The translations under genes were made by a program, and so were the position numbers. This document shows, piece by piece, positions 1 to 64,000 of a DNA stretch of 64,000 nt. The notes below the pieces were generated by a model. The model was not told where the DNA came from. It worked only from the letters and a program-made list of their open reading frames with translations, and made no database searches. Location: IMG/VR virus record IMGVR_UViG_3300001782_000005, positions 213,132 through 277,131 of that record, one strand, 5' to 3'. Position 1 is the first letter of the stretch; the number at the start of each line of letters is the position of its first letter.

Positions 1-39
1 AGATCAGCAGGTATTTCAAATTATATTATTGATATTCCT

Positions 40-879
40 GTGGTAATTCAAAGACCTGGCGAGAAAAAAAGAACACAGTCATTTCCATACTCTCTCAATT
101 ATAAACCAGACCCTCTTGACATGAGAGATTATAGAATTTCTAAACTTATTGATAAACCACTCTCTTATTCTCTATCCGTAGATCACACAAGTAAAATGTC
201 TCCAGTAAAAGATCAAGGTCAAAAAGGTTCTTGCGTTGGTTTTGCAGTTGTTGCGATGAAAGAATGGCAAGAACAAAAAGAACATATTAATGAAATAATA
301 AAGGGAAAGGTATATAGAAGGAAAGCTAAACACTACGATTTATCAGAGCAATGGTTATATCATAAGACAAAAGAAATTGATGCTTGGCCAAACCAAGAGG
401 GTACAAGTTTTAGATATGCTCTTAAGATTCTTCAAAAAATGGGAGTTCCGCCTGAAAAAGCATGGCCATATAGTGATAGAACTTTAGGTAGTCCAAAAAG
501 GTGGGCTAAAATGATTGCCCTTTGGACTATGTGTGGTCACTATTATAGACTAGAAGGCATAAAGCAGATTGAATGGACATTGAGTAATATTGGACCATGT
601 GTTGCTGGGATTGGTTGCTATGAAGAGATATTCTTCGTTGGTAATGATGGATATGTGCCATATCCAGCAAGATCAGATATCCTCTATGGTGGTCATGCCA
701 TATGTCTCGTTGGTTATGATTCTAAAAAGAAATTAGTTAAATTTAAGAATTCATGGGGAACAAATTGGGGAGAAAAGGGTTACGGTTATCTCTCTTATGA
801 TTATATCAATGATTTCTGTTGGGATGCTTGGGCGGTAAAAGATATTAATGTTACAAAGGAGATGCTTAAAAGCAAATAA
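40..879 (+). CDS. Papain-like (C1A) cysteine peptidase
   Basis: Motifs VKDQGQKGSC (Gln/Cys), GGHAI (His) and FKNSWG (Asn), plus WGEKGYG. Confidence 0.9.
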   Translation: MVIQRPGEKKRTQSFPYSLNYKPDPLDMRDYRISKLIDKPLSYSLSVDHTSKMSPVKDQGQKGSCVGFAVVAMKEWQEQKEHINEIIKGKVYRRKAKHYDLSEQWLYHKTKEIDAWPNQEGTSFRYALKILQKMGVPPEKAWPYSDRTLGSPKRWAKMIALWTMCGHYYRLEGIKQIEWTLSNIGPCVAGIGCYEEIFFVGNDGYVPYPARSDILYGGHAICLVGYDSKKKLVKFKNSWGTNWGEKGYGYLSYDYINDFCWDAWAVKDINVTKEMLKSK

Positions 880-890
880 GAGGTGCTGCT

Positions 891-1559
891 ATGTCACACT
901 TTTTTATTGAAAGTGCAATTATGCAAGAAGCTAAGTTAATGAGAGAAGAACCGGGTAAAGCAATATTTCGTATGGTTCTTCAAACTGCCGATCAAGTCAA
1001 CCAGAATAAGAGGTTATATCCACAAGCTGTCCTAGCTGAGGGAATGAAAGAAGTTGAGAATCGTATGAGTCGACGCGCATTTTTGGGCGAGTTAGATCAC
1101 CCGGTTCCTACAGGAAATCAGTTTGATGAAGTCAGACAAACAACAGTTATGCTAAAAGAGGTATCTCATCTAATTCGTGATTATGATTGGAGGGGGAAGC
1201 AACTAATAGGAGAATTAGAGACGACCAATACTCCCAACGGAGCAATCCTTTTAGGTCTATTAAAAGATCGTTCTGGTATTGGAATGAGTATGAGGGGAAT
1301 GGCATCCTTAAAAAGGATGAGAGAATATAATGAGGTTGAAGGTCCGTTAATGATCATTACTTATGACTCCGTATCCCTACCTAGTCATTCATCTGCAGTA
1401 GTTGACTTTAAAGAGATGAAGTTTGAGAATAAATCTTTGTTAATTGAAAACTGTGATTGTGAAACTGTCTGTACAGCAGACGGTACTTGTTATTTAGCAA
1501 ATTATTTTGATAAATTAGTTGAGACTCGAATGATTCAATTCTTCAAGACTTGGGTATAA
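891..1559 (+). CDS. Prohead (head maturation) protease, T4 gp21-like
   Basis: NQNKRLYP, FLGELDHP, VSH, NTPNG and GMSMRG motifs; lies upstream of the capsid gene. Confidence 0.85.
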   Translation: MSHFFIESAIMQEAKLMREEPGKAIFRMVLQTADQVNQNKRLYPQAVLAEGMKEVENRMSRRAFLGELDHPVPTGNQFDEVRQTTVMLKEVSHLIRDYDWRGKQLIGELETTNTPNGAILLGLLKDRSGIGMSMRGMASLKRMREYNEVEGPLMIITYDSVSLPSHSSAVVDFKEMKFENKSLLIENCDCETVCTADGTCYLANYFDKLVETRMIQFFKTWV

Positions 1560-1611
1560 GATTCTATCTTCCTACTGTTTTCCGCTTAGATAGAATCTGG
1601 GGATTTAGCTT

Positions 1612-1926
1612 ATGCAAATTAAAAAAACTAGTTTAGGTAAAAAGTTAGAACAAAACAAAAATCCATCCTCCGAGAACTTTATCTCGGAAGTCGTAGACAG
1701 AATTTTCCTAATTTGTATGAATGATGAAAATTTTCAAGCACGGGAAAAACTGCAGTCAGTTGAAAACCAAGTTGAAATTCAACAAAAGAAGGTTACTAAA
1801 CAAGAGAACCTTCTAAAAGAAGCAACGAAAATTAGAACCGAAGTAACTGAAAAAATATCTAATATCGAAGAAGAGACGATGAGTCTCAGAGAAATGCTTC
1901 TCGAATCTTTAGGAAGTGAACTATGA
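1612..1926 (+). CDS. Coiled-coil protein, possible scaffold component (true start may be 1717)
   Basis: Charged heptad pattern between protease and capsid genes; a promoter-like motif at 1647 favours the later ATG. Confidence 0.45.
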   Translation: MQIKKTSLGKKLEQNKNPSSENFISEVVDRIFLICMNDENFQAREKLQSVENQVEIQQKKVTKQENLLKEATKIRTEVTEKISNIEEETMSLREMLLESLGSEL

Positions 1927-2339
1927 AAATAGTTGAAACTTCAATTCCTGACGTTGATCTAAAAAACATCAATAAATCGAAATTACATCTTGCTGAAAAA
2001 ATAGTTGAGGGCGTTCATCCTTTACTCGACGATATTTATCGAGAAAAGGCAAATCAACTTGAGGAATTGAAGGAGCGTTATAAAAACCTCAGAAAAAGAA
2101 TTTATAAAGAAAAAGAAGAACTAGAACAATTAATGAAGGAGCACAAGAGAAAGAAGAAGGTGAAAACTCTAGTTGAAAGAATTGCAAAATTGGTTTCAAC
2201 TGGGTTAGTTCATGAAGGGGCTATGAGGAACCAGATGGTGGTTCTTTTAAAAATAGTCGATAATTTATCAGAGGAAAAGTTAAATCATCAGTTGAGAGAA
2301 ATAACAAATATGGTAAGTAAGAGATTTTCAAGAGTGTAG
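1923..2339 (+). CDS. Coiled-coil protein, possible scaffold/core
   Basis: ATGA overlap with the upstream ORF, coiled-coil character, head-module position. Confidence 0.5.
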   Translation: MKIVETSIPDVDLKNINKSKLHLAEKIVEGVHPLLDDIYREKANQLEELKERYKNLRKRIYKEKEELEQLMKEHKRKKKVKTLVERIAKLVSTGLVHEGAMRNQMVVLLKIVDNLSEEKLNHQLREITNMVSKRFSRV

Positions 2340-2369
2340 GACTACATTAATGAGACAAGGAGGTAGTAT

Positions 2370-3824
2370 ATGAAAGAACTCTTAATGGAATGCTACAGGA
2401 CTACGAAGAAGATTTCCGGTATTGATCCATCAAAACCTGGAAATCTGAAGGCCGTACTTGTAGATGATTCCGCGTTTGAGGCTTATGTTACAAGTCTTGC
2501 TGAGTCCATTGAGGATAAGAAAGACCGCAAGAACTTCCTACAATTGGCTGAGAACACCAGGATCAACCTCCTGGAAAATTCAATGTTTCAGATCAACCCA
2601 TATGAAACTTTGACTCTGCCAATTCTGCGCGTGTTTTATCCGAAGCTGATCGCTAAGGAACTTATCACTGTTTCGCCGATGGACAAACCGGAAACAATCA
2701 AGGCCTTCTTGACCGCCACCTTTTACAGACATGGTGACGCAACTGGGTACCCAGCACCCGCGCAGGCCACTGATATTTCGCAGGGTCCAGCTGTTGGTAC
2801 TCCTGTGGCAGCCACGATGCCTGTTCCAAGTAAGGCATACGATGTCCTGGCATTGATCGGTCTAACCAGCACAGAAGTTCACATTGAACGTGACTTCGAA
2901 ATCACCGCTGTTAGCGCGGATGGTACTGCTTGGACCGAAGTTTCAATCATCCCTGCCGTTGAGGGTCACTTCTCTGGCGGAGTAACAGTCACTGGTGTTG
3001 GTGATGACGTAATCTCCGGTAAAGTTGACTATCTCAATGGTACTGTTGACATTTCCAGTGCTACTGGAGTTGTCACCGTTATCAGGTTTACCTGCACTAC
3101 TTCACTTGAAGAGAATAGGGTAAATCCATACGTCAAGCTGAATGTTGACAAGGTACGCCTCTATGCTAGGGATCGCCAGATCTCTGCAAACTGGACGATT
3201 AATATGGAGCAGGACATGAGAGCTCTGTTTGATCTGTCCATGCAGGCTGAAATCGTCAATATCCTTGGTCAACAGATCGCCCTTGACATTGATAGGGAGA
3301 TTATCAATGCCTTGATTACGGGCAACACAAGGCTGAACCCAGCAACTCACCAGGATACCTTCAACCGTACTCCACCTGTAGGATATACTTGGGGTACTAA
3401 GTATTGGCATGAGAATATTATTCCAGTTCTGAATGTGCTGTCTGCCCAGATCTACACAGACACTAATATTGAAGCAGGTAACACCATTGCGGCCAACCCG
3501 CTTGATGTTGCTATTCTGGAAGATATTCAGACTTTCAATTACACTGGAACCTCAACTGTTGACGGTGACTTCGGCTATCGCTCTGCTACTGTTGCAGGTG
3601 GCAAGTGGCGAGTTCTAACCAGTGCCGTTGTTCCACAAGGTACCATGGTCATCGTTTACAAACCAGTGGAAGAACTGAAGGTTGTCTACTACTACTGTCC
3701 ATACGTTCCTGCCGTGTTGCATCCATACCCACTTGGATATACTCCATCTCTGACCATCTTGAGTCGTTATGCGACTTCGTTGGTCAGGCCACTGGGTATT
3801 GCTACACTGACAATTGGAGCGTAA
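2370..3824 (+). CDS. Major capsid protein, T4 gp23-like
   Basis: 484 aa, strong RBS AAGGAGGT, gp23-like motifs (RQISANWTINMEQD, IALDIDREII, YYYCPYVP, SRYA), followed by a terminator. Confidence 0.85.
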   Translation: MKELLMECYRTTKKISGIDPSKPGNLKAVLVDDSAFEAYVTSLAESIEDKKDRKNFLQLAENTRINLLENSMFQINPYETLTLPILRVFYPKLIAKELITVSPMDKPETIKAFLTATFYRHGDATGYPAPAQATDISQGPAVGTPVAATMPVPSKAYDVLALIGLTSTEVHIERDFEITAVSADGTAWTEVSIIPAVEGHFSGGVTVTGVGDDVISGKVDYLNGTVDISSATGVVTVIRFTCTTSLEENRVNPYVKLNVDKVRLYARDRQISANWTINMEQDMRALFDLSMQAEIVNILGQQIALDIDREIINALITGNTRLNPATHQDTFNRTPPVGYTWGTKYWHENIIPVLNVLSAQIYTDTNIEAGNTIAANPLDVAILEDIQTFNYTGTSTVDGDFGYRSATVAGGKWRVLTSAVVPQGTMVIVYKPVEELKVVYYYCPYVPAVLHPYPLGYTPSLTILSRYATSLVRPLGIATLTIGA

Positions 3825-3844
3825 TTCGACAAAAAAATAACAAC

Positions 3845-3886
3845 AAAAATAACCCTCGGGTGATTCACACTCGGGGGTTATTTTTT
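3845..3886. terminator. Bidirectional intrinsic terminator
   Basis: AAAAATAACCCTCGGGTG-loop-CACTCGGGGGTTATTTTTT between convergent genes. Confidence 0.85.
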
Positions 3887-3892
3887 CGTTTT

Positions 3893-4072
3893 TTAGTCTT
3901 TCCATGTTCCTCCCTGTCTCCTCCAAGGAATCATACTCTCTTTAATGAAGGCGACTTTAGGGGAAATTGGTTTTTCCTCAACCTCTTCCTTTTTCTCCTC
4001 TGTAGAAAACCAGGCCAATAGAAAGCAGCACACCATTAATATTAAAGGAAGATAAACTGCAAGATACTTCAT
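3893..4072 (-). CDS. Small membrane protein
   Basis: MKYLAVYLPLILMVCCFLLAWF hydrophobic N-terminus; RBS AAAGGAGG. Confidence 0.55.
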   Translation of the reverse strand: MKYLAVYLPLILMVCCFLLAWFSTEEKKEEVEEKPISPKVAFIKESMIPWRRQGGTWKD

Positions 4073-4212
4073 TAGATCCTCCTTTCTATTTCTGAAATTT
4101 CGATTTCTGGGGGACTTGCATCCCAAAACCAGGTTATTAATCTAAAACCCAAGATGATAAGGATAAGGAGGAGGGAAACCAAAGTGGCAATTAATCCCTT
4201 TAATGTTTTCAT
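4072..4212 (-). CDS. Small membrane protein (46 aa, not in ORF track)
   Basis: Translated by hand as MKTLKGLIATLVSLLLILIILGFRLITWFW...; coupled to neighbours by stop/start overlaps. Confidence 0.5.
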   Translation of the reverse strand: MKTLKGLIATLVSLLLILIILGFRLITWFWDASPPEIEISEIERRI

Positions 4213-4562
4213 TTGATATCCCTCCATCTGATAACACCGGTCTCCTTATCGGGTTTGACGTTTTTCCATTCAATTTTTGATTTCTTGTTATCCTCGGGTA
4301 AGAGATCGAAGATTTCTCTAAAACTTAGAGTCTTTACACCGCTGTCTGAAAAGTAATATAGGACCACCTTATCTAGAGTTCCTCCACGAGTTGCTGCATG
4401 CTTCTTTGCTTCATCGCTTTTAATTAAATTGAGGTACTCCATAGCAACAGCGAGTTTTGACGATAAATATACATGCTCATCTGTTAAGTCCTCAGGTCCC
4501 ATTCTTTTATTGAGACAGAATTCACCAACGACTGCCAAAGCGGCTTCTTTTTTTGTAAGCAT
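4209..4562 (-). CDS. Hypothetical protein
   Basis: ORF with RBS AAGGAGG in a minus-strand operon. Confidence 0.6.
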   Translation of the reverse strand: MLTKKEAALAVVGEFCLNKRMGPEDLTDEHVYLSSKLAVAMEYLNLIKSDEAKKHAATRGGTLDKVVLYYFSDSGVKTLSFREIFDLLPEDNKKSKIEWKNVKPDKETGVIRWRDIK

Positions 4563-4565
4563 AGG

Positions 4566-4868
4566 TTACCCCTCCTTTTTCCCTAACCCACGACAGCAAA
4601 GATCGTGGTAGTTACAATCATCTCTTCCACACACCTCGACAGCTCGTTTGAAGCAATCTTCGAATCCGTTCTTTATCTGCTTTGCTCGTACATAGTCAGT
4701 GATACATTGATCACAGAGACCTCCTGATAGATGGTGGTTATTATTGCCTTTGGTAAAAATCTTATTTATCCATTTTTCTTGCAGATTAAGAAGGAATATT
4801 TTGACGAGGCTATGATTCTCAACGTTAACCGACCAAGTATATTTACATTTTACACATACGTACTTCAT
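4566..4868 (-). CDS. Cys-rich putative zinc-binding protein
   Basis: CxxC pairs; start MKYVCVKC after AAAGGAGG. Confidence 0.6.
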   Translation of the reverse strand: MKYVCVKCKYTWSVNVENHSLVKIFLLNLQEKWINKIFTKGNNNHHLSGGLCDQCITDYVRAKQIKNGFEDCFKRAVEVCGRDDCNYHDLCCRGLGKKEG

Positions 4869-4941
4869 AAATAATAACCTCCTTTCCAAAATGTTTTATC
4901 TTAATAAGTTATATATATAGCAGGAGGTTTTTTATATAACC

Positions 4942-4982
4942 AAAAAAAAGACCTCAAGTATATTAATAACTTGGGGTCTTTA
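4942..4982 (-). terminator. Intrinsic terminator downstream of the tas-like gene
   Basis: AAAAAAAAGACCTCAAGT...ACTTGGGGTCTTT hairpin with a T-tract on the minus strand. Confidence 0.75.
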
Positions 4983-5003
4983 AGGAAAGTGAGAAATGGT
5001 GAC

Positions 5004-6167
5004 TCACCTAGAATGTACGATACCCAATTTTTCTTCTTCATATGGAGCGGATATCGGTAGTCCTTCTAACTCCCTCCACTTCCTCCAGAAGTCAAGAAGA
5101 AATATTTTGAGCATATAGCGAATACTCATATTCTTTATATGGTTATCGCTTATGATATTACTCAAGACAAACTTCTTTGCTTCTTTTAGAGTTGGTTGTT
5201 TTTTCTGTTTTGCCAACCATTTCTTACATAACTCATATTTCTCAGAGTTAATGGTCAGGGTTCCCTCAGAATCATGGGGGTCTTTTTTATAGAGGATTTG
5301 TTTTTGCCTTAGAGCTCTTATGAAGAACTCCCTTCTTCCCTGCATTCTAGTTCTGTAATCATAGAAAATAGGTGAATAAATATTATCTTGCTTACGAAGG
5401 AAACTGGTTGCCAGGACATGGAGTTTTGTTTTTAGGTATGGGGAATATGTTATACTCTTCTTTGTTTTGGTTTTACCAGACTTATCTGTATATTCCCTAT
5501 CGACTAAGTGGTGAGATTTCTTACTTCTACCTTCTCCTCTGACAACCTCTTCACCTTCGATCTCATCTAGAGTCCATACCACGTCAAGACCAGCATAACT
5601 CCAAAATGCGGTGACATGGTTTGCCCTATGAGGATCAAGTTCGCTCACAAGAACGCCGCCCATTGTAGGACCAACTCCTTCAAGTCCTTTCAGGAATTCT
5701 GTCCAGATTGGAAACTCATCAAGAAATTTCTCAATTTGCTTATTGATCTTGTACTCCTGTTTGACAAGAGATATATAGGTGTCAACAAATATAAACATAA
5801 TTTCACCAGAGATTATACCAGGGTGTGCATCCTTCATAATCTTAGGAATCTCTTTCATGTTTATCACAACACCGTCAGTGATTCTCTTGTATTCTCTAGA
5901 GATAAGTCCCATTAACTCTTTTGGGAGACCATAAAGACCTTCTTTCTTTTCTCCCGGTTTTAGTCCAAAGCGACGATATAGATTACCAAGAATCCTATTT
6001 CCCATCCTGATCCTATCCCTCTGAATATCGTCATATCCTCTAATTAATCCTCTCAATTCAATCTTTGGACTCCACAACTCAGGTACAGGTTGCACAGGTA
6101 TGCTAAAACCTCTGCCCTTGAAAACATCTGCGATTGATTTTATAGGTTCTAAAACTTCCTTAGCCAT
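5004..6167 (-). CDS. TIGR-associated (Tas)-like IS110/Nop-fold RNA-binding protein without a recognisable nuclease domain (TasA-like)
   Basis: Coiled coil LRGLIRGYDDIQRDRIRMGNR and IS110/IS116-type core LKGLEGVGPTMGGVLVSELD...FWSYAGL. No N-terminal DEDD RuvC domain and no HNH motif. Directly downstream of the dual-spacer array. Confidence 0.85.
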   Translation of the reverse strand: MAKEVLEPIKSIADVFKGRGFSIPVQPVPELWSPKIELRGLIRGYDDIQRDRIRMGNRILGNLYRRFGLKPGEKKEGLYGLPKELMGLISREYKRITDGVVINMKEIPKIMKDAHPGIISGEIMFIFVDTYISLVKQEYKINKQIEKFLDEFPIWTEFLKGLEGVGPTMGGVLVSELDPHRANHVTAFWSYAGLDVVWTLDEIEGEEVVRGEGRSKKSHHLVDREYTDKSGKTKTKKSITYSPYLKTKLHVLATSFLRKQDNIYSPIFYDYRTRMQGRREFFIRALRQKQILYKKDPHDSEGTLTINSEKYELCKKWLAKQKKQPTLKEAKKFVLSNIISDNHIKNMSIRYMLKIFLLDFWRKWRELEGLPISAPYEEEKLGIVHSR

Positions 6168-6179
6168 AACACTTCTCCT

Positions 6180-7706
6180 TGGTTCACTATATATATATGG
6201 GATTCTTTAATTCGATGGTTCACTCTACGTGCCGGTACGTCTCGATTCTTTGGAATCGGAAACACGCTTCTCTTGGTACACTACAATTTATTGATTTTTC
6301 TTATTCCTTGGTACACTTTTTCTTCTAGATTTTTTAAGAGATATAGGTTCACTCATGTTCGTTGGATACTGCGGACTTCTGGTTCACTCCGGATGTTTGA
6401 ATTTTATCAAATGATGGTTCACTGCCAACAAATGGTTTTTCCTTGCCAATACGGTTCACTTTTGAGTTCTGATTTTTTTGTGCTTGAAGGTCCACTTTAT
6501 AGAAATGGGTTGCTGTAATTACATGGTTTACTAACACCCACAGGATTTCTCCCAATTCTAGGTTCACTTTTTTCTTCGGAATATTCTCCCCCACCTGGTT
6601 CACTTATCGTCTTAGGTTGTTTATCCATTCCGGGTTCACTCGGCAATTGGGTTTTTACTACGTAACTTGGTCCACTCCAACGCGCTGGGTTTCTGCGAGA
6701 GGACGGTTCACTCTTTTTTCAGGTTAATCTCCCCCACTTGGTTCACTCAAATTTTTGGGTTTCTGACATTTTATGGTCCACTCCGTGTCGCTGGATTCCT
6801 CTGCTCCCTGTTGGTTCACTATTCAAAAATTGGTTTTTTTCCTTAGATTGGTTCACTCCGGCGCACTGGGTTTCTGTTGCTGGGTGGTTCACTTGGTGAA
6901 TGTGAATTATTACAGGGGAATGGTCCACTTTATCATATTAGATTTTTTTCGTCGTTGGTTCACTTTGAAAAATGGGTTTGCATGACTTTTTGGGTTCACT
7001 CAGTCATCATGAATAACTGCCTTCAACTGGTTCACTGCAGCTCCCAGGTTTTCTCCGGGCTTATTGGTTCACTGGACTATAATGGTTTAGCTGTAGACTT
7101 TGGTTCACTTTCATGTACGGGATTTTCTAGCCAACGTAGGTACACTCCTTGCATCGGTTACCTGATATGCTATGGTTCACTTAACAATGATGATTTTTTG
7201 TGTCTTTATCTGGTTCACTTTCCAACGATGGGTTACTTCGCCAAAACGGTCCACTCAAAAATCCTGGTCTTCTGGCCTCGCTTGGTTCACACTAATTTCG
7301 GATTGGTACACTCTAAGGTGCCCTGCACCGACTGGTTTTTTACACTTTCCTTGAATGGTTTTCTCGCCCAGACCGGTTCATTCCCGTTTTCTGGTTATTA
7401 TCCTCACTTCTGATTCACTCGCCACGTCTGAGTTTTTTGATCACTACTGGTTCACTTTCGTCATTTGATTTCTGCTCAATTTTGGTTCACTTAAGATTCT
7501 TAGATACTTCTTTATCTTGGTTCACTAGACTGATTGGATTAATTGTACCACAGGTTCACTCGGCGGGTATGAATTTTTCTGGATGCATGGTTCACTCATT
7601 CTGTTTAGATACTGATAAAGTTAGGTTCACTGAGGTTAGGAGGGTTCCTATTTCTCTCCTTTGGTTCACTCTCTCGCTCAGGTAATCTGTTTCACGATGG
7701 TTCACT
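6180..7706 (-). repeat. TIGR-like tandem interspaced guide-RNA array (~42 units, ~36-nt period)
   Basis: About 43 copies of TGGTTCACT (minus strand AGTGAACCA; variants GGTCCACT, GGTACACT), almost all 34-39 nt apart (6181, 6217, 6275, 6310, 6346, 6381 ... 7663, 7699). Each unit is 9-nt spacer + degenerate second repeat (minus strand e.g. AGAAACCCA, AGAATCCCA) + 9-nt spacer. Confidence 0.9.
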
Positions 7707-7723
7707 TTGCAGAATAAATTACT

Positions 7724-7756
7724 AAAAAAAAGTACTCATAACGAGTACCTTTTTTT
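7724..7756. terminator. Bidirectional terminator-like hairpin between the tRNA-like RNA and the array
   Basis: A-tract-GTACTC-ATAAC-GAGTAC-T-tract. Confidence 0.65.
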
Positions 7757-7762
7757 CTAAAG

Positions 7763-7907
7763 GGTGGTAGGGGGTGGGAATCGAACCCAAAGACGGTATT
7801 GGCAGTTGAAAGGAGGAAAGACCGCCAACTTTGGAAAAGAGTCCTCCCGACCGTCTTGGATGGTGGTAGAACAACCATCCAGCATTCCGGTTGCCATTCC
7901 CCCTACC
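7763..7907 (-). ncRNA. tRNA-like structured RNA (~145 nt) with an enlarged variable region
   Basis: 9-bp acceptor stem GGTAGGGGG/CCCCCTACC + ACC; T-arm TGGG-TTCGATT-CCCA; D-like arm; 8-bp stem TGGATGGT/ACCATCCA; AGACGGT/ACCGTCT stem enclosing an anti-SD hairpin. Confidence 0.7.
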
Positions 7908-7945
7908 ATTAGAGTTTCCTGTGTATCTCTCATATGCGCCTCTCT

Positions 7946-8254
7946 CTAATTATAGGAAGAACGGCCTTCGGATTTGCTGTCTATTAGTCCGATATCCGAA
8001 AGTTCCAAATCAATCTCTGCTTCGATTCTTAATAATTCTAACTTATTATGGTACTTTATGTACACTTTTGTGGAAACAATTATTAGTGATATTCCACATA
8101 ATATCGAAATGACTGTAATACTATACCAATAGTATCCCAGTCTACTTACATGGATAAGGAGACCAATGACTGAACCAACAAACATTGATAACAGTCCAGT
8201 TATCCATGCGGCAACAGCTACTGCTGTGAGCACCACGTGTCTAAGTTTAAACAT
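7946..8254 (-). CDS. Membrane protein (2 TM)
   Basis: Hydrophobic segments; purine-rich RBS. Confidence 0.6.
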   Translation of the reverse strand: MFKLRHVVLTAVAVAAWITGLLSMFVGSVIGLLIHVSRLGYYWYSITVISILCGISLIIVSTKVYIKYHNKLELLRIEAEIDLELSDIGLIDSKSEGRSSYN

Positions 8255-8271
8255 AACATCCTCTCCCCTCC

Positions 8272-8445
8272 CTAGAAAACGGAGAAGCCCCCGTCTGTCT
8301 CCTTAGTTATTGTAAAAGTACCATGGTCTCTGGTACCGACTAACCAACTGTTAGAGGTCTTGAGATCAATTTTAATTACTTCAACTTTCTCGTTAAGATG
8401 TCTCCCTATCACATCTTCAAAGACTTTTCTCATGTTAATTAGCAT
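8272..8445 (-). CDS. Small hypothetical protein (57 aa, not in ORF track)
   Basis: Translated by hand as MLINMRKVFEDVIGRHLNEKVEV...; RBS GAGG; fills the operon gap. Confidence 0.45.
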   Translation of the reverse strand: MLINMRKVFEDVIGRHLNEKVEVIKIDLKTSNSWLVGTRDHGTFTITKETDGGFSVF

Positions 8446-8461
8446 ATTATTCCTCTACAAA

Positions 8462-8830
8462 TTAGATGTTGACTCTTGCTTCTCTGATCTTCTTTGACAA
8501 ATATTCCTTATTATTTGTTCTAAAGAAGATATCGAACCATTCATTGTCCAAATTTAAATTACTATAAAAATGACAGACAGTAAGGTTGTTTTGTCTTGCT
8601 CTCATGAGAAATCCACCAAGACTTGTAAGCAACCCTGAGGTTCCAAATGCTTTAGCAGCTTCTTCATCTGTAGTAGGCCACATTTCATTCTTTAATGCCT
8701 CTATTGTAAGTCTGACATTCTCAACATCATCTTCTGTATAGGTAAATACAGAATCAACATGATAAATCAATTCTCCTGTTTCAAGACTTTTACGTTCGTT
8801 AACTCGTAAACCAATTAGGTAGTGATACAT
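8462..8830 (-). CDS. Hypothetical protein
   Basis: ORF with GGAG RBS. Confidence 0.6.
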
Positions 8831-8840
8831 AGCTAACTCC

Positions 8841-8856
8841 AGAACAAAATATAAAT
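8841..8856 (+). promoter_or_regulatory. Putative phage late promoter RGAACAWA-N4-AAAT (representative copy)
   Basis: Copies at 1647, 8841, 9592, 15421, 15474, 29851, 38093 and 49820, mostly 35-70 nt upstream of plus-strand genes. Confidence 0.6.
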
Positions 8857-8882
8857 GCTCAAATCGAGAAAGGAGAAACTCA

Positions 8883-9587
8883 ATGAAATATCCCGAATTT
8901 AGCGAGAAGGGTGAAGTAATTTGTCAAGAGTGTGGAGGAGCCTACAAAGTATTAACTGGATCCCACACTCGGAGAAAACACAACATGTCTATTGATGAAT
9001 ATAAGGCGAAATATCCTGATGCACCAACTTCTGGAAAGATGTTCTCCTTAACAATGTCACAGGTACAATCTAAACCTGAGATTTTCAAAGAGAAACCTGT
9101 TGAAGTTGATTTAAACCAAACCGGTGAAGACGACGTAATTACTGACGACGAAGTATTAGATGATGAGCATGCCCCGACAATTGAAGAAATTCAAGAAAAA
9201 CTTCAAGATACAGATCTAAGCGATCTCTTCCAAAGTGATGAAGTTAAGGATCCTGAACCATATAATGTTGAGGATGAAGATGTTCGAAGTCCAAGAGATA
9301 AAATTCAAATTCTCAAATTTTTGAGACAGAAGTATCCCTTTATTCAGAACAACTATCTGATAAAGAAATTCCTCATGACAAATCATCTTGAATATGAATT
9401 TATCACAGATATGGCTGACCCTATAAATAAGATCGACTTTGAATTCCCAAATGCCTTTTGGCACAACAGGATGGCCTTTGAAGATCCTCGTAGAAATGAA
9501 AAATTGAAACGAGATGGTTGGAAGATTATCACTGTCAACTCAAGGGTTCCAAAGGTTAGTGAGGTTCAGAAACTAATTTCCAAATAA
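8883..9587 (+). CDS. Zinc-finger protein with a C-terminal Vsr/DUF559-like PD-(D/E)xK fold
   Basis: N-terminal CQEC...H...H finger, acidic linker, then [14 protein letters not shown]...[15 protein letters not shown]. Confidence 0.55.
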
Positions 9588-9667
9588 GTGTAGAACAAAT
9601 AACAAATTACTATCTCACTTAACGAGAAGAATTTACCACTCAGTTACGGGGTGATGCTAAAAGGGCG

Positions 9668-10243
9668 TCACCCCAATTTTTTCGTTATCACGTTGTTAGC
9701 TTTAGTATGTTTTAATTTCTTATGACTCTCAATGGCAGAGTCTATACATGCCTCTTTTGTTTCCTTATCTATAAGTTCAAGAACCTCTGTTTCCTTCAAT
9801 ATGAGTTCATCCGAATTAGAAGCTGTATTTACAGAATAAACCATTGAGAGGTTCTGAATCGTTATATACCTTGCTACCTCAGGATCTTGTTCTACTTCCC
9901 TGCAATAAATGTATGCCCAGTAAGAGTCCGTTATATACTTTCTTACCTCTGGGCGATTTTCGATCTCTTTACAATAATAGTATGCATCCTCTGGTTCGGT
10001 TATATATTTTCGTATGGTTGGATAATCCACACAGAACCTACAATAGAAATAGGCATATTCGGAGGCAGTTATTCGACGCCTGATTCTAATATCATCTTTA
10101 ACCCACCTACAGTATTCATATGCCCACTTTGGAGATGTAATTAAATTAGCGACTTCAAATAGGTTCTTTACATCTCTGCAATATTCATATGCCCACTTAG
10201 AAATCTGTTCTTCTTCTAACCAAAGGTTCATAATGTCGTCCAT
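9668..10243 (-). CDS. Tandem ~23-aa helical repeat protein
   Basis: Five repeats of (W/Y)AYxYCxxV/IxxxxxxRxxIT. Confidence 0.7.
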   Translation of the reverse strand: MDDIMNLWLEEEQISKWAYEYCRDVKNLFEVANLITSPKWAYEYCRWVKDDIRIRRRITASEYAYFYCRFCVDYPTIRKYITEPEDAYYYCKEIENRPEVRKYITDSYWAYIYCREVEQDPEVARYITIQNLSMVYSVNTASNSDELILKETEVLELIDKETKEACIDSAIESHKKLKHTKANNVITKKLG

Positions 10244-10317
10244 AAAAAAAATTAAAGTTGCCCTACTGACGAGCAGAGAAGACTCGTCAGTAGGGGTTAA
10301 TTGTCATATGAAGCTGG

Positions 10318-11100
10318 TTACTCCGCTAAAGGCTTCAGAGCAAACATTTGAATCCAGGGTTTACTCCTATATCCAGCCTCACCGCCGGAGAATCCGAAAC
10401 CACCGGAACCAACACCACCACTGTTCTGATTGTTTTTGGCAGTCTCAATCCATGCCTGAGTGTAGCTAAAACCAACGCCCCACCCGAAGGCCTTGATTAC
10501 ACGAGAATAACCTTCTGCAGTCAGAAACAACGTTTTGGCTCCCATGTCTAGAGCGGAAAGAGCAGCAGCCGCCAATACCTCCATTGAGGTTGAGTCTACA
10601 TTCTTGCTTGATACATAAATAAGACCAACCTGCTGAACGGGGTATGAAGGTCGCTTAATTATAATCTCAATGGTATCCTCAGCAGCTTTCTCGTCCTTCT
10701 TCTTTATAGGAACTAAGGATTTCGCATTGATCTTGATCCTACCGCCTGCCATGGCCTCCAGTTCAGCACGAGTCCACACCTTCTTGAAGAGCAACATAAC
10801 GCCTGCTTTCTGGAAGTTGTAGTCCTCTGTGGGCTGACCGAAGTACTGTGGATATCCGGGGTAATTAACATCGCCCGGTACCGGGAAGCTTCTGGGAATC
10901 TCCGAACCATACGTAGTGATGGTTGCACTAGGACTCCCACCTATCTGAAGTTGCGACTGCTCATTGTTGCTAAGGTTCTGGTTATCAACTTCATTAGCGT
11001 TGGAGTTGTCACCATTTGCAATAGCATCAGCGAAAACAGCAGGCGCACTCAGCACCAAGCAGGAAAGTAGTGCGACCAGAATGAATAGCTTACGCCTCAT
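10318..11100 (-). CDS. Secreted protein with signal peptide (real start MRRKLF at 11100)
   Basis: RBS GAAAGGAGG before 11100; signal peptide ending VFA-D; N/Q-rich N-terminus and Gly-rich C-terminus. Confidence 0.7.
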   Translation of the reverse strand: MRRKLFILVALLSCLVLSAPAVFADAIANGDNSNANEVDNQNLSNNEQSQLQIGGSPSATITTYGSEIPRSFPVPGDVNYPGYPQYFGQPTEDYNFQKAGVMLLFKKVWTRAELEAMAGGRIKINAKSLVPIKKKDEKAAEDTIEIIIKRPSYPVQQVGLIYVSSKNVDSTSMEVLAAAALSALDMGAKTLFLTAEGYSRVIKAFGWGVGFSYTQAWIETAKNNQNSGGVGSGGFGFSGGEAGYRSKPWIQMFALKPLAE

Positions 11101-11122
11101 AGGGTCTTTCCTCCTTTCCTGC

Positions 11123-11989
11123 TTAGAGACCGCCGAGTCCCTCATTATAGGTGATGGACCCGTCCAATACCGGGACCGATCCTGCGCTGTTGATGGTGAG
11201 TTTGGTATATGACTGAGATGCCTGTTGCTGGACTCCAGAAGCTCCAACAAGGACACCTTCGCCATCAAACACTGGCCGCTGTACCTGCTCTTGTATGAAC
11301 ACATTGTTCGCTTCAAGATCAAGATCAGCATCACCAACCATGCTTACTGCAGCGCCGACACATGACTCATGACCACCACTCTGCTGCATGGCCAAGAGAA
11401 CAACATTTTCCATCAACAGTTCGCCAGCTATTCCATAAGTTGGCATCCAGTCAATGTCAATGTCTATGTCAGTGTCAGAATCGAAGTCAGCCTCGACCTC
11501 GGTTTCTGATTCTGCTTCTGCTTCAGAATCGGACATAGCAAGGGCACCAGCGCCAGCAACGGCTCCTGAACCGCTCAGGGCACCAGCACCAGCTATTTCA
11601 ATAGCTTCGCCCTCTCCGCTAGTATTTGCATTAGCGGTTGCATCACTGTCTCCAGTAGCGTTTGCATTTGCATCCGCATCCGAATCAGAAGTTGCGGTAG
11701 AGTCTGCAGTGGCATCGCTGCTAGCACTGTAACTCTCGTCGATGTTGATGTCTACAATCAACTGATCATTGAACACAGGATTCCAGCTGAGACTGAGACT
11801 CTCAATTGAGAGATCAATCATGGACTGTTCGGCACAACAGGTTTCATGGTTGTTCCAAACAATACCATCAACTCCACTGGGTTGACCAATTGTCAGAGAT
11901 GCATCGAGATCCTTGGGCGGATCAGCGAGAGACGGTACCGCAAAGGAGACCAGTGCAACAGCCAACAGTATAGCTAAGACTTTCTTCAT
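11123..11989 (-). CDS. Secreted acidic Ala/Ser/Asp repeat protein
   Basis: Signal peptide (SLA-D); repeats such as SDATADSTATSDSDADANANATGDSDATANAN. Confidence 0.75.
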   Translation of the reverse strand: MKKVLAILLAVALVSFAVPSLADPPKDLDASLTIGQPSGVDGIVWNNHETCCAEQSMIDLSIESLSLSWNPVFNDQLIVDINIDESYSASSDATADSTATSDSDADANANATGDSDATANANTSGEGEAIEIAGAGALSGSGAVAGAGALAMSDSEAEAESETEVEADFDSDTDIDIDIDWMPTYGIAGELLMENVVLLAMQQSGGHESCVGAAVSMVGDADLDLEANNVFIQEQVQRPVFDGEGVLVGASGVQQQASQSYTKLTINSAGSVPVLDGSITYNEGLGGL

Positions 11990-12019
11990 GTCTTTTGCCT
12001 CCTTAATGTTTATGTAGGG

Positions 12020-12472
12020 TTAGTTAGTTGACGTTGATACAACTGAACTGGTGGATGTTTGTGTACTAGTTCCCGTTTGAACTCCGATATATCCGTTAGC
12101 TGCAAGACCAACTTGATTCTGCACATTGGTCTGATAAGCGTTAGCACCACCGGATGTAAACACACGAGTCTTATCTGTACAGTTGAGATCAGTTGTTGAT
12201 TGGATTACCTGAATGACTTCCTGATCGGAAATCTGACTCATTTCTGCATCAGCGGGCATGGCCCAATACTTAGCATCATAATCCAAACCGACATCTTCAG
12301 CTGTTACCGTAAGACCCTGAGCACGATTTTCAAGACGTGTGCTCTGATCGTACTCTTGATATATGACCTGCTTAGCATCCGTATTGGCATTGGTGGCACC
12401 ATCGTCCGCATAGACGGAACTAGTGAGTACGAAGACCAACACGAGAACTAGAAAGACTATTGTCTTCCTCAT
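12020..12472 (-). CDS. Secreted Gln/Thr-rich protein
   Basis: Signal peptide (VYA-D); RBS AAAGGAG. Confidence 0.75.
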   Translation of the reverse strand: MRKTIVFLVLVLVFVLTSSVYADDGATNANTDAKQVIYQEYDQSTRLENRAQGLTVTAEDVGLDYDAKYWAMPADAEMSQISDQEVIQVIQSTTDLNCTDKTRVFTSGGANAYQTNVQNQVGLAANGYIGVQTGTSTQTSTSSVVSTSTN

Positions 12473-12504
12473 GTGGTCACTCCTTTCTCAGTGATCGGAG
12501 GTTC

Positions 12505-13491
12505 TTATCGAGGGACGTTACATTCTAACACACCAGCTGCAGTGAAACTGCTAACTGACCCTGCTTGGTAACCGCCTTGAACCTGGCCAGCCACAACACC
12601 GTCTCCAGCCCAACTAAGGGTGGTACCACGGTGAGTTTCGAAAGAGCAGTTTTCAGCATAGGATCCGCTCATGGCCAAGGTTTCTGACTTAGTCTTGGTC
12701 TCATCCTTGGTCTCGGTCACACTCTTGTCCCAGCTCTCTGACTTATCTTTGGTCTCAGTTACACTTTTATCCCAAGATTCAGATGAGCTACCGGAACCTG
12801 AGAGATCGCCGGAGAAGGTGTGAGTATCTGTCTCGGTGACTGACTCTGACTTATTATAGTCACAGTCAGGGCAGTCAGAGTCTTCCTGAGTGTCGTTGTC
12901 AGTGAATGTCCCAGTTGAGGTTTCTGTCACAGTTTCCTCATCCGTACACTCTGCATTCGCAGCGATTTCAAATGAACCCTCACTGGAGGAGTCCTCATCG
13001 ACTACTTTGGTCTCAGTCTTTGACTCGACGTAATCTTCATCGACAACCTTGGTCTTTTCCTTGGACTCGGTCTTCGTTTCATCATACTGCTTGTCGAACG
13101 ACCAAGTACCATCTTTGGAACTTTCCATGGTGAAGTATTTGTCAATGTTGATTGAACCCTCACCCAAAGTGGCAAGTTGACCTTGACCATCAAACTGCAT
13201 GGCCTCACCCTGAGCGCTCTGCATGGTGAAACCACCCACAACAGCATCTTCACAGTCTTCACAGTCGATGGTTGCGGAGGTATCAGCCTCAAGCAGCATC
13301 TCTTTCTTGGATGATTGGAGCATTTCTCCACCGATAGTATCTCCACCCTCATTCTGAATGGCCTGGGCACCCTGGAATTGCTCATCAGTCATGCCCTGGT
13401 AGAGTTCGGCCGAACCACTGATATCTGCCAGCGCCGGGCCGGCAAAAATCAGCAGAACGATGGAAAGTAATACAATAACTTTCGTCTTCAT
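12505..13491 (-). CDS. Secreted acidic Ser/Thr/Glu repeat protein
   Basis: Signal peptide (ALA-D); 14-aa repeats SESWDKSVTETKD(K/E) and KTETKVVDED. Confidence 0.75.
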   Translation of the reverse strand: MKTKVIVLLSIVLLIFAGPALADISGSAELYQGMTDEQFQGAQAIQNEGGDTIGGEMLQSSKKEMLLEADTSATIDCEDCEDAVVGGFTMQSAQGEAMQFDGQGQLATLGEGSINIDKYFTMESSKDGTWSFDKQYDETKTESKEKTKVVDEDYVESKTETKVVDEDSSSEGSFEIAANAECTDEETVTETSTGTFTDNDTQEDSDCPDCDYNKSESVTETDTHTFSGDLSGSGSSSESWDKSVTETKDKSESWDKSVTETKDETKTKSETLAMSGSYAENCSFETHRGTTLSWAGDGVVAGQVQGGYQAGSVSSFTAAGVLECNVPR

Positions 13492-13604
13492 GTCTTTGTT
13501 CCTCCTTTCAAAGGGGAATTTAATTAGTTTGAAAAGTAAATACCTCTACCTCTAAAACCTACTTATGACCACCCCCTTCCATGTTTAGATTTGATCGCTG
13601 TTGA

Positions 13605-14147
13605 TCATTGAGAGAAGGATTGTTCCTTCTTGGGTTGTCTTACTTTATAATATGCATCACCAATAGCAACTAAAGGAAGCCCTTGGTTATCATAAAGGAT
13701 GGCTCTCAATTTTACAGTAGAACCAGGATCAACAGGACCATAGATGGTGACATAATTATTAAGTTTGCTAGTGGGTCCACTAACATACTCAACCTTCCTG
13801 GTGCGCCCCTTAAAGGGTTTAGACACGTCTAGCCACGATTGAACTTTATACTCAATGTTTTTCGGATTTTTGATCCAGGCATTGAGTGTTACGCCCTTGA
13901 CATTCTCAGGAAGATACATTTTTTCGTTGACCTTGAAATAGATTGGATATGGTTCTAACTCCTCTCCTCCAAGATCTTTCATTATCCACCCTGCAGCATA
14001 ATACTGAACCCTTATATCTACCTCTGGATCCGGGACCCTTAGATATTCTTGCTCATTACTCATAGGGTATCCGTCGACCAAAACAGTCATATTTGGCGCA
14101 CAGGAGACAGCAACAAAAATAAGTAACACATACATCTTACGCCACAT
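13605..14147 (-). CDS. Putative lipoprotein
   Basis: Lipobox-like FVAVS-C after a short signal. Confidence 0.6.
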   Translation of the reverse strand: MWRKMYVLLIFVAVSCAPNMTVLVDGYPMSNEQEYLRVPDPEVDIRVQYYAAGWIMKDLGGEELEPYPIYFKVNEKMYLPENVKGVTLNAWIKNPKNIEYKVQSWLDVSKPFKGRTRKVEYVSGPTSKLNNYVTIYGPVDPGSTVKLRAILYDNQGLPLVAIGDAYYKVRQPKKEQSFSQ

Positions 14148-14171
14148 AGGCGTCCTCCTTCCATTTTTTTG

Positions 14172-14801
14172 CTATCTCGGTTGTACTTCGTTTCTTGGAC
14201 TACCCGTTGATGGTGAGGATGCATAAGAACCGTTGCTGCCCTGGTTTGGTTGAGATGAACTATTTACAGATTGACCATTAGATGGTCCACTACCCGGGTA
14301 ACCTTTTGGGCAACCTGGACATACTACTTGTACTTGTGGGCAACAGGTAGTATGGCGTTCAAGCCAAATTTTGGTTATTCCTCCAACCTCTTGATGATCG
14401 GTTTTGGGATATTGAAGAGAAAACAGTTCATCCCTTGATTCTTCAACCTCGTCGTCATCTTCGGATTTTGGTTGATCTATGCATCTCGCTCGCATTGCTT
14501 GATCATATTGAGAGAGTGCAACCCCAGCCTTTTCTTTCTTGTCAATCGCTGCGAAGACTTGATCGCAGGTTGGAGTATTGTCAACGACAATCTTAGTGTC
14601 GATATCCGGGTCTTTGGTGTCATATTTGCCTGGTGGCAAACTTATGTTCTCGCCCGGATTGTCCATGGTAGGACTGTCTGCTTTCAATGGCAACTCAATC
14701 AACTCTATACCTGGGTCATGTACATTGTCTTCGGCTAAGGTAAAAGTTGATATTAATGCAATTGAAAGAATGATAAAAAATACTAGTAAGATTCTCCTCA
14801 T
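14172..14801 (-). CDS. Secreted protein
   Basis: Signal peptide (TLA-E); Cys cluster and Ser/Gly/Pro-rich tail. Confidence 0.7.
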   Translation of the reverse strand: MRRILLVFFIILSIALISTFTLAEDNVHDPGIELIELPLKADSPTMDNPGENISLPPGKYDTKDPDIDTKIVVDNTPTCDQVFAAIDKKEKAGVALSQYDQAMRARCIDQPKSEDDDEVEESRDELFSLQYPKTDHQEVGGITKIWLERHTTCCPQVQVVCPGCPKGYPGSGPSNGQSVNSSSQPNQGSNGSYASSPSTGSPRNEVQPR

Positions 14802-14916
14802 ACACTACCTCCTTTCATTTGTGGAAAAACTATATAAAAAATTGGGTGGGGTAACTCCAATGGCGCGGTGCCGGAATTAATGGTTATGAATCGGGGAGCC
14901 CCCACCAATTTTTTCG

Positions 14917-15108
14917 CTACTTACAAGCGTCTTTTACAGCCTGGTTGATGATGTCTGTTGGTGTCATAAAAGACATCGTTGTGATAGGTTTCTCGATACC
15001 TGGGCTGTAGAACTCAATACATTCCCTTTCAAAATTTACTTTGATTAAATCATTTGATTTAATCATCTCAATGATCTCAGGATCAAGATCTTGAATGTAT
15101 GGTGACAT
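14917..15108 (-). CDS. Small hypothetical protein
   Basis: RBS AGAGGT; promoter-like motif upstream. Confidence 0.55.
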   Translation of the reverse strand: MSPYIQDLDPEIIEMIKSNDLIKVNFERECIEFYSPGIEKPITTMSFMTPTDIINQAVKDACK

Positions 15109-15246
15109 CGTATAACCTCTCTTTTTACGGTTTTTAAAGAAAACATCAACCCTGGTCTAATTATTAGTAATTAATATATATAAGGATTAATTTAATAATA
15201 AAAAGAGAAGGTAGGCGAAGAGAGTAAAAACTAGTCCCTCTTCGCC

Positions 15247-15385
15247 TTTAGTTTGTGTGGAACTCTGGAGGCCACGACTCCCCCGCCGAATGCCCATTAT
15301 GGCGGGCGCACCACTTCCCAGCGGCAGGTTCCTCCCACCGATTATGTGCATCCTACTGCACCACCTCCAGAGACACTAAAAAAAC
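15247..15385 (-). ncRNA. Candidate structured small RNA
   Basis: GC-rich; closing stem CTCTGGAGG/CCTCCAGAG; internal hairpins CCCGCC/GGCGGG and GTGCA/TGCAC; promoter-like motif at ~15410 and terminator hairpin at 15213-15247 on the minus strand. Confidence 0.5.
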
Positions 15386-15408
15386 GAAACAAACCCACTA
15401 CTCTAGAA

Positions 15409-15422
15409 ATTAATATATATAG
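15409..15422 (-). promoter_or_regulatory. Putative promoter motif CTATATATAT(TA) on the minus strand (representative copy)
   Basis: Copies at ~4911, ~15172, ~15411, ~41877 and ~42228, mostly upstream of minus-strand transcription units. Confidence 0.45.
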
Positions 15423-15528
15423 AACATATACTAAATACAAAAAATTAGATTATGCTGACAATAGATATTAATTAGAACAAATTTTAAAACCACAATAGAC
15501 TTTATCCTAAGAGGGGAGATTAGGTAAG

Positions 15529-16776
15529 ATGGGTAATCCGACTCCAAGTCAAGAGAGAATAGTTGACCCTTATGCATCTTATCATAGCAATGTTGTAAAC
15601 AGACTAACCCGGATGATAACTACCGGACTCAATTGTTTATTTGGTACACATTCAATTGAAGTCACACAATTATCAACCACGGAAGTCGAATGCTCAGAGG
15701 GTCAATGTTTTAAGGATGACGTACTGATTCAAACGACTGCTACCCTAACAGTTGATTTTGAAGATGAGGATTTTTATGTTGATCCATCTGGAGGGTGGTG
15801 GAACGAAATAGGATATTACTATGTTGTCCTTGATTATGTTTATACAAAATCTAGACCCGCCCCAGAAGCTACCATCAAAATTATCCTACCAAGTCAAACT
15901 GCAACATTATTTAATTCTGATAGATATTTATTTCTAAAAGCAGTTGAAGTATCATGGAGCGGATCCGCATTTGAAATTGATGATGTGTGGGATTTTGACC
16001 CAGCAACTCCAACAAATAGACGAGTCTATGCTCCTCTCTTTGCAGGTGTTCAAGATACAGTTCCGGCATTTGATCAGGATGAACATGAGGCTAGAATTAT
16101 CTACGTAAGGTCGACTGACAGATTATATTGGGGCACGTCTGCTCGTTGGGAAACATTTAATGCAATTAGAGATAATATTGATACAATTGGAATGACTGTT
16201 GGTCAATTAGGTTATGTTGATGCAGGTGGTGCTATGCAACCTGCTATTGCCGATTCTATTGACCATCAAGCAGACGCAGTTATTATTCAAGTTGGTTATG
16301 AGGCCGATGGCAGCGGTAAAGTTAGAATGGCCGGTCGTGCTGATGACGTACCAGTTGAAACTGGAGTTACAGTTGCTATTGGTGATACTCTTTATTTATC
16401 TACAACCGAAGCAGGTACAGTCACAAATGTTGTACCGCCTGCTTTTCGCCAGACAGTTGGAACAGCAATAAGTGCAGCAACAGGTCCAAGTACAATTAGT
16501 ATATGGTTTTTCCCTGGTAATATGTATTTCGTTGCTGGTGCAAGTATTGTTAGAGATAACATTACTGCACCAGGTGATTGGACCCTAAGCGCTGGGAATT
16601 ATTATTATGATGTTGATATTTCTTCCCTTGGAGGTCTACAGGTAACTAGTGCATTTTTTGATGGGGTTGACAAAATCTATCCCATGCATGAAGAACTCAT
16701 CACTGTCCCGCCTTATAAACTCAGAGTATGGATGCCAGTGAATACCGTATCTCTCGACGCTATCATAATAGGTTAA
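15529..16776 (+). CDS. Virion structural protein
   Basis: First gene of the structural cluster; beta-rich; GDTLYLSTTEAG segment typical of virion decoration proteins. Confidence 0.6.
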   Translation: MGNPTPSQERIVDPYASYHSNVVNRLTRMITTGLNCLFGTHSIEVTQLSTTEVECSEGQCFKDDVLIQTTATLTVDFEDEDFYVDPSGGWWNEIGYYYVVLDYVYTKSRPAPEATIKIILPSQTATLFNSDRYLFLKAVEVSWSGSAFEIDDVWDFDPATPTNRRVYAPLFAGVQDTVPAFDQDEHEARIIYVRSTDRLYWGTSARWETFNAIRDNIDTIGMTVGQLGYVDAGGAMQPAIADSIDHQADAVIIQVGYEADGSGKVRMAGRADDVPVETGVTVAIGDTLYLSTTEAGTVTNVVPPAFRQTVGTAISAATGPSTISIWFFPGNMYFVAGASIVRDNITAPGDWTLSAGNYYYDVDISSLGGLQVTSAFFDGVDKIYPMHEELITVPPYKLRVWMPVNTVSLDAIIIG

Positions 16777-16789
16777 CGGAGGATTCTAA

Positions 16790-17992
16790 ATGAGTAAAAA
16801 TTATGGAACCCAGATGGAAGGTCCGTTTATTGGACAACGAGTACCAACTCTTCCAGTATGGACTCCAGCAGATGAAGGAAGAGAAATCTATACAGAAGAT
16901 ACTAGATTAAGATACTACGGTACTGATACAGGTTGGAGAGAGTACGGTGCAGGTGGAGGCGGCGGTTCTGAGTTTGATATGTACGCCGATATGCTTGGTC
17001 GGTCGATATATCTTAATTGTGGTTGGGATGGGTTTCTTGATGAATCATTTGTTGACCTTTTAAACTCTACAATGACATATGATGCCACAGACAATAAGTA
17101 TACTTTTACTCCTGGTCAAGTATTACAGAGTTTAAATTTCTATGATCCTTTACTAGGAATAACAATAACAGAATGTATGGTTTATATTGATTATGACGAC
17201 ACAGTATCTCCTACAATAGAAGTTACAGCAGATGGTGGAGCAAATTGGGAAACTACTGCTAATGGAGGAGTTCATATATTTTCAAACACTGGAACAGATC
17301 TAAGAATGCGAATTACTGGGGGCGGAAATGGAGAGGTTAGGAGTTGGGGTGTATTCTATAATCCAGACCCAACAGCAAACCAATTACTTAATGTAGTCCC
17401 CTCTGGTACAGTTACGATGTTTGCTGGAATCGCCGCTCCTCCTGGTTGGTTATTATGTGATGGCAGTCCATATCTTGTAGCAGATTATCCGGAGCTACAC
17501 TCAGCCATAGGTTATATTTGGGGTGGGGCGGGAGCAACCTTTAATGTACCCGATCTTCGCCAAAGAGGTCCATATGGTCCTGGTGGTGGTCGAGCTGTAG
17601 GTGATACAGGCGGCAGCGAAACAAAAGATGTATCACATACTCATTCCTTCGATGATGGTGGTCATACACACACAATTGCGAGTGACGGCGATCATACACA
17701 TGACGTTACTGTTTACGCAAGTGATAAAACTGGAGTTATTGTTCCTCATAAACCTGAGCCTCTAACAGTATTTCAGGATAGTATTAGCGTTGATCAAGAT
17801 TGGGCTGGTTTGTCAAAACCTGGTGTTTTTTCTGGAGTAGGAAAGATTGAAACAAGCGACGTAGACGGTGATCATGATCACGGCGGATCAACAGGATCAG
17901 CAAATGCTTCTGGAACAACCGATTCAGGTGGATCTGCAAGTCAAGATGTCTTAAACCCGATTGCAGTTGTTAATTTTATTATTAAGTTCTAA
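16790..17992 (+). CDS. Tail fibre protein with phage tail-collar domain
   Basis: PSGTVTMFAG..APPGWLLCDGS...YPELHSAIG...FNVPDLR; HTH/HDH His repeats; terminal VNFIIK. Confidence 0.85.
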   Translation: MSKNYGTQMEGPFIGQRVPTLPVWTPADEGREIYTEDTRLRYYGTDTGWREYGAGGGGGSEFDMYADMLGRSIYLNCGWDGFLDESFVDLLNSTMTYDATDNKYTFTPGQVLQSLNFYDPLLGITITECMVYIDYDDTVSPTIEVTADGGANWETTANGGVHIFSNTGTDLRMRITGGGNGEVRSWGVFYNPDPTANQLLNVVPSGTVTMFAGIAAPPGWLLCDGSPYLVADYPELHSAIGYIWGGAGATFNVPDLRQRGPYGPGGGRAVGDTGGSETKDVSHTHSFDDGGHTHTIASDGDHTHDVTVYASDKTGVIVPHKPEPLTVFQDSISVDQDWAGLSKPGVFSGVGKIETSDVDGDHDHGGSTGSANASGTTDSGGSASQDVLNPIAVVNFIIKF

Positions 17993-18010
17993 TATGAGGG
18001 AGTATACCAA

Positions 18011-18832
18011 ATGTCAATTGTCAAAGAAACGTCTAGTGGAGAGCACTATTTAGAGAAAATTACGACGGAAGGAGATGCACCTTATATCTCTGGTCTTCAA
18101 TTGTATCAGAGAAATGTAGGTTCTGATGGAGCATCTGGTAATACTGTCTTTACTCTCACTAAACCTTATTCTCCAGGATCAAATACTCTTTTTGTCTATT
18201 TAAATGGTCAGAAATGTACTTTGGAAGCAGCTCCAAGTCTTCCAAATGAGTATGAAGAAACTGATCCAGTTACAGTTACATTTGGTGCTTCCCTTCTTGC
18301 AAGTGACATTATTGAGTTTATTGTAGTTGGTGCTTATGTACTTGACGAAACTGAGGCAGAAAATATTCTTGGTATTGTAACAGGAACTAAAATGTATTTT
18401 TATCAGGCTGCTGCTCCAACTGGTTGGACAATTGACGCTACCCTTGGAGATGCAGTATTGGCAGTTCATGGTTCTTCAAGTTATGCTGGTTCAGGTAGTG
18501 GTGGAGTGCAAGCAGGCACATGGACCCAACCGAATCATAACCATTCAATCACTGGTGAATCTGACCATACTCACGATGTTACAATCTATGCAAGTGATAA
18601 AACTGGAACTATTGTCACTCATAAAGCAGAATCAGTAACAGCTATTATAACTGACGCGGTTGATGTTGCTTGGATCTCTACCTCAGGTCCAGCTAGTTAT
18701 ACTGGAGCAGGTAAAATTGAAACGAGTGAGGCGGAAGGTGCACATGATCATGGTGGAGTAACAGGAAATGCAGCAACAACAAGTACCTGGCGCCCATTTG
18801 CTAATGTAGGTATTATAGCAACCAGAAATTAG
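18011..18832 (+). CDS. Tail-fibre-like protein
   Basis: GTKMYFYQAAAPTGWT collar-like segment and His-x-His motifs shared with neighbours. Confidence 0.7.
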   Translation: MSIVKETSSGEHYLEKITTEGDAPYISGLQLYQRNVGSDGASGNTVFTLTKPYSPGSNTLFVYLNGQKCTLEAAPSLPNEYEETDPVTVTFGASLLASDIIEFIVVGAYVLDETEAENILGIVTGTKMYFYQAAAPTGWTIDATLGDAVLAVHGSSSYAGSGSGGVQAGTWTQPNHNHSITGESDHTHDVTIYASDKTGTIVTHKAESVTAIITDAVDVAWISTSGPASYTGAGKIETSEAEGAHDHGGVTGNAATTSTWRPFANVGIIATRN

Positions 18833-18842
18833 GAGAATCTAG

Positions 18843-19175
18843 ATGACTGTTTATTATAAGGTTTTTGATGAAGAAGGAAACTTTTCCCACTTCTCAAAAT
18901 TTCCTACAAAAAAAGGGGATGAACCATATGCTTCTGATCACCCTGAAGTTATAACTGAGAGAAAGAGATCTATCAAAGATACTCTAAATCCTGATGAGAA
19001 TTTATTTACTCACAGGGAGAAGAGGGGACCTGAATATCCTAATCATAAAGATCAATTAGATTATATTATGAAAGGGTTTAAATATCTGTATGACCAAGGG
19101 ATTGATGTCGGGCCAGATATTAAAGAGTGGCTCAATAAGTGTTTGGCAGTAAAGGAGAAATATCCAAAGGAGTAA
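18843..19175 (+). CDS. Tail fibre assembly/chaperone-like protein
   Basis: EYP...DQLD...W...AVKEKYPK pattern following fibre genes. Confidence 0.6.
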   Translation: MTVYYKVFDEEGNFSHFSKFPTKKGDEPYASDHPEVITERKRSIKDTLNPDENLFTHREKRGPEYPNHKDQLDYIMKGFKYLYDQGIDVGPDIKEWLNKCLAVKEKYPKE

Positions 19176-19179
19176 AAGG

Positions 19180-19524
19180 ATGTACTGCGATGGAGTCTGT
19201 GAAAAGGATGGGAAGAAATGTGGTCATTATATAACCCTTACTATGCATGATACTCAGACCACGAAGACAAGTGTTATTGATCTATGTAGATTTCAAGCTA
19301 TACTTGATTCTCTTCTTAGGATGGAAAAAAATCACTTAGGTATTCAGCAAGCGGTTGAGAGTCAAAGAAATGAAGAAGTCAAAACCGGTGACAAACTTGC
19401 ACAAGCAATGGATACTGGATTTAGACGAGTTGCAAAAGCAACAAAAGATTCTATAGTTTCGTTAAAACCAGAGAAGAAAAAAGTTAGCCAAAAATTACTA
19501 AGTTTTTTAAAGGGAGATAGTTAA
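19180..19524 (+). CDS. Hypothetical protein
   Basis: Coupled ORF in the tail cluster; Cys-rich N-terminus. Confidence 0.55.
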   Translation: MYCDGVCEKDGKKCGHYITLTMHDTQTTKTSVIDLCRFQAILDSLLRMEKNHLGIQQAVESQRNEEVKTGDKLAQAMDTGFRRVAKATKDSIVSLKPEKKKVSQKLLSFLKGDS

Positions 19525-19946
19525 TGGCTGATCTAAGTTCATCAAATTTTCCACCCGAAGTAGTTCAATTTGCATCTGGTGTAAAGCAATACTTTTATCA
19601 GGCTGCTGCTCCAACTGGTTGGACAATTGACGCTACTCTTGGAGATGCTGTACTAGCTGTCCATGGTTCGTCAAGTTATGACGGTTCGGGTAGTGGTGGG
19701 GAACAGAGAGGAACATGGACCCAACCAAATCATACTCACCCTTTCAATGCCGGAACTCACGTTCATACAGGTGTGACCTCGTCAGAACTTGGCCTTGGTC
19801 CGAATTTAAAGAGTAGTGGTGATGATAGTCACTATCACACATTTACTACTGACCCCACGGGCGTTTCTGGTACGACTTCTGGTGGAGCAACTGCAAGTTC
19901 TTGGCGTCCATTCGCCAATGTAGGTATTATAGCAACAAAGGACTAA
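19524..19946 (+). CDS. Short tail-fibre-like paralogue of 18011-18832
   Basis: Near-identical YFYQAAAPTGWTIDATLGDAVLAVHGSSSY and WRPFANVGIIAT segments. Confidence 0.7.
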   Translation: MADLSSSNFPPEVVQFASGVKQYFYQAAAPTGWTIDATLGDAVLAVHGSSSYDGSGSGGEQRGTWTQPNHTHPFNAGTHVHTGVTSSELGLGPNLKSSGDDSHYHTFTTDPTGVSGTTSGGATASSWRPFANVGIIATKD

Positions 19947-19948
19947 TT

Positions 19949-20206
19949 ATGCCCATACCAGATATAAGGATCGCTATTAAAATATTAAAGGATTTTCAGA
20001 TTGGCGTAAGTGATCCTAAAGTTTTAGAAAATGCAGCATCAATTATTTATGCAAATGATATTAAACCTATGTATGTAGTAAATGCAATTAGAAATCTGAT
20101 TGACCCACCAGAAGAGGGTGGTTATGCTTATGCACAAGAATATATTGATCAGCAAATTGAAGATATAGTAAGAAGTTTACACAGACGAAAAACAGGAGTC
20201 TATTGA
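19949..20206 (+). CDS. Hypothetical protein, tandem paralogue 1 (start MPIPD at 19949)
   Basis: Similar to the next ORF (AASI.ANDI.P...AQEYIDQ.I.D). Confidence 0.6.
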   Translation: MPIPDIRIAIKILKDFQIGVSDPKVLENAASIIYANDIKPMYVVNAIRNLIDPPEEGGYAYAQEYIDQQIEDIVRSLHRRKTGVY

Positions 20207-20460
20207 TGCCAGTTCCCAACCTTGAAGATGCTATTAATATCTTAAAAACTTTTAATGTTGAGACATCACCAATTACTTTGCTGCAACAAGCAGCATCTAT
20301 TGTCATGGCCAACGATATTAGACCTGTTGATATTATAAGGGCAATTCGGATCCTTAATGTCTCTGAAGATGAAGATGATGAAGATGATGCACAAGAATAT
20401 ATTGATCAAGCAATTCAGGATTTAGAAAGAATAAGGGATGAGAGGCAAGGGTCTAGTTGA
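20203..20460 (+). CDS. Hypothetical protein, tandem paralogue 2
   Basis: Paralogue of the previous ORF. Confidence 0.6.
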   Translation: MMPVPNLEDAINILKTFNVETSPITLLQQAASIVMANDIRPVDIIRAIRILNVSEDEDDEDDAQEYIDQAIQDLERIRDERQGSS

Positions 20461-20791
20461 TATAAATAAAACTTATTTTCGGGAGAGGTTAATGGAAAAG
20501 ACAGGGAAAATGGCTCACAAGTTTCTTCAACAACTAACTTCTGAAGATTCCAGGGAAATGTTTGAGGGTCTTGCGGATCTTGTGGAGGTATTAGAAAACA
20601 AAAATGACCCAGAACAAACCGAGATGTATCTAGTTCAAAATATCTATCATTTTTTCGAGAAATTGAAAGCTCTTGAAAATAACTTACATAGTTATGTAAG
20701 AGAGTCGGCAGGAGAACTCCCTGGAAATAAGTTGGATATGTTGTATGATGAGACTAAAAGTACTGGGTCTAGTATCCTCTATGAAGATTAA
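20438..20791 (+). CDS. Hypothetical protein
   Basis: ORF within the operon; start uncertain. Confidence 0.5.
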   Translation: MRGKGLVDINKTYFRERLMEKTGKMAHKFLQQLTSEDSREMFEGLADLVEVLENKNDPEQTEMYLVQNIYHFFEKLKALENNLHSYVRESAGELPGNKLDMLYDETKSTGSSILYED

Positions 20792-20805
20792 ACAAAAGGA
20801 TCGAA

Positions 20806-21258
20806 ATGTTACGAGATACATTTGTTGGACCCGGAGCCCAATTTAGGCAGGACAATGGTTTATTATTATTCTATGACCTCTTTAGGTTGAAATGGATAAG
20901 TGCTGCCAGAGAAAATGTGGCTTTTGGAATCGACCATCGAAACATATCAAGTGATAGATGGATGTCCCTTATCTCTAGTATATATTCAAATGTTGTAGGT
21001 TATCGAATTCCTCGAAACGCAACAATCACTGCCGTGACCATCCAAACACAAAATCTAACTACCTGTACATTTAGAATCCGAAAGAACAACTCACCGGCGA
21101 ACATTATGAGTATAAATTTAGCAGCAGAATCAGGAAAATCGAATGACGATCTTGATATTGATCTATCTGAAAATGACTTCTTACAATGTTATTTAGAGAA
21201 TATAACAGGAAATGTTGATTATCCTACTTTATTATTAGAATTGGCATGGAGAGAATAA
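20806..21258 (+). CDS. Virion protein, beta-sandwich family (paralogue of the C-termini of 21275 and 23243)
   Basis: Shared GYRIPRNATI...ELAWRE domain. Confidence 0.6.
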   Translation: MLRDTFVGPGAQFRQDNGLLLFYDLFRLKWISAARENVAFGIDHRNISSDRWMSLISSIYSNVVGYRIPRNATITAVTIQTQNLTTCTFRIRKNNSPANIMSINLAAESGKSNDDLDIDLSENDFLQCYLENITGNVDYPTLLLELAWRE

Positions 21259-21274
21259 ATAGGAGGTATTAACT

Positions 21275-22549
21275 ATGGCAGAAATGTGGACATTACAAAT
21301 TAGAAATGACTCCACTGCCGATGTGTTTATCGAAGACCTTGGCATAAATGTTCCTGCTGGGGACACAATACCTTTTGCTGATCAATTTACATATCCAGAA
21401 ATTGCAGCATCTGACGATCTTCGAACAGCAGTAGGAGGGGGTGAATTAGTTCTCTATGGTTATGATGGAGACTTATCTGCTGCAGATGGACAAGAATATC
21501 TTGAGATGGTTCATATTTATTATCTCAAAGATAACTATTATTCTAAAACTGAATTGCAAACGTCTGGTCAAGCTGAAGTTCATTGGGACAATCTTACTAA
21601 TGTTCCACCATTTGGTTTCTTTACATGGACGGAACCAGTTCAAGCTAGAGTTCTTGTAATTCAAGCAACCCCTCCAGCAAATCCAGATACAGGTGATTTC
21701 TATGTAGATACTGATAATGATTACCTATATAAATGGGATGGTACTGCATGGATTGATATGAAGCACCTGACTGAGGGTGATAGAGTAATCAACCTTGATT
21801 CAACTTCTGAGAACATCTTTGAACTCACAACTGGAACATGGACTGATCTTGGTCAACCAGCAGATAATACTGCAGTCATTGTAAACTTTGATTACAATGA
21901 TTTGCCAGCACTATGGGTTTATGATGACGAGATCTTGCTTGGTTGGATAAGAATAGCTGACTCTGAAATGTTTACCGGCAATACACTAGACCAAGCATAT
22001 GATCAAGGTGGACCTGGAGCAGGTAGAACCATCTATGTCGACTCTGGTGCAGTTCAATTAAGTGCTTCTGGTGGTTATGCTCCTCTTGAATTAACTGATC
22101 TAGCTTCTGCTCCAACTACTGGACTTGCTGATGGTCAATTGGCAGTGATTAATGGTCTGCTCTATGAGTATGACGATGTTCGGACAAAGTGGTTGAGTGT
22201 CCAAAAAATAAGTCTTTTCTTTGGTCGAAGTGGTAATACAAAGAATCAATACCTTAGTTTCGGCGTTGGTACTCTAGCATCAAATAATTCAGGTTTCCGT
22301 ATTCCACGTAACGCAACTATAGTTTCACTTTCTGGACAACTAGATGCATCTGGAACTTGTGATATGAGAATAAGAAAGAATGGTACAGCAACGAATATAG
22401 CCACACTATCAATTGCCGCTGCTCAAGGTGCCCACGATAATACAATAAACGTTGACCTGTCTGCTGGAGATTTTCTCCATTCTTATCTTGATGCTGTTGC
22501 TGGTGTTCCTGATCCAGTACTTATTGTTGAGATCGCTTGGAGAGAATAG
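21275..22549 (+). CDS. Virion structural protein
   Basis: RBS AGGAGGT; GDFYVDT...YKWDGTAW segment; C-terminal GFRIPRNATI...EIAWRE. Confidence 0.65.
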   Translation: MAEMWTLQIRNDSTADVFIEDLGINVPAGDTIPFADQFTYPEIAASDDLRTAVGGGELVLYGYDGDLSAADGQEYLEMVHIYYLKDNYYSKTELQTSGQAEVHWDNLTNVPPFGFFTWTEPVQARVLVIQATPPANPDTGDFYVDTDNDYLYKWDGTAWIDMKHLTEGDRVINLDSTSENIFELTTGTWTDLGQPADNTAVIVNFDYNDLPALWVYDDEILLGWIRIADSEMFTGNTLDQAYDQGGPGAGRTIYVDSGAVQLSASGGYAPLELTDLASAPTTGLADGQLAVINGLLYEYDDVRTKWLSVQKISLFFGRSGNTKNQYLSFGVGTLASNNSGFRIPRNATIVSLSGQLDASGTCDMRIRKNGTATNIATLSIAAAQGAHDNTINVDLSAGDFLHSYLDAVAGVPDPVLIVEIAWRE

Positions 22550-22556
22550 GTGAATA

Positions 22557-23243
22557 ATGACAACATGGAAAGATATAATTGCGATCAACGATACAACGAG
22601 CGATATATTCCTGGAGGACCTGGGAGTAACTATCCCAGCGTCCTCCCAAGTTTCGCTACATGAGCAGTTCGAGTTTTCAGAAATAGCGAATGCTGATCCA
22701 TTAAAAGTTGAAGTAGCAGCAGGAAATATAATCATAAATAATGGTACCTCAAATCTTTCAATATCAGATGCTTTATACTATATAGACTATTGGGGTAAAT
22801 ATGAGTATAACTCTGAACAAGCATTTATTGAGGGTTATGTTTATGCGACTCAAACTTTAGTAGCGGATGATACTTATAAGGATTTAGAAATATCAAGTTT
22901 ATCAGTTACACCCAAGAATGCTGAATTAAATAGTAATACAGAAGTTAAGGCATTAATAGGAGGAATCTATTCGATAAGTTATAAAGTTGCTTTCCTCTAT
23001 ACTGGTAATGCTGCAATTATTCAATATACTACAATCGCCTCTAAGAATGCAGTTGATATATCTAGGTCAAGAAGAAATGACTGGTCTCAATACTCTAATA
23101 CTCGGGTTACTCTTGATTCAGGGAGGTTTTTGACAAGACTTAATGCAGATGATTTAGTAAAGATCAGAGCGAAGGTTAGTTGGAAATATGATAACGTAAC
23201 TATTGAATATGCTAGCTTATTACTACAAAGGTTATATGAATAA
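22557..23243 (+). CDS. Virion structural protein with a C1q/BclA-C-like C-terminus
   Basis: N-terminus paralogous to 21275 (DIFLEDLG...FxxxEIA); GIYSISYKV...LNADDLVKI. Confidence 0.55.
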   Translation: MTTWKDIIAINDTTSDIFLEDLGVTIPASSQVSLHEQFEFSEIANADPLKVEVAAGNIIINNGTSNLSISDALYYIDYWGKYEYNSEQAFIEGYVYATQTLVADDTYKDLEISSLSVTPKNAELNSNTEVKALIGGIYSISYKVAFLYTGNAAIIQYTTIASKNAVDISRSRRNDWSQYSNTRVTLDSGRFLTRLNADDLVKIRAKVSWKYDNVTIEYASLLLQRLYE

Positions 23244-24055
23244 TGGCAGTATACTACTACAATATAACGAATAATACTAGTAATCCAATTAGGTTGCCTA
23301 GTAATCAAGTAGTAGATGCCACTTCTACAGTTAGTTTAACTTTACTTGAGTTTAGAACTTATTGTGAACAAGATGATGAATTTTTGGAGTATGTATATAA
23401 TGGAGATATAAGTGTAAGTTTTGGTCCTGGATATCAATCAGTCCATATACCAATACCTTCAGATGGAATTCATGAAGTATTGAGAAATACTGATAAGATA
23501 AAAGGAATTGAAGTTGATGATTCTGGTATAAACCCTAGTTATTTCTTAACCTATAGAAGTGGTAGTGGGAAAATAGAATATCAACCCGTTGCTCAGTCAT
23601 CCCTAACAACTCCTGACACAACAGCGGTTCTTTGGATTGATACTTTAAATTCTCTCATATGCTTTTGGGATGAGGCAAGAGGTAAATGGTTAGCAACAGT
23701 CAAGAACGTTTTTGCATTTGGTAAAGCTTCTCTATCAAGAAATACTTATTTGAATGTATCTGGTATTGCACCCAGTTCAGCAAATGTGGGTTATTTTGTA
23801 TTTAGGTACGCAACTATAACAGGAGTATGGTGCAAAGTAGCGAGTATGACTGGCGCTTCAGATCCCTATATGGAAATAAGGACTATATTAGATGGAACGT
23901 TGTTCACTTTTGAAATACCAGACCCAGGTCTTGTATATTATAATAATGAGTTGAATATTGATATAGATAAAGGGAGGGTTCTTCAATGTTGGGTTAGAGA
24001 TAGGTTTGTAGACCCTGTTGTTCAAGTTGAAATGTCGTGGAGATGTGGAATATGA
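23243..24055 (+). CDS. Virion structural protein
   Basis: C-terminal domain paralogous to 20806 and 21275. Confidence 0.55.
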   Translation: MAVYYYNITNNTSNPIRLPSNQVVDATSTVSLTLLEFRTYCEQDDEFLEYVYNGDISVSFGPGYQSVHIPIPSDGIHEVLRNTDKIKGIEVDDSGINPSYFLTYRSGSGKIEYQPVAQSSLTTPDTTAVLWIDTLNSLICFWDEARGKWLATVKNVFAFGKASLSRNTYLNVSGIAPSSANVGYFVFRYATITGVWCKVASMTGASDPYMEIRTILDGTLFTFEIPDPGLVYYNNELNIDIDKGRVLQCWVRDRFVDPVVQVEMSWRCGI

Positions 24056-25788
24056 GGAAATTCTTAAAAAATCCGGGAGCATCTGATTTCTTGATAGATG
24101 ATATGGGTCAAGCGCTTCCTCCTGGAGATGAACTTGAGATTCTTCAACACCAACTTCATGCATATTTAAATAGTGAAGATTTAATACAAGCAATTAGAAA
24201 TGGAGATATATTAGCTGGAGATGGTTGGACATACTATACAAACCCAGTAGAGGGTGAGTTATATTTTAGAACTAGATTCGATGATGATACTTATATTGTA
24301 GATGGCACATCAGTTACACAAATTACTCCTGCAGTTGTTCAAGATCAAACAACTGGAAAAAAGGGTACAACTCTTTATATGAATCTCATAGGCATTATGA
24401 GGGAATTATATAATGCCCCTGAGAATCCTATATACGATCCTGACTTTCAGAAGTTTATTGGTCCTGGTGGAAGAGAAGTTGAGCATCTAGCACGAACTCT
24501 GAACCTTGAAGAAATACATGATAAAACTGGGTTTCATTGGATAGAATTACATAAAGGTGGTTATTATAAACCATTTGATCTATTAACGTATTATGGATGG
24601 TTGAATTCCTTTAACTATTCGGATAATAGCTGGAATAACGAAAGTGTTGCAAAAGATATGGCCAGATATAATTTGATTATATTTGGTGACGGTATACAAG
24701 ATCCTGGTCATGGAGATTATTCAAATACTGAGATTATAATACCAAGGGTAAAAGCATTAAATCCGTGCGCTCTTATCTTTGGATATGTAACTGCAAATCA
24801 ATCTCAAGCAAATTTTGAAACCAAAGTTGATCAATGGAATGATCTTGAGGTACATGGGATCTTCATGGATGAGTGTGGTTATGATTATGGAATAGATCGT
24901 TCCGAATTTAATACTTTAGTTGACTACATTCATTCACAGACTAGTGCAAATTTAGTTATGACAAATGCTTGGACCACGGATCATATTATTGGTACGGCTA
25001 ATGATCCTTCATATCCAAATTCAACTTATAATCCAGGTTTGGTTGAATCTCATCTAACAGCAGATGATTGGATACACCTTGAAAGTTTTCCAATCAATAC
25101 AACTGAATATTCAGGAAATAACGGTTATGAATCTAGAACTGAATGGGCGAGTAGAGGTGTAAAAGCAATAGGACATAGAGATACATACGGTATTAATTTA
25201 GTTGCAGGTGGAATAATTAATAACGATAATTCGAATGGACAAGACTTATTTGATTTTGGTTTTATCTCTGCCTGTATGTTTGCTTTAGATGGATATGGAA
25301 CTTCAGATACAGGTTATGGAGCAAGTTCAGCAACTGTTGAATTCTGGAATCGACCAGATGTCAAAGGAGCTGGAAGAGTATGGGCCCCTGCTCCATCTGT
25401 TCAGAATGATATTAGTGATAACCAGATCTACTGGAGATATACCGATTTTGCTAAATTTATGTTAGATTTCTCTAGTGGAGCAGAAGATAGTTCAATAACT
25501 ATTTTTGGTCAAGTGACTGCTACAGCACCTCCTGGTAGCGGTCCAACTATGAAAACAGGAACAACTACAACTAATAATCAAGGAGATGGATCGGTTACCT
25601 TTAATACCGCATTTCCGGATATGAATTATTCTATTGTGATGTCTGCACAATATCCAAACGATGTTGCTGTTTGTATGTGGCAAAATAAGACAGCTGGTGG
25701 TTTTGATATAAGAACTGAGAATGATCAAGGGAATAATGAACCAAATGTTACTGTCGACTGGGCTGCTACTGCTCATTATGATCCTTAA
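24052..25788 (+). CDS. Virion protein with a glycoside-hydrolase-like TIM barrel and a C-terminal lectin-like domain
   Basis: IFGYV...HGIFMDECGYDYG (spherulin-4/GH135-like pattern); C-terminal VTFNTAF..NYSI...GGFDI; ATGA coupling at 24052. Confidence 0.55.
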   Translation: MRKFLKNPGASDFLIDDMGQALPPGDELEILQHQLHAYLNSEDLIQAIRNGDILAGDGWTYYTNPVEGELYFRTRFDDDTYIVDGTSVTQITPAVVQDQTTGKKGTTLYMNLIGIMRELYNAPENPIYDPDFQKFIGPGGREVEHLARTLNLEEIHDKTGFHWIELHKGGYYKPFDLLTYYGWLNSFNYSDNSWNNESVAKDMARYNLIIFGDGIQDPGHGDYSNTEIIIPRVKALNPCALIFGYVTANQSQANFETKVDQWNDLEVHGIFMDECGYDYGIDRSEFNTLVDYIHSQTSANLVMTNAWTTDHIIGTANDPSYPNSTYNPGLVESHLTADDWIHLESFPINTTEYSGNNGYESRTEWASRGVKAIGHRDTYGINLVAGGIINNDNSNGQDLFDFGFISACMFALDGYGTSDTGYGASSATVEFWNRPDVKGAGRVWAPAPSVQNDISDNQIYWRYTDFAKFMLDFSSGAEDSSITIFGQVTATAPPGSGPTMKTGTTTTNNQGDGSVTFNTAFPDMNYSIVMSAQYPNDVAVCMWQNKTAGGFDIRTENDQGNNEPNVTVDWAATAHYDP

Positions 25789-25805
25789 TTCTACCGGAGG
25801 ATAAT

Positions 25806-26891
25806 ATGCCAAAAAAACCAAAACCGACAGAACCACCACCACAAACAACTACTAGCACGACGACATCAACTGTAACAACTAGTACTTTGACAACTACTAT
25901 ACACGCTGATTTATTTACAACCACAACTTACTTTTTTGAGGAGGAAGAAGATATGTACTTTCGACCGAAAAACCTTTTGATTTATTATGGTTGGTTGAAT
26001 GCTTTTAATTCTGCCCAGAATAGTTGGGATAATGAGAAGGTTGCTAAAGACCTTGCTAAATATAATTTGATTGTATTTGGAGATGGAGTACAAGATCCAG
26101 GTCATGGTGATTTTGCCAATACACAAGTAATCATTCCTCGAGTGAAAGAATTGAATGCTGATGCCCTCATCTTTGGTTATGTAACTGTAAATCAGGATTA
26201 TTCTGTTTTTACTACAAAAGCAAGTCAATGGAATAGTCTTGCTGTCCATGGAATCTTTATGGACGAAGCAGGATATGACTATGGGAAAAATAGACAAGAG
26301 TTTAATCAAAGAGTAGATTTTGTTCATAATCAATCAGAAGCGAATGTTTGTTTTGCAAATGCATGGAATATTGATCATGTCCTTGGAACTGATGAAGATG
26401 CTTCTTATCCAAACTCAACTTATAATCCAGGTTTAGTCGAATCTAACCTAGATGAGAATGACTGGTACTTGATGGAGAGTTTTCCAATCAATACAGATGC
26501 ATATACGGGTGGTTATGAACCACGAGCAGATTGGAAAGTTAGAGGCGAGAAAGCAGTTGATAAGAGAAATCAGTGCCTTATAAACCTAGCTGCTTGTGGA
26601 ATTATAAATGATGATAATGTTAACGGTCAAGTAATGTTTGAGTTTGGTTTTACTTCTGCCTGTATGTTTGCTCTTGAGGCATTTGGAACTTCAGATTCAT
26701 TTTATGGAGCGAGTTCTGCAAAATCTCAGTTCTGGGCAAGACCACCTACCCTTGGTATAGGAATAATCTCAAAATATGACATAACAATTGCAGATGATAC
26801 TGGAGATGTCTATTGGAGATATGTCGAATTTGGAAAGTTTATGCTTGACTTTACAAGTGGAGCCGAATCAAGTAGCATAACAAAATGGTAG
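25806..26891 (+). CDS. Paralogous glycoside-hydrolase-like protein with a Thr-rich N-terminus
   Basis: Extensive identity with the central domain of 24052 (YYGWLN, FGDG.QDPGHGD, HGIFMDE). Confidence 0.6.
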   Translation: MPKKPKPTEPPPQTTTSTTTSTVTTSTLTTTIHADLFTTTTYFFEEEEDMYFRPKNLLIYYGWLNAFNSAQNSWDNEKVAKDLAKYNLIVFGDGVQDPGHGDFANTQVIIPRVKELNADALIFGYVTVNQDYSVFTTKASQWNSLAVHGIFMDEAGYDYGKNRQEFNQRVDFVHNQSEANVCFANAWNIDHVLGTDEDASYPNSTYNPGLVESNLDENDWYLMESFPINTDAYTGGYEPRADWKVRGEKAVDKRNQCLINLAACGIINDDNVNGQVMFEFGFTSACMFALEAFGTSDSFYGASSAKSQFWARPPTLGIGIISKYDITIADDTGDVYWRYVEFGKFMLDFTSGAESSSITKW

Positions 26892-26915
26892 AGTGTGGAT
26901 CAAGGGGAATAATAA

Positions 26916-28031
26916 ATGCAGATTGGTCGTGTGGGAGATGTTATTCATGAAGATTTCACGGTTACTGATACTGCTGGTAATCGAATCCCCGGAATTGATT
27001 CCACTGCGTTTACATATCATATATTCGATGATACGGGGGCCGAAGTAAGTGCAACGGTCCCTGTATCTTTTACGGAATTAGGGTTTGGAAATTATAGATC
27101 TAGCTTTATCCCAAACGCAACTGGTGATTGGTATCTTATTGCTTATCATGATACCTATTTCCCTTGGGGTAAAGCGGATACTATTCAAGTGTTTGAGAAT
27201 ACATTTGATACTTTGGTACCTTTGCTTCAGAGGATTCTTGGCCTTGTTCAGGAAAACTTTTATATTGATCAGACGACATTCAACGAATTTGGATGTATGA
27301 TAACTGGCCGAATTAGAATCTATGACGATGCTGGAGATGTTGGAACTGATATTGGGGTAATTGAGACATATTGTATTACAGCAACTTATGATGCCGAGGG
27401 AAGACTGGAAACATATGAGGTTGTAACTTGTGGAAATCCCGGAAATCCAGGAAACCCTCATGGAATGCCGGTTCCACCAACTATAACTACAGTAACAACT
27501 ACTACTGCTCCACCAGTAACTACAAGCACGTCAACTACAACAAGTACAACGACTACAACCACAACAACCTCAACAGCAACTACAACGAGTCCAGACTGGA
27601 GACTTTCAAAATCAATTCTTTTAAGTTCAGGAACTATTAATTCTGGAACAATTGTTAATACCTATACTGAAAATAATACATACCTTATATTAAACGAGAT
27701 AGCCGGAAATCCTGGATTTGATTTTAGATTTGATTTTAATGATGTACCAACATCTAATATTGATATTTGTCTTGCTGGTTACTATCAAGGAAACCCAGCA
27801 CATAATGTTAAAATTAGAGCATGGAACTTTAATACTTCTGTCTTTGACGACTTAACTGCTGCTACCACTGATTTTCCAAGTATAGTGGTGAAGAGTAGCT
27901 ATAAATTTACAATTCAAAATGCTAATTATGTAAGTGGAGTTGGGCAAGCAATTATACAGATTATTCATACATCGAATGGGTCAGCGGGTCACTTGTTCCA
28001 TATTGATCATCTCTATTTGTGTGACCCATAA
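26916..28031 (+). CDS. Virion protein with a Thr-rich linker
   Basis: Two beta domains joined by GNPGNPGNP and a poly-Thr tract. Confidence 0.6.
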   Translation: MQIGRVGDVIHEDFTVTDTAGNRIPGIDSTAFTYHIFDDTGAEVSATVPVSFTELGFGNYRSSFIPNATGDWYLIAYHDTYFPWGKADTIQVFENTFDTLVPLLQRILGLVQENFYIDQTTFNEFGCMITGRIRIYDDAGDVGTDIGVIETYCITATYDAEGRLETYEVVTCGNPGNPGNPHGMPVPPTITTVTTTTAPPVTTSTSTTTSTTTTTTTTSTATTTSPDWRLSKSILLSSGTINSGTIVNTYTENNTYLILNEIAGNPGFDFRFDFNDVPTSNIDICLAGYYQGNPAHNVKIRAWNFNTSVFDDLTAATTDFPSIVVKSSYKFTIQNANYVSGVGQAIIQIIHTSNGSAGHLFHIDHLYLCDP

Positions 28032-28048
28032 GTTGAGGGAACAAATAT

Positions 28049-28267
28049 ATGAATGCTACTAGTGTTGCTACAAAGGGGATAATTTGTTGTCCCTGTCCTG
28101 GTCTTATTCCCCCAGTAGGCGGCGCGGAAGTTTTGCGTATTGAAGAAGAAGAGATTAAAAGACCTTTGGTCATGGTTAAGAAAGTTGAATTAGAAGAAAC
28201 TAAAGAAAGGGAAGACCTTACAGTAATTGAAGTGACCAAAGTAAAGTTTGATAATAATAATGATTAA
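28049..28267 (+). CDS. Small hypothetical protein
   Basis: ORF with RBS GAGG. Confidence 0.5.
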   Translation: MNATSVATKGIICCPCPGLIPPVGGAEVLRIEEEEIKRPLVMVKKVELEETKEREDLTVIEVTKVKFDNNND

Positions 28268-28284
28268 TTAGAGAGGATATTGCT

Positions 28285-29064
28285 ATGGCACTTAAATTAA
28301 AAGTCAATGAGAAAAGAACCCTTCAATTTGAAGTTCAAATTGGCGGCATTGATTATAAGGAACTGGTCGGGACACTTCGAGTTGTAGTAGATGATATTGA
28401 ATATGGATTTCCGGCCGAAGTGCGTAGTGAATCTATCTCTGTTGACTTGCCAGCATTAAATAGAGTCGTCAAGAGATCTCTAAAAGACGATGAACTGCTA
28501 ATGACTAAATTAGAGATCATAGGAAATGGTTTTTATATGGATCCTTGGAGAAGTGAATTTAGGGTAGTGAACCCTGTAAAAATAGAAGCAAAGGTTATTA
28601 CCGAAGAAGATGAAGAAATCAAGAAAGAGAAAAAAGAGGTTAGTGTTAAATTAATAGAAGATGAAACTGTTATCCCTAAGAAGGGAGATAAGAGAAAGAT
28701 TATAATTGACGACGATGAAGATGAAGCAAGTAAGATGGTTGAGCAAAGACTAAAAAGAATGCAAAATGCTGTTGATCGCTTTCTGACTGAAGGATTTCCT
28801 TCACCAAAAAAGAGACCTGTGAAAAAGAAGAGGACTTTAAAGAAAGAAGCCAAAACGCATATTCGGCCGGATCAAATTACTGAACAAGAAGTTTATAATT
28901 TAATGGAAGAAAAGGGTATGAAGAATTCTAAAGCACAGGAGGCTCTACTTGAGAGAGCAAAAGCAATGTGTCTCAGAGAAGATATGACATCTGAACCAGA
29001 TCCCTCAGATGTCTATGAGGTTATAGAGAAGATGCTCTCTCCGAGGGATATAATAGATGGATAA
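28285..29064 (+). CDS. Hypothetical protein
   Basis: ORF with RBS GAGGA. Confidence 0.65.
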   Translation: MALKLKVNEKRTLQFEVQIGGIDYKELVGTLRVVVDDIEYGFPAEVRSESISVDLPALNRVVKRSLKDDELLMTKLEIIGNGFYMDPWRSEFRVVNPVKIEAKVITEEDEEIKKEKKEVSVKLIEDETVIPKKGDKRKIIIDDDEDEASKMVEQRLKRMQNAVDRFLTEGFPSPKKRPVKKKRTLKKEAKTHIRPDQITEQEVYNLMEEKGMKNSKAQEALLERAKAMCLREDMTSEPDPSDVYEVIEKMLSPRDIIDG

Positions 29065-29476
29065 ATTCACGTTCTATGACTTTCTGCACGTGATTATTGC
29101 AGCGATTGCTACAGGTAGTATTGCATTACTGATATGGTTGGTTCAAGACTATTTCAAATTTAAATTTAATTATGCAAAAGAATCTCTTACAATAGAAAGG
29201 TGGGAAGAACTTTGTAAGCAGTATAGAATTACTTGTGATGCAAGAATTTGTAGAAAGTTAGAAAATTTAGTCAAGACAATGGATGGGTGTTCAATTACTT
29301 TATCTGACCTCACTCGAGAAGTGTCTATAGTTCAAACTAAAATGGAACCACAAGCAGAGAAAATAAAGGAGATAGATGCTTTAAAAGTAAATTTAGTCCG
29401 CTTAGAAACTGAATTTGAGAGATATAAGCGTGAGGTTAATAATGCTAAGAAAAATATTAGAGGTGCTGAAACCTAG
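29057..29476 (+). CDS. Membrane-anchored coiled-coil protein
   Basis: N-terminal TM segment plus heptad repeats. Confidence 0.55.
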   Translation: MDKFTFYDFLHVIIAAIATGSIALLIWLVQDYFKFKFNYAKESLTIERWEELCKQYRITCDARICRKLENLVKTMDGCSITLSDLTREVSIVQTKMEPQAEKIKEIDALKVNLVRLETEFERYKREVNNAKKNIRGAET

Positions 29477-29831
29477 TAAACAGAAAACTATTTTTAGCGG
29501 AGGGAAATCTCTCATAGGAGAAATTCTAGTAATGAGAGACAAGTGTACGAATGAGCAAGTTTTGGAAGCATTGGAGCAACAGAGAATAGAAGGTGCAGGA
29601 AGGAGAATAGGAAATTTGTTGTTACTAACTTGTAACCTTAGTCAAGATGATATTAGAGAGGCCCTTGAGATTCAGTCATATCTCCGAGAAGAAGTTTGTG
29701 CAAATAAATCTATGAAGAAACTTGAAGAGGCCACAAAGAACTTCATAATGCAGAAAGAGATTTTTCTAGAATCTCTACAAAATGTTCATAATACTCTCGA
29801 TGAAGCAAATGGTACATTGGACAATATATAA
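29442..29831 (+). CDS. MshEN-like (c-di-GMP-binding motif) protein
   Basis: Tandem motifs LIGEILV...EQVLEALEQQ and RIGNLLL...DDIREALEIQ. Confidence 0.6.
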   Translation: MLRKILEVLKPSKQKTIFSGGKSLIGEILVMRDKCTNEQVLEALEQQRIEGAGRRIGNLLLLTCNLSQDDIREALEIQSYLREEVCANKSMKKLEEATKNFIMQKEIFLESLQNVHNTLDEANGTLDNI

Positions 29832-29885
29832 GTGATTTTATTGTTCAAACAGAACATATTATAAATTAAGATAGGAGTACAGATA

Positions 29886-30254
29886 ATGAAACTTGACAAG
29901 TATCTAAATCAGCTCAATGAGCAAAAGGTAAAGATTCCGGTTGAGCACCCTGGTATTCTTGAAGTTCCTGAGGGAAAGAATGTTGAAGATCTTCCAATGT
30001 CCCATTTTCAGGATCTAATTAAGAAAAAAGGATGGGTAGAAATTTCAAAAGCTCTTATTAACTTGAAAGTCTGGAATCGTGAAAGAGATAAACCCCTTTC
30101 TAGCTGGGCTGATGGCATGCAAGAGAAACTTGCAAAGTGGGTTGAGAGTCAGAGAGAAAAGGGAGAGATGAAAGAAGATGTTAAGCTTTCAACCTTCTCA
30201 TATGTTAACTTGCTTAAAGAGCAAGCTAAGAGACAATTAAAACGTCCTCGCTAA
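29886..30254 (+). CDS. Putative internal head protein
   Basis: N-terminal KYLNQLNE motif; late-promoter-like motif at 29851. Confidence 0.5.
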   Translation: MKLDKYLNQLNEQKVKIPVEHPGILEVPEGKNVEDLPMSHFQDLIKKKGWVEISKALINLKVWNRERDKPLSSWADGMQEKLAKWVESQREKGEMKEDVKLSTFSYVNLLKEQAKRQLKRPR

Positions 30255-30265
30255 CGGAATCAGAT

Positions 30266-30550
30266 ATGAATCCGATAGTCGAAAGGTATTTGAAAATAAT
30301 ACAAAGATTGCCCTCCACATACAATCGCTTGAAGGAGATTGAGAAGGATGTAAGTGGTAGGATAGTTAGAAGTTTGACTAATCCTCAATTAATTGAGTTA
30401 CATAGAAAATGTCATATGCTTTATGGAGCATGGACAAAGAAGGGAAATGTGAAGAGAGAAGCATTTGAATTTCTTTTCAATGTACATGAAAAAATAGTAG
30501 AAGAAATGCTTCGTCGAAAAATAAATCACAATACTCCGCTGGAGATTTAA
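30266..30550 (+). CDS. Hypothetical protein
   Basis: ORF preceding the tRNA. Confidence 0.55.
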   Translation: MNPIVERYLKIIQRLPSTYNRLKEIEKDVSGRIVRSLTNPQLIELHRKCHMLYGAWTKKGNVKREAFEFLFNVHEKIVEEMLRRKINHNTPLEI

Positions 30551-30562
30551 AAATGAATACAC

Positions 30563-30630
30563 GCGGAGGCCGGGTGGCCGGGATGGACCTTCCAAGTCCA
30601 GAAGGGGTTCGACTCCTCTCCCCCGCTCCA
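30563..30630 (+). tRNA. tRNA-Gly(TCC), atypically short (68 nt, reduced D arm)
   Basis: Acceptor GCGGAGG/CCCCCGC, T73 discriminator + CCA, anticodon arm TGGAC-CTTCCAA-GTCCA, T arm AGGGG-TTCGACT-CCTCT. Confidence 0.8.
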
Positions 30631-30640
30631 AAAAATCTCT

Positions 30641-31030
30641 CCACTATGCTACAAAAATCCCTCCGATCTCAGCATAGTGGTTGGTGCGAGTCCAGCCCAT
30701 GCCGTCTGCGAATCTGCGGCCCTAGACACAGTTCGCACCAGAAAATCCTGACTGTGACTAGCCGACTCCGAGGGAAGATGTGGTTTGAGGAGCCCACCCC
30801 TTTTTAACAAGATTCGCATCTCCTCGATGCTATTGCCGCTGCCTTTACCTCTGATCTGCCGGGGGTTTGTGTGGTGTTTTGAGTCATGTCAATTCGTGTC
30901 TGCGGCCCTGCACGTGGTAGAGTTCGGTCCACACTAGAAAAAGGCCGCTGAACTCGTCCTCCTTTGGGATAGATGTGGCTGAGGGGGTCCACTCCTTTTT
31001 TAAAAGGGTCGCAACCCCCTCAATTTTTTT
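30641..31030. ncRNA. Candidate large structured ncRNA next to the tRNA
   Basis: GC-rich, no credible ORF; stems CCACTATGCT/AGCATAGTGG, TGGTGCGA/TCGCACCA, GCGGCC/GGCCGC and TGAGGGGG/CCCCCTCA + T-tract. Confidence 0.45.
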
Positions 31031-31048
31031 CGTTTATAGAAGGAGTGA

Positions 31049-31477
31049 ATGATGAATAAAATTGATGAGTTGAAAAAATGGTTCGAAGAAATTGCTAGAT
31101 ACTGTCGAGTTGATAGGTTTCTAGAAGTCGTTGAAGATGAGGGAGAAGGAGATGGGAAAGGTTATGAGCATCGACTACGAGTTAGGTTATATACAAATGA
31201 TCATAAATATGCCATAGTTGCTCATGACCGCAGTAAGGACAAAGGTTACCTTGGTTGTGTAGTATCCACAAGAAAACCAAGAGCTGGAGAAGACTGGACT
31301 CGTGGTAACGATTTAGCGGATGGCCCTTTTGAGAAGGAGACGTGGGAAAGAATTAAGAATGATATTATTGCTTATGAATTGGTTCCTATTACACTAAAAG
31401 TTGAAGCTAAGGCAGATATTCCAGTAGAGGGGCCTTCAATTGAACCAGGAAATGAGGTTCAGGATGTTGGATGCTGA
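31049..31477 (+). CDS. Hypothetical protein
   Basis: RBS AAGGAG. Confidence 0.65.
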   Translation: MMNKIDELKKWFEEIARYCRVDRFLEVVEDEGEGDGKGYEHRLRVRLYTNDHKYAIVAHDRSKDKGYLGCVVSTRKPRAGEDWTRGNDLADGPFEKETWERIKNDIIAYELVPITLKVEAKADIPVEGPSIEPGNEVQDVGC

Positions 31478-32123
31478 AACGTGGGTAAAATTCTGTGAGA
31501 AACTTTTTCCAGGATATAGGAATCTTACGAAAGAGGAAGCAGAGACCCACCATAACTTTCTATACAATTTCTTTGAGGAACAGAAAGATCCTGATCCAGA
31601 AATTCAGGAGGTTATCAATAATCATTTTTGGGAATTATTTGAGGATTAACAAATGAAAATTGTAAGGTGTTTATTTCGACATAGGTTTGTTAGCCTCAAT
31701 ATGTGTGAGAGAGAAATAGCAACCTGTAGATACCGTGGATCAAGAGTATGGGGAACTATATATGAGTTGTCTGGGCAATTGTCAAAGAATCCTAGTGAAG
31801 TAGATGTTATCAAACCAATGAAATGTAGAAACTTTATAAAACTAGAGGGTTATAAGAGGAATAGAAATGACAGGAACTATGATCTTAGGCACGTGCGCAA
31901 AATGTGATGACCATGAAGTAAGGAGCGATCGGAGTTATTGTAAAAAAGAAAGTTGTTACTCTGAGATCTCGAAGTGTATTACAGTTGAGGCATTGAGGTT
32001 ATTTTTAAAACAAGACAGAATTCTATCGGTACATATAATCAATGAAATCAAAAAAGGCAAAAAATATATACCAAAACAAGGCATTGCTCAAGTCGATTAG
32101 AAAAGGTCGGAGGCAAATGCGAA

Positions 32124-33098
32124 ATGGCGAAAAGTGGAGAACTCACAAACAAGTCTTTGGCAAAAAGAATTGATAAATTTATAGATAACCGAATTTTAGT
32201 TGTTGGTGATATAATAGTAGATGAATTTATATGGGGTCATGTCAAAAGAGTTTCCCCCGAAGCTCCAGTCCCAATAGTTAATGTTGAAAGGCGATCCATG
32301 ATGCTCGGAGGCGCCGGAAACGTAGTACATAACATTATTTCTTTGGGGGGAAATGCTACAATCTGTGGAGTAATCGGGAGTGATTCTACAGGATGGAAGT
32401 TACGAGAAATGCTTATAAGCATAAGCAGCCCTACCGACTATATTATAATAGATGAAGGAAGACCAACTACTGTAAAAACTAGAGTAGTAGCTCACTCTCA
32501 GCAAGTTGTTCGAGTCGACCTGGAAGATACAAAACCTATTAGCTCAGAATATACCAAGAAAATTCTAGATGCAATTACTGACCAATTACCAATACTACAC
32601 GCTATTATAATTGCTGATTATGGAAAGGGTGTTGTTACTCAAGAGCTTATGGACGGAATTCGCTCAATTATACCTAATGATCTTATTTTAGCAGTAGATC
32701 CTAAGGTACAGAATATAGAATTATATAAAGGGGCCACACTAATTACTCCTAATTCTTATGAAGCTAAACTTATGGCAAATACAGATACTATAGATGAAGC
32801 TGGTCGATTACTACTCGATAAACTTAATTGTAAGACAGTATTAATAACACGTGGGGAAAAGGGAATGACCCTTTTTGAAGATAATCAAATTATCCAAATA
32901 CCTACAATAGCAAGAAAGGTTTTTGATGTATCTGGAGCGGGTGATACTGTAATTAGTACCTTTACTCTATCGTTAGTCTCTGGACTAAACTCAAAGCAGG
33001 CAGCAATACTTGCAAATGCTGCAGCCGGTTTGGTGGTTGCAGAGGTTGGTACTGCTGCTATATCAGCAACTAGATTAAAACAATTTTTATTGGAGTAA
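32124..33098 (+). CDS. rfaE1: D-glycero-beta-D-manno-heptose-7-phosphate kinase (HldE kinase domain)
   Basis: ILVVGDIIVDEF, RVSPEAPVP, GGAGNV, DYGKG, ITPN, VFDVSGAGDTV. Confidence 0.92.
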   Translation: MAKSGELTNKSLAKRIDKFIDNRILVVGDIIVDEFIWGHVKRVSPEAPVPIVNVERRSMMLGGAGNVVHNIISLGGNATICGVIGSDSTGWKLREMLISISSPTDYIIIDEGRPTTVKTRVVAHSQQVVRVDLEDTKPISSEYTKKILDAITDQLPILHAIIIADYGKGVVTQELMDGIRSIIPNDLILAVDPKVQNIELYKGATLITPNSYEAKLMANTDTIDEAGRLLLDKLNCKTVLITRGEKGMTLFEDNQIIQIPTIARKVFDVSGAGDTVISTFTLSLVSGLNSKQAAILANAAAGLVVAEVGTAAISATRLKQFLLE

Positions 33099-33141
33099 GA
33101 GATGGATTATTATGAGACAATAATTGAAAAAGGATTAGAGA

Positions 33142-33642
33142 ATGCTGAACGATCAAGAAAAGAGAAGTCCGAAGATGGTGATAATGTGCGGACTACCGAA
33201 GAGCGGGAAATCGACAATAGTGGACCGAGAATTGCGGGAGTACCAAGTCATTTGTGGTGATGATATTAGACTTGCACTTGGAGTTGAATTTGATCCAAGA
33301 CTAGAAGAATTTGTGTGGGGTACATTTAATACAATGGTAAGAGCTAGTCTAATTAGAGGATTAGATGTAGTTCTTGATGGAACACATACAACAAGATTTA
33401 GAAGAGAAAGAGTTATTAATTTAGGGAAAGAATATGGAGCAGATATAACAATCATCCATGTAAAAACTCCATATGAAACTTGTATCAAAAGAGCAATCGA
33501 ATCAGACTTTCCACTAGCTGTCATGGAAAGGATGCGAGCTAATCTAGAGCTTGAACCTCCATCGGAAGAAGAAGGTGTAGAAGTAGTTGAGAAGAGTGTT
33601 GAAATTATTCACGGAGCTGTTGTAATAACTGGATACAATTAA
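33142..33642 (+). CDS. P-loop kinase (AAA_33 / polynucleotide-kinase-like)
   Basis: CGLPKSGKST, DDIR, VVLDGT. Confidence 0.8.
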   Translation: MLNDQEKRSPKMVIMCGLPKSGKSTIVDRELREYQVICGDDIRLALGVEFDPRLEEFVWGTFNTMVRASLIRGLDVVLDGTHTTRFRRERVINLGKEYGADITIIHVKTPYETCIKRAIESDFPLAVMERMRANLELEPPSEEEGVEVVEKSVEIIHGAVVITGYN

Positions 33643-33659
33643 TTAATTAGAGGATTATA

Positions 33660-33995
33660 ATGGTATATTGGATTACAGGTAGATCTGGGGCTGGTAAAAC
33701 AACTTTAGCAAAGCGTATTGCAAAACAAACAAATGGAATTATTTTAGATGGAGATAAAATAAGGGAATATTTTCCCTCTGATTTTACAGACGAGGGAAGA
33801 GAAAACAATATAATGCTTATAGCAAAATTTGCTACGTTATTAGAGGAACAGGGGTTTACAGTTGTAGTCGCTTGTGTTAGCCCAAAAAGAGAATGGAGGA
33901 GGAAGGCACAATCATTACTTAACGAATGTCTTGAAATTTGCCTTCCCTTTGGAGAATTATGGGAAGGAACTGACTATGAAGAACCAGAATATTAA
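33660..33995 (+). CDS. cysC: Adenylylsulfate (APS) kinase, short form
   Basis: WITGRSGAGKTTLA, LDGDKIR, F...R..N, YEEP. Confidence 0.8.
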   Translation: MVYWITGRSGAGKTTLAKRIAKQTNGIILDGDKIREYFPSDFTDEGRENNIMLIAKFATLLEEQGFTVVVACVSPKREWRRKAQSLLNECLEICLPFGELWEGTDYEEPEY

Positions 33996-34647
33996 AGTAG
34001 TAATTGCACCGTGGGGTGGTCATGCGACATCCCATATCCGTAGATTCATGGATGCGTATATGCGACCTGATGTGGTTCTTGGTGCTAATGGTGACATATG
34101 TCATATGCCAAAACCGACCATGCAAAAAGCATGGAAACATCGTACAGGAACCGATCTTGATATGAGTATCACTCTTAATGACAATTTAGTAAGATTTATT
34201 CATAACTCAAAAAAGCCAATTTTATTGAGTGGCGGAGTTTCCAAATTTAGTCCGTTTCTAACAATAAACTCAGTTAAAGCAATGTGTATTGTACGCAACC
34301 CTGTATATGCTTATTGTTCAATGTATAGTCGAAGGCATCCAGAAAAAGCTGAACCTTTTGGGGGAATAGATACAAAAGAATTAGCTATTTGGTATACAAC
34401 TAGATGGAATAATATCGTGTATGACTTTCTTGAATCAGGAAATCCTATTATCAGGTTTGAGCATTGGACTGATGATATGAAGCGCCAAGACGTTGGCCAA
34501 TTTAGAAAACTAATAAATTCTATAGATCATAGGAGAGCATCTACTAAAAAACCAATAAGTAAAGAAATAGAAGATTTAGTTATTAAAAGAACCAGAGAAT
34601 TATATGGAGAAATTAATAAATTTCATAAGCGCCTAAGAGGGAGATAA
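33976..34647 (+). CDS. Sulfotransferase-like protein
   Basis: IVRNPVYAYCS (3'-PB-like motif) and IIRFE; neighbours are cysC and sulfotransferases. Confidence 0.5.
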   Translation: MKNQNIKVVIAPWGGHATSHIRRFMDAYMRPDVVLGANGDICHMPKPTMQKAWKHRTGTDLDMSITLNDNLVRFIHNSKKPILLSGGVSKFSPFLTINSVKAMCIVRNPVYAYCSMYSRRHPEKAEPFGGIDTKELAIWYTTRWNNIVYDFLESGNPIIRFEHWTDDMKRQDVGQFRKLINSIDHRRASTKKPISKEIEDLVIKRTRELYGEINKFHKRLRGR

Positions 34648-34649
34648 TA

Positions 34650-35345
34650 TTGGGAGTAAAGATATTAGTAGTTGGTTTTCCAAGGAGTGGAACTACCCTT
34701 ACATACAGAGTTTGTAAGAAACATCCCCAAGTGGCGGGCATGTTTAATGAAGAACATATTCTAAGAAGTAGATCTTTACCGGGATTTCGATTTGTGAATA
34801 AGCAGTATTTATATAATAGGTACCCGAAATTCAAACTTAATTATGGAGAAAAACTAATTTATGAGAAAGGAGTTTTGGGTAAAAGGCATATATCAAATGT
34901 TACTGTAGTTGACTATTGTAAACAGTGGAATAAAACATTTGGAAAAGATTCAAGAATAATTCAAATAGTGAGACACCCCTTTGATTCTTGGAATTCAATT
35001 ATAAGGTTTAAATATAGGAGTCGAAGAATAGAGAAAGAAATACCAAGAATGTTTGATCAGTATCTTAAATGTATACCTAATTATACACAAGAAATTTCAG
35101 AATTGAAGACATGCTTAACTATCAAGTACGAGAATTTAGTTTTAAATTTTAAAGAGATCACTGCAAATATATATAAGCACTGTAATCTAGATCCCTTTAA
35201 TTATAGCGAAGTTGTAAGGACAGGAAGAGCCTTTAACTACAAGAGAAATGGTTTTGGACTAAAGGTTGATTCAAGACTTAATAAAGTTATTGATGTATTC
35301 AATAGATTCGATGGACCAAAATATGAGTTAGGAGATTCATCTTGA
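34650..35345 (+). CDS. Sulfotransferase
   Basis: VVGFPRSGTT, IVRHPFDSWNS, IKYENL. Confidence 0.85.
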   Translation: MGVKILVVGFPRSGTTLTYRVCKKHPQVAGMFNEEHILRSRSLPGFRFVNKQYLYNRYPKFKLNYGEKLIYEKGVLGKRHISNVTVVDYCKQWNKTFGKDSRIIQIVRHPFDSWNSIIRFKYRSRRIEKEIPRMFDQYLKCIPNYTQEISELKTCLTIKYENLVLNFKEITANIYKHCNLDPFNYSEVVRTGRAFNYKRNGFGLKVDSRLNKVIDVFNRFDGPKYELGDSS

Positions 35346-36130
35346 AATTTCCAGACTTTATAATAGCAGGTTTTATGAAATGTGGAACAACACAACTATT
35401 TCTAAATTTAAATAAACACCCTGACGTAACAATGTGCAAACCAGCAGGGCCAATAAGACCAGGAGTCAGTGGTGGTACAGAAATGAGATTCTGGGGTTTA
35501 AATAATTGGAAGAGAGGAGTCGACTGGTATAAAAGTAGATTTCAGGGTGATATTTGTGGTGAGAAAAGTCCAGATTATGCAGGTTATAAAAAGTGTATGA
35601 GACTTATGTCTCAACATTCTCCAGACACTAAGCTATTAATAGGTATTAGAAACCCAATTGATCGAGCATATTCACATTATCAGATGAATCTCCAGCAGAG
35701 AAAATTAAGTTGGCCATTTAGTCTTGATAATTGTAAAAGTCAACCTAGGGGAAAACTCTATTTACAGTTGGGTATGTATCATAAGCTACTTACAAATAAT
35801 GTTCTATTATTTTTCCCAAGAGAACAGATTTATATATACATTTGTGAGAGGATGAAAGTTAATTTAACTGAGGAGATGAAAAAGATATATAATTTTATTG
35901 GAGCTAAACTAATTGAATTGCCAACTGAGAGAATACCTACGTCTAAGAGGTATAATAAAAAGACAGATGATATGTACGAGGATAGTCAGGAAAAAGTATA
36001 TAAAGTTTGGTCAAGAAAATATGAACCTATAAAGAAAAAGGATAAAAGAGAGTTTAATGATTTTTATAAAGAACATAATGAAAAGTTATTTGACCTTCTA
36101 GGATACAGAATAGAGGAATGGGAGAATTAA
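35342..36130 (+). CDS. Sulfotransferase
   Basis: PDFIIAGFMKCGTT, GEKSPDY, RNPIDRAYSHY. Confidence 0.88.
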   Translation: MKFPDFIIAGFMKCGTTQLFLNLNKHPDVTMCKPAGPIRPGVSGGTEMRFWGLNNWKRGVDWYKSRFQGDICGEKSPDYAGYKKCMRLMSQHSPDTKLLIGIRNPIDRAYSHYQMNLQQRKLSWPFSLDNCKSQPRGKLYLQLGMYHKLLTNNVLLFFPREQIYIYICERMKVNLTEEMKKIYNFIGAKLIELPTERIPTSKRYNKKTDDMYEDSQEKVYKVWSRKYEPIKKKDKREFNDFYKEHNEKLFDLLGYRIEEWEN

Positions 36131-36131
36131 T

Positions 36132-36503
36132 ATGGAAACAATGGCTAAAATTATGACCTTTATAAAAGATTTTGGGATTGTCATACTAGCAGTCATCATA
36201 GGTATTATATTCTTCAGCATGAGAACTGAAACGTCAGAAATGTTAAGAAATCAATTCGAATATAATATGAGGCAACAGGAGAATATATATAAGCTAGTTG
36301 ACAGTCTACAAAATTTGGCTAAAGCACAGCAAGATTTTGTGACCAAATTCGAACAAAGAAAAGAAGTGGTACAAGAAATAAAAGTTGACTTAGGTAGATC
36401 AATACGAACGCTTAACAGAAGTGTTAAGGAGCTAAAAAATGTTCAAGATCCTAAAGAATCCTATACTCTTCTTGCTAATTCTTGGAGTTGGAGTCCTAAC
36501 TAG
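36132..36503 (+). CDS. Membrane-anchored coiled-coil protein (i-spanin-like)
   Basis: N-terminal TM plus coiled coil; overlaps a lipoprotein gene. Confidence 0.45.
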   Translation: METMAKIMTFIKDFGIVILAVIIGIIFFSMRTETSEMLRNQFEYNMRQQENIYKLVDSLQNLAKAQQDFVTKFEQRKEVVQEIKVDLGRSIRTLNRSVKELKNVQDPKESYTLLANSWSWSPN

Positions 36504-37026
36504 TTGTGCAGGAGCACAAAAATTCGAACCTCCTGATGAATTTAAACCAATTGAAGTAGAGGAAAGATTTACTAAACCATTTAAACTTAGAATAGACAAA
36601 TTAGCTGAAATTTTGGAGAAGGTTCACAAGATGGATAAACCTGTTCCAATCTATCTTGTGAGAAAGGGGAATACTAGTGACTTTGATTGGGAAGGGGAAA
36701 TTCCCGATGATGCTCAGATAATCGGTTACCTTGTGAAAGAGCATAATAAGATAGTTGCTAAAATAGAGCAAGGTAAGATGATGACTGAGATTGCTGACCT
36801 TCTTGTACAAAGAGTTCAAGTTGAAGTAGAACTTTATAACTCAATGCTAGAACTAGTCAAACTCCAAGATGTTACCGTTCAACGATATAGAACTTTATGG
36901 ATAAATGCAGAGAATAGAGTCTTACAATTGGAGTATGAATTGAAGCAACAAAGAATAGAACATAAGGTTACACTTGGAGTTGTGGGAACTGTAGCGGTGG
37001 CAATAGCAGTAATATTAGCGTTATAG
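36439..37026 (+). CDS. Lipoprotein with a C-terminal hydrophobic segment (spanin-like)
   Basis: Lipobox VLTS-C; terminal VTLGVVGTVAVAIAVILAL. Confidence 0.5.
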   Translation: MFKILKNPILFLLILGVGVLTSCAGAQKFEPPDEFKPIEVEERFTKPFKLRIDKLAEILEKVHKMDKPVPIYLVRKGNTSDFDWEGEIPDDAQIIGYLVKEHNKIVAKIEQGKMMTEIADLLVQRVQVEVELYNSMLELVKLQDVTVQRYRTLWINAENRVLQLEYELKQQRIEHKVTLGVVGTVAVAIAVILAL

Positions 37027-37035
37027 GAGAATATA

Positions 37036-37764
37036 GTGAGTTATAATTTTATCTTTATTGTTGGTTGCTCTGGTTCAGGCACAACTATGATGCTTAGAAT
37101 TATGAGTACTCCCGGCAATGTATTAACTCTTGGAGGAAATTACAAACCAATAAAAGACCCTTTAATTAATGAGTTTAACGAGTTAACAAAACTAATGTGG
37201 GATCGTTTTGGTGATATAAAGCAGTATAAAGGAGCAAAGAAGCAGATAATTCCAACTTTAGATATGTTACTCAAAAAATATAATAGAAAACAATTTCTAT
37301 TATATAAGAGGTCTGCTCCTTTTGGAAAGGGAGATCGTTATACGCCAGACTTAAAGGATATGATTGAATTATTTGACAATTTGAAAATAGTTATAATGAC
37401 TAGAGATCCTATGATGTCTACATTATCATCTTTCCGAAGAAATTTTGGGACTAACCTTAGAAATACAGCCATTATCTGTAATGAGCAACTAACACTTTTA
37501 AATAATCAAGTATCAAATCTTGATCCGAAAATATATAGGGTTATACGATATGAAGATTATTGTTCAACTCCAAAGAAGCAAGGAATAGAAATAGCCAAGT
37601 TCACTGGATTACCTCAAGGTTGTATACTTACAGGAAATGTTAGACATAATGTTAAATTAGATACAGGTAATAGTGTGAATTTAACAGATGAGCAAAGAGA
37701 TTGGATAACCGAATTCTTTTCAAATAAAGAAGAAAGGTGGCCACTACTTATGAGGAGTATATAA
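37036..37764 (+). CDS. Sulfotransferase
   Basis: FIVGCSGSGTT, MTRDP...S, IRYED. Confidence 0.8.
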   Translation: MSYNFIFIVGCSGSGTTMMLRIMSTPGNVLTLGGNYKPIKDPLINEFNELTKLMWDRFGDIKQYKGAKKQIIPTLDMLLKKYNRKQFLLYKRSAPFGKGDRYTPDLKDMIELFDNLKIVIMTRDPMMSTLSSFRRNFGTNLRNTAIICNEQLTLLNNQVSNLDPKIYRVIRYEDYCSTPKKQGIEIAKFTGLPQGCILTGNVRHNVKLDTGNSVNLTDEQRDWITEFFSNKEERWPLLMRSI

Positions 37765-38036
37765 TGGCTCTAAAATTCCTATGGAGTGTAAGTAATCAGT
37801 CATCGAAGACAGCTTTCTTTGCTACTATTCTTACCGGAATGATTGTTGGAATGTTCCCCTTTGTTTGGTGGTTTCAAAAGCCTTACCCTGCAATGACCCC
37901 TGAACTCCTAGCAATTCTATGGGGAACATATATTGGTTCAAACAAAGTTGAGAGATGGGTTGGAGCTGCGAGAAAAGATAAACCTCCAGTACCCACAACT
38001 CCCCCACCAGGAGCAGACCAAGTTCCTAAACCATAG
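37764..38036 (+). CDS. Small 2-TM protein (holin-like)
   Basis: Two hydrophobic helices; near spanin-like genes. Confidence 0.4.
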   Translation: MALKFLWSVSNQSSKTAFFATILTGMIVGMFPFVWWFQKPYPAMTPELLAILWGTYIGSNKVERWVGAARKDKPPVPTTPPPGADQVPKP

Positions 38037-38138
38037 AGAAACACTTCCTTTAATTATTTTTAATGCTTTGTTGGTTATTATTCCTATATTCCGGAACAAA
38101 TATAAAATAAACTGGTAAAATAAGTTTAGGAGAAGATT

Positions 38139-38462
38139 ATGAAATTACTCAATGAATACTTAACTTATCTACAAGAAGCCGGTTTTAAAGCATACCCGAG
38201 AGGATGGACAAGGGACAGTGTTAGAAGATTTGGACTAACTCTATCAAAGAGAGTTAAGGGCGGACCCAAATCTCCTGGATTTTTCAAACTGTGTGTCGAA
38301 AAGATGAAAGGGAAGGTTAGCGATCCTAACGCGTTTTGTGCAGCTGTTAAAGACGAAGTTCATGCATCAACCTATTGGAGAGGTAAAGGAAAATCTCCGT
38401 CACAAGTCCAGAAATCAATCAAATCACATCCGAAAGTTCCGGAGAAACCGAAGGGAAAGTAA
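38139..38462 (+). CDS. Basic putative internal head protein
   Basis: MKLLNEYLTYLQE; late-promoter-like motif at 38093. Confidence 0.5.
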   Translation: MKLLNEYLTYLQEAGFKAYPRGWTRDSVRRFGLTLSKRVKGGPKSPGFFKLCVEKMKGKVSDPNAFCAAVKDEVHASTYWRGKGKSPSQVQKSIKSHPKVPEKPKGK

Positions 38463-40733
38463 AAAATGAAGTTTAATTTGTCTACCTATGAACCCATCAT
38501 CTATACCATTGTAGGAATCATAATCGGCAGGCACCTAGACTCAATGTTGAAGCGTTTAGTAGACATATTTAGTGGAGGTTCTAGTGAACAAATTAGGTCC
38601 CCCGATAGAAAAGATAGATGTTGAGTGTAAATGTCCAATATGTGGAGAAAATCATTTTGCTAGAATGGAGTGGACAGGTCGTGGTACTCCTATAAAGTAC
38701 TGCACAACTTGTAAGAAGTCTATAGCAAGCATAGATTACTTACAACTCATAGTAAATAAAGAAGCTATTAGAAAGTCTGCTTTGAGACCACCTTATGAAT
38801 AAAGAAGTTAGTAAAATAATATGTGAGCATTGTATAGTTAAAGCGGTTTGCGATGATCCTTGTGTTCTATATTCTGAAGTATTTAACCCTCTATATAAGG
38901 AAATGAAAATAATAGAGAAGAAGATAGGAAGGCGGCTACATCCAAGTGAGGTATGGCAATTAGCGGTTAATAGTGCAAAGAGGATGAAAGAGGATGAGCG
39001 AAACAAAGTTTAAATTTCCAACTATGAAACTATGGATTGTGGGAAGGTTAAATCTTGATAAAGGAATTAAAGATTATCCGTTTGTGTGGGAAATCATGGG
39101 CGTGTTCTCAGATGAAAATCTAGCTAGACAAGCATGTACAAAACCAGTAGATTTCGTTGGACCCATAAACATGAATGAAAAACTTCCTGAAGAAACTCAG
39201 GAGTGGCCCAGTTTATATTATCCCTTAGATCCTCTAGCTACGGAGTAGGGAATGAGTCTAAAAGATAAGATAGATGAATGGATTGGTAAGAAGTGGAGGA
39301 AAAGACTTGATCAATTATTTCATTTAGCTTGGGCGCTTATTGCATTATACCCTGTTGCTAGTGATCCCAACTGGTACATGGGCGGAATAAGTGGTTTCTT
39401 ATTGGGACTACCAAGAGAGACAGTTGATCAATGGCCCGTAAATAATTGGGAAGATACGGCCTTAGATCTTTTATTTTTCACAATTGGTGGTATTATTGTT
39501 GGGACATATGTACAAGTGAAGATACGTTAATAGCGTATCAGTCGAAACGTATAGAAATATCCGTGAATAATGAAGGAGGAAAAAATGACTGAATGGTGTA
39601 TGGATTGTGGTAGAGCACATATAGGTCCCTGTAGGTCTATATTTGGAGGTGTGGTTCCAGATTTCATCATACAAGAAAGAAGAAGGAAGAGAGCAAAAAA
39701 GTATTCTTCAACAGAAGTTGTCTTAATTAGTGATGAAAATTCAAAGAGTAATAAAGTACATATACAAAGGAAATGGAATCAAACTCGTTGTGGTATTAAA
39801 CTATCTTCTGCTCGTCAGGTGTGGTCTGGAGATGAGATAGCCTTTGAGAATCTAAAAGAAGAGTATAATGTTTGTGGAAGATGTGCAAGTGCATTGAAGA
39901 GGAAAATTGCGAGAGATAAGAGATGAAAGAACATATGCGTATGTACCATGAGAATAAGAAAGCTATTAAAGATATAGTATGTAAAGAGTGTATAGTCAAA
40001 GCAACTTGTGAGGATTATTGTGAGAATATGGATTATCTAATTATCATGTGTGCGGATGTTAGACACCATACAAATCCCTCTAAAAGAAAAGCTGAGTTGA
40101 TAACAATCGCAAAAAGCATAAGTGAGTAGGGAGGAAATTATAATGGGTAATTTCATATTTGGTGCATTGGTGGGTTTAGTGATAGGTTGGAATTTTCTCA
40201 AACAACCAGTATGGGCAAAAGAATTAGTTGATAAACTTATTGCCTGGATTAAGTCATTGTTTAACAAAGATGCCAAAGGTTAAGCAAAAATATCCTAAAC
40301 CATTTGAGAGATATTATAGAGAGCTTCCTTGGTGGGGTAAGATATTTCATTGGATCAAAGTTGTATTAGCTCTAGTTGCTATAGTTGTAATGTTTCTTGG
40401 ATTTGCCTACCTTATATTAATAATCTTTGGTCTATATGGTTTTATATTGAAAGTAAGGGATTTCATTCTACTTGATATAATGCATTGGATATTTGGGTGA
40501 AGAAATGAGGCTGAAAGAAGGCGAACATTTGTGTAGCAAATGTGATGGTCTTGGACTTGTTGTGTTGGTTAGAGATAGCCAACCAAAAACGACTATCTGT
40601 GACCGCTGTGATGGTAGAGGCAAGTATGACTGGATTGAACGTGCAACTGGTCAAGTAGGTGAGAATCGTCCTTATACAAAAGAAGCAGAGAATTGGTTTC
40701 TTAGAGATATGATGGAATTCATAAGAGAAAAAG

Positions 40734-41378
40734 ATGAATAGAGAAAGAATCCTTGCAATCGGAGGTCATGTAATAAAAACTGCCAAATTAGATTTGGGGG
40801 AAGTTATCAAACGCGGAAATGTCGAGATGTTGATTCATAATGGTGGTTCAATATTTCATGACTTTCAATTATCAACTGATTTTGAACTTAATATTATTGG
40901 AAAACATTCTTATGACTTAGATAAACTAATTGTGGATCCAGGTATTAATCGAGTTGCTAGTTCAGTTGTATGGAATTGGATCAAAGATAAAGAAGAGTCA
41001 CCAAATGGTTCTATAACAAAACTATGTGAAGACTTAGGAATACCAGTGCTTCTATTTACTGCACCAGGTTGTGATTTTTGGCATTTGTTTGAGGGTGAGG
41101 AATATTGGATTGAACTTGCTAAAAGGATGTATAGAGATTTTGGAGATCTCAGACTTAGACTAAAATTTCCTTTTCATTATGTTTGTATGGGATCTGCTGT
41201 TATCCATCCAGAGGTTTTTACTAAAGCAATATCTGGTATCAGAAAACCGGAATTTAGAGCTGATGTTGTTGATTTCCTTGATATGTATAGACCTAGGACT
41301 AGAGTGGCAAAGTATGGTAAATATTATAAAATGGAACATAAGGAGTATTTACAAAGATGGATCATGGGAAAGTTGTAG
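40734..41378 (+). CDS. Deoxyhypusine-synthase-like fold protein (resembles the GSU2086 family)
   Basis: GGHVIK, HNGGSIFHDF, GSAVIHPEVFTKA and YRP motifs; family recognised from memory only. Confidence 0.5.
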   Translation: MNRERILAIGGHVIKTAKLDLGEVIKRGNVEMLIHNGGSIFHDFQLSTDFELNIIGKHSYDLDKLIVDPGINRVASSVVWNWIKDKEESPNGSITKLCEDLGIPVLLFTAPGCDFWHLFEGEEYWIELAKRMYRDFGDLRLRLKFPFHYVCMGSAVIHPEVFTKAISGIRKPEFRADVVDFLDMYRPRTRVAKYGKYYKMEHKEYLQRWIMGKL

Positions 41379-41897
41379 ATTACGGTGGTAGATATGGATC
41401 AAGCTGAAAGACTGGCGAATTTAATTTTAACTTCATGTCGAGGGTGTCTAGTGTATACTGTATGTAGTATGCCCTGCGTAGATCTCTATAAAATGCTACG
41501 GCAGCATGGAGTTTCAATACCCCCAAATCTTCCAAACCCCGTAGGGTTAGGGCACACTGTTCATCGAATTGTCAAGGAGTGGAGAGAGAATGGTCGAGAA
41601 AGGTTGGGAATGGAAACCAGGGTGGGGTAGACATACCCTAGCTGCTATAACAAGAGTAGTATGTGATGAGTGTTTAGTTAAATCAGTTTGTATGCGTGTG
41701 TGTCGCAACTATCATTTAATTCACGGTGTAATACTAAAATGGTATCAGAAGTACGAATATAATAGTTCAGAAGATGACTTCATGACAGAACTTAGAGACA
41801 TAACACAACAATTCATGCAATAAAAAAAGTTGGGAGACCTTCATCTCTCAACACTTGACTACACAAGTTAGTTAGTAATATATATAGTTAACAAGGC

Positions 41898-41929
41898 AAA
41901 AAAAGGAGTCGTGATGACCTCCTTTTTTT
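41898..41929. terminator. Bidirectional intrinsic terminator
   Basis: AAAAAAAGGAG-TCGTGATGAC-CTCCTTTTTTT. Confidence 0.75.
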
Positions 41930-41932
41930 GTT

Positions 41933-42076
41933 TTACTCACTGCTCGTGAGTTCGTCGATAATGACTTCTATTAGCCTGATCATCTTATGTTTAAGACGAT
42001 CGTCTAGAGTCATACGCGCTTCGTAGCGGTATTGACTCAAGTCATTAGCGGCACGGTCATCATAGTCTTCTGACAT
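41933..42076 (-). CDS. 47-aa protein with a structured leader (not in ORF track)
   Basis: MSEDYDDRAANDLSQYRYEARMTLDDRLKHKMIRLIEVIIDELTSSE; extended RBS AAAGGAGGTGATC; terminator directly downstream. Confidence 0.7.
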   Translation of the reverse strand: MSEDYDDRAANDLSQYRYEARMTLDDRLKHKMIRLIEVIIDELTSSE

Positions 42077-42972
42077 ATGATCACCTCCTTTCCCCTTAGA
42101 TCACAATGGGGCTACTCACGAGCAAAACGGAGTACTGGCGTGGAGGGTTTAAACTTCCGGAACCCTCCGTGTAGACCAGGACAACATCAACCTGATCTAC
42201 CGCCAAATACATTCTCCACAAAATAACATATATAGTAAAGGTTTTTTAAAATGAATGACTGGTGCCAATTCGAGAACATATGGGTAGATGATAATACTCG
42301 AAAATACAGGTGCCCGGAGTGCAACAAACGTCTCACCCCAATGGAGATTAACGACAGGTTTACAGGTGAGTTCATAGGTTTTAAATTACCCCCACATAAG
42401 ACGAAAGGTTACAAGATCAAACGTCTCAAATCTAGGTCCTCGAAGAGAAGGTCTAAATAACAGATAATCTTAGAGAGGAGGAAACTAATGCCAAAAGACA
42501 ATAAGAAAAGTAAATTACTATCTCATCTAGTGGTTATCATCATAGCATTAATTATAGGTTTCTTCATTGGCCGTTCATTCACTTGTCCACCCCAAAAAGA
42601 CTGCCCCGAACTAAGTAGAAGCGATTGGATACATGAACATGACTTAAGAACCGTACTAGACAACAGGAATAGTAATGGATAAAAAGTTAGAGTCCGCCGG
42701 CCCCCTATGGGTTTCCCTCGGAGAATATAAATCAGGTGGAGACATAAGACTAAAGATGATAGGTCTAGACTATATGTTTGAGTGTGGTCTGTCAGCAAAA
42801 GAGGTTCTAATAAACGTATCAAAGACTATATGTACTGGTTGCCTTATAAATCCTACGTGTGGAGTGGTGTGTCCAGGATTCTTATTCACATACAGAGAAA
42901 TAGTAGAGTGGTTGAATAAGAATGAAGATAGACAAGTGAATGGTTTAGAAGTATTAGAGGTATTGATGGAAA

Positions 42973-43401
42973 TTGCAGGAGATAAGAAACTTGAATGACG
43001 AAAGAATATTTGTTTTCACAAATGGTTGTTTTGACATATTACATTGTGGTCATTTGAGGGTATTTCAGTATGCAAGAACCCTAGGTGACTATGTAATAGT
43101 CGGCCTCAATAGCGACCAGTCCGTCAGGGAGTTGAAAGGTCCAGGTCGTCCCATTATACCCCAAGACGAGAGAAAAGAGATGTTAGAGTCTATTAGGTTC
43201 GTTGATAAAGTCATCATATTTGATGAACTAACCCCACTGAAGTTGATAGAGGCCATACGACCTAACATTATAGTCAAGGGTGAAGATTGGAAGGATCGAG
43301 AAGTCGTGGGATCTCACATTGCAAAGGTTAAGTTTGTACCCATATTGAAGAGGTACTCCACAACGGAGATTGTAGAGAGGATTAGAGGAGTTGAAAAATA
43401 A
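42973..43401 (+). CDS. rfaE2: Heptose-1-phosphate adenylyltransferase (HldE transferase domain)
   Basis: VFTNGCFDILHCGH, VGLNSDQSVRELKGPGRP, VKGEDW, STTEI. Confidence 0.9.
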   Translation: MQEIRNLNDERIFVFTNGCFDILHCGHLRVFQYARTLGDYVIVGLNSDQSVRELKGPGRPIIPQDERKEMLESIRFVDKVIIFDELTPLKLIEAIRPNIIVKGEDWKDREVVGSHIAKVKFVPILKRYSTTEIVERIRGVEK

Positions 43402-44453
43402 TGCATGGCAGGCATGATGAAGATAATGAGTATATAACTGTAAGTATGTTCTGTCAACAGTGCGATTTTGAGAGCGAACCCTTTGAATGTATCAATACTG
43501 AAGATGAGAGGTTAAACCTAACCTGTCCCATTGAGGCGTGTGTGAATTATGGCGGGAGAATGTTACCAAGATTATACAGGGATGTCCCTGTGGAGCAACT
43601 TGGTCCTAAAATCCTCACCCTTGATGATAAATGGGTAGAGTTTATAATGGATGAATTGAAAAGGGAAGATATTGAAGTTGGGACTAGAAGGTTCTCTGAA
43701 TTAGTGAGAGACCGAGATATACTGAAGATTATATGGAGAATAGTTAGGAGATGGAGGATTTCAGAGTATATAGACTGGGATACCTAATGCCTTATAGGGG
43801 TGAAAATTTAGTTCTATAAATTTTTGAGGATATTTGGATATGAAAAAACGGATATTACCCCGACTAAGGGATCCCTGTGCGAAATGCTTAGTAATAACTA
43901 TATGTGGGGTTAGATGTGAGATAAAGGAGGGGTATGAGAAAAGGAAGCAATTAATGGGGGATTGGTGGGATATGGTTAAGTTAACTGGTTCATTTGCTTG
44001 TTTAATATGTATGCTCCCATTCGTTGCTTTTGCCTTTATGCTTACGAATCTCTTATATAGGGTAAAAATTGGGAACCCATAAGATTGCCCTTGCTCAGAA
44101 TGAGTAAAAATCTCGGACGTAAAAAAAAGATAGAAAAGGCGAGTAATAGATGATCCACGAAATGAAAGAAAAATTTTCTCAGAAATCAGTAAAATCCGGT
44201 GAAATAGTCGTTTCCGTCAAAAATGACTCAGATCCAATAAATGACCTAATTTGTTCAAAATGTCTACTCTATACTAATTGTTCAGCAGCTTGTGAGCACT
44301 TAGATGAGGTTTATTCGCATATTGGCCATGAATTCTACAATAAAGATTACATATACCAACCAAAACTCATGAGAGCCAAGGGAAAACGGGATGAAATACG
44401 TAGAATAGTTACTAATATAGTTAATGAATACCTAAAAGAAAAGGAGATACATA

Positions 44454-44778
44454 ATGGCGGAGAAACAGATACTTAACATATTGAACGCTATTGAACCGCG
44501 TCTATGGTGGTTCTTGCTGCAAACTGTTATCGCATTTGGGATTGCTTTGGCCGCTAAGAATTATATAGATAGTTTAGTATCTTACTTTTACTTTATGGTT
44601 AATAAGAGACTGAACATAAACGTCAAAGTAGAGGTGAGGGGGGAAGCAAGGAGTCATAACTGGATATAACCGAAGATGGATCTTTATACGAACTGACGAC
44701 AATTGTGATGTATTGGTGAATATGAAACGGTGGGAATTCGAGCAGTGGGTGATAGTTGACCCATATAAGATGACATAA
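44454..44778 (+). pseudogene. MscS-like mini membrane protein, frameshifted at a G6 run (44638-44643)
   Basis: TM N-terminus; removing one G continues VRGKQGVITGYNRRWIFIRTDDNCDVLV..., an MscS beta-domain-like pattern, to TAA at 44778. Confidence 0.5.
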
Positions 44779-44882
44779 CGGCGTATATGGCGCGTTATAT
44801 GGCGGCATATATACGCGTATATATCGCGATATGGGACTCTGAATACCTGTTGCCATAGGCTTTTCTTAGAAATTTTTCAAAA

Positions 44883-45893
44883 ATGGAGGGTAGGATGCAA
44901 TCTGTGAATTATGAAATCTTGTTGAATGATTTGTTGAGAGAGAATATGTCAGAGGATGGTTTCAAACTATGGACTGCAATGCTGACCAAAATAACTGCGA
45001 TATGGAATCGTCCAACTTCGTCTACTGGGAAATACCATAATAAAGATGATGGGAGAGTTCCCACAGTTGCTGAGCATACATATGAGATGTTATATGCAGC
45101 AACAAAAGTTATGAGAATGTATGGAGCAGAACCAAAATCAGTTGATGCAGACATCATATGTCTTGGAATTGCGTTGCATGATGCTTGGAAATATGGTGAA
45201 AATCCAAAATTGAGAGATCATACAGCAAATGCTCACGACATGATCGCAGCAGATATGATTAGGAAGAACAAAGATGTCATCCTCCAACTATATTCTGAAG
45301 AAAAATTCGATCTTCTAGAAGAAATTATACGCTTCCACCAGGGAAGATGGTCTACAAACGTCAAATATGAACCCGATTTTGATTGGTCCACATATCATCC
45401 CTATACTCACTTCATACATGCCCTTGATATGCTCTCTGCAAACAACTGTCTCCACTCAAACAATCAAACAAAAGAAACAAAACTCCACCCCATACCAGAT
45501 GACAAATCATATACCTCACTAGCTACCATAATAACAGGTCTCCGAGTTAAAATAGACGAGACCATATATGACTCCGCACAACAACCCATCCTGCTCATCT
45601 TAACCGATCAAGACAAGTTGAACATCACAAATATGTCACCTGAGGCAACCAAGTACTGCGTATATCCCAAAGACCTTAGTCCAGACTCTATAAAAGAGTG
45701 GATGAAGGATGAGGGTTATTTACCCCCCAGTATGGTTAAGCATACAAAGGACATTGAGCATATTGAGAGAATTGATAATAAGGGTCAGAATATCCCAGAT
45801 GAAGAACTAAACAATGATAATGATACTGAAGAAGACTCTAGTATACACTTACCTAAAATGACTGAATATGACCTTGATGACGTCTCTATATAG
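44883..45893 (+). CDS. HD-domain phosphohydrolase
   Basis: KYH...EHT, ALHDAWKYG, H...FHQGRW, HALD. Confidence 0.8.
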   Translation: MEGRMQSVNYEILLNDLLRENMSEDGFKLWTAMLTKITAIWNRPTSSTGKYHNKDDGRVPTVAEHTYEMLYAATKVMRMYGAEPKSVDADIICLGIALHDAWKYGENPKLRDHTANAHDMIAADMIRKNKDVILQLYSEEKFDLLEEIIRFHQGRWSTNVKYEPDFDWSTYHPYTHFIHALDMLSANNCLHSNNQTKETKLHPIPDDKSYTSLATIITGLRVKIDETIYDSAQQPILLILTDQDKLNITNMSPEATKYCVYPKDLSPDSIKEWMKDEGYLPPSMVKHTKDIEHIERIDNKGQNIPDEELNNDNDTEEDSSIHLPKMTEYDLDDVSI

Positions 45894-46318
45894 GGGGATA
45901 GCATATTGTCAGACAGCGATATATCCAGGATGATTGACAATGAGTTGAATAGGGACTATGAGGTCAACTGTAATAGGTGTGGGAAAAGACTGAAGACATG
46001 GTTTAAGTGTCCCCATTGTCAGTTGATACATTTCTGCGACTGTTACCAAGGACCCTCATGTGATTGTGTTAGTAGTCCCAATGATATACGAAGTATTATT
46101 GAGGATATGAAGCAACTGTGCAGGAGTTATATATGAACCCCATAGACTACCTATCAAGGTTTTGGGAGAGTATATTATTCCCAACTGATAAACTTAAAAT
46201 AGGACCGCCTCCTGTATCTGCTGAAGTTATGGCATGGATAACTCTCATAGGTGGCATTATAGGTTTCATTATGTTCGTAGACTGGTTGTGGGATAAGGTT
46301 AAACCTAAATAGGAGTCA

Positions 46319-46642
46319 ATGAATATGTCAGTAAAAGACTTCAGGTGGGAGTTTCAGGCATTAATCAAGAAGGTTGTCACTACAACTAAATATGACGTTG
46401 AAGTGGACTTGGGATTTAGGATAAAACATAAGATGAGGATTTCGTTGTTAGGTTGGTCTGAGATATCAAATGATGCAGTCGATTATGTTAGGGATAAGGT
46501 TGAGGGTAAGATTGTCATACTGAGACCAAGACATGCTGAAGTAGATGAGCAATATGTTGCAGATATAATACTCCTTGATGGTCGTGATCTAAAACTATTA
46601 ATTAGGGGTTGGGAGACTGGATATGATAAGGTTGGTACATAG
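46319..46642 (+). CDS. Thermonuclease (SNase)-like fold protein, probably degenerate
   Basis: VEVDLGF...RISLLG...YVADI pattern; canonical DGDT absent. Confidence 0.45.
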   Translation: MNMSVKDFRWEFQALIKKVVTTTKYDVEVDLGFRIKHKMRISLLGWSEISNDAVDYVRDKVEGKIVILRPRHAEVDEQYVADIILLDGRDLKLLIRGWETGYDKVGT

Positions 46643-47600
46643 GATTATATTGACTGAACTATGTAATCAATCGTGCCCCCATTGCTTCAATGCAGACTTC
46701 CGGACTAAGGGTGTTATGGATGCAGATATGTGGATCAAGTTTATACAGGATAACACCGACTATATACGAGGTCATGAACTAAAGGTAATGGGTGGGGAGC
46801 CTACTCTGCATCCTAGATTTCTTGAGGTCGTTGAGGAATCACTTAATCACTATAGGACTATCTCTATATTCACTAATGGTTCTACGATGCATAAATATGC
46901 TTCTAATAGAATGCTGATGAAGAATCACTTTAGGGGTAGAGTAGACTATAAGATAAATGGTTACGTATTTGATCCTAATAAGTTCGAGGAGTATAAGGAA
47001 TATGTACACCAGATAGGTCTACACTGTGTTGTTCCTCTAGGAGATTCTGATCTATTTGTTAATAAGGTACTTGAATTTACATATTTGCACCCACAGGTTA
47101 TGATATTGCTCTCTCCCGATACTCAGGTTAATATATTTGACGAGTCTATACTAAAGGAATATAGAGAAGTATGGATTAATGTTATTACAGACATTGTGCC
47201 TGAACTTAGAAGGATGAATATACCCTTTGGTTATGACCATGTATTTCCTATATGCTTCTATACTCAAGAGATGATAGATATTCTACATACCTTTGATATG
47301 GATAGTCTATATAGAGAGAAGATATGTTGTTGTGGGGATTTGAATTTAGGGTTGATTGACTATAACTTTGATCTATACTATTGTAATCAGACAAGGATTA
47401 AGTTAGGATCTATTCTCAAAGATGATAATACTTTTAAGACGATGGACGAAATATTCAATATGATTCAATGTGCATCATCTATGAAAACTGAGTCTATCCT
47501 TGAGTTATCGGATAAGTGTAGATCATGTCATGTTGTAGCATCTTGTAAGACTGGTTGTTTTTATAACTCTCTTGTGGGGGGGTTAATGTGTCAAAGATAA
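46623..47600 (+). CDS. Radical SAM/SPASM protein
   Basis: CNQSCPHC, MGGEPTLHP, IFTNG, C-terminal CRSC...CKTGC. Confidence 0.88.
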   Translation: MIRLVHRIILTELCNQSCPHCFNADFRTKGVMDADMWIKFIQDNTDYIRGHELKVMGGEPTLHPRFLEVVEESLNHYRTISIFTNGSTMHKYASNRMLMKNHFRGRVDYKINGYVFDPNKFEEYKEYVHQIGLHCVVPLGDSDLFVNKVLEFTYLHPQVMILLSPDTQVNIFDESILKEYREVWINVITDIVPELRRMNIPFGYDHVFPICFYTQEMIDILHTFDMDSLYREKICCCGDLNLGLIDYNFDLYYCNQTRIKLGSILKDDNTFKTMDEIFNMIQCASSMKTESILELSDKCRSCHVVASCKTGCFYNSLVGGLMCQR

Positions 47601-48168
47601 GTAAGTGGTTATATCCAAGGTTTAAGTTTCCTATTGATCCTCAGTGGCCATTGAAGAGTAATTTCATAAATAGGTTGGCAGCTAGGATTACAGCTAGGAT
47701 GATATTCCATGCGTTAGGGGAGTCTTATCAGTTTGGTGGATATACAGGAATGTTAATGGAACAATATGAAATGGTAGATGCAGATAAATTTCAATTGATG
47801 CATTGGATATTGAGGGAGGCTGGATATAATTGCTGTCCTGCAGATGTAATGGAGGCATGTGGTGTGGACCCAGATACTAGGAAGGCAACTGTAGGACCTA
47901 AGTCAATGGGTGATCACATAGCAATTGGTAAATGGGTAAGGAGACACGTAAGGGGGGATTTGACACTTGATTAGAAGGAGGGTGAATATGTGGTGGCATA
48001 GACATTATTGGGGTAATGGATTTGTTCCTGTACAGAATAGTAAAGGGGAACTTGAGTTGGTACCTAGTCGGTATTGTTGGGATCAAAACTGTAGAAAACA
48101 CCAGGTATGGATAAAACCTAGGTGGTTTGACTATCCGCCTAACTTTGAGATGAAGGGATTCTATTTTC

Positions 48169-48615
48169 ATGCGCAATACATCTAATGGAATAACTAAATA
48201 TGTGGTTGGTTTTGCTTTCGATGAATGTAAGAAGAAGGTGATTCTTATCCGTAAATTAAGACCGGAATGGCAAAAAGGTGCACTCAATGGACCTGGTGGA
48301 GTCATTGAGGATGATGAGAGTGAGTATGAAGCAATGGCTAGGGAATTTTCTGAGGAAACGGGAGTTATTACTCTATCTGATTGGTGGAGGTGTAAAGTTG
48401 TTCTAGAGGGTGATGGTTGGAGAGTTTATTTCTTTTCAATTATATTAGATAATAAGGTATTCAATTCTGCTAAGACAGTAACTGATGAAAAAGTACAGGT
48501 TGTACCTACCAATAGGTTATTTGATTATTCAATGATAAATAATTTGACTTGGTTGATTCCCTTTTGTATGTACGAACCAGATATACCTGAGAGAGTATAT
48601 TTTATAGGAGCTTAA
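48169..48615 (+). CDS. Nudix hydrolase
   Basis: GGVIEDDESEYEAMAREFSEETG Nudix box. Confidence 0.88.
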   Translation: MRNTSNGITKYVVGFAFDECKKKVILIRKLRPEWQKGALNGPGGVIEDDESEYEAMAREFSEETGVITLSDWWRCKVVLEGDGWRVYFFSIILDNKVFNSAKTVTDEKVQVVPTNRLFDYSMINNLTWLIPFCMYEPDIPERVYFIGA

Positions 48616-48616
48616 T

Positions 48617-49195
48617 ATGGGACTATCACAGTCATATACTGGTATTGAGGTACCCAAATTAAAAGCGGGTGATATAATTCTCACTCGTGCTAAGAAGAAT
48701 TGGTTTACTGACCTGTTCCTCAAACTTATTCAATATGGTGGGGGCGGGGACCCTGCTAGATTTACTCATGTATCTTGTATGGTAGCCCCTAACATGCTAA
48801 TAGAGGCACAGATGAAAGTTGTTAAACGAGATATGCTTCAGGTTAAGAAGTATATGTCAAAGAGAGCATACAGGATTGTGAGGAAGAATGATTTGAGTGA
48901 TGGGGATGCTGCCGGTATTGCTGAGAGACTCCATTGGGAATTAGGTAGGAAGTTCAGTCTAGCTACTATATTCTGGCAACTCTGTGATAACCTGTTTAGA
49001 ACTAATTGGTTTACAGGTACCTTGAATAGATCAAGTGGTATCGTATGTTCCTCTCTTGTAGCCAAGGCATGGCAGGACCAAGTAGGTCTTAGATTTAACG
49101 GAAGAGATTGGTTTTCAGTAGAACCAGATGATGTTGATGATGAAACACAGAAATCTGGTTGGACTGCCCTATCTGAGAAAGTAGAAGGTGTGTAA
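48617..49195 (+). CDS. Permuted papain-like (YiiX/YaeF, NlpC/P60) enzyme
   Basis: GDIILT...FTHV...IEA...VCSSLVAKAW. Confidence 0.75.
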   Translation: MGLSQSYTGIEVPKLKAGDIILTRAKKNWFTDLFLKLIQYGGGGDPARFTHVSCMVAPNMLIEAQMKVVKRDMLQVKKYMSKRAYRIVRKNDLSDGDAAGIAERLHWELGRKFSLATIFWQLCDNLFRTNWFTGTLNRSSGIVCSSLVAKAWQDQVGLRFNGRDWFSVEPDDVDDETQKSGWTALSEKVEGV

Positions 49196-49860
49196 TATGA
49201 ATGGTGAGTTATTTGATAGTATAGAAAAACCGCCAGAGGGTTTATCAAAAGATGAATTAAAAAAGTGGATGAGAAAACACCGTGATTACCCGGAGATGAC
49301 TTTGGCTGAATATATGATCTTACCCACAAGAGAAGAGTACCATGAGATTATATACTCAGTACCTAGAAATCACAGAGAGGGAGACAAATATAGACTTGGT
49401 GAGGATCCTAAGGTTGGCGATCTTGCTGTGTATATGGAGTTTATGGATATTGATAATAAGTTGAGAAAATCAGAACTTGCACCTGCCATGGACCCTGTAG
49501 ATGTGCATGGTAATGTGCCGCTAACTACTATTACTTTACAACTAAGATTATGTTGGATTGTATAGGAGGATATTGTGAGTAGTAAGGTTGAGGAATATCT
49601 GCTATATCTTGAAGAAAGAGATCGTCTATTAGAACAGTATCGTGCCTGTCGTGAGTATTGTAATAAATTGCCTGGAGATAAACAACTAGATTGCTTCAAA
49701 AGATGTGAATCTAAAGTTGTAGATCAGATGGAAAAATTAAAAACTAATATAGTTGTATTTGGTCGAGATTACCATGCTGAAGTGGGAGCATAATTTGCTG
49801 ATAATGACTACTTGTAATGGGAACAAATTCAAAATATGACCTACGCGTTGGGAGGATAAT

Positions 49861-50466
49861 ATGAATGAGTTAGTAGAAAATTATCTACAGCTCCTACAAG
49901 AAGATGAAATAATAACTGAGGATATAAGGTCTTTCCTAGGCCGTCTTTCAGATAGAAAACTTAATAACTTTAGGTATTTTTTATCTAAAGCTTTTAAGAG
50001 AAAAGATAAGGAAGGTATTAAACGAATATTATCAACTGTTCCTGTTATTTCAGATGATAAATTGAAATATGTTGCTAAGAAATTCTCTCCAAATTTTAAC
50101 TTACCTTATAGACTGACCTTCTCATATATCAAACGTAAATATCCTAATGTTCCAGATACAATTGCTTCATATTTAGCTATTGCAGTTGGAGTAATGACTG
50201 GTCGTGAAGATAAACCTGAGGAGAAGACAAAAGACCTCTTATTGAAGTTTGATAAGAATTTGAAGAAAGCTCTTAGGGGTCAACTGAGGGAGCAAGATCC
50301 AGATGACCCTAGAACAGTCTTCTCTGGAGGTTTTGCATGGGGATTTTTTAGTTCAGCGCTTGTTACACTTCTTCTTGCATGGTTGTCTGCAGCAGGAACT
50401 CCTATGATAGCTGCTGGTATAGTTATATTAGTATTTGGTGCAATAATGGTAAAAGGATCAATTTAG
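49861..50466 (+). CDS. Putative virion/ejection protein with C-terminal TM segments
   Basis: N-terminal ENYLQLLQE motif; late-promoter-like motif at 49820; hydrophobic C-terminus. Confidence 0.5.
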   Translation: MNELVENYLQLLQEDEIITEDIRSFLGRLSDRKLNNFRYFLSKAFKRKDKEGIKRILSTVPVISDDKLKYVAKKFSPNFNLPYRLTFSYIKRKYPNVPDTIASYLAIAVGVMTGREDKPEEKTKDLLLKFDKNLKKALRGQLREQDPDDPRTVFSGGFAWGFFSSALVTLLLAWLSAAGTPMIAAGIVILVFGAIMVKGSI

Positions 50467-50475
50467 GAGGAAGTT

Positions 50476-50826
50476 ATGAGCAAGATGGTTGATGAATACC
50501 TTCAAGTTTTACAGGATGATAATATATCTGAAGCAGCAATTTCTCCAACTACTGCTCTTTTTATTGTTCCGACAGCAATTAGTTTAGCTGCTAAAGCATA
50601 TAAGGCCTTTATTGATAAGGCGGAGAAGACCTGTAGGGATTATACTGGCCTTGAAAAGACTAAGTGTCTAAAGAGATTTAGAGCTCAAGCAGTTAAAGCT
50701 AAAATAGCTACTCTGAATAAAGCTAAGGGAATGTGTGCTAAGGATAAGAACCCTGAGAAGTGCCGTGAGAAACTAGCGGGGCAGGTTTCTAAATTAAATG
50801 CTAAATTGAAGATGATTCAATTTTAG
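50476..50826 (+). CDS. Putative internal head protein
   Basis: DEYLQVLQD...SE N-terminus; four Cys. Confidence 0.5.
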   Translation: MSKMVDEYLQVLQDDNISEAAISPTTALFIVPTAISLAAKAYKAFIDKAEKTCRDYTGLEKTKCLKRFRAQAVKAKIATLNKAKGMCAKDKNPEKCREKLAGQVSKLNAKLKMIQF

Positions 50827-50835
50827 GAGGATGAT

Positions 50836-51066
50836 ATGAAAAGACCAACTGATAAATTAGAGGAATTGTACACCGGAGAAAAGAGACAACTGTTGCAGGA
50901 GCAGATAACAGTTGAAATGTTTGGCCCTCCTTTTGAGGATGAGGAAGATGAAAGTGTTGAAGAACCTCTTCCACCCGGAGAAGCAGCTGGTGCTCCTGAA
51001 AAGAACCCTATGACTGGTGAAGATATGGAAGAAGAGGGAGAGGAAGAAGAAGAAGGTTTACTCTAA
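50836..51066 (+). CDS. Acidic small protein
   Basis: RBS AGGAGG; Glu-rich. Confidence 0.55.
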   Translation: MKRPTDKLEELYTGEKRQLLQEQITVEMFGPPFEDEEDESVEEPLPPGEAAGAPEKNPMTGEDMEEEGEEEEEGLL

Positions 51067-51080
51067 CGAAGGAGTAAATA

Positions 51081-52193
51081 ATGAGTAACATAATGACGGC
51101 AAAAAATGCTCTAGACGAGAATAAGAGTAATCTCCTTAAAAAGGCTAATGTAGTAGCAGTGGGGGTTGGACTCAAAACTGTAGCTGGAGTAACTACAGAT
51201 GAAATATGTGTGATTGTGTCAGTTAAAGAGAAACTTCCAATTGAGAAACTCTCTGCTGCTGATGTGATTCCACAATCTTTTGGTGCTATAAAAACAGACG
51301 TTATCGAGACAGGAGAAATTGTTGCGTTAAAAGAACGAAGTGACTGGTGGAGGCCATATCCTGCTGGTGTCTCTGCTGGTCATAAAGATATAACCGCAGG
51401 AACCCTTGGTGCGTTTGTTAAGCGTGGAGATACTATACTCCTGTTAAGTAATAACCATGTTTTTGCAAACTCCAATGAAGCTAGTGTAGGCGATGCCATA
51501 TTTCAACCAGGCAGAGTTGATGGTGGTCGAGAGGAAGATACAATAGCTAATCTCTTAGATTATGTACCTATTTCTTTCTCTGGAGATACTGCACCTATAT
51601 GTCCTATAGCCAAGAAGGTCGAGAAGATTATCAATAGTATAGGGAGATTGCTAAAATCCAGTCATAAATTTTCCTTATCAAAGGCAGCTGAACCTGGAGA
51701 TCCTAATAAGGTAGATTGTGCTATAGCTACTCCTATTAATCCGGAGGATATGGAGCTGGTGATTCTTGAGATTGGTCATGTTAAGGGTGTAGCAGAAGCG
51801 ACTCTAGGGACAGCAGTTCAGAAGAGCGGGAGGACGACAGCATATACACAGGATACTGTGATTCAGATCCACGTGACTGCACAGGTTAATTACGGTGGAC
51901 CTATTGCTATATTTGAAGATCAGATAATGGCAGGCGCTATGAGTCAAGGTGGAGACTCTGGATCATTAGTATTAGATATGTTTAATAATGCTGTAGGTCT
52001 TCTATTTGCGGGTTCAGATAGTGTTACACTAATGAACCCTATTCGATATGTTCTGGATGGACTTGGAATTGAATTTGTGACTGAGTTAGACTCGAAGCAA
52101 CATGAGGTTGAAGTTATAGTAGATGAGAAAGAGGAGGACGAATCTGGGTTTAAAGTATATACTCCGATGCATCCATGGTATCCACTACCTTAG
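51081..52193 (+). CDS. Trypsin-like serine protease (Nal1-like)
   Basis: Triad SNNHV / VDCAIA / GGDSGS; GTLG and KSGRTT. Confidence 0.85.
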   Translation: MSNIMTAKNALDENKSNLLKKANVVAVGVGLKTVAGVTTDEICVIVSVKEKLPIEKLSAADVIPQSFGAIKTDVIETGEIVALKERSDWWRPYPAGVSAGHKDITAGTLGAFVKRGDTILLLSNNHVFANSNEASVGDAIFQPGRVDGGREEDTIANLLDYVPISFSGDTAPICPIAKKVEKIINSIGRLLKSSHKFSLSKAAEPGDPNKVDCAIATPINPEDMELVILEIGHVKGVAEATLGTAVQKSGRTTAYTQDTVIQIHVTAQVNYGGPIAIFEDQIMAGAMSQGGDSGSLVLDMFNNAVGLLFAGSDSVTLMNPIRYVLDGLGIEFVTELDSKQHEVEVIVDEKEEDESGFKVYTPMHPWYPLP

Positions 52194-52202
52194 GAGGATA
52201 AT

Positions 52203-52700
52203 ATGATGGAGAGTTATCTTAAATTCTTATCTGAAAAGGGAAAGTGCCCTCCCGGGATGAGATGGTGACCTGTCCGGAAAAAGTGTATCCGTGAGATGCA
52301 GTATGAACAAGCTATTTATAATGCTAATGACGGATTTGTGACTAATATTGAAAAAGATACAGTTGAAAATGATAATTTTCGAAAGGTTCTATATACTCCA
52401 AGGAATCTTCAATTAGTATTGATGAGTATTCCTCCTGGCGGAGAAGTTGGTGAGGAGATCCATCCTGCTGTTGATCAATTCTTTAGGATTGATGCTGGTG
52501 AAGGTAAAGTAATTTTGAATGGGAGAGAAATCCCAATTGAAGATGGTTTTGCTTTTATTGTTCCCGAAGGAACAAAGCATAATATTGTAAATACTTCGGC
52601 TAAAGATGACTTGAAACTCTATAGTATTTACTCTCCGCCTAATCACCCACCTGGGGTAATTCAGGCAACTAAAGCTGAGGCAGACGCCGAAGAAGAGTGA
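52203..52700 (+). CDS. Cupin protein with an N-terminal extension containing an in-frame TGA (candidate selenoprotein); track start is 52296
   Basis: Cupin motifs EIHP..DQFF...GEG and VPEGTKHN; RBS AGGAGG precedes 52203, which is in frame with 52296. Confidence 0.7.
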
Positions 52701-52707
52701 GGATAAT

Positions 52708-53136
52708 ATGAAAGATAAAAGACATCTCAGTGAACTTAAGCAGGTAGTATCTAGAAATATAGGTTATCTTAAGGAACAAGATGAGACCCATAAAGATATT
52801 AGGATGAGGATACTTGATTTCTTTAAAGAGAATCCAAGACCTACAGATAATGAAGTTCATGGCCTTGCAGATGAACTTGGTATAAATGAGCATGATTTTG
52901 AAGAGCACATTTATGCAATCCTTGGAGATATCTTTGCTTATGGAAGGGCCAATGAAAAAGGTTTTACTGAAGATAATGCTGATCCTGAGCAATTGAGGAT
53001 GGGAATAAAAGTTGAGATGGAGCATACTCGATGTCCTCAGATATCTAAAAGAATTGCATTAGATCATTTGGCTGAATTAGGGGACTATTATACTCGCTTA
53101 GCAAAGATGGAAGAAGAAGGTGGAGTAGAAGATTAA
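52708..53136 (+). CDS. Phage protein with a DUF5661-like C-terminus
   Basis: LRMGIKVEMEHT...IALDHLAE..DYYTRL. Confidence 0.6.
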   Translation: MKDKRHLSELKQVVSRNIGYLKEQDETHKDIRMRILDFFKENPRPTDNEVHGLADELGINEHDFEEHIYAILGDIFAYGRANEKGFTEDNADPEQLRMGIKVEMEHTRCPQISKRIALDHLAELGDYYTRLAKMEEEGGVED

Positions 53137-53765
53137 TGACACTACCATTCTCTACGAATCTAGTACAGGAGTTACAACATTGGTTTAGTAGAGCGGTTCT
53201 TCTCCGGGATCTTAACAAGGATAAGATACCTTATCCCGTTGATATACCAGTGATCTATTTAAAACCGAAATCATTTATTGAACTCCTGTTTAATGAATCG
53301 TATCCATATACTGAATACGAATATTTTTTTCAAGATGTGGCCAGTAAGTCATCATGGCCATCTTTAGTTAGAGATAGGATTACTATTTATCCATCTTCTA
53401 GAGTTTATGAGGTTTGTGATAGTACCGCTGCATTTAATCTGTTTCAACTTAAACCTCATGATCTGACTCTATTGAATGCTCTGTTAGCATATCGAATTGA
53501 TTCAACAAGTGTTACGATGATTGATTCAACATCAGTAACCTTAGTTGATTCAACTGCCGGAATAACTCTATATGCTTCATTGGATTTCTTAGATACTAGT
53601 TTATCTAAATTGATATATGTATATTTAAAATTGAAGATTGATGGGGATGCTTCAGGTTATGATAATGTAAATCTTTTCTCTCGACCATATGAGGTTTTGG
53701 AGAGTTGTTATGAGGCCTTTGTTATTGAGCAATTCTTTGAATTTATAGCTGCCAGAGGTACGTAA
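53136..53765 (+). CDS. Hypothetical (likely virion) protein
   Basis: Coupled ORF; DSTSVT repeats. Confidence 0.5.
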   Translation: MTLPFSTNLVQELQHWFSRAVLLRDLNKDKIPYPVDIPVIYLKPKSFIELLFNESYPYTEYEYFFQDVASKSSWPSLVRDRITIYPSSRVYEVCDSTAAFNLFQLKPHDLTLLNALLAYRIDSTSVTMIDSTSVTLVDSTAGITLYASLDFLDTSLSKLIYVYLKLKIDGDASGYDNVNLFSRPYEVLESCYEAFVIEQFFEFIAARGT

Positions 53766-53767
53766 GT

Positions 53768-54730
53768 ATGGGATTTAAAATTGAAGACTATTGGACAATA
53801 TGGGGTTATCTGTACCAAAGGAGATTAGACCCTACCTACGATACGATTGACCTCGACAATAATACGAAAAATATAGCTGAATCTGAAAGGGGTGTTTCTG
53901 AGCAAGTTTTTGAGAGCACTCTTGATCAATCTGTCTTTAATTCAAATGATTATAAGATGTTAAGAACTTTTCTTATAGACTGGTATGCTACACTTAGGAC
54001 TGTTGGCACAACTGGAGCAACTGTATCTCAAGTATTCTCTATGCCGGATACTCACGTTCAGGAGTTGATTCAGTCGTTCGGATATGATGTACCAGTAGAT
54101 ATATTGACTTTTACAACTAAAGTAAATTTCTTTCTTGACCTTGTTAATCTGTATAAGGTTAAGGGAACCCCCAATGCTCTCTATCAAGTTTTAGCATATT
54201 ATGGTTTGAGTAACCTTGATATTGTTGAGTATGATGTGCAATATACTGAACCAGGGGATGCTCTAGGACCGGGTGAACTAGTTTTTAGAGGTAAATCTAC
54301 AAGGCAATTGGGGCCAGGTGAAATGCCCATACCATGGCCAGATGTTCCTTTTGATGAAATGATTTATCCAGATCCACATTGGTTATTGACTAAAGAAGAC
54401 GTTGAATATGCCCACCGAACTCAAGATATAAACCTTCCTTCAAGAAGTCCTTATTTTGGCATAAGACCAAGATTCTATATGTCTGAACTTTTCTTTATGA
54501 TAGCTGTCCTTGTAAGAATGGTTGAAAATCAGTATGACCTATGGGTTGCTACGGGTAGCGTTGAAGTAACTGACCCAATGTTCTCTCATATCTATGATGC
54601 TGCAGTCGAAAAATATGAGATGACCCTTCTGAATTATAATGTGTCTTTATTAGAATTGTATCTATCTTGTATATATGCCTTTAATAGGAGATACGGTCGA
54701 AGTGCTATCTATCCACCAACATGGCCATAA
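53768..54730 (+). CDS. Baseplate-wedge-like protein
   Basis: LVNLYKVKGTPNAL motif resembles P2 gpI / T4 wedge-type proteins. Confidence 0.45.
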   Translation: MGFKIEDYWTIWGYLYQRRLDPTYDTIDLDNNTKNIAESERGVSEQVFESTLDQSVFNSNDYKMLRTFLIDWYATLRTVGTTGATVSQVFSMPDTHVQELIQSFGYDVPVDILTFTTKVNFFLDLVNLYKVKGTPNALYQVLAYYGLSNLDIVEYDVQYTEPGDALGPGELVFRGKSTRQLGPGEMPIPWPDVPFDEMIYPDPHWLLTKEDVEYAHRTQDINLPSRSPYFGIRPRFYMSELFFMIAVLVRMVENQYDLWVATGSVEVTDPMFSHIYDAAVEKYEMTLLNYNVSLLELYLSCIYAFNRRYGRSAIYPPTWP

Positions 54731-56087
54731 TCAGTATTCTAATCTATGGGGAGAAGATGGAGAACAGTGGAGTCCTCAAAGTTACCTACCTGATTTTTCT
54801 TATGCTGGTTACCACCATGGAGAAGAACCTCTACCAAAAATAAATCAGTGTGTAAGTATAGTGGATGATTTTGGAGCGAAAGGTGATGGTCGTGATAGTT
54901 CACAAGCATTTCTCGATGCTATAGAAGTAAATAGACCTATCTATATTCCTTCTGGTCGTTATAAGATTACTAAGATTATTGAAAGTAAAGTATCACTCAT
55001 AGGAGAGGACCCAGACAAGACGGTTTTATATTTCCCCAACCACCTGACTGATATTAAACCAGATTGGAAAATTACTCCTGAAATGAGAATTTCTAATTAC
55101 TCATGGTCTGGAGGTTTTATCTGGATTAAGGGAAATTTTGAAAAGAGATTTCTTACATCTATTATTGCAGAAGCTAAGCGTGGAGAGGACTCTTTAATAG
55201 TTTCTTCAGCAGATGAGTTAAGGGTTGGCCAAAGGATTGAAATAAAATTTAGAAGAAAAAGTAATTCTTTAGTACAATATCTATACTCAGGCGATTCTGG
55301 TGATACTGATAATTGGAAAGATATAAAAGTCTCGTTAGTTTGTAGAATTACTGAGGTTAAAGGTAACCTAATTATATTTGATCGCCCCCTACGTTTCGAT
55401 GTAAAATTGGAATGGTTACCTGAAGTTTATCAATTTAATTCAAGTGTGACCAAAATTAGTATAGAGAATCTATGTTTTGAATTTCCAAATACGTTGTACG
55501 ATGGTCATTTTTCTGAACTTGGTTATAATGCTTTAGCTTTAAGTAATGTCTCAGACTGTTGGGTAAGAAATATAAAGATTGTGAATGCTGATAGTGGAAT
55601 ATTTATTGATAGAAGTAAATTCTGTACTATCCAAAATATTATTTTTGAATCAAACCGGAAAGGTAGAGATAATTGTGTTGGTCATCATGGTATATATCTA
55701 CAGGGAGATGATAATCTTTTTACTAATTTTGAATTTAAAGTTCAATTTATACATGATATCTCAGTAAGTAATTGCTCAGGTAATGTCTGTTGTGATGGTA
55801 GAGGTATAAACTTGTGTTTTGATCATCATAAAAAAGCTCCTTATGAGAACCTGTTTACTAATATTGATGCTGGATTAGGAAGTCGTATGTGGATATCTGG
55901 TGGAGGAGAAAAACTCGGGAGACACTGTGGAGCACGAGGTACCTTCTGGAATATACGATCTAAAAATCCTCAGAAATATCCTATAGATTTTGGTCCCAAT
56001 TCAGTAAATCTAGTAGCCATAAAATCCGAAAGTATTTATCCACAGAATATTTATAGGTCTCAATTAGCTAGAAGATTAAGGAGATAA
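54675..56087 (+). CDS. Pectin-lyase-like beta-helix protein (putative depolymerase)
   Basis: LPDFSYAGY, DFGAKGDG.DSSQAF..AI, IPSGRY, CWVRNI, NLFTN; start uncertain. Confidence 0.75.
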   Translation: MPLIGDTVEVLSIHQHGHNQYSNLWGEDGEQWSPQSYLPDFSYAGYHHGEEPLPKINQCVSIVDDFGAKGDGRDSSQAFLDAIEVNRPIYIPSGRYKITKIIESKVSLIGEDPDKTVLYFPNHLTDIKPDWKITPEMRISNYSWSGGFIWIKGNFEKRFLTSIIAEAKRGEDSLIVSSADELRVGQRIEIKFRRKSNSLVQYLYSGDSGDTDNWKDIKVSLVCRITEVKGNLIIFDRPLRFDVKLEWLPEVYQFNSSVTKISIENLCFEFPNTLYDGHFSELGYNALALSNVSDCWVRNIKIVNADSGIFIDRSKFCTIQNIIFESNRKGRDNCVGHHGIYLQGDDNLFTNFEFKVQFIHDISVSNCSGNVCCDGRGINLCFDHHKKAPYENLFTNIDAGLGSRMWISGGGEKLGRHCGARGTFWNIRSKNPQKYPIDFGPNSVNLVAIKSESIYPQNIYRSQLARRLRR

Positions 56088-56089
56088 AT

Positions 56090-57007
56090 TTGTGGGGTTT
56101 GACTTCATTCTTTAATCCTATTGGATATAAGAACAAGGTTAAGAATTATAGGAAGTTTAGGTTATCTAGTCAAAAGCAAGGGTTGAAACTTTTATGTGTT
56201 GAGTTATCATTCGGAGGTAGGGAACCTGAGTTAACTAAAGATGATGCTGATATTTTGATCCAACTAAGATCTAATACGATATTATGGCAAAAAGAGCGTT
56301 TACTAAATATTGGTCTAAGAAATCTTCCGGATGATTGTACTAAGATTATCTGGATTGACTGTGACATTATTTTTCAGAATGATAATTGGGTTGAGGAAGT
56401 ATATAAATCTTTGGATAAGTATTTTGTTATTCAACCTTTTTCATTCGTTATTAGATTACCAAAGGATGGAATAATAAGTTCTGAGGATTTGCCTTTTGGA
56501 TTAGAAGAGGGTCAAAAAATTCATAGTATGGGTTACGGTATGCGAGATTCTGATAGGGAAAAGCTCTTTGATTTTTTTATACATGGTCATTCTGGGTTTG
56601 CCTGGGCTGCCAGAAGAGAGATTTTTAATAAGCACGGTTTTTATGATAGGTTAATTCTTGGTTCTGGTGACTTGATGATGGCCCATACTTTCTACGGTCA
56701 TAAATTTAATTATATTAGGAGTTTGTCTTCTGAACCAATGCAATTAGATCAAGATGTGTGGTTTGAGGAAATTTATAATATAGTTAAAAGCAATGTTTAT
56801 TTTGTTCCTGGTCTAATTTTTCATCTATGGCATGGAGATAAAATTAATAAGCTTCATGATGAGAGATTTGAGATTCTTGTCTCGGAGAATTTTGACCCCA
56901 GAAAAGACATTAAACTAGATAGTAATGATTGCTGGACTTGGGCAACTAACAAACCAAAATTGCACCAATGGTGTGAGAAATATTTTAGTTTTAGAAAAGA
57001 AGAGTAA
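56090..57007 (+). CDS. Glycosyltransferase-like (GT-A) protein
   Basis: LWQKERLLN, WIDCD (DxD), GFAWA, HLWHG. Confidence 0.6.
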   Translation: MWGLTSFFNPIGYKNKVKNYRKFRLSSQKQGLKLLCVELSFGGREPELTKDDADILIQLRSNTILWQKERLLNIGLRNLPDDCTKIIWIDCDIIFQNDNWVEEVYKSLDKYFVIQPFSFVIRLPKDGIISSEDLPFGLEEGQKIHSMGYGMRDSDREKLFDFFIHGHSGFAWAARREIFNKHGFYDRLILGSGDLMMAHTFYGHKFNYIRSLSSEPMQLDQDVWFEEIYNIVKSNVYFVPGLIFHLWHGDKINKLHDERFEILVSENFDPRKDIKLDSNDCWTWATNKPKLHQWCEKYFSFRKEE

Positions 57008-57930
57008 TGAAATCTATTCGATTAGAAGCTACAACAATTTGTCAACTAAAGTGTCCCTCTTGTCCGACATCTTCAGGAGATGTGAGTAGGTATCTTGGAT
57101 CTGGACATCTTCGAATTGAGGATTTTAAAAATCTCGTTGATAGTAACTCTTGGATTTCGAATATTGAACTTTCTAATTGGGGGGAGATTTTTCTCAACCC
57201 GGACTTGATACCTATTTTTTACCACGCTTATAAGAGAGATGTAGGTTTGAGTGCTGATAATGGTGTAAATCTAAATACTGTTAGTCGAGATATTCTTGAA
57301 GCAATGATTGTATATAAATTTCGAAGTATGAAATGTTCTATTGATGGAGCTACACCAGGGACTTATAGTATCTATCGACGCAGAGGAGATTTTAATGCTG
57401 TGATAGAGAATATTCAAACTATCAATTATTTTAAGAAGCAGTACAATTCTAGATATCCACAGTTAACTTGGCAATTTATAATGTTTGATCATAATATACA
57501 CGAACTTGAAAGTGCAGGGGAAATGGCTAAAAAGTTAGGTATGAGTTTTTTCCCTAAACTTTCTTGGGAAAATTTTTATGTTAAAGATTCTATAGCTAAA
57601 CCTGAGAGAGCTCCTACACGAGAAGAATTTAAGAACAGATTTGGTAAGCATTATATTCGAAACCTCTGTACTCAACTATGGACAAAACCTCAAATTAATT
57701 ATGATGGAAAAGTCCTTGGTTGCTGTGTTCAGTATTGGGGAGATTTTGGTAATGCTTTTAAAGAAGGTCTCAGAGAGAGTTTGAATAATGAGAAGATTGA
57801 ATATGCTCGTCAGATGCTCTTGGGAGAAGAAGATAGCCGTCAAGACATTGCTTGTAGTTCCTGTGAGGTTTACCTGGAGATGAAAGAATCTCAGAATTGG
57901 ATAAAGATGAGTGAGGTCCATGAAATTTAA
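57007..57930 (+). CDS. Radical SAM/twitch protein
   Basis: CQLKCPSC, NWGE, SIDG, C-terminal C...GCC...CSSC. Confidence 0.85.
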   Translation: MKSIRLEATTICQLKCPSCPTSSGDVSRYLGSGHLRIEDFKNLVDSNSWISNIELSNWGEIFLNPDLIPIFYHAYKRDVGLSADNGVNLNTVSRDILEAMIVYKFRSMKCSIDGATPGTYSIYRRRGDFNAVIENIQTINYFKKQYNSRYPQLTWQFIMFDHNIHELESAGEMAKKLGMSFFPKLSWENFYVKDSIAKPERAPTREEFKNRFGKHYIRNLCTQLWTKPQINYDGKVLGCCVQYWGDFGNAFKEGLRESLNNEKIEYARQMLLGEEDSRQDIACSSCEVYLEMKESQNWIKMSEVHEI

Positions 57931-58948
57931 ACTTTGTGTTTGGTATAATGGAATAGCTTTAGCTACACATACTCCAATTGCTAGGGCTATAAATGAGTTA
58001 AAGGATTATGGTTATCAATTCTCTAATAACGATTACGATATATTGATAATAAATTTTGCTTTTATTCCAAAAGATGTTCACTATCATACTTATTCAAAAA
58101 GGATCAACGACGAGTCTAGTCCGATAATAATATTTAATGAGCAAGTTTCTACAGGTAAATTGAATTTCTGGCATCTTGAACAAGAGCGAGTCATTGGTTG
58201 TACAAAGATGTGTCTCTTTAAGGACCTACACCTATATAGGTTTAAACTACCATATTACCACTATCATTTAATAAGTCCTATATACGAGATACCTCAGGTA
58301 TACACTCCTAGGAATAAGTGGAATCCTGACCTCCTTTCAAAAATATATCTTGGTTGGAATTTAGGTCTATACGATTTCTTTACGAGGCATGCACCAGATT
58401 TTAGTGTTGAGAGACCAATTGATATTCACTTTAGTATTGGTCTAGAACCATTCTATGAGGGCGATGAGCACTATCAACTTCACAGAAATCATTTTGTTAG
58501 TGAGGTTAAAAAGTTATGTGAGGAGTATAAATTTACCACTTCCGGAAAATGTGGGGAACTTAGAAGATTCCCTGTTCAGAAAAGTAGAGAAGATAAAAAA
58601 TATCACTTTTTAATGAGACACTCAAAAGTCTGTATTAGTCCGCTTGGAGATGGGGAATTATGTTGGAGAGATTTTGAAGCAATAGTTCATGGAGCAATAT
58701 TGATTAAACCAGAGATAACACATATAGAAACATGGCCAGATATTTACAAACCTATGGAAACTTATATACCCGTCAAATTAGATCTATCAGATTTTAGAGA
58801 AACTGTCTTTCAAGTCATAAAAAATTATTCTAAGTACAAATATATAACAATTAATGCGTATAACGCGCTAAAAGAAGTTCTAGACAATAATGTTTTTGCA
58901 GAAAGATTTGATAAGGTGATAGGAAAGATTATTGAAAAGGAGAATTAA
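57920..58948 (+). CDS. GT-B glycosyltransferase-like protein
   Basis: SKVCISPLGDGELCWRDFEA..GAILIKP. Confidence 0.7.
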   Translation: MKFKLCVWYNGIALATHTPIARAINELKDYGYQFSNNDYDILIINFAFIPKDVHYHTYSKRINDESSPIIIFNEQVSTGKLNFWHLEQERVIGCTKMCLFKDLHLYRFKLPYYHYHLISPIYEIPQVYTPRNKWNPDLLSKIYLGWNLGLYDFFTRHAPDFSVERPIDIHFSIGLEPFYEGDEHYQLHRNHFVSEVKKLCEEYKFTTSGKCGELRRFPVQKSREDKKYHFLMRHSKVCISPLGDGELCWRDFEAIVHGAILIKPEITHIETWPDIYKPMETYIPVKLDLSDFRETVFQVIKNYSKYKYITINAYNALKEVLDNNVFAERFDKVIGKIIEKEN

Positions 58949-58950
58949 AT

Positions 58951-60381
58951 ATGGGTGAAGTTATTGATATGGAACAGAAGGAAGATGGAATCGTTGAGAT
59001 GAAGGAAAAGCAACCTGAATCCGGTTTTACAATTCAGGATAAAAGGAAACTTGCTCCGCACCCTCAACCTGAACCCCCTAAACAGTTTAAGCAAAAGAGT
59101 GTAGGGAAGGGTAAGAAAGAGAAGATTTGTATTGTCACAAACTTCATGGAGTTTAATCCTCGCTACTCATTAACTGGAATTGTTAAAGACCACATTCAAG
59201 CACTCACGAAAAATGGGCACAAAGTTGGCCTTATTGTCAACGAAAAATATAGGGATCAGGATTTTAAGGGTGTTGAGATGCTCAAAGTCCTTCCTTTTGC
59301 CCATTTAAAAGATTACCACAATATAAATGACCTAAAAGAAGAACACAAAGTTACGATTGATAAGACAGAACAGGTACTTAAAAAAGTGTTTACTAATACA
59401 GATGGAGATGGAGATGTTTATGAATTAGCTTTCTGCCATGATATAAATTTCCAAGGTTGGTTCCTACCTTACAAATTAGGTCTCGAAAAAGCATCTTTTC
59501 AACTTCCCCATGTTAGATGGCTTCATTGGGTTCATAGTATTCCAAGTGGTATGCGCGAATATTGGAAAATTCCAAGCAAGAAGCATAAGATCATATTTCC
59601 TAATGAAACTGATAGACTACGAGTTGCTGAACAATTTAGAGGGGAGTTGGATGATGTTCGAATTGTTCACCATATAAAGGATATGAGAACCTTTATGGAT
59701 TTTGATCCAATTGCTTGTAGGATGATAGATCAATATGACTTAATGAATGCTTCTATTATTCAAGTATATCCGGCTTCAGTTGATCGTCTTCATGCTAAAG
59801 GTGTTGATTATGTTATAAGAATCTTCTCTAACCTAAAGAAGCAGGGAGAAAGTGTTAGACTTATTATTCTAAACCAGTGGTGTAATGTTGACAAACATCG
59901 TCAAACCGTTGAGCAATATTGCCAGACTGCTAGGGGTCTTGGTTTAGAACCAGATAAAGAATTAATATTTAGTTCACGTTTTGAAACTCCCCGCTTTGAA
60001 ACAGGTGTTGATGCTAATATTGTGAAAGATTTATTTTCTCTTTCGAACCTCTTTATTTTTCCAACGAGAGAAGAAGCATTTGGACTTGTTCTTCCTGAGG
60101 CTGCTTTAAGTGGTGGAGTGCTATTAGTATTGAATAGATCTCTACAAATGCAGTCAGAGGTTGCAGGTTTAAATGCCCTGTACTTTGATTTTGGAAGTTT
60201 TACCCATAATTTTTCAATACCGGGTGATAAATATTACGAAGATATAGCAACTATTATTAGAGGTAGAATGAGACAAGAATACTCACTTATGGCAAAGACA
60301 TTTATGAGACGGATGTATAATATGGATAGAATTTATAAGGAGGAGATGTTGCCCATTATTGGGGAGAGCAGAAATTGGTAG
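58951..60381 (+). CDS. GT4-like glycosyltransferase
   Basis: KGVD...LFIFPTREEAFGLVLPEA. Confidence 0.8.
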   Translation: MGEVIDMEQKEDGIVEMKEKQPESGFTIQDKRKLAPHPQPEPPKQFKQKSVGKGKKEKICIVTNFMEFNPRYSLTGIVKDHIQALTKNGHKVGLIVNEKYRDQDFKGVEMLKVLPFAHLKDYHNINDLKEEHKVTIDKTEQVLKKVFTNTDGDGDVYELAFCHDINFQGWFLPYKLGLEKASFQLPHVRWLHWVHSIPSGMREYWKIPSKKHKIIFPNETDRLRVAEQFRGELDDVRIVHHIKDMRTFMDFDPIACRMIDQYDLMNASIIQVYPASVDRLHAKGVDYVIRIFSNLKKQGESVRLIILNQWCNVDKHRQTVEQYCQTARGLGLEPDKELIFSSRFETPRFETGVDANIVKDLFSLSNLFIFPTREEAFGLVLPEAALSGGVLLVLNRSLQMQSEVAGLNALYFDFGSFTHNFSIPGDKYYEDIATIIRGRMRQEYSLMAKTFMRRMYNMDRIYKEEMLPIIGESRNW

Positions 60382-61175
60382 ATATAGTAATAAAATCATT
60401 TAATGGTATAGGTGATTGTCTATTTATGACTCCTACTCTGAGAAAAATTAAGGAGGCATATCCAGATAGGAAGATAATTGTAAATACTAATTATCCTCTC
60501 TTATTAGAGAATAATCCTTTTATTGATGAAGTTAATACAAGAGGTAAAGAGGGAGTTTTTCTGGGTTATGATGATCCTATTCATAGAAAGTGGCCCAGAA
60601 AACATCACATACTAAGAGATTGGGAAATAGTTTGTCAGCAATATGGAATTCAGACTGAAATACCTATTTTGAAACCTGAGATCTATTTTAAATTTAAGCA
60701 TGGAGATAGAAAGGGTAATATTGGAGTTCAGGTTATACATAAGAATCACTGGCATGGAAAGAAGAATTGGGGGAAATTTTCTGAGTTATCTGAGGAATCT
60801 GGGTTTCAACCTATTCCAAAAGTTGGAGGAGTACGGGAAATTGTTGAATTTCTTACTTCGTGTAGGGCTATTATATGTGCAGAAGGCGGAATATCTCATT
60901 TATGTAGGGCATTAGATATTCCGTGTGTTGTAGTTTATGGAGGTTTTGCTGACCCGGAGTGGAATGGTTATAAAGAACAAATTAATATAACAAATAGGAA
61001 ATACTGCTCCTATTGCTATAATCCTGGTCCGTGTATTAATCCCGTTGAGAAAGAGTGTATGCAGGAAATTAAAATCACTACTGTAAAGAAAGCTGTTATG
61101 CTAGCCTATTACCACTTAAAGTCTATTCAGAGCGATACTGGGGTGGTTTTAAATATCCATCATTCACTTGTATAG
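60375..61175 (+). CDS. GT9 (ADP-heptose heptosyltransferase-like) glycosyltransferase
   Basis: GIGDCLFMTPTLRKIKEAYPD, NNPFIDEV, EGGISHL..AL..P.VV.YG. Confidence 0.8.
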   Translation: MVDIVIKSFNGIGDCLFMTPTLRKIKEAYPDRKIIVNTNYPLLLENNPFIDEVNTRGKEGVFLGYDDPIHRKWPRKHHILRDWEIVCQQYGIQTEIPILKPEIYFKFKHGDRKGNIGVQVIHKNHWHGKKNWGKFSELSEESGFQPIPKVGGVREIVEFLTSCRAIICAEGGISHLCRALDIPCVVVYGGFADPEWNGYKEQINITNRKYCSYCYNPGPCINPVEKECMQEIKITTVKKAVMLAYYHLKSIQSDTGVVLNIHHSLV

Positions 61176-61206
61176 GTGATTTAAGAACTCACAGCAGGGA
61201 AGCAAA

Positions 61207-61794
61207 ATGCGGCAAAATTTAACCGATTTTATATCAGAAGAGAATATTTTTGAAACTATTAAGGAAAGGTTTGGTAGCAAAATTAATAATGAGGCTACCG
61301 CAATTGACAAAATTGAGATTAGTCGGATACTAAAAGACTTCATTGAGATAGTAAAACCAAAGAAGATTCTGGAGATTGGAACTTATCAAGGATTATCTGC
61401 AGCCTACTTAAGTTTATTTGCGGAAGTAATAACTGTAGATTTGCATTTTCAACCCATTTCGAAAGAGATATGGGATTATCTAGGGGTTTCTGAAAGAATT
61501 AGATTTTTCGTTTCTCCAGAGCTAGATCGAATAAAGAAATTTGTTGAGAATCTCGATTTTGATTGTGCTTTTATTGATGGTGAACATACATATAAAGCAG
61601 TATCTCATGATTATGAACTTGTTAGGAAATGTGGGAATGTGATTTTTCACGACTATGCATGGCATTTAATAAAGGAGAATAAGGAGGATAGTTTTCCAGG
61701 TGTAACAAAATTTGTGAATTCTTTACCTGAAGATGAAGTTTTGAAATCTCCGCCTTTTGCTTTATGGAGGGATGAAAATGCCAGAAGAGAATAA
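61207..61794 (+). CDS. Class I SAM methyltransferase (Methyltransf_24-like)
   Basis: ILEIGTYQGLS, FIDGEHTY, IFHDY. Confidence 0.85.
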   Translation: MRQNLTDFISEENIFETIKERFGSKINNEATAIDKIEISRILKDFIEIVKPKKILEIGTYQGLSAAYLSLFAEVITVDLHFQPISKEIWDYLGVSERIRFFVSPELDRIKKFVENLDFDCAFIDGEHTYKAVSHDYELVRKCGNVIFHDYAWHLIKENKEDSFPGVTKFVNSLPEDEVLKSPPFALWRDENARRE

Positions 61795-62212
61795 TAATAA
61801 AAAAGTTTGTCTTATTGATAACGTCAAAAAGAAATGTGTTGAACTTTGGAAATTAATTGTTGGAATTGGTGTTATAATAGGTTTGATAGCTGGTTTTTAT
61901 GGTCTTGATGCTGTGGTTGCAACAGAAAAGGATTTAGATATCCACAAAAAGGATATTATTGGTAAACTTGAGAACCTTGAGACAGAGGTTATATCTAGTT
62001 TACAGCAGTTTCAGAAACAGCAAGATTTACAGTTCTGGAACCAGAGGTATCAAGAATATTTGGATAGGGAAACAGATTTCAGATATAAATTGAAAAGAGA
62101 TCCAAATAATCAGGATTTGAAAGCTCAATATGAATATTGGAAGCAGAAAAGAATTGAAGCGCAAAAGAAGATTGATGAGTTGACGAAACCGACACCACCA
62201 ACTGGAGGGTAA
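61778..62212 (+). CDS. Membrane-anchored coiled-coil protein
   Basis: Single TM plus heptad repeats. Confidence 0.55.
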   Translation: MPEENNNKKVCLIDNVKKKCVELWKLIVGIGVIIGLIAGFYGLDAVVATEKDLDIHKKDIIGKLENLETEVISSLQQFQKQQDLQFWNQRYQEYLDRETDFRYKLKRDPNNQDLKAQYEYWKQKRIEAQKKIDELTKPTPPTGG

Positions 62213-62213
62213 T

Positions 62214-62747
62214 TTGAAGTTGAATCTTGGTAGTGGTATAATGTTGAAGAAAGAATTTGTTAATTATGATATGAAGATACGTAAACCTGAAATGGATGTA
62301 CCTAGAGTGGTTGGAATGATTGAGTATTTACCGTTCAAAGAAAATAGTTTTGATGAAGTATTGAGTTCTCATGTAATCGAACATTTTCAACCTGAGCAAA
62401 GTATACAAATGCTTAAAGATATATACTATGTTCTTAAACCCGGAGGAATTTTAATAATTGAAGGTCCAGATATCTTAGGTGCTTATTGGTATTATGTTGG
62501 TTGTGACTGTGGTAATAGATGGGGTGGCCGGAAAGAACCAGATGTTAAGAGCTTAATTGATTGTATCTTTGCAAACGTTCACAGGTATACTCGTGGAGAA
62601 GAGTGGACACATAAATCTGGTTGGACTGGGTGTATGGTTGCTCAACATATGGCTGAGATTGGATTCTATATTAGGCATGTTGGAAAAGGTTGGACACATG
62701 GAATGGGCCGTAGAGATTTTAGAGTAGAAGGGATTAAAAGTGGTTGA
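62214..62747 (+). CDS. Class I SAM methyltransferase
   Basis: LNLGSG, LPFKENSFDEV.SSHVIEH, VLKPGG. Confidence 0.85.
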   Translation: MKLNLGSGIMLKKEFVNYDMKIRKPEMDVPRVVGMIEYLPFKENSFDEVLSSHVIEHFQPEQSIQMLKDIYYVLKPGGILIIEGPDILGAYWYYVGCDCGNRWGGRKEPDVKSLIDCIFANVHRYTRGEEWTHKSGWTGCMVAQHMAEIGFYIRHVGKGWTHGMGRRDFRVEGIKSG

Positions 62748-63669
62748 TCTAGCTGGGAAATTAATTGTTGGAACTTATGGAGCGTATTTGATTCTGGATC
62801 CAGAAACTGGAGATTATGATATCTTTAAGAGGCACCACCAACTTTATCATTGGGGAATAACTTGGAGTGATAGATTTCTCGTTACTTGTGTTTGGTTGGG
62901 TATTTCAACAACTTTCCTTTTTTATGATCGTAATTTTAAAAGGATAGAAACTATTAAACCTCCAGAACATCGTTCAATTATTGCTCCTCATCAGATTCTT
63001 TGGTTTGATGATAAACTCTGGATTGCTAATACTCAATATGATTATGCAAATATTTATGATTTTGATAATAAGAGTTGGGAAATTTGGAGGATGTTTAACG
63101 AAAAAACCTATAGGGGGCCAGAGAAGAGGGGTGGAGATATTTATCATATGAATGGCGTTTGGTTTTATGATGGTCATGTTTTTGTTTGTGCTCATAATAA
63201 ACAGAGGCCAAGTTTTATTTCAATTTTTGAGTATCCCAGTTTGAAGTATATAGAAACTCTAGATGTTGGCAGAATGATCCATAATATATGGTGTGAAAAT
63301 GGTGAGTTTTTTACCTGCTCTTCTGGAGATGGGAAGATAATTACAACTACAGGGAAAGAAGTAGTTCGGACTGGTGGTTTCCCTAGAGGGGTTTCCATTA
63401 CTGATAAATATAATTGTATTGGAATTTCTCCTCATCATTTTCATGGTTGTAAGAAAAGAAATGAAGTTGATGGTGAGATTCAAATATATGATAAGAACTG
63501 GAATTTAATTAGAGTTTTTGTAACTAGAGGTTTTGGTCAAGTTTACGAAATGAGAATGTTTGGTAAGAGAGATATTACACACTGGGCAGGTTCTGAGAAT
63601 GTTAAATTTAATTATCCTGATTTGAGGCGAAAACCCCCTGCAGATTGCTATAGACTCTCACTTGATTAG
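62740..63669 (+). CDS. Beta-propeller protein (DUF4915-like)
   Basis: PHQI, HMNG, HN and GFPRG repeats. Confidence 0.55.
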   Translation: MVDLAGKLIVGTYGAYLILDPETGDYDIFKRHHQLYHWGITWSDRFLVTCVWLGISTTFLFYDRNFKRIETIKPPEHRSIIAPHQILWFDDKLWIANTQYDYANIYDFDNKSWEIWRMFNEKTYRGPEKRGGDIYHMNGVWFYDGHVFVCAHNKQRPSFISIFEYPSLKYIETLDVGRMIHNIWCENGEFFTCSSGDGKIITTTGKEVVRTGGFPRGVSITDKYNCIGISPHHFHGCKKRNEVDGEIQIYDKNWNLIRVFVTRGFGQVYEMRMFGKRDITHWAGSENVKFNYPDLRRKPPADCYRLSLD

Positions 63670-63678
63670 AGGTAGAGA

Positions 63679-64000
63679 ATGCCGGAATTATCAATTGTCA
63701 TTCCCTTTGTAAATGAGTATCCCCAAAATGTATTTACTATTCAAAATGTGATGTGTGAATTGGAGGGACGACTTGACTATGAAATAATTGCAGTCAACAA
63801 TTGGATTCCTAATTCCTCTTGTGGTAAAGAGCAAGACAAAGGTTTCAAATTTCTAAATAACGTCGCAAGAGGTCATGGTCCAAGGTTGAGGGTTTTACAC
63901 TATGATAAAAAGCTGTCTCATTGGAATGCTAAAAATTTTGGTATCATTCATTCAAAGTCTCCCTATCTATTCTTTTGTGATGCTCATTGTATTATTGGTA
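63679..64000 (+). CDS. GT2 glycosyltransferase (runs off the window end)
   Basis: MPELSIVIPFVNE...YEIIAVNN...NAKNFG...LFFCDAH. Confidence 0.8.
   Translation, partial: MPELSIVIPFVNEYPQNVFTIQNVMCELEGRLDYEIIAVNNWIPNSSCGKEQDKGFKFLNNVARGHGPRLRVLHYDKKLSHWNAKNFGIIHSKSPYLFFCDAHCIIG

What the first reader, a model, noticed from the sequence alone, without database searches (positions are those of the whole stretch)
7763..7907. tRNA-like RNA displaying an anti-Shine-Dalgarno loop with a perfect 16-nt match to a phage RBS
Seen: a minus-strand cloverleaf with a 9-bp acceptor and 4-bp T stem (9/4 geometry, as in archaeal/eukaryotic tRNA-Sec), a canonical TTCGATT loop, a non-canonical anticodon arm and a ~70-nt variable region. 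That region holds the hairpin GTTGGCGGT-[CTTTCCTCCTTTCA]-ACTGCCAAT, and an internal GGGAGGA could pair with its loop as a pseudoknot. Positions 7808-7823 are exactly complementary to the RBS region of the gene starting at 11100 (11103-11118), and 13 nt match the RBS of the gene at 13491. It lies just upstream of the guide array on the same strand, separated by a terminator-like hairpin. Inference: a tRNA-scaffolded antisense translational regulator, or a processing leader for the array. I do not recognise it as a named family.
Basis: partly seen in the sequence, partly recalled or inferred. Interest (0 to 1): 0.8.

Follow-up and report, generated by a model that had tools for sequence, protein, structure and literature searches.

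The report
Phage tRNA-like RNA with anti-Shine-Dalgarno loop
A giant marine-sediment phage and its close relatives carry a conserved, tRNA-shaped non-coding RNA gene that cannot decode codons; its enlarged side arm displays a pyrimidine loop complementary to ribosome-binding sites, so it may be a natural tRNA-scaffolded regulator of translation, but its expression and function are untested.

Summary
The element (minus strand, 7907-7762) is a real, conserved, structured RNA gene. I found 11 distinct versions in related T4-like jumbo phages. 97.6% of stem cells are paired, against 29-56% in shifted-register controls, and 6 pairs show compensatory changes. It has a 9-bp acceptor stem, a 4-bp T stem with a TTCGATT loop, and a D arm with the GG loop. 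It has no anticodon loop, so it is not a decoding tRNA, tRNA-Sec or tmRNA. Rfam and ARAGORN do not recognise it.

The 14-nt loop is almost invariant. Only two positions vary, both C/U, which fits pairing to G. The 16-nt match to the ribosome-binding site (RBS) of the gene at 11100 exceeds Shine-Dalgarno (SD) bias in this genome (0 of 400 flank-shuffled loops). It is lineage-specific, though: in sister phages the same RBS pairs no better than other strong SDs.

The element is not a general TIGR-Tas component (0 of 80 other Tas loci). A conserved terminator separates it from the array, and in all but the window's lineage a conserved leader does too.

Best reading (confidence about 0.4): an RNase P-released small RNA from the 3' end of an operon that pairs with SD regions. 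No RNA data exist. It is a new RNA family in a narrow clade.

The parts
7762..7907 (-). Whole tRNA-like RNA: acceptor 5' strand through discriminator A7765 and CCC 7764-7762.
   Evidence: Fold z = -4.09. CM R1 scores it 146 bits. 11 distinct homologues. Covariation counts.
7899..7907 (-). Acceptor stem, 5' strand (GGTAGGGGG). It pairs with 7766-7774 (9 bp).
   Evidence: 100% of cells paired in 11 sequences; only G-C/G-U and U-A/U-G changes.
7881..7895 (-). D arm: 4-bp stem GGCA/TGCT, with a 6-7-nt loop that carries the invariant GG.
   Evidence: Stem 100% paired. GG invariant in all versions.
7858..7880 (-). Closed hairpin at the anticodon-arm position (7-10 bp, loop 3-9 nt, no 7-nt anticodon loop).
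   Evidence: 4 pairs with changes on both sides. Loop length and sequence vary. ARAGORN finds no consistent anticodon.
7790..7857 (-). Expanded variable arm: 8-bp basal stem AAGACGGT/ACCGTCTT enclosing the two modules listed below.
   Evidence: Basal stem 100% paired.
7842..7848 (-). SD-like purine run GGGAGGA. GGGAG is kept in all versions.
   Evidence: Alignments. Candidate pseudoknot with the loop: 88.6% of cells paired, no double-sided change.
7798..7829 (-). Hairpin with a 9-bp stem and the 14-nt loop CTTTCCTCCTTTCA (7820-7807).
   Evidence: Stem: 2 compensatory pairs (UA/CG/UG and CG/UG/UA). Loop: invariant except two C/U sites.
7808..7823 (-). 16 nt exactly complementary to the RBS at 11118-11103.
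7775..7789 (-). T arm: 4-bp stem plus the TTCGATT loop.
   Evidence: Invariant loop; stem 100% paired.
7724..7756 (-). Intrinsic-terminator-like hairpin with A and T runs (reads as a terminator on both strands).
   Evidence: Conserved in all homologues except the deletion variant L142.
11103..11118 (-). Candidate target: RBS of a 260-aa protein with a signal-peptide-like N-terminus (ATG at 11100).
   Evidence: Duplex energy -29.7 kcal/mol.
13499..13511 (-). Second candidate target: RBS of a 328-aa protein (ATG at 13491).
   Evidence: Duplex energy -23.7 kcal/mol.
6181..7706 (-). Neighbouring TIGR array (edge repeat AGTGAACC, modal unit 36 nt). Context only, not part of the RNA.
   Evidence: The 36-nt tigRNA unit is described in PMC12045711.
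5004..6167 (-). Tas-like protein (387 aa). Context only.
   Evidence: PF02371 at 9.5e-06 and phrog_4285 at 1e-27. 341 homologues.

Best explanation
The element is a non-decoding, tRNA-shaped small RNA gene at the 3' end of a small operon of three ORFs (about 122, 57 and 100 aa).

Shown:
- A conserved L-shape-compatible cloverleaf: 9/4 acceptor/T branch, D-loop GG, canonical T loop.
- A closed hairpin in place of an anticodon arm.
- A variable arm expanded into a 68-nt module that presents a nearly invariant 14-nt C/U-rich loop on a covarying stem.
- A conserved intrinsic terminator directly downstream.

Inferred:
- The RNA is transcribed with the upstream genes. In several lineages the upstream ORF ends 2 nt before it, which leaves no room for a promoter.
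- RNase P cuts it free at its 5' end, and 3' trimming matures it around the conserved ACC. The tRNA fold thereby gives it defined ends and stability, as engineered 'tRNA scaffolds' do.
- The exposed loop then pairs with purine-rich Shine-Dalgarno regions (the GAAAGGAGGAAAG type) and blocks 30S binding. In this phage's lineage the loop and the RBS of the secreted-protein gene at 11100 match perfectly over 16 nt. The RBS of the gene at 13491 matches over 13 nt.
- The internal GGGAGGA may pair with the loop in cis, as a gate or pseudoknot.
For: Structure and constraint:
- 97.6% of cells paired against 29-56% in slid controls, with 6 compensatory pairs in 11 distinct sequences. An independent MAFFT alignment gives 96.4% and 5 pairs.
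- Nucleotide identity to relatives is 79-83%, equal to or above the flanking coding genes at 68-80%.

Loop:
- 12 of 14 positions are invariant. The two variable positions are C/U only, as expected if their partners are G.
- The stem around the loop changes by compensation.

Target:
- 16-nt perfect duplex of -29.7 kcal/mol, with 0/400 flank-shuffled loops reaching it.
- The next-best hit is also an RBS (13491, -23.7 kcal/mol), while non-RBS background in the window is about -21.
- All three differences between the window and the common sister version (window against L033) in this 16-nt duplex improve pairing in the window lineage: two in the RBS and one in the loop.

Processing:
- The upstream ORF abuts the RNA in the L033-, L037- and L138-type lineages.
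- No sigma-70-like promoter is found.
- The terminator is conserved.

Not a tRNA.

Engineered precedent: the tRNA scaffold (PMC3753655) and hairpin-tagged variable arms (PMC7590224).
Against: - No RNA data: no RNA run could be listed, so expression, ends and processing are all inferred.
- The extended complementarity is lineage-specific. Orthologous RBSs pair at -16 to -20 kcal/mol, like any strong SD, and at -8.7 in L004.
- Whole-contig scans of sister phages show no outlier target.
- In L132 the loop is identical, but homology stops inside the target gene.
- Most lineages have CCTTC or CCTCT rather than CCTCC, which weakens SD pairing.
- L142 has lost the T arm and the 3' acceptor strand, so the tRNA fold is dispensable in at least one assembled variant.
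- All homologues are close relatives with the same synteny. The apparent co-improvement of loop and RBS was noticed because the match is perfect, which is an ascertainment bias.
Confidence: 0.4

Rival explanations
1. Ribosome or translation-factor decoy. The GGGAGGA run docks on the 16S anti-SD while the tRNA-like body occupies a tRNA site. Alternatively, the loop, whose CCUCCUUUC equals the 3' tail of many 16S rRNAs (my own knowledge), imitates that tail for a protein or nuclease. In this reading the loop and the GGGAGGA form a pseudoknot that shapes or gates the molecule.
For: - GGGAG is kept in all 11 versions and can pair with the loop over 5-7 bp in every lineage.
- A 13-bp acceptor/T branch and an intact elbow (D-loop GG, T loop) fit a tRNA-site ligand.
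- No conserved trans target exists.
Against: - No compensatory change supports the pseudoknot. In the L037 type two of its pairs are broken.
- The exact CCUCC of 16S is kept only in the window/L132/L133 lineage, which argues against strict mimicry of the rRNA tail.
- There is no start codon after the SD-like run.
Confidence: 0.15
2. A cis-acting processing and stability element ('tRNA punctuation' or t-element). It recruits RNase P/Z to end the upstream mRNA. By read-through of the terminator it may also give the pre-tigRNA a defined 5' end, as in plant dicistronic tRNA-snoRNA genes. The loop would then be conserved for a protein or for folding.
For: - It abuts the upstream ORF and lies 18-110 nt upstream of the first array repeat in every lineage.
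- In the window only 18 nt separate the terminator from the first repeat, which leaves no room for an array promoter.
- Host-dependent tigRNA maturation is still unexplained, and tRNA-snoRNA precedents are cited in PMC12045711.
Against: - A conserved strong terminator lies between it and the array. In every lineage except the window's, a conserved AT-rich leader does as well.
- 0 of 80 other Tas loci carry the element, and only 3 of 54 examined have any tRNA nearby.
- A bare processing signal would not need a 14-nt invariant loop on a covarying stem.
Confidence: 0.2
3. A chargeable but non-decoding class-II-like tRNA mimic: long extra arm, discriminator A, and a conserved CC after it. LeuRS or SerRS, which ignore the anticodon (my own knowledge), would aminoacylate it. 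It would then serve a non-ribosomal role or act as a sensor or decoy.
For: - A-C-C follows the acceptor stem in all complete versions.
- The elbow is intact and a long arm emerges at the variable position.
Against: - The 13-bp branch and the 3-nt acceptor-D linker are atypical.
- No aaRS, CCA-adding or tRNA-repair gene was found among the 38 window ORFs scanned against Pfam.
- This reading gives no reason for the conserved anti-SD loop.
Confidence: 0.08
4. A decaying or hitch-hiking tRNA relic with no function. The RBS match would be chance plus SD bias.
For: - Narrow clade with shared synteny.
- One deletion variant, L142.
- No conserved target.
Against: - Stem substitutions are pair-preserving (97.6% of cells), with 6 compensatory pairs.
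- The loop is nearly invariant although the stem around it changes.
- Identity is at or above that of neighbouring genes.
- The match exceeds SD bias.
Confidence: 0.05

Closest known systems
Phage T4 species 1 RNA (rnaC) and species 2 RNA (rnaD)
   Same: Small stable RNAs of unknown function encoded by a T4-type phage. rnaC is 139 nt and folds with a canonical 5-bp T arm (GGGTTCGAATCCC) and paired ends around an expanded interior. It is a tRNA-like, non-decoding phage RNA of the same size.
   Different: No detectable homology: model R1 does not hit rnaC or rnaD. The T4 RNAs sit inside a tRNA gene cluster and have no anti-SD loop. Here there is no tRNA in 64 kb.
Engineered tRNA scaffolds and hairpin-tagged allo-tRNAs (PMC3753655, PMC7590224)
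   Same: A functional RNA module grafted onto a tRNA body, so that the cell's tRNA enzymes process and stabilise it. PMC7590224 describes hairpin aptamer tags on allo-tRNA variants.
   Different: Those are man-made. The classical scaffold replaces the anticodon arm, and the tagged allo-tRNAs still decode. Here the element is natural and the anticodon arm is a closed hairpin.
tRNA-Sec (Rfam RF01852) and allo-tRNAs (PMC5389517)
   Same: A longer acceptor stem with a shorter T stem, and a long extra arm. The 9/4 count equals that of archaeal/eukaryal tRNA-Sec.
   Different: - Rfam score 22.3 against a cut-off of 47.
- D arm is 4 bp with a 6-7-nt loop, not 6 bp with 4 nt.
- No 7-nt anticodon loop and no UCA anticodon.
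- Allo-tRNAs have 12-bp branches (8/4 or 9/3), not 13.
tmRNA
   Same: A tRNA-like acceptor/T domain joined by a long helix to a pseudoknot-prone interior. It acts on ribosomes.
   Different: - ARAGORN tmRNA mode finds none, even at a relaxed threshold, and Rfam gives no hit.
- No tag ORF and no G3-U70 pair.
- It is about 145 nt, against about 360 nt for tmRNA.
Trans-acting antisense RNAs that occlude an RBS (e.g. P22 sar, DicF; my own knowledge) and sRNAs derived from 3' UTRs
   Same: A hairpin-loop sequence complementary to SD regions. It lies at the 3' end of an operon, before a terminator.
   Different: Those RNAs are not tRNA-shaped and are released by RNase E or made from their own promoters. 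Here pairing with a specific target is not conserved across lineages.
Plant dicistronic tRNA-snoRNA genes and mitochondrial t-elements (references cited in PMC12045711; PMC1920247)
   Same: A tRNA or tRNA-like unit next to guide-RNA genes related to box C/D RNAs, serving as an RNase P/Z processing signal.
   Different: Here a terminator lies between the two, and in most lineages an array leader too. The association is absent from 80 other Tas loci.

Membership tests
Canonical tRNA | Recognised by tRNA detectors and models. | tested here: not met
   ARAGORN finds 0 genes in the window. It finds none in 7 homologues with or without introns at default thresholds. Rfam at gathering threshold finds none.
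Canonical tRNA | Anticodon arm with a 5-bp stem and a 7-nt loop carrying a conserved anticodon. | tested here: not met
   The arm is a 7-10-bp hairpin with a 3-9-nt variable loop. At a relaxed threshold ARAGORN calls Glu, Ser, Lys or Gly for different homologues.
Canonical tRNA | T loop TTCRANY, D-loop GG and paired acceptor ends (elbow and minihelix). | tested here: met
   TTCGATT and GG are invariant. Acceptor, D and T stems are 100% paired.
tRNA-Sec (RF01852) | 13-bp acceptor/T branch (9/4 or 8/5). | tested here: met
   9 + 4 bp with no unpaired base between them.
tRNA-Sec (RF01852) | Score above the family threshold, a 6-bp D stem with a 4-nt loop, and a UCA anticodon. | tested here: not met
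   22.3 bits against 47, E = 0.22. The D stem is 4 bp with a 6-7-nt loop. There is no anticodon loop.
allo-tRNA (PMC5389517) | 12-bp branch in 8/4 or 9/3 form, with a functional anticodon loop. | tested here: not met
   The branch is 13 bp and there is no anticodon loop.
tmRNA | tRNA-Ala-like domain with G3-U70, a tag reading frame and pseudoknots; detected by ARAGORN or Rfam. | tested here: not met
   ARAGORN -m finds none even at 80% threshold. Position 3 pairs as U-A or U-G. No Rfam hit.
TIGR-Tas system component | Co-occurs with Tas genes and arrays across the family. | tested here: not met
   Model R1 finds nothing in 80 other Tas loci. tRNAs lie near Tas in 3 of 54 loci. No tRNA or tRNA-like leader is mentioned in PMC12045711 or in the 2026 TIGRFinder preprint.
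TIGR-Tas system component | Part of the array transcript (no terminator or promoter between them). | tested here: inconclusive
   A strong terminator lies between them in all lineages, and a conserved 65-nt leader in all but the window. In the window only 18 nt separate the terminator from the first repeat. No RNA data.
Trans-acting antisense sRNA | Complementarity to a target beyond chance. | tested here: met
   16 nt, -29.7 kcal/mol, 0/400 flank-shuffled loops.
Trans-acting antisense sRNA | Pairing with the same target conserved or covarying in relatives. | tested here: not met
   Orthologous RBS pairs at -8.7 to -19.8 kcal/mol, like other strong SDs. The target's RBS is not at the syntenic place in L132.
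Trans-acting antisense sRNA | Expressed as a discrete RNA. | not testable with these tools
   No RNA run could be listed. Only DNA metagenomes hold the sequence.
T4 rnaC / species 1 RNA | Sequence and structure homology. | tested here: not met
   R1 does not match L049:2909-3047. The two share only the general design.

The most novel reading that the evidence does not exclude
A natural tRNA-scaffolded riboregulator. The tRNA body serves only to recruit RNase P, 3' trimming and CCA enzymes, and to stabilise the RNA. The grafted variable-arm module carries an anti-Shine-Dalgarno loop, gated by an internal SD-like run. That loop tunes translation of phage secreted-protein genes, or of strong-SD mRNAs in general. 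This would be the natural counterpart of the engineered tRNA scaffold and a new class of phage small RNA.
Probability: 0.3. Interest if true: 0.75.

Novelty: new variant of a known kind. Interest (0 to 1): 0.57.

Why it matters
If the model holds, phages have independently arrived at the 'tRNA scaffold' trick of RNA engineers, using the host's tRNA-maturation enzymes to make a stable regulatory RNA that competes with the ribosome for Shine-Dalgarno sequences.

That would add a new design to the short list of phage-encoded riboregulators. It would give a testable function to the old puzzle of tRNA-like 'stable RNAs' in T4-type phages. It would also provide a compact natural part, a variable-arm graft site, for synthetic biology.

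Separately, the analysis shows that the element is not a hidden component of TIGR-Tas systems, which matters for people annotating those loci.

Tried and rejected
1. **tRNA with an intron.** ARAGORN with introns finds nothing at default thresholds. At a relaxed threshold it gives different isotypes for different homologues. Rejected.
2. **tRNA-Sec or suppressor tRNA.** The Rfam score is sub-threshold, the D arm is wrong and there is no anticodon loop. The window's ORFs are intact under code 11. Rejected.
3. **tmRNA or Y-RNA-like.** No ARAGORN or Rfam signal in the window or in 4 homologue loci.
4. **General TIGR leader.** 80 further Tas loci were fetched and searched with the model and with ARAGORN. 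Nothing was found.
5. **Wider homologues.**
   - Phage GenBank blastn and megablast: none.
   - Three IMG/VR pattern scans: only the same two versions, or unrelated tandem tRNAs.
   - One GTDB genome scan: 2 unrelated hits.
   - One metagenome scan via the neighbouring 122-aa protein: 6 loci.
   - The extra versions came from exact-protein look-ups of neighbouring genes.
6. **Triple-helix reading of the mirror-symmetric loop.** The C-to-U changes are incompatible with C+.G-C triples but compatible with G-U wobble. Dropped (inference).
7. **Array spacers aimed at the tRNA-like RNA or its targets.** Only chance-level 11-mers.
8. **Function of the two candidate target proteins.** Pfam, PHROGs and the ESM Atlas were uninformative.
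9. **Hairpins in the target leaders.** They are weak and no better than shuffles.
10. **Expression.** No RNA run could be listed. Read laying was not used, because only DNA contigs were on offer.

Full report
**Context**

The window belongs to a ~277-kb uncultivated phage contig (IMG/VR UViG 3300001782_000005). It has a T4-type major capsid protein (PF07068, 8e-34). Relatives carry a T4-type portal and prohead protease. DNA runs that hold the region are marine-sediment and seawater metagenomes. No record in the phage GenBank collection resembles it at the DNA level.

On the minus strand the order is:
- a cluster of small genes, ending with ORFs of 122, 57 and 102 aa (8830-7946);
- the tRNA-like element (7907-7762);
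- a terminator-like hairpin (7756-7724);
- a ~1.5-kb array of ~36-nt units that each begin with AGTGAACC (7706-6181);
- a 387-aa protein (6167-5004) with a weak IS110-type hit and 341 homologues.

This matches the published description of TIGR arrays (36-nt tigRNA units) and Tas proteins (PMC12045711).

**Checking the observation**

Every stated feature is present at the stated place (coordinates are in the parts list). The 151-nt stretch folds into the described five-helix cloverleaf at -61.5 kcal/mol, z = -4.09.

The 16-nt complementarity (7823-7808 against 11118-11103) and the 13-nt one (against 13511-13499) are exact. Both sit immediately upstream of ATG codons that open proteins with signal-peptide-like N-termini.

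**Is it a real, constrained RNA?**

Neighbouring proteins were used to fetch related contigs. A covariance model (R1) then recovered the element in every related contig long enough to hold it. This gave 11 distinct versions.

- On a plain MAFFT alignment of five versions, 96.4% of stem cells pair, against 39-62% when partners are slid. Five pairs change on both sides.
- On the 12-row model-fitted alignment, which leans towards the structure, the figures are 97.6% against 29-56%, with six compensatory pairs.
- The compensatory pairs lie in the two hairpins: four in the anticodon-position hairpin and two in the stem that holds the loop. One of the latter shows a stepwise C-G, U-G, U-A series.
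- The acceptor, D, T and basal variable-arm stems vary only by wobble.
- Nucleotide identity to relatives (79-83%) equals or exceeds that of the flanking coding genes (68-80%).

Invariant features are the T loop, the D-loop GG, the discriminator A followed by CC, and 12 of the 14 loop positions. The two variable loop positions are C or U only: CCTCC in the window, L132 and L133; CCTTC in most lineages; CCTCT in the L037 type. This is the pattern expected when the partner bases are G.

**What it is not**

- *Decoding tRNA.* ARAGORN and Rfam do not call it. The only weak Rfam match is tRNA-Sec at 22.3 bits against a threshold of 47. The hairpin at the anticodon position has a 3-9-nt loop of variable sequence. 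Intron-allowing searches at a relaxed threshold give contradictory isotypes.
- *tmRNA.* No detector signal, no tag frame and no G3-U70.
- *Rfam families in general.* Nothing appears in four homologue loci either.
- *T4 rnaC or rnaD.* No homology. T4 rnaC does share the design: a 139-nt RNA with a canonical T arm and paired ends around an expanded interior.

**Relation to the TIGR array**

- In all lineages a strong intrinsic terminator follows the RNA.
- In every lineage except the window's, a conserved ~65-nt AT-rich leader then precedes the first repeat. In the window this leader is reduced to 18 nt.
- Eighty further Tas loci from IMG/VR contain no match to the model. Only 3 of the 54 loci scanned hold any tRNA.
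- The two TIGR papers I searched mention no tRNA-like leader.

The element is therefore a neighbour of the array in one phage clade, not a TIGR component. Read-through in the window's own lineage cannot be excluded without RNA data.

**The anti-SD loop and its candidate targets**

In this genome the loop region pairs with the 11100 RBS at -29.7 kcal/mol and with the 13491 RBS at -23.7. Other sites in the 64 kb reach about -21.

I kept the CCTCC core and shuffled the flanks. None of 400 loops reached -29.7 against 168 SD-bearing starts, and the best shuffle reached -27.9. The match is thus more than SD bias.

The pairing is not conserved, however.
- The orthologous RBS reads AGAAAAGGAGGTAAGACC in five lineages and pairs at -18.7 to -19.8.
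- It has diverged in the L037 type (-16.4) and in L004 (-8.7).
- In these phages several strong RBSs of the cluster (the 328-, 267- and 100-aa genes) all pair at -16 to -20, with no outlier.
- Whole-contig scans show coding-region hits of equal strength.
- In L132 the loop is identical to the window's, but homology stops inside the target gene.

All three differences between the window and the common sister version (window against L033) within the 16-nt duplex improve pairing in the window lineage: two in the RBS and one in the loop. This is suggestive, but the match was noticed because it is perfect.

The internal GGGAGGA can pair with the loop over 5-7 bp in all lineages. No compensatory change supports this, and two pairs are lost in the L037 type.

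**Transcription and processing (inferred)**

No sigma-70-like promoter precedes the RNA. The TATAAT in the window and L004 overlaps the stop codon of the upstream ORF. In the L033-, L037- and L138-type lineages the upstream ORF ends 2 nt before the RNA. The simplest reading is co-transcription with the upstream genes, release by RNase P at the acceptor 5' end, and termination or trimming at the 3' end near the conserved A-C-C. None of this is shown, because no RNA run could be listed.

**Best explanation and rivals**

I favour, at about 0.4, a small RNA derived from the 3' end of an operon. Its tRNA body is a processing and stability scaffold, and its grafted arm presents an anti-SD loop that pairs with strong SD regions. 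In this lineage that pairing has been sharpened onto the 11100 RBS.

The rivals are:
- a ribosome or factor decoy built around an SD/anti-SD pseudoknot (0.15);
- a pure processing or punctuation element, possibly serving the array by read-through (0.2);
- a chargeable non-decoding tRNA mimic (0.08);
- a functionless relic (0.05), which the covariation and loop invariance make unlikely.

A deletion variant (L142) lacks the T arm, the 3' acceptor strand and the terminator, yet keeps the 5' two-thirds almost unchanged. This shows that the tRNA fold can be lost, at least in one assembled contig.

**Novelty and verdict**

The family is absent from Rfam. It was not found in the literature I could search. 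It is confined, as far as these tools reach, to one clade of marine jumbo phages.

It combines two known ideas in a way not described for a natural RNA: phage tRNA-like stable RNAs, and RBS-occluding antisense loops. The engineered tRNA scaffold is the nearest functional analogue (PMC3753655, PMC7590224).

I rate it a new variant of a known kind. Interest is about 0.57: the object is real and unusual, but the mechanism is only moderately supported, there are no expression data, and the distribution is narrow.

Noticed in passing
window 6181-7706 (-) and 5004-6167 (-): A TIGR array of about 40 units (modal length 36 nt, edge repeat AGTGAACC, internal A-rich ..AACC/AATC motif). It lies directly upstream of a 387-aa Tas-like protein, about 90 aa longer than most of its ~290-aa homologues. 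The array contains irregular stretches of 144, 72 and 58 nt.
   Followed up: partly
window ~7672-7634 (-); L004 3709-3750; L045, L134, L037 and L138 arrays: One array unit (GTGAACC-AAAGGAGAG...AACCTCA) is conserved near the start of the array in all lineages, while most other spacers differ. Its first spacer is itself SD-like and purine-rich.
   Followed up: no
L004 5383-5665; L037 4982-5257; L138 9176-9451; L033 5046-5318: In sister phages a ~90-aa ORF is embedded inside the TIGR array, with repeats on both sides. The window's array has no such ORF.
   Followed up: no
L142 540-681: A deletion variant of the tRNA-like RNA. The T arm, the 3' acceptor strand and the terminator hairpin are missing. 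The 5' two-thirds are fused to the T-run and the array leader.
   Followed up: partly
L132 6880-6901 and L133 3100-3111: Two contigs from different samples both end inside the T loop of the element. L132 runs into an Illumina adapter sequence (AGATCGGAAGAGC...), so its end is an assembly or library artefact or a fragment end.
   Followed up: no
window 13499-13520 (-) and orthologues (L134 ~4700, L138 ~2105): The RBS of the 328-aa gene is preceded by a conserved pyrimidine run (TTCCCCTTT). This run can pair with its own SD as a small cis anti-SD hairpin. The predicted fold is weak (z -1.3 to -2.0).
   Followed up: partly
window 11108-11131 (-): The leader of the 11100 gene shares the 8-mer GGCGGTCT with the 5' arm of the loop-bearing hairpin of the tRNA-like RNA. 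It can hold its SD in the loop of a weak GGTCT/AGACC hairpin, which is not better than shuffles.
   Followed up: partly
window 4562-14801 (-): The extended SD GAAAGGAGG occurs at five places in the window, all on the minus strand. Three of them precede starts in the gene cluster next to the element (11100, 13491, 14801). The plus-strand genes listed use GGAGG without the GAAA extension.
   Followed up: partly
window 32124-37764 (+), 46623-47600 (+), 57007-61175 (+): Auxiliary-metabolism-like genes: a PfkB-family kinase, three sulfotransferases, two radical-SAM proteins (one with a SPASM domain), glycosyltransferases and an HD-domain protein.
   Followed up: no
window 8883-9587 (+): A lone plus-strand gene inside the minus-strand cluster encodes a protein with a ROS/MucR-type zinc-finger regulator domain. 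It is conserved at this place in all related contigs.
   Followed up: no

What the first reader, a model, noticed from the sequence alone, without database searches (positions are those of the whole stretch)
30641..31030. ~390-nt GC-rich structured non-coding region directly after the tRNA
It has several perfect stems, a repeated TCTGCGGCCCT 11-mer and a terminal hairpin plus T-tract, in a genome that is otherwise densely coding. Large structured phage RNAs such as GOLLD and ROOL often lie beside tRNAs, but I cannot assign a family.
Basis: partly seen in the sequence, partly recalled or inferred. Interest (0 to 1): 0.6.

Follow-up and report, generated by a model that had tools for sequence, protein, structure and literature searches.

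The report
Tandem pseudoknotted small RNAs, uncatalogued family
The 390-base GC-rich gap in this 277-kb phage genome is two back-to-back copies of an intricately folded small RNA, absent from the RNA catalogues searched, that the phage carries three times and shares with sulfate-reducing sediment bacteria; the fold is well supported but what the RNA does is unknown.

Summary
It is two tandem, homologous units (A 30641-30830, B 30833-31030), each holding a ~150-nt core with six helices that form two pseudoknots joined by a long-range helix. A third, diverged copy lies 205 kb away in the same phage genome. Relatives occur in four or five related phage contigs, in Desulfobacteraceae and Nitrospirota MAGs and in sediment and peat metagenomes.

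Across 26 copies, 92% of cells are paired and 20 of 39 pairs change on both sides; slid controls give 38-50% and 4-10. RNAalifold on a plain MAFFT alignment recovers the nested helices. The RNA is 87% identical between two phages whose adjacent protein is 54% identical. There is no conserved ORF.

Rfam 15 gives no match, so it is neither GOLLD nor ROOL, and no paper was found. The upstream "tRNA" is a sub-threshold tRNA-Gly(UCC)-like element with a truncated D arm.

Six bacterial copies have their own sigma-70-type promoter ending just before the first helix, and orientation to neighbouring genes is mixed. This points to a stand-alone RNA gene rather than a leader.

Function is unknown. My best guess is a stable trans-acting RNA, released in the phage from a tRNA-like-A-B precursor. 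No expression data exist.

The parts
30563..30630 (+). tRNA-Gly(UCC)-like element. Acceptor stem GCGGAGG/CCCCCGC with one A.C mismatch, discriminator T, encoded CCA. Anticodon loop CTTCCAA, T loop TTCGACT. The D arm is reduced to CCGG-GTGG-CCGG.
   Evidence: Read from the sequence. ARAGORN default finds nothing; relaxed or mitochondrial modes call tRNA-Gly(tcc). The best Rfam hit is tRNA-Sec at 16.5 bits, E 2.8. It is almost invariant between the window and L004.
30641..30680 (+). Unit A, 5' hairpin P1 (10 bp perfect, 20-nt loop). Specific to the phage copies and not part of the conserved core.
   Evidence: I4. Kept in L004 and L065. Absent from the bacterial copies, whose promoter ends just before the core.
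30681..30830 (+). Unit A core. H2 30683-89/30733-39; x:y 30707-15/30810-18; H3 30723-32/30751-60; S1b 30771-74/30798-801; S1 30780-83/30794-97; T 30787-92/30820-25. H2 crosses H3 and x:y, and T crosses S1 and x:y, giving two H-type pseudoknots bridged by x:y.
   Evidence: CM hits of 155 bits (R1) and 134 bits (R2). Pair-by-pair check. Covariation.
30833..30865 (+). Unit B 5' spacer with a weak P1-like hairpin (ACCTC...GGGGT). It shares CCTC.GATCT with the P1 loop of unit A.
   Evidence: reading of the sequence. Weakly supported.
30866..31025 (+). Unit B core. H2 30869-74/30929-34; x:y 30901-09/31005-13; H3 30920-28/30947-55; S1 30975-78/30989-92; T 30980-88/31014-22.
   Evidence: CM hits of 154 bits (R1) and 115 bits (R2). 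Compensatory differences from unit A in every helix except S1, which is GTGG/CCAC in both.
31024..31030 (+). Run of seven T directly after helix T of unit B. Probable transcription stop of the tRNA-like-A-B unit. The T loop can alternatively close as CCTTT/AAAGG.
   Evidence: I6. Not called by the consensus terminator scan because of the 25-nt loop. Its function as a terminator is inferred.
31049..31477 (+). Next gene (142 aa, no family), with its RBS AGAAGGAGTG at 31037-46. Used as the anchor to find related phages. It is not part of the RNA.

Best explanation
The region encodes two tandem paralogous copies of a stand-alone, compactly folded small RNA from an uncatalogued family. The core is ~150 nt, and the phage adds a 5' hairpin.

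Each copy folds into two H-type pseudoknots (H2/H3 and S1-S1b/T). A 9-bp long-range helix (x:y) ties them together by pairing loop 1 of the first pseudoknot with loop 3 of the second.

The family lives mainly in Desulfobacteraceae-like bacteria, where it is a sporadic, often multi-copy gene with its own sigma-70-type promoter. The jumbo phage has picked it up and keeps three copies.

Inferred steps: in the phage, A and B are made as one precursor with the upstream tRNA-Gly-like element. RNase P and 3' tRNA-processing enzymes cut at that element and free the RNAs, and transcription stops at the hairpin plus T7 of unit B. The mature RNAs then act in trans through their tertiary fold, most likely by binding, sequestering or scaffolding a host protein, with the phage copies mimicking or out-dosing the host's own RNA.

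Shown: the homology, the fold, the strand, the lack of coding capacity, the promoter in bacterial copies and the distribution. Inferred: transcription in the phage, processing, trans action and the partner.
For: Copies and relatives:
- Tandem duplication with a 195-nt period.
- Third copy in the same genome at G000:C1:38998-39161, minus strand. It scored E 7e-9 with a model built without it, and it has compensatory changes in all helices, including S1 GTGG/CCAC to ATGG/CCAT.
- The RNA is 87% identical between the window and L004, while the adjacent protein is 54% identical and the flanking DNA is not alignable.
- Pattern scans plus the CMs recover more than 25 distinct copies in metagenomes and MAGs.

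Fold:
- 39 pairs are 92.2% paired; 20 pairs change on both sides; 0/500 shuffles reach the observed values on four of five measures (14/500 on further pair types); slid controls give 38-50% paired and 4-10 pairs.
- Helices T and H2 were not in the CM, so their support does not come from model fitting.
- RNAalifold on a plain MAFFT alignment finds x:y, H3, S1b and S1, with 15/25 pairs compensatory.

Strand and independence:
- G.U 50 cells against A.C 25.
- TTGACA-17-TATGAA promoter conserved in six contexts, ending ~5 nt before H2.
- Orientation relative to neighbouring genes is mixed, and many copies converge on the upstream gene with nothing downstream to regulate.

Non-coding and uncatalogued:
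- No conserved ORF: frames differ between A, B and the main group, and indels are not multiples of three.
- Rfam gives no family.
Against: - No transcript evidence. All runs that hold the locus are DNA metagenomes, and the contigs show no variation.
- The trans-acting, protein-binding role is a default inference from fold complexity and gene independence. No partner protein co-occurs.
- Some copies do sit 25-95 nt upstream of a co-oriented ORF (units B and C; L066, L072, L090, L068), which a leader model would predict.
- In bacteria the element behaves like a decaying interspersed repeat: truncated copies, a 305-nt tandem unit, and ORFs that run into its end. This fits a mobile element as well as an sRNA gene family.
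- Part of the alignment was fitted to the nested helices.
- The whole-locus MFE z-score is unremarkable.
Confidence: 0.5

Rival explanations
1. Part of a mobile or selfish genetic element. The RNA, or its DNA, would be the non-coding module of a non-autonomous repeat, mobilised in trans: a guide or scaffold RNA of a transposon nuclease or recombinase, or a recombination site such as an integron-like cassette boundary.
For: - Sporadic distribution: 5/52 genomes in the family, 2/151 in the order.
- Multi-copy with truncated and decayed copies.
- Tandem 305-nt unit.
- Copies punctuate gene blocks in a defence/TA island: type IIG RM, ParA, AAA_15+DUF4435, PIN, SHOCT.
- Two ORFs end inside the repeat.
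- A weak DDE_3 transposase match and a group II intron lie nearby.
- It is present in a phage.
Against: - No transposase, RT, TnpB/IscB or integrase is consistently adjacent.
- No terminal inverted repeats or target duplications were seen.
- The attC boxes (RYYYAAC...GTTRRRY in that order) are absent.
- Sequence is conserved across phyla, unlike attC sites.
- A pseudoknotted fold with G.U bias and its own promoter points to an RNA product.
- One copy sits among housekeeping genes.
Confidence: 0.17
2. Self-cleaving ribozyme or RNA-processing module. Each unit would cut itself, or be cut, so that tandem and polycistronic transcripts are resolved into monomers.
For: - Tandem head-to-tail copies in the phage (195 nt) and in L067 (305 nt).
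- A conserved pseudoknotted core with an almost invariant unpaired AGAU bulge and other invariant single-stranded bases.
- From general knowledge, small ribozymes are common in phage and prophage intergenic regions and often cluster.
Against: - No similarity to any ribozyme family in Rfam.
- The helix order (H2 x H3 H2' H3' S1 T S1' y T') differs from HDV-like and glmS folds.
- Bacterial copies start at the promoter with the first helix, so there is little to process.
- No read-end data exist.
Confidence: 0.12
3. Cis-acting 5' leader (riboswitch, attenuator or 5' stabiliser) of the downstream gene. Helix T plus the T-tract would act as the expression platform.
For: - Units B and C end 24-28 nt before the next start codon.
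- Unit B ends in a hairpin plus T7.
- The T loop (CACTCCTTTT) is complementary to the downstream RBS (I1).
- L066, L072 and L090 have a small ORF ~45 nt downstream.
- Alternative pairing of y (local CCTTT/AAAGG versus x) is possible.
Against: - Many copies face the 3' end of a convergent gene and have no downstream gene (L059 x3, L055, L062/L067, L083, L084).
- The downstream genes are unrelated to one another.
- Unit A is followed by unit B, not by a gene.
- Only unit B has a T-tract.
- The loop-RBS complementarity does not covary between the window and L004 (reading).
Confidence: 0.12
4. Not a functional element: chance stems in a GC-rich spacer, or a protein-coding ORF (e.g. 30553-30807, or the minus-strand ORFs).
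For: MFE z-score of only -1.05. Mechanical ORFs of 50-84 aa overlap the region.
Against: Homologues exist across phyla with covariation. RNA conservation exceeds that of the neighbouring protein. Frames are not conserved, and indels of 1, 2 and 8 nt occur.
Confidence: 0.02

Closest known systems
GOLLD and ROOL RNAs (large ornate phage/prophage ncRNAs)
   Same: Phage-borne, GC-rich relative to the genome, strongly structured with pseudoknots, next to tRNA-type genes, function unknown. They also occur in both bacteria and their phages.
   Different: Those RNAs are ~600-800 nt single units; this one has a ~150-nt core in tandem copies. Rfam models for them give no hit even at E<=10. The family also occurs without any tRNA nearby and with its own promoter. 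Whether it multimerises like GOLLD/ROOL (Kretsch et al., bioRxiv 10.1101/2024.12.08.627333) is untested.
Phage T4 small stable RNAs C and D (species 1 and 2) in the tRNA cluster (from my own knowledge, not tested here)
   Same: Small stable phage RNAs of unknown function encoded directly downstream of tRNA genes and matured from a common precursor by tRNA-processing enzymes. This is the best architectural analogue for tRNA-like-A-B.
   Different: The T4 RNAs are not known as tandem paralogues with double pseudoknots, nor as members of a host RNA family.
raiA motif and similar orphan structured sRNAs
   Same: ~200-nt stand-alone RNAs with pseudoknots, their own promoter and terminator, and unknown biochemical function.
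   Different: Different sequence, fold and taxa (Bacillota/Actinomycetota against Desulfobacterota/Nitrospirota plus a phage). No Rfam match. raiA is single-copy and vertically conserved, whereas this family is sporadic and multi-copy.
Tandem sRNA paralogues (e.g. RsmX, LhrC, AbcR) and type III antitoxin RNA repeats (ToxI)
   Same: Head-to-tail arrays of homologous small RNAs; ToxI units also form pseudoknots and occur in phages.
   Different: Those units are 36-120 nt and act by base pairing, CsrA-type titration or toxin binding. No adjacent toxin gene, no multiple GGA loops, and no long antisense targets in the phage genome were found.

Membership tests
Any Rfam 15 family (including GOLLD, ROOL, tmRNA, RNase P, riboswitches, ribozymes, T-box, HEARO) | Covariance-model score at or above the family's gathering threshold | tested here: not met
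   0 matches over the whole window at gathering thresholds. At E<=10 on 30400-31200, only four chance-level hits of 11-16 bits. No hit on ten bacterial or metagenomic copies except an unrelated group II intron.
Canonical tRNA (for the upstream element) | Cloverleaf with a normal D arm, detected by ARAGORN or the Rfam tRNA model | tested here: not met
   ARAGORN default finds none. It is found only at -ps80 or in mitochondrial mode, as tRNA-Gly(tcc) with a 4-nt D loop. There is no Rfam tRNA hit.
Canonical tRNA (for the upstream element) | tRNA-Gly identity elements (G1-C72, C2-G71, G3-C70, U73, C35 C36; from established knowledge of bacterial GlyRS) | tested here: met
   Read from the sequence 30563-30630: GCG.../...CGC, discriminator T, anticodon TCC, encoded CCA. 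Aminoacylation itself is not testable here.
tmRNA | tRNA-Ala-like domain with G3.U, a tag ORF and detection by ARAGORN | tested here: not met
   ARAGORN tmRNA search is negative, also at relaxed threshold. The third acceptor pair is G3-C70. No conserved tag frame exists between the units.
Intrinsic terminator (end of unit B) | GC-rich hairpin with a short loop followed by a T run | tested here: inconclusive
   9-bp GC-rich stem plus T7, but the loop is 25 nt and the scan does not call it. An inner CCTTT/AAAGG stem could close the loop. Units A, C and the bacterial copies lack the T run.
Riboswitch / cis-regulatory leader | Constant position upstream of, and co-oriented with, functionally related genes | tested here: not met
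   Orientation is mixed, many copies converge on a gene's 3' end, and the downstream genes are unrelated.
Integron attC site | R'' RYYYAAC ... R' GTTRRRY in that order around an imperfect single hairpin; sequence not conserved between hosts | tested here: not met
   By eye on the consensus, only GTTAAAG ... CTTTAAC is present, in the wrong order. The element is conserved in sequence across phyla and folds as pseudoknots. No integrase could be checked on the short contigs.
Type I toxin-antitoxin locus / small protein gene | Conserved small ORF on either strand | tested here: not met
   The candidate frames differ between units A, B and the main and L078 groups on both strands (reading). Indels are not multiples of three.

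The most novel reading that the evidence does not exclude
The family is a new class of functional RNA with an activity of its own. One possibility is a self-cleaving or otherwise catalytic double-pseudoknot ribozyme. Another is an RNA that self-assembles or mimics a host RNA. The most conserved loop, CCAC(Y)CCUU, resembles the anti-Shine-Dalgarno tail of 16S rRNA. In this reading a jumbo phage has captured the RNA from its Desulfobacteraceae host and amplified it to three copies to take over or disarm a host process, for instance in the defence and toxin-antitoxin islands where the bacterial copies sit.
Probability: 0.12. Interest if true: 0.85.

Novelty: new variant of a known kind. Interest (0 to 1): 0.62.

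Why it matters
Structured RNAs with this much tertiary architecture (two pseudoknots locked by a long-range helix in ~150 nt) have usually turned out to be ribozymes, ligand sensors or cores of ribonucleoproteins. Few are known from Desulfobacterota or from jumbo phages of sediments.

This family is shared between a virus and its probable host lineage, is amplified in the virus, and in bacteria sits in defence and toxin-antitoxin neighbourhoods. It is therefore a concrete candidate for a phage-host RNA interaction. It comes with a ready alignment, a covariance model and clear mutational predictions.

It also shows that a degenerate tRNA-like element can accompany such RNAs, a likely processing signal that standard tRNA finders miss.

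Tried and rejected
- Rfam at gathering and permissive thresholds on the window and on bacterial copies: nothing.
- BLAST against GenBank phages and PLSDB plasmids: nothing.
- First pattern scan of IMG/VR: only the same phage, its close relative and chance hits. The second gave the same plus unit C. The main-type 3' domain pattern gave 0 hits in IMG/VR.
- More distant phages that carry the downstream 142-aa protein (L005-L016): no RNA next to it, and none in the three of their records that were searched whole, L005, L006 and L016.
- Sequencing runs: only DNA metagenomes hold the locus, with no RNA runs. Laying contigs gave identical sequence, with no variants, ends or joints. Expression is therefore untested.
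- Whole-locus MFE significance: not significant. Single-sequence MFE folds of the four units disagree with each other, so the structure was derived comparatively.
- tmRNA, RNase P, group I intron, HDV-like, glmS, T-box, ZTP, cobalamin and CsrB-type sponge readings: considered from helix order and motifs, and dropped for lack of defining features and of Rfam signal.
- Antisense or guide reading: the longest complementarities between the units and the rest of the phage genome are 12-14 nt, about chance level.
- RBS sequestration by the T loop: the changes between the window and L004 are not compensatory.
- Small-ORF readings on both strands: frames are not conserved.
- Literature: keyword and sequence-string searches and two 2026 ncRNA-mining preprints gave no match.

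Full report
**1. What is at the coordinates**

The window is the last 64 kb of a complete 277,131-bp phage record with direct terminal repeats. It holds a major head protein, tail-fibre-like and other virion genes.

Between the stop of a 94-aa ORF (30266-30550, a partial match to pyrimidine-dimer glycosylase) and the start of a 142-aa ORF (31049) lies a ~500-nt stretch without credible coding capacity. GC rises there to 52-56% against ~35% around it.

- perfect stems at 30641-50/30671-80, 30707-15/30810-18 and 30980-88/31014-22;
- the 11-mer TCTGCGGCCCT at 30713 and 30899;
- a run of seven T at 31024-30.

Taken alone these are weak evidence. The MFE of the whole stretch is only 1 sd better than shuffles, and MFE folds of the individual parts disagree with each other.

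**2. The "tRNA"**

ARAGORN at default settings finds no tRNA in the window. It does find four ordinary tRNAs elsewhere in the genome. Rfam's tRNA model does not hit; the best match is tRNA-Sec at 16.5 bits, E 2.8.

Read by hand, 30563-30630 is a tRNA-like element with these parts:
- acceptor stem GCGGAGG/CCCCCGC, with one A.C mismatch;
- discriminator T and an encoded CCA;
- a regular anticodon arm with loop CTTCCAA (anticodon UCC);
- a regular T arm with loop TTCGACT;
- a D arm shrunk to CCGG-GTGG-CCGG.

Relaxed or mitochondrial ARAGORN settings call it tRNA-Gly(tcc). It carries the known bacterial tRNA-Gly identity set (G1-C72, C2-G71, G3-C70, U73, C35, C36; established knowledge). It is almost invariant in the related phage contig L004. 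Whether it is charged, or only serves as a processing signal, cannot be told here.

**3. The 390 nt are two copies of one RNA**

Repeat finding and self-alignment show a 195-nt period (D1, D4, D6; 11). Unit A is 30641-30830 and unit B is 30833-31030.

The downstream protein was used as an anchor. This found two contigs identical to the window, and contig L004. In L004 the protein is 54% identical but the tRNA-like-A-B stretch is 87% identical over 483 nt. The flanking DNA gave no blastn match at all. The RNA region is therefore under stronger constraint than the neighbouring genes.

**4. The fold**

I compared units A and B of the window with units A and B of L004, pair by pair. This gives six helices. 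Coordinates are for unit A.

| Helix | 5' strand | 3' strand | Coordinates |
|---|---|---|---|
| H2 | GGTGCGA | TCGCACC | 30683-89 / 30733-39 |
| x:y | TGCGAATCT | AGATTCGCA | 30707-15 / 30810-18 |
| H3 | TAGACACAGT | ACTGTGACTA | 30723-32 / 30751-60 |
| S1b | AGGG | CCCT | 30771-74 / 30798-801 |
| S1 | GTGG | CCAC | 30780-83 / 30794-97 |
| T | GAGGAG | CTCCTC | 30787-92 / 30820-25 |

The order along the RNA is H2 - x - H3 - H2' - H3' - S1b - S1 - T - S1' - S1b' - y - T'. This means:
- H2 and H3 form one H-type pseudoknot.
- S1/S1b and T form a second H-type pseudoknot.
- x:y joins loop 1 of the first pseudoknot to loop 3 of the second.

Unit B has the same helices with different letters:
- x:y is TGCGGCCCT/AGGGTCGCA;
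- H2 is GTGTGG/CCACAC;
- H3 is GAGTTCGGT/GCTGAACTC;
- T is TGAGGGGGT/ACCCCCTCA.

**5. More copies**

*In the same phage.* A covariance model of the nested helices (R1) found a third copy in the same phage genome, 205 kb away, at G000:C1:38998-39161 on the minus strand. It scored 37.9 bits, E 7e-9. This "unit C" fills the gap between two co-oriented ORFs of unknown function and has no tRNA-like element next to it. All helices are kept through changes on both sides:
- x:y is TGCAATCCT/AGGATTGTA;
- H2 is GGCACG/CGTGCC;
- S1 is ATGG/CCAT;
- T is GGGGGT/ACCCCC.

*In metagenomes and MAGs.* A degenerate pattern written from the five copies was scanned over the metagenome and genome collections. The models then sifted the hits. 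This gave:
- three more contigs of related phages, with the same tRNA-like-A-B layout where the 5' flank was read (L065) (L060, L063, L065);
- a "main" group in Desulfobacteraceae-type MAGs and sediment contigs (L059 with three full copies and one decayed copy, L062, L067, L066, L072, L054, L068, L078, L079, L082, L090, L092, L094, L095);
- one copy in a Nitrospirota peat MAG (L055 = L077);
- a diverged "type 2" repeat that keeps only the 3' pseudoknot domain, with about ten copies, some truncated, in each of two MAGs.

*Distribution.* The family is sporadic: 5 of 52 genomes of the family and 2 of 151 sampled from the order. The genome search uses limited prefilters, so these are lower bounds. 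The main-type sequence is absent from IMG/VR, GenBank phages and PLSDB.

**6. Covariation**

I scored 26 distinct copies against the full pseudoknotted structure.

| Measure | Observed | Shuffled or slid controls |
|---|---|---|
| Cells that form a standard pair | 92.2% | shuffled 84.1%; partners slid 1-3 columns 38-50% |
| Pairs with changes on both sides | 20 of 39 | shuffled mean 12; slid 4-10 |
| Shuffles reaching the observed value | 0 of 500 on four of five measures (14 of 500 on further pair types) | - |

Helices T and H2 were not part of the covariance model, so their support (T: 97.6% paired, 3 of 5 pairs doubly changed) does not come from fitting.

RNAalifold on a plain MAFFT alignment of 15 diverse copies independently recovers x:y, H3, S1b and S1, with 15 of 25 pairs compensatory.

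G.U cells outnumber A.C cells 50 to 25. This points to the modelled strand as the RNA.

**7. It is an RNA gene, not a protein gene and not (generally) a leader**

*No protein.* No reading frame is shared between units A, B and the bacterial groups on either strand. Indels between close relatives are 1, 2 and 8 nt long.

*Own promoter.* Six bacterial copies in different surroundings share TTGACA-17 nt-TATGAA (or TAAGAA/TATGAG), ending about 5 nt before the first base of helix H2. The RNA therefore starts with H2 and has its own promoter.

*Mixed orientation.* Orientation to neighbouring genes varies:
- The phage copies, L079, L054, L068 and L078 are co-oriented with their neighbours.
- The three L059 copies, L062/L067, L055, L083 and L084 point against the flanking genes and face the 3' end of a convergent gene, with nothing downstream to regulate.

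*Varied neighbours.* Neighbouring genes include:
- housekeeping genes (thiolase, EF-P, GMP synthase, histidine kinases);
- defence and TA-type genes (type IIG restriction-modification, ParA, AAA_15 + DUF4435, PIN, SHOCT).

*RBS pairing not supported.* The complementarity between the T loop of unit B and the RBS of the next gene (I1) does not covary in L004. It is most simply explained as pyrimidine-rich loop against purine-rich RBS.

**8. How it most likely works**

Shown: a conserved, knotted tertiary fold; independent promoters in bacteria; three copies in the phage.

Inferred:
- In the phage there is no promoter-like site just upstream. The tRNA-like element, A and B are probably transcribed together from upstream.
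- The tRNA-like element recruits RNase P and 3' tRNA-processing enzymes, which release the RNAs. Phage T4's stable RNAs C and D in its tRNA cluster are matured this way (my own knowledge).
- Unit B's hairpin plus T7 ends the transcript.
- The mature RNA acts in trans through its shape.
- The phage copies either supply extra dose or act as variants of a host RNA.

I put about 0.5 on this stand-alone, trans-acting reading. Rivals are:
- a module of a mobile element (0.17): sporadic, multi-copy, decaying copies, a 305-nt tandem unit, two ORFs ending inside the repeat;
- a self-cleaving or processing RNA (0.12);
- a cis leader (0.12);
- no function (0.02).

That the locus encodes a real, conserved, structured RNA I hold at about 0.9 or higher.

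**9. Comparison with known things**

It works like other orphan structured RNAs of phages and bacteria (GOLLD, ROOL, raiA, T4 RNA C/D). It is a member of none.
- All 4227 Rfam models fail.
- The size and helix order differ from tmRNA, RNase P, group I introns, and HDV-like and glmS ribozymes.
- attC boxes are absent.
- Keyword and sequence-string searches of the paper library, and two 2026 ncRNA-mining preprints, gave no match.

I therefore treat it as an uncatalogued family.

**10. Limits**

- No RNA data exist for this locus.
- Collection scans need exact patterns, so remote members are missed and the distribution figures are lower bounds.
- Part of the alignment was fitted to the nested helices.
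- R-scape was not available.
- The host assignment (Desulfobacteraceae-like) rests only on the shared RNA and the marine-sediment source.

Noticed in passing
outside the window: G000:C1:38998-39161 (minus strand) = L045:1501-1664: Third, diverged copy (unit C) of the same RNA in the phage genome. It lies between a 269-aa and a 375-aa ORF of unknown function, has no tRNA-like element, and ends 28 nt before the next start codon.
   Followed up: yes
window 30563-30630: tRNA-Gly(UCC)-like element with a 4-bp/4-nt D arm and encoded CCA, missed by ARAGORN default and by Rfam. The genome's four regular tRNAs (Pro, His, Cys, Trp) lie elsewhere, at 70.8-78.8 kb of the genome.
   Followed up: partly
window 30266-30550, 32124-33098, 33142-33642: Neighbouring genes: a 94-aa partial match to pyrimidine-dimer DNA glycosylase (T4 DenV type), a PfkB-family sugar kinase, and an AAA_33/KTI12-like P-loop kinase. 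No link to the RNA was shown.
   Followed up: no
L059:2057-11337 (metagenome contig Ga0180009_10006977): Island of defence-type genes: type IIG Eco57I/MmeI-like RM, a ParA-like ATPase, and an AAA_15/AAA_21 ATPase plus DUF4435 (a PARIS-like pair). An RNA copy on the opposite strand follows each gene block. Two ORFs terminate inside the repeat's 3' extension.
   Followed up: partly
L083, L084, L086, L087; G005 and G006 genome-wide: A ~250-nt interspersed repeat ("type 2") with about ten copies, some truncated, per MAG. It keeps only the 3' pseudoknot domain (AGAU-AUGG-CC-GGGGA-CCAY-UCCUU) of the family.
   Followed up: partly
L072:1650-1767 (+): Group II intron domain (Rfam group-II-D1D4-2, 113 bits) lying back-to-back with an RNA copy at L072:1220-1364 (-).
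   Followed up: no
L066:2818-2988, L072:908-1174, L090:1386-1517: Small ORF starting MAEKLDP.ELV.F.ELLMANS..., ~45 nt downstream of three RNA copies. L066 has an in-frame TAG at 2884-86, and the L072 and L090 readings diverge from it early, as after a frameshift. There is a faint nitrile-hydratase-like (NHLP-type leader?) similarity.
   Followed up: partly
conserved loop of helix T, e.g. window 30989-31000; consensus CCAC(Y)CCUU(U)AA: The most conserved pyrimidine stretch resembles the anti-Shine-Dalgarno 3' tail of 16S rRNA (CACCUCCUUA, from my own knowledge). In the model it pairs with the purine stretch AGGG...GUGG. Its significance is unknown.
   Followed up: no
L078, L054, L082, L068, L066, L072, the ~45 nt upstream of the core: The promoter region is conserved well beyond the -35 and -10 hexamers (GATATCTTAAAATTGACAAGCATTATTGAACCATTGTATGAAAAAC). 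This suggests a regulator binding site.
   Followed up: no

What the first reader, a model, noticed from the sequence alone, without database searches (positions are those of the whole stretch)
32124..64000. Phage-encoded ADP-heptose, sulfation and glycosylation pathway
Split HldE (rfaE1 at 32124, rfaE2 at 42973), a GSU2086-like gene (40734) and a GT9 heptosyltransferase (60375). Also CysC with three or four sulfotransferases (33660-37764), GT2/GT4/GT-A/GT-B enzymes, two methyltransferases and radical SAM enzymes. Known: these make ADP-heptose and PAPS. Inference: the phage builds a sulfated/methylated heptose glycan on its virion, the host surface or its DNA. GmhA and GmhB are not visible in this window.
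Basis: partly seen in the sequence, partly recalled or inferred. Interest (0 to 1): 0.65.

Follow-up and report, generated by a model that had tools for sequence, protein, structure and literature searches.

The report
Jumbo phage heptose, sulfation, glycosyltransferase cassettes
A 277-kb marine-sediment phage carries three separately conserved gene cassettes (ADP-heptose supply, sulfation, and a heptosyltransferase/methyltransferase set) that together could build a methylated, possibly sulfated heptose glycan, most likely on its own particle, though the target is not proven.

Summary
The window is the last 64 kb of a complete 277,131-bp phage record, and the cluster runs over the record's end.

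RfaE domain I passes its curated cut-off. RfaE domain II is the clear best hit. No canonical gmhA, gmhB or hldD is found anywhere in the genome.

"CysC" is a 111-aa APS-kinase-like protein without the C-terminal third that holds the lid. It is a conserved family, not a broken gene. Three sulfotransferases are supported; the fourth is not.

The GSU2086-like protein has a deoxyhypusine-synthase-like NAD-binding fold, so it is not a GmhA or GmhB look-alike. In related huge phages it sits beside the RfaE-II-like gene and a mannose-6-phosphate-isomerase-type cupin.

The 266-aa GT9 protein has a true heptosyltransferase fold with four invariant cysteines. It belongs to a cassette (GT4-like, GT9, methyltransferase, GT2) found in many phages and prophages. 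There it often follows tail genes and is often fused to the methyltransferase.

All enzymes look soluble, and there is no flippase, polymerase or Gtr gene. Virion glycosylation is the best reading (about 0.4). Host LPS remodelling, DNA glycosylation and independent modules remain open.

The parts
32124..33098 (+). [quoted passage not shown]
   Evidence: TIGR02198 355.3 bits, above the cut-off of 345; PF00294 E 8e-38
33142..33642 (+). P-loop kinase (AAA_33, polynucleotide-kinase/KTI12-like); first gene of the conserved sulfation block
   Evidence: PF13671 E 7.6e-18; kept next to the mini APS kinase in L113
33660..33995 (+). Mini APS-kinase-like protein, 111 aa. The P-loop and DGD region are present; the C-terminal third, which holds the lid in canonical enzymes, is absent
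   Evidence: PF01583 65.8 bits; TIGR00455 65.3 against 138.7; aligns to residues 7-105 of the 175-aa APS kinase 7yq0; 95 hits, mostly 105-138 aa and 39-93% identical
33976..34647 (+). 223-aa basic protein with one sulfotransferase-like motif. Family unassigned. It partners the mini-GT9 cassette in other phages
   Evidence: No Pfam, NCBIfam or PHROG hit; a profile of the three sulfotransferases scores it 4 bits; homologues of 34-40% identity lie beside the mini-GT9 in L117, L119 and L123
34650..35345 (+). PAPS-type sulfotransferase
   Evidence: PF13469 E 1e-15, PF00685 E 3e-6; both PAPS-binding motifs visible in the translation
35342..36130 (+). PAPS-type sulfotransferase
   Evidence: PF00685 E 4.5e-13
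36132..37026 (+). Two overlapping membrane/coiled-coil ORFs inside the sulfation block. The first has an N-terminal TM segment. The second has a lipoprotein signal and a C-terminal TM segment, like a spanin
   Evidence: Translations, hydrophobic segments; ORFs of 123 and 187 aa at the same place in L113
37036..37764 (+). PAPS-type sulfotransferase
   Evidence: PF13469 E 5.6e-12
40734..41378 (+). GSU2086-like protein with a deoxyhypusine-synthase-like NAD-binding fold. Conserved partner of the RfaE-II-like gene in huge phages. Proposed nucleotide-heptose tailoring enzyme
   Evidence: NF052581 49.5 bits; 374 homologues; model pLDDT 94.9; Z 16.4 to the AgrE C-domain, 15.3 to 3c2q, 13 to deoxyhypusine synthase; synteny
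42973..43401 (+). RfaE domain II: heptose-1-phosphate adenylyltransferase, a stand-alone half of HldE
   Evidence: TIGR02199 158.6 bits (cut-off 181.5), PF01467 E 4e-21, phrog_7878 130 bits
46623..47600 (+). Radical SAM enzyme with a SPASM-like C-terminus; substrate unknown
   Evidence: PF04055 E 1.5e-10, TIGR04085 23 bits; a radical SAM gene follows the RfaE-II-like gene in L006
52296..52700 (+). Cupin_2 protein. It is not the cupin family linked to the module elsewhere; that one lies at genome 117972-118325, minus strand
   Evidence: PF07883 E 4.9e-15; comparison of cupins; PMI-type hit for the other cupin
54675..56087 (+). Right-handed beta-helix, pectate-lyase-like protein, resembling a phage appendage or tailspike. 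Candidate acceptor or depolymerase. First gene of a four-gene insertion absent from relative L116
   Evidence: PF12708 E 2.3e-9, NF058554 64.6 bits, phrog_4775 pre-neck appendage; absent in L116
56090..57007 (+). Probable GT-A glycosyltransferase (a lead only)
   Evidence: No HMM hit; language-model look-alikes are viral GT-A/GT2/Glyco_transf_7C clusters, scores 0.96-0.99
57007..57930 (+). Radical SAM/SPASM enzyme
   Evidence: PF13186 E 2e-7, PF04055, TIGR04317 63 bits
57911..58948 (+). 345-aa protein of unknown family; last gene of the variable insertion
   Evidence: No hit in Pfam, NCBIfam, PHROGs or PDB sequences
58951..60381 (+). GT4-like (GT-B) glycosyltransferase; first gene of the conserved four-gene cassette
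   Evidence: PF00534 E 8e-7, phrog_2170; homologues directly upstream of the mini-GT9 in L116-L122, L129, L194
60375..61175 (+). Mini-GT9 heptosyltransferase-fold enzyme, 266 aa. Catalytic-type Asp14 and four invariant cysteines at positions 211, 214, 220 and 228
   Evidence: PF01075 25.7 bits; 149 homologues, many fused to Methyltransf_11; invariant residues; model pLDDT 92.2; Z 18.8 to 3tov, 17.1 to TibC, 16.5 to WaaC, 16.4 to WaaF
61207..61794 (+). SAM-dependent O-methyltransferase
   Evidence: PF13578 E 6.6e-12, PF01596 E 1.1e-10
62214..62747 (+). SAM-dependent methyltransferase (Methyltransf_11); third gene of the cassette; fused to the GT9 in relatives
   Evidence: PF08241 E 2e-11; homologues after the mini-GT9 in 11 loci; fusions
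62740..63669 (+). DUF4915/TIGR03032-like protein, function unknown
   Evidence: PF16261 22.3 bits, below cut-off; a DUF4915 gene follows the RfaE-II-like gene in L110; 54% identical gene in L116
63679..64000 (+). GT2 glycosyltransferase, N-terminal part. The gene continues across the record's end to genome position 714 (about 313 aa). Fourth gene of the cassette
   Evidence: PF00535 matched at profile positions 1-90 in the window and 68-163 in L001; 94-bp terminal repeat; 313-aa orthologue in L116

Best explanation
The region joins three separately mobile glycan-biosynthesis cassettes in one lytic jumbo phage.

(1) A donor-supply module. The RfaE-I kinase and RfaE-II adenylyltransferase carry out the two HldE steps of ADP-heptose synthesis. 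A conserved partner with an NAD-binding fold (the GSU2086-like protein) probably oxidises or epimerises the nucleotide-heptose, since no HldD is present. The isomerase and phosphatase steps come from the host. Alternatively they come from a PMI-type cupin and a HAD-IIIA phosphatase encoded elsewhere in the phage genome.

(2) A sulfation block: a P-loop kinase, a lid-less mini APS-kinase-like protein and three PAPS-type sulfotransferases.

(3) A transferase cassette: GT4-like, a Cys4 mini-GT9, methyltransferases, a DUF4915-like protein and GT2. A variable insertion adds a beta-helix protein, a probable GT-A enzyme and a radical SAM/SPASM enzyme.

All of these enzymes are soluble, so they act in the cytoplasm of the infected cell. 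The most likely product is a heptose-containing, O-methylated and possibly sulfated glycan on the phage's own structural proteins. Candidates are the beta-helix appendage protein and the large fibre-like proteins encoded on either side.

Shown: gene identities, folds, synteny and fusions. Inferred: the role of the GSU2086-like enzyme, PAPS formation, the joint action of the three modules, and the acceptor.
For: - Enzyme identities.
- GT9 fold with WaaC, WaaF and TibC as the only strong structural matches (Z 16-19, next unrelated 7.7). The Asp of the GD motif aligns with the same motif of WaaC.
- GT9-methyltransferase fusions.
- The four-gene cassette (GT4-like, mini-GT9, methyltransferase, GT2) recurs in L116-L122, L129 and L194.
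- In the Desulfatiglans prophage the cassette directly follows the tail genes.
- In smaller phages the GSU2086-like gene lies in GT/methyltransferase/GT9 clusters directly after the major capsid gene (L005, L111).
- GT9 genes occur in 8 of 9 viral records that carry the GSU2086-like gene.
- No TM segments or signal peptides in any transferase, and no flippase, polymerase or Gtr-type gene.
- The cluster is co-oriented with tail-fibre-like genes upstream and with 1287-, 2781- (SPRY) and 992-aa (ConA-like) proteins downstream. It also encloses a beta-helix appendage-like protein.
- The sulfation block is conserved en bloc in a relative.
- Homologues of the 223-aa protein lie next to the mini-GT9 in other phages.
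Against: - No direct evidence for any product or acceptor. There are no RNA runs to show expression.
- The three modules occur independently elsewhere. Ten cassette-bearing viral records (five of them at least 94% complete) have no RfaE-II or GSU2086-like gene, although the GSU2086-like profile search had no positive control. L113 has the sulfation block without rfaE1 upstream.
- In jumbo-phage relatives the GSU2086-like/RfaE-II pair sits among nucleotide-metabolism genes, not structural genes.
- The end of a prophage next to the tail genes is also a classic site for lysogenic-conversion genes that alter host LPS.
- The mini APS kinase lacks the C-terminal third that holds the lid. In L112 it occurs without sulfotransferases.
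- GT9 enzymes are best known as LPS-core enzymes, and fold scores do not separate WaaC from TibC.
Confidence: 0.4

Rival explanations
1. Host envelope remodelling. The soluble GT9, GT4-like and GT2 enzymes, the methyltransferases and the sulfotransferases act on lipid-linked LPS core or capsule precursors at the inner face of the host membrane. This changes the cell surface during infection, for example to block superinfection or to stop progeny re-adsorbing to debris.
For: - GT9 is the LPS heptosyltransferase family. WaaC and WaaF are top sequence and fold matches.
- WaaC-type enzymes are soluble or peripheral, so the lack of TM segments does not exclude this reading.
- In the Desulfatiglans provirus the cassette lies at the prophage end, next to host genes, a usual place for conversion genes.
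- Huge-phage heptosyltransferase genes have been read this way before (PMC10747093).
- The spanin-like genes point to a Gram-negative host.
Against: - The mini-GT9 is 50-80 residues shorter than LPS heptosyltransferases and carries an invariant Cys4 element that they lack.
- No lipid-carrier, flippase, ligase or polymerase genes are present.
- In L005 and L111 the related clusters lie between capsid and tail genes.
- A lytic 277-kb phage gains less from surface conversion than a temperate one.
Confidence: 0.2
2. DNA hypermodification. ADP-heptose made by the phage is transferred by a GT-B enzyme to a hydroxymethyl-pyrimidine in phage DNA, as in the reported heptosyl-5hmC gene clusters. The other transferases extend or decorate the sugar.
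For: - A phage cluster (a bifunctional HAD/APH-like enzyme, a cytidylyltransferase and a GT-B enzyme) puts one or two heptoses on 5hmC (bioRxiv 10.1101/2023.12.21.572611).
- This genome has a very divergent thymidylate-synthase-family gene at genome 201192-202055.
- In relatives the GSU2086-like/RfaE-II pair lies among QueC, MazG, dCMP deaminase, ThyS and dNMP kinase genes.
Against: - The ThyA-like gene is about 44 kb from rfaE1 and keeps the Asn typical of uracil-specific enzymes.
- No Tet/JBP, C5-methyltransferase or dNMP kinase is found in the genome.
- Five phages that are at least 94% complete and carry the same mini-GT9 cassette have no thymidylate-synthase-family gene. No Tet/JBP match was found either, but that search had no positive control.
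- Three sulfotransferases, several transferases and a beta-helix protein go far beyond known DNA-sugar clusters.
Confidence: 0.1
3. No common pathway. The span is a mosaic of independent accessory modules that happen to be neighbours in a gene-dense late region. The heptose-nucleotide genes, the sulfation block and the transferase cassette each serve a different substrate, for example a small molecule, a host protein or a nucleotide pool.
For: - Each module is found without the others in other phages.
- The modules are separated by many small unrelated ORFs, an HD protein, a NUDIX protein and a protease.
- The mini APS kinase occurs in a NeuB/CMP-sugar cluster without sulfotransferases.
- The four sulfotransferase-like proteins are not detectably similar to each other.
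Against: - Homologues of the 223-aa protein from the sulfation block lie beside the mini-GT9 in three other phage lineages.
- GT9 genes accompany the GSU2086-like gene in 8 of 9 viral records.
- A sulfotransferase-GT1 pair recurs in the same phage clade.
- All modules concern activated sugars or sulfate and lie on one strand.
Confidence: 0.25

Closest known systems
Bacterial ADP-L-glycero-beta-D-manno-heptose pathway (GmhA, HldE, GmhB, HldD) of E. coli
   Same: Both catalytic halves of HldE are present as separate genes. Domain I scores above the equivalog cut-off.
   Different: No SIS-type GmhA, no canonical GmhB and no SDR-type HldD in the whole genome. The genes are split and 10 kb apart. 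They are accompanied by a protein with a deoxyhypusine-synthase-like fold that the E. coli pathway lacks.
GSU2086 family (NF052581); in Geobacter sulfurreducens the gene lies between hldE and gmhA (PMC5585712)
   Same: Homologous over the C-terminal two thirds. Linked to heptose genes in Geobacter, in three cellular loci with flanking RfaE-II-like genes and in phages.
   Different: The phage proteins are about 210 aa against about 320 aa, only 25-30% identical to cellular members, and far below the family cut-off. No member has a tested function.
Bacterial autotransporter heptosyltransferases (TibC, AAH), PMC4358343
   Same: Soluble GT9-like GT-B enzymes that use ADP-heptose to glycosylate a beta-helical protein in the cytoplasm. 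TibC gives the longest structural alignment (237 residues, rmsd 2.9, Z 17.1). Both carry a four-cysteine element in the C-lobe.
   Different: The phage enzyme has no N-terminal beta-barrel domain. Its cysteine spacing differs (C-x2-C-x5-C-x7-C against Cys339, 342, 358 and 370). There is no detectable sequence similarity to TibC. Oligomeric state and metal are unknown.
Virion glycosylation encoded by phages and giant viruses (mycobacteriophage capsid and tail glycosylation, from my own knowledge and PMC11256854; giant-virus glycans, PMC9614988)
   Same: Virus-encoded soluble glycosyltransferases, methyltransferases and sugar-nucleotide enzymes, placed beside structural genes.
   Different: Heptose as the sugar, a dedicated ADP-heptose supply, and a sulfation block have not been described for a phage particle to my knowledge. 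Nothing here is shown experimentally.
Phage DNA sugar hypermodification clusters, including heptosyl-5hmC (bioRxiv 10.1101/2023.12.21.572611)
   Same: A phage-encoded sugar kinase and nucleotidyltransferase plus a GT-B enzyme using heptose.
   Different: Those clusters sit beside a 5hmC- or 5hmU-forming enzyme. Here the transferases do not, and the same cassette occurs in phages without such an enzyme.
LPS and heptosyltransferase 'auxiliary metabolic genes' of huge phages and cyanophages (PMC10747093; cyanophage LPS clusters from my own knowledge)
   Same: Phage-borne LPS-type genes, including GT9. PHROGs already holds an RfaE-II-like family (phrog_7878).
   Different: The sulfotransferases, the mini-GT9 and the GSU2086-like protein match no PHROG family. 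Here the genes form recognisable conserved cassettes rather than single genes.

Membership tests
HldE domain I (TIGR02198, heptose-7-phosphate kinase) | Whole-protein score above the curated equivalog cut-off (345 bits) | tested here: met
   355.3 bits, full-length match 3-313/315
HldE domain II (TIGR02199, heptose-1-phosphate adenylyltransferase) | Score above the curated cut-off (181.5 bits) and the nucleotidyltransferase HxGH motif | tested here: inconclusive
   158.6 bits, below cut-off but 96 bits above the next specific family. HxGH motif present near the N-terminus. phrog_7878 130 bits
ADP-heptose pathway (complete) | GmhA isomerase, GmhB phosphatase and HldD epimerase encoded alongside HldE | tested here: not met
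   No match to PF13580, TIGR00441, PF13242, TIGR01656 or PF01370 in the 277-kb genome. The only candidates are a weak HAD-IIIA hit at genome 43899-44612 and a PMI-type cupin at 117972-118325
APS kinase CysC (TIGR00455 / PF01583) | Full-length kinase of about 175-200 aa, with the P-loop, the DGD motif and the C-terminal lid region | tested here: not met
   The Pfam cut-off is met (65.8 bits), but TIGR00455 scores 65.3 against 138.7. The protein aligns only to residues 7-105 of a 175-aa enzyme and ends 18 residues later. The short form is conserved, so it is a distinct subfamily of untested activity
PAPS-dependent sulfotransferases (PF00685 / PF13469) | Pfam gathering score and the two PAPS-binding motifs | tested here: met
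   Met for 34650-35345, 35342-36130 and 37036-37764. Not met for 33976-34647, which has no hit and lacks the 5' phosphosulfate-binding loop
Glycosyltransferase family 9 (heptosyltransferases) | GT-B fold closest to WaaC/WaaF, N-terminal GD catalytic motif, C-lobe nucleotide-sugar site | tested here: met
   PF01075 25.7 bits against 22. Z 16-19 to the four solved GT9-type enzymes, with unrelated GT-B enzymes at 7.7 or less. The GD motif aligns with that of WaaC. Use of ADP-heptose as donor was not tested
Bacterial autotransporter heptosyltransferase family (TibC/AAH) | N-terminal beta-barrel, beta-hairpin thumb, iron finger of four cysteines, dodecamer | tested here: not met
   The protein starts directly with the GT N-lobe (model range 1-252 aligns to TibC 96-399), so there is no beta-barrel. 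A Cys4 element is present and invariant, but with different spacing. Its superposition on the iron finger could not be checked
GSU2086 family (NF052581) | Score above the curated cut-off of 250 bits over the 301-position model | tested here: not met
   49.5 bits, positions 164-276 only. Homology to the roughly 320-aa cellular members at 25-30% identity is nevertheless clear
Deoxyhypusine-synthase-like NAD-binding fold (DHS, LOR/SDH, AgrE/ArgZ C-domain) | Whole-domain structural match well above background | tested here: met
   Z 16.4 (AgrE 483-692, 186 aligned), 15.3 (3c2q), 13.1 (DHS). Sirtuins and ThDP-enzyme middle domains score 8-10. NAD binding and chemistry were not tested
Phage DNA-glycosylation gene cluster (ThyS or 5mYOX plus GT) | A 5-hydroxymethyl-pyrimidine-forming enzyme encoded with the transferase | tested here: not met
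   The ThyA-like gene is 44 kb or more away. No Tet/JBP or C5-methyltransferase is present. The cassette occurs in five near-complete phages without a ThyS-family gene
O-antigen / surface polysaccharide modification systems (Gtr, Wzx/Wzy-dependent) | Integral-membrane flippase, polymerase or GtrA/GtrC-type proteins | tested here: not met
   No multi-pass membrane protein among the ORFs from 28285 to 63669. All transferases lack TM segments. This was a hydropathy scan only
Radical SAM / SPASM enzymes | CxxxCxxC cluster motif and a SPASM C-terminal domain | tested here: met
   The motif is visible in the N-termini of both proteins. PF04055 with PF13186 or TIGR04085. Substrate unknown

The most novel reading that the evidence does not exclude
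The phage makes its own sulfate donor and its own heptose donor. A lid-less mini APS kinase taps the host's APS pool, which would be large if the host is a marine sulfate reducer, to make PAPS. The heptose donor comes from a non-canonical route: a PMI-type cupin as isomerase, RfaE-I, a HAD-IIIA phosphatase, RfaE-II, and the GSU2086-like NAD enzyme as a new type of nucleotide-heptose epimerase or oxidoreductase replacing HldD. A Cys4 mini-GT9 cassette then coats beta-helical or fibrous virion proteins with a methylated, sulfated heptoglycan. That would be the first sulfated glycoprotein coat on a bacteriophage.
Probability: 0.15. Interest if true: 0.85.

Novelty: new variant of a known kind. 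Interest (0 to 1): 0.55.

Why it matters
Phage-encoded glycosylation is known from a few cultured systems and from giant viruses. Heptose on phage DNA has only recently been reported.

This locus adds several families that can be tested directly:
- a very conserved phage enzyme with an NAD-binding fold, tied to ADP-heptose synthesis, where no HldD exists;
- a 110-aa APS-kinase-like family;
- a short heptosyltransferase with a metal-type Cys4 element, carried in a four-gene cassette by many phages and prophages.

If the product is on the virion, it would show that environmental phages can coat themselves with anionic, methylated heptose glycans. That would bear on adsorption, on sticking to sediment or mucus, and on recognition by hosts. 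If the product is on LPS or DNA, the same enzymes would define new surface-conversion or DNA-protection chemistry.

Tried and rejected
- Megablast of 24 kb of the cluster against 50,697 phage records: no match.
- The search for related loci with rfaE1 alone returned only the same phage from two sister samples.
- Canonical gmhA, gmhB and hldD models: nothing in the genome.
- GSU2086-like as a GmhA or GmhB substitute: rejected. The fold is neither SIS nor HAD. All eight cellular genomes tested that carry a homologue also have GmhA-like and GmhB-like genes.
- Cellular neighbourhoods of GSU2086 homologues: no neighbour conserved across lineages. Only 3 of 78 loci have RfaE-II-like genes nearby.
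- The four sulfotransferase-like genes as recent paralogues: rejected. Pairwise similarity is not significant.
- 'CysC is a truncated pseudogene': rejected. The short form is conserved across 95 hits.
- PDB sequence searches for 57911-58948 and 58951-60381: no hit.
- PHROGs and NCBIfam for 53136, 53768, 56090, 57911 and 62740: nothing or sub-threshold.
- The L019 protein is not on record.
- Expression could not be examined: no RNA run holds the sequence.
- No tRNA in the window.
- Residue-level superposition of the Cys4 element on the TibC iron finger was not possible with the tools.

Full report
**Where the window lies.** The window is positions 213132-277131 of a 277,131-bp IMG/VR virus record rated 100% complete. 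The G+C content is 36.7%. The record's first and last 94 bases are identical, so the assembly is circular or circularly permuted and the window's end joins the genome's start. A major head protein (2370-3824) and a tail-fibre-like protein (16790-17992) confirm a tailed phage. No cultured phage is similar at the DNA level. The same phage occurs in marine sediment and seawater metagenomes from six studies. No RNA run holds it. From window position 15529 onward, and on through genome 1-20000, almost all long ORFs are on the plus strand.

**The observation.**
- RfaE domain I (32124-33098) scores 355.3 bits against TIGR02198, above the curated 345.
- RfaE domain II (42973-43401) scores 158.6 against TIGR02199 (cut-off 181.5). 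The next specific family is far behind, and a PHROG annotated as heptose kinase/adenylyltransferase matches at 130 bits.
- Three sulfotransferases (34650, 35342, 37036) pass Pfam.
- The GT4-like gene (58951), GT9 (60375), two methyltransferases (61207, 62214) and two radical SAM/SPASM enzymes (46623, 57007) are supported.
- The last ORF of the window is the N-terminal part of a GT2 enzyme. Its remainder lies at genome 95-714.
- Beyond it come a 1287-aa protein, a BKACE enzyme, a GNAT protein, a 2781-aa SPRY protein and a 992-aa ConA-like protein.

Two corrections are needed. The fourth sulfotransferase (33976-34647) has no statistical support. 'CysC' is only 111 aa.

**The missing pathway steps.** No SIS-type GmhA, GmhB-type HAD phosphatase or SDR epimerase is detectable anywhere in the genome. 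All control genomes responded to the same models. Two weak candidates lie far outside the window:
- A HAD-IIIA protein at genome 43899-44612. Its best hit is a capsule-biosynthesis phosphatase, at 34 bits.
- A 117-aa cupin at genome 117972-118325, minus strand. Its only NCBIfam hit is the isomerase end of GDP-mannose pyrophosphorylase/mannose-6-phosphate isomerase.

The fructose-6-P to mannose-6-P reaction is the hexose analogue of the GmhA reaction. This cupin is therefore a plausible but untested isomerase.

**The GSU2086-like protein.** In Geobacter, GSU2086 lies between hldE and gmhA (PMC5585712). The phage protein has 374 homologues. The 120 listed are 54-100% identical, about 205-220 aa long, and carry no Pfam domain. 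About 50 residues are invariant. A confident model (pLDDT 94.9) matches these structures over its whole length:

| Structure | Z score |
|---|---|
| NAD-binding C-terminal domain of AgrE | 16.4 |
| LOR/SDH-like protein 3c2q | 15.3 |
| Deoxyhypusine synthase | 13 |
| Sirtuins | 8-10 |

It is therefore a deoxyhypusine-synthase-like, presumably NAD-dependent enzyme. It is neither an isomerase of the SIS type nor a HAD phosphatase.

In other huge phages it is flanked by the PMI-type cupin and an RfaE-II-like gene (L006, L007, L009, L010). In one record it sits directly downstream of a fused 472-aa HldE, and in another it is 2.5 kb from a PfkB kinase. Eight of nine viral records carrying it also carry a GT9 gene, and none has gmhA.

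Cellular homologues are about 320 aa and 25-30% identical. The eight such genomes tested all have RfaE-I-like, GmhA-like and GmhB-like genes, but none has an HldD above cut-off. Put together, these results suggest a tailoring step on the nucleotide-heptose, an epimerisation or oxidation that stands where HldD would. This is inference only.

**The sulfation block.** The 111-aa protein aligns to residues 7-105 of a 175-aa APS kinase and then stops. The C-terminal third, which holds the lid in canonical enzymes, is missing. It is not a broken gene. The search returned 95 hits, and nearly all are 105-138 aa long and 39-93% identical to the phage protein.

A relative that is 80% identical keeps the whole block: AAA_33 kinase, mini kinase, the 223-aa protein, two sulfotransferases, two membrane/coiled-coil ORFs and a third sulfotransferase (L113). 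In a marine-sediment phage contig the mini kinase sits instead among NeuB, CMP-sugar, epimerase, radical SAM/SPASM and PfkB genes, without sulfotransferases (L112). Whether it makes PAPS is therefore open. The three sulfotransferases and the 223-aa protein are not detectably similar to one another.

**The transferase cassette.** The 266-aa GT9 protein belongs to a family of 149 proteins. Most are about 250 aa, and many are fused to a Methyltransf_11 domain to give about 400 aa. Asp14 of the GD motif and four cysteines (211, 214, 220, 228) are invariant in 43 sequences.

The model (pLDDT 92.2) matches only heptosyltransferases strongly:

| Structure | Z score |
|---|---|
| Veillonella GT9 (3tov) | 18.8 |
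| TibC (237 residues aligned) | 17.1 |
| WaaC | 16.5 |
| WaaF | 16.4 |
| Best unrelated GT-B enzyme | 7.7 |

Chloroplast NDH-complex subunits come between these groups at Z 13.3-13.7. The LPS enzymes lack the Cys4 element. TibC has an iron finger of four cysteines that contacts its beta-helical substrate (PMC4358343). Equivalence of the two elements could not be checked, and the phage enzyme lacks TibC's N-terminal barrel.

A scan of viral contigs found 154 loci with relatives. In at least ten of them, and in a Desulfatiglans anilini provirus, the gene order is GT4-like, mini-GT9, methyltransferase, GT2, as in the window. In that provirus the cassette directly follows the tail genes. In three lineages a homologue of the 223-aa protein from the sulfation block lies beside the mini-GT9.

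The closest relative (L116, 85% identical) shares the order from 48617 to the 1287-aa protein. It lacks 54675-58948, so the beta-helix protein, the probable GT-A enzyme, the radical SAM/SPASM enzyme and the 345-aa protein form a variable insertion.

**Which target.**
- A hydropathy scan finds no TM segment or signal peptide in any transferase, sulfotransferase or methyltransferase. It finds no multi-pass membrane protein in the span. The chemistry is therefore cytoplasmic.
- For virion proteins: the position of related clusters directly after the capsid gene (L005, L111) or after tail genes; the enclosed appendage-like beta-helix protein; the flanking fibre-like giants; and the precedent of TibC.
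- For LPS: the family's usual role, and the prophage-end position.
- For DNA: the published heptosyl-5hmC cluster; a divergent ThyA-like gene in this genome; and the nucleotide-metabolism neighbourhood of the supply genes in relatives.
- Against DNA: five phages at least 94% complete with the same cassette have no thymidylate-synthase-family gene. This genome has no Tet/JBP, C5-methyltransferase or dNMP kinase.
- The ten cassette-bearing viral records tested, five of them at least 94% complete, also lack RfaE-II. No GSU2086-like gene was found in them either, though that profile search had no positive control. The modules are therefore separable, and the jumbo phage has combined them.

**Verdict.** The locus is a new variant of a known kind: virus-encoded glycan synthesis. 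It is interesting mainly for three untested enzyme families and for the possible first sulfated heptose glycan of a phage. The acceptor and the activities of the mini kinase and the GSU2086-like enzyme remain to be shown.

Noticed in passing
window 36132-37026 and 37737-38036: Inside the sulfotransferase block lie three small membrane proteins. One is 123 aa with an N-terminal TM segment and a coiled coil. One is 195 aa with a lipoprotein signal (lipobox ending in Cys) and a C-terminal TM segment, like a unimolecular spanin. One is 99 aa with a single TM segment and a proline-rich tail. ORFs of 123, 187 and 88 aa at the matching places are kept in relative L113. They suggest a Gram-negative host.
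   Followed up: partly
window 5004-6167, minus strand: A 387-aa transposase-like gene (phrog_4285, E 1e-27) inside the phage genome. It lies at the start of a minus-strand block between the head gene and the tail-fibre genes.
   Followed up: no
L001 4914-6783 (genome 4914-6783): A beta-keto-acid cleavage enzyme (PF05853, 259 bits; closest to 3-keto-5-aminohexanoate cleavage enzyme, 224 bits) and a GNAT acetyltransferase lie between the 1287-aa and 2781-aa ORFs. This is an unusual metabolic pair for a phage.
   Followed up: no
L001 783-4646, 6836-15181, 15216-18194: Three very large ORFs directly downstream of the cluster: 1287 aa, 2781 aa with SPRY domains, and 992 aa with ConA-like/DUF1349 domains. 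The 1287-aa protein is 57% identical to its counterpart in L116. Their roles (fibres, decoration or ejected proteins) are unknown.
   Followed up: partly
L008 1009-1872 (genome 201192-202055): A very divergent thymidylate-synthase-family protein (43 bits to PF00303). It keeps the catalytic Cys, the Arg-Ser pair, the Asp and the Asn typical of uracil specificity. It could be a dUMP hydroxymethylase or an archaeal-type synthase. A weak Macro-domain gene follows it.
   Followed up: partly
genome 184140-190296 and loci L006, L007, L010: This phage clade shares a block with a GT1 glycosyltransferase (preceded in L010 by a sulfotransferase and a papain-like peptidase), QueC, MazG, dCMP deaminase and a dGTP-diphosphohydrolase-like gene. 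This hints at 7-deazaguanine or other nucleotide-pool manipulation.
   Followed up: no
window 54675-58948 against L116 8493-10007: The closest relative (85% identity) lacks four consecutive genes: the beta-helix protein, the probable GT-A enzyme, the radical SAM/SPASM enzyme and the 345-aa protein. It goes straight from the 53768 homologue to the GT4-like gene. The four genes are therefore an indel module.
   Followed up: partly
L112 (marine sediment contig, 24 kb): The 111-aa APS-kinase-like gene there lies among NeuB, a CMP-sugar synthetase, epimerases, methyltransferases, a radical SAM/SPASM gene, UDP-glucose dehydrogenase and a PfkB kinase, next to DNA polymerase genes. No sulfotransferase is present. 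The mini kinase may therefore have a role other than PAPS synthesis.
   Followed up: no
window 51081-52193: A 370-aa protease (phrog_20754, 239 bits; weak trypsin-like and NAL1_N matches) is conserved at 77% in L116. It lies between the small-ORF region and the transferase cluster.
   Followed up: no
L069, L073, L094 (cellular loci): In three uncultured bacterial genomes the roughly 320-aa GSU2086 homologue is flanked on both sides by RfaE-II-like nucleotidyltransferase genes.
   Followed up: no
L007 2972-6777: A 302-kb relative carries a Kdo-8-phosphate-synthase-like gene, a radical SAM/SPASM gene, a transaldolase and a CMP-Kdo-synthetase-like gene a few kb upstream of its cupin, GSU2086-like and RfaE-II genes. 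Transaldolase makes sedoheptulose-7-phosphate, the heptose precursor.
   Followed up: no
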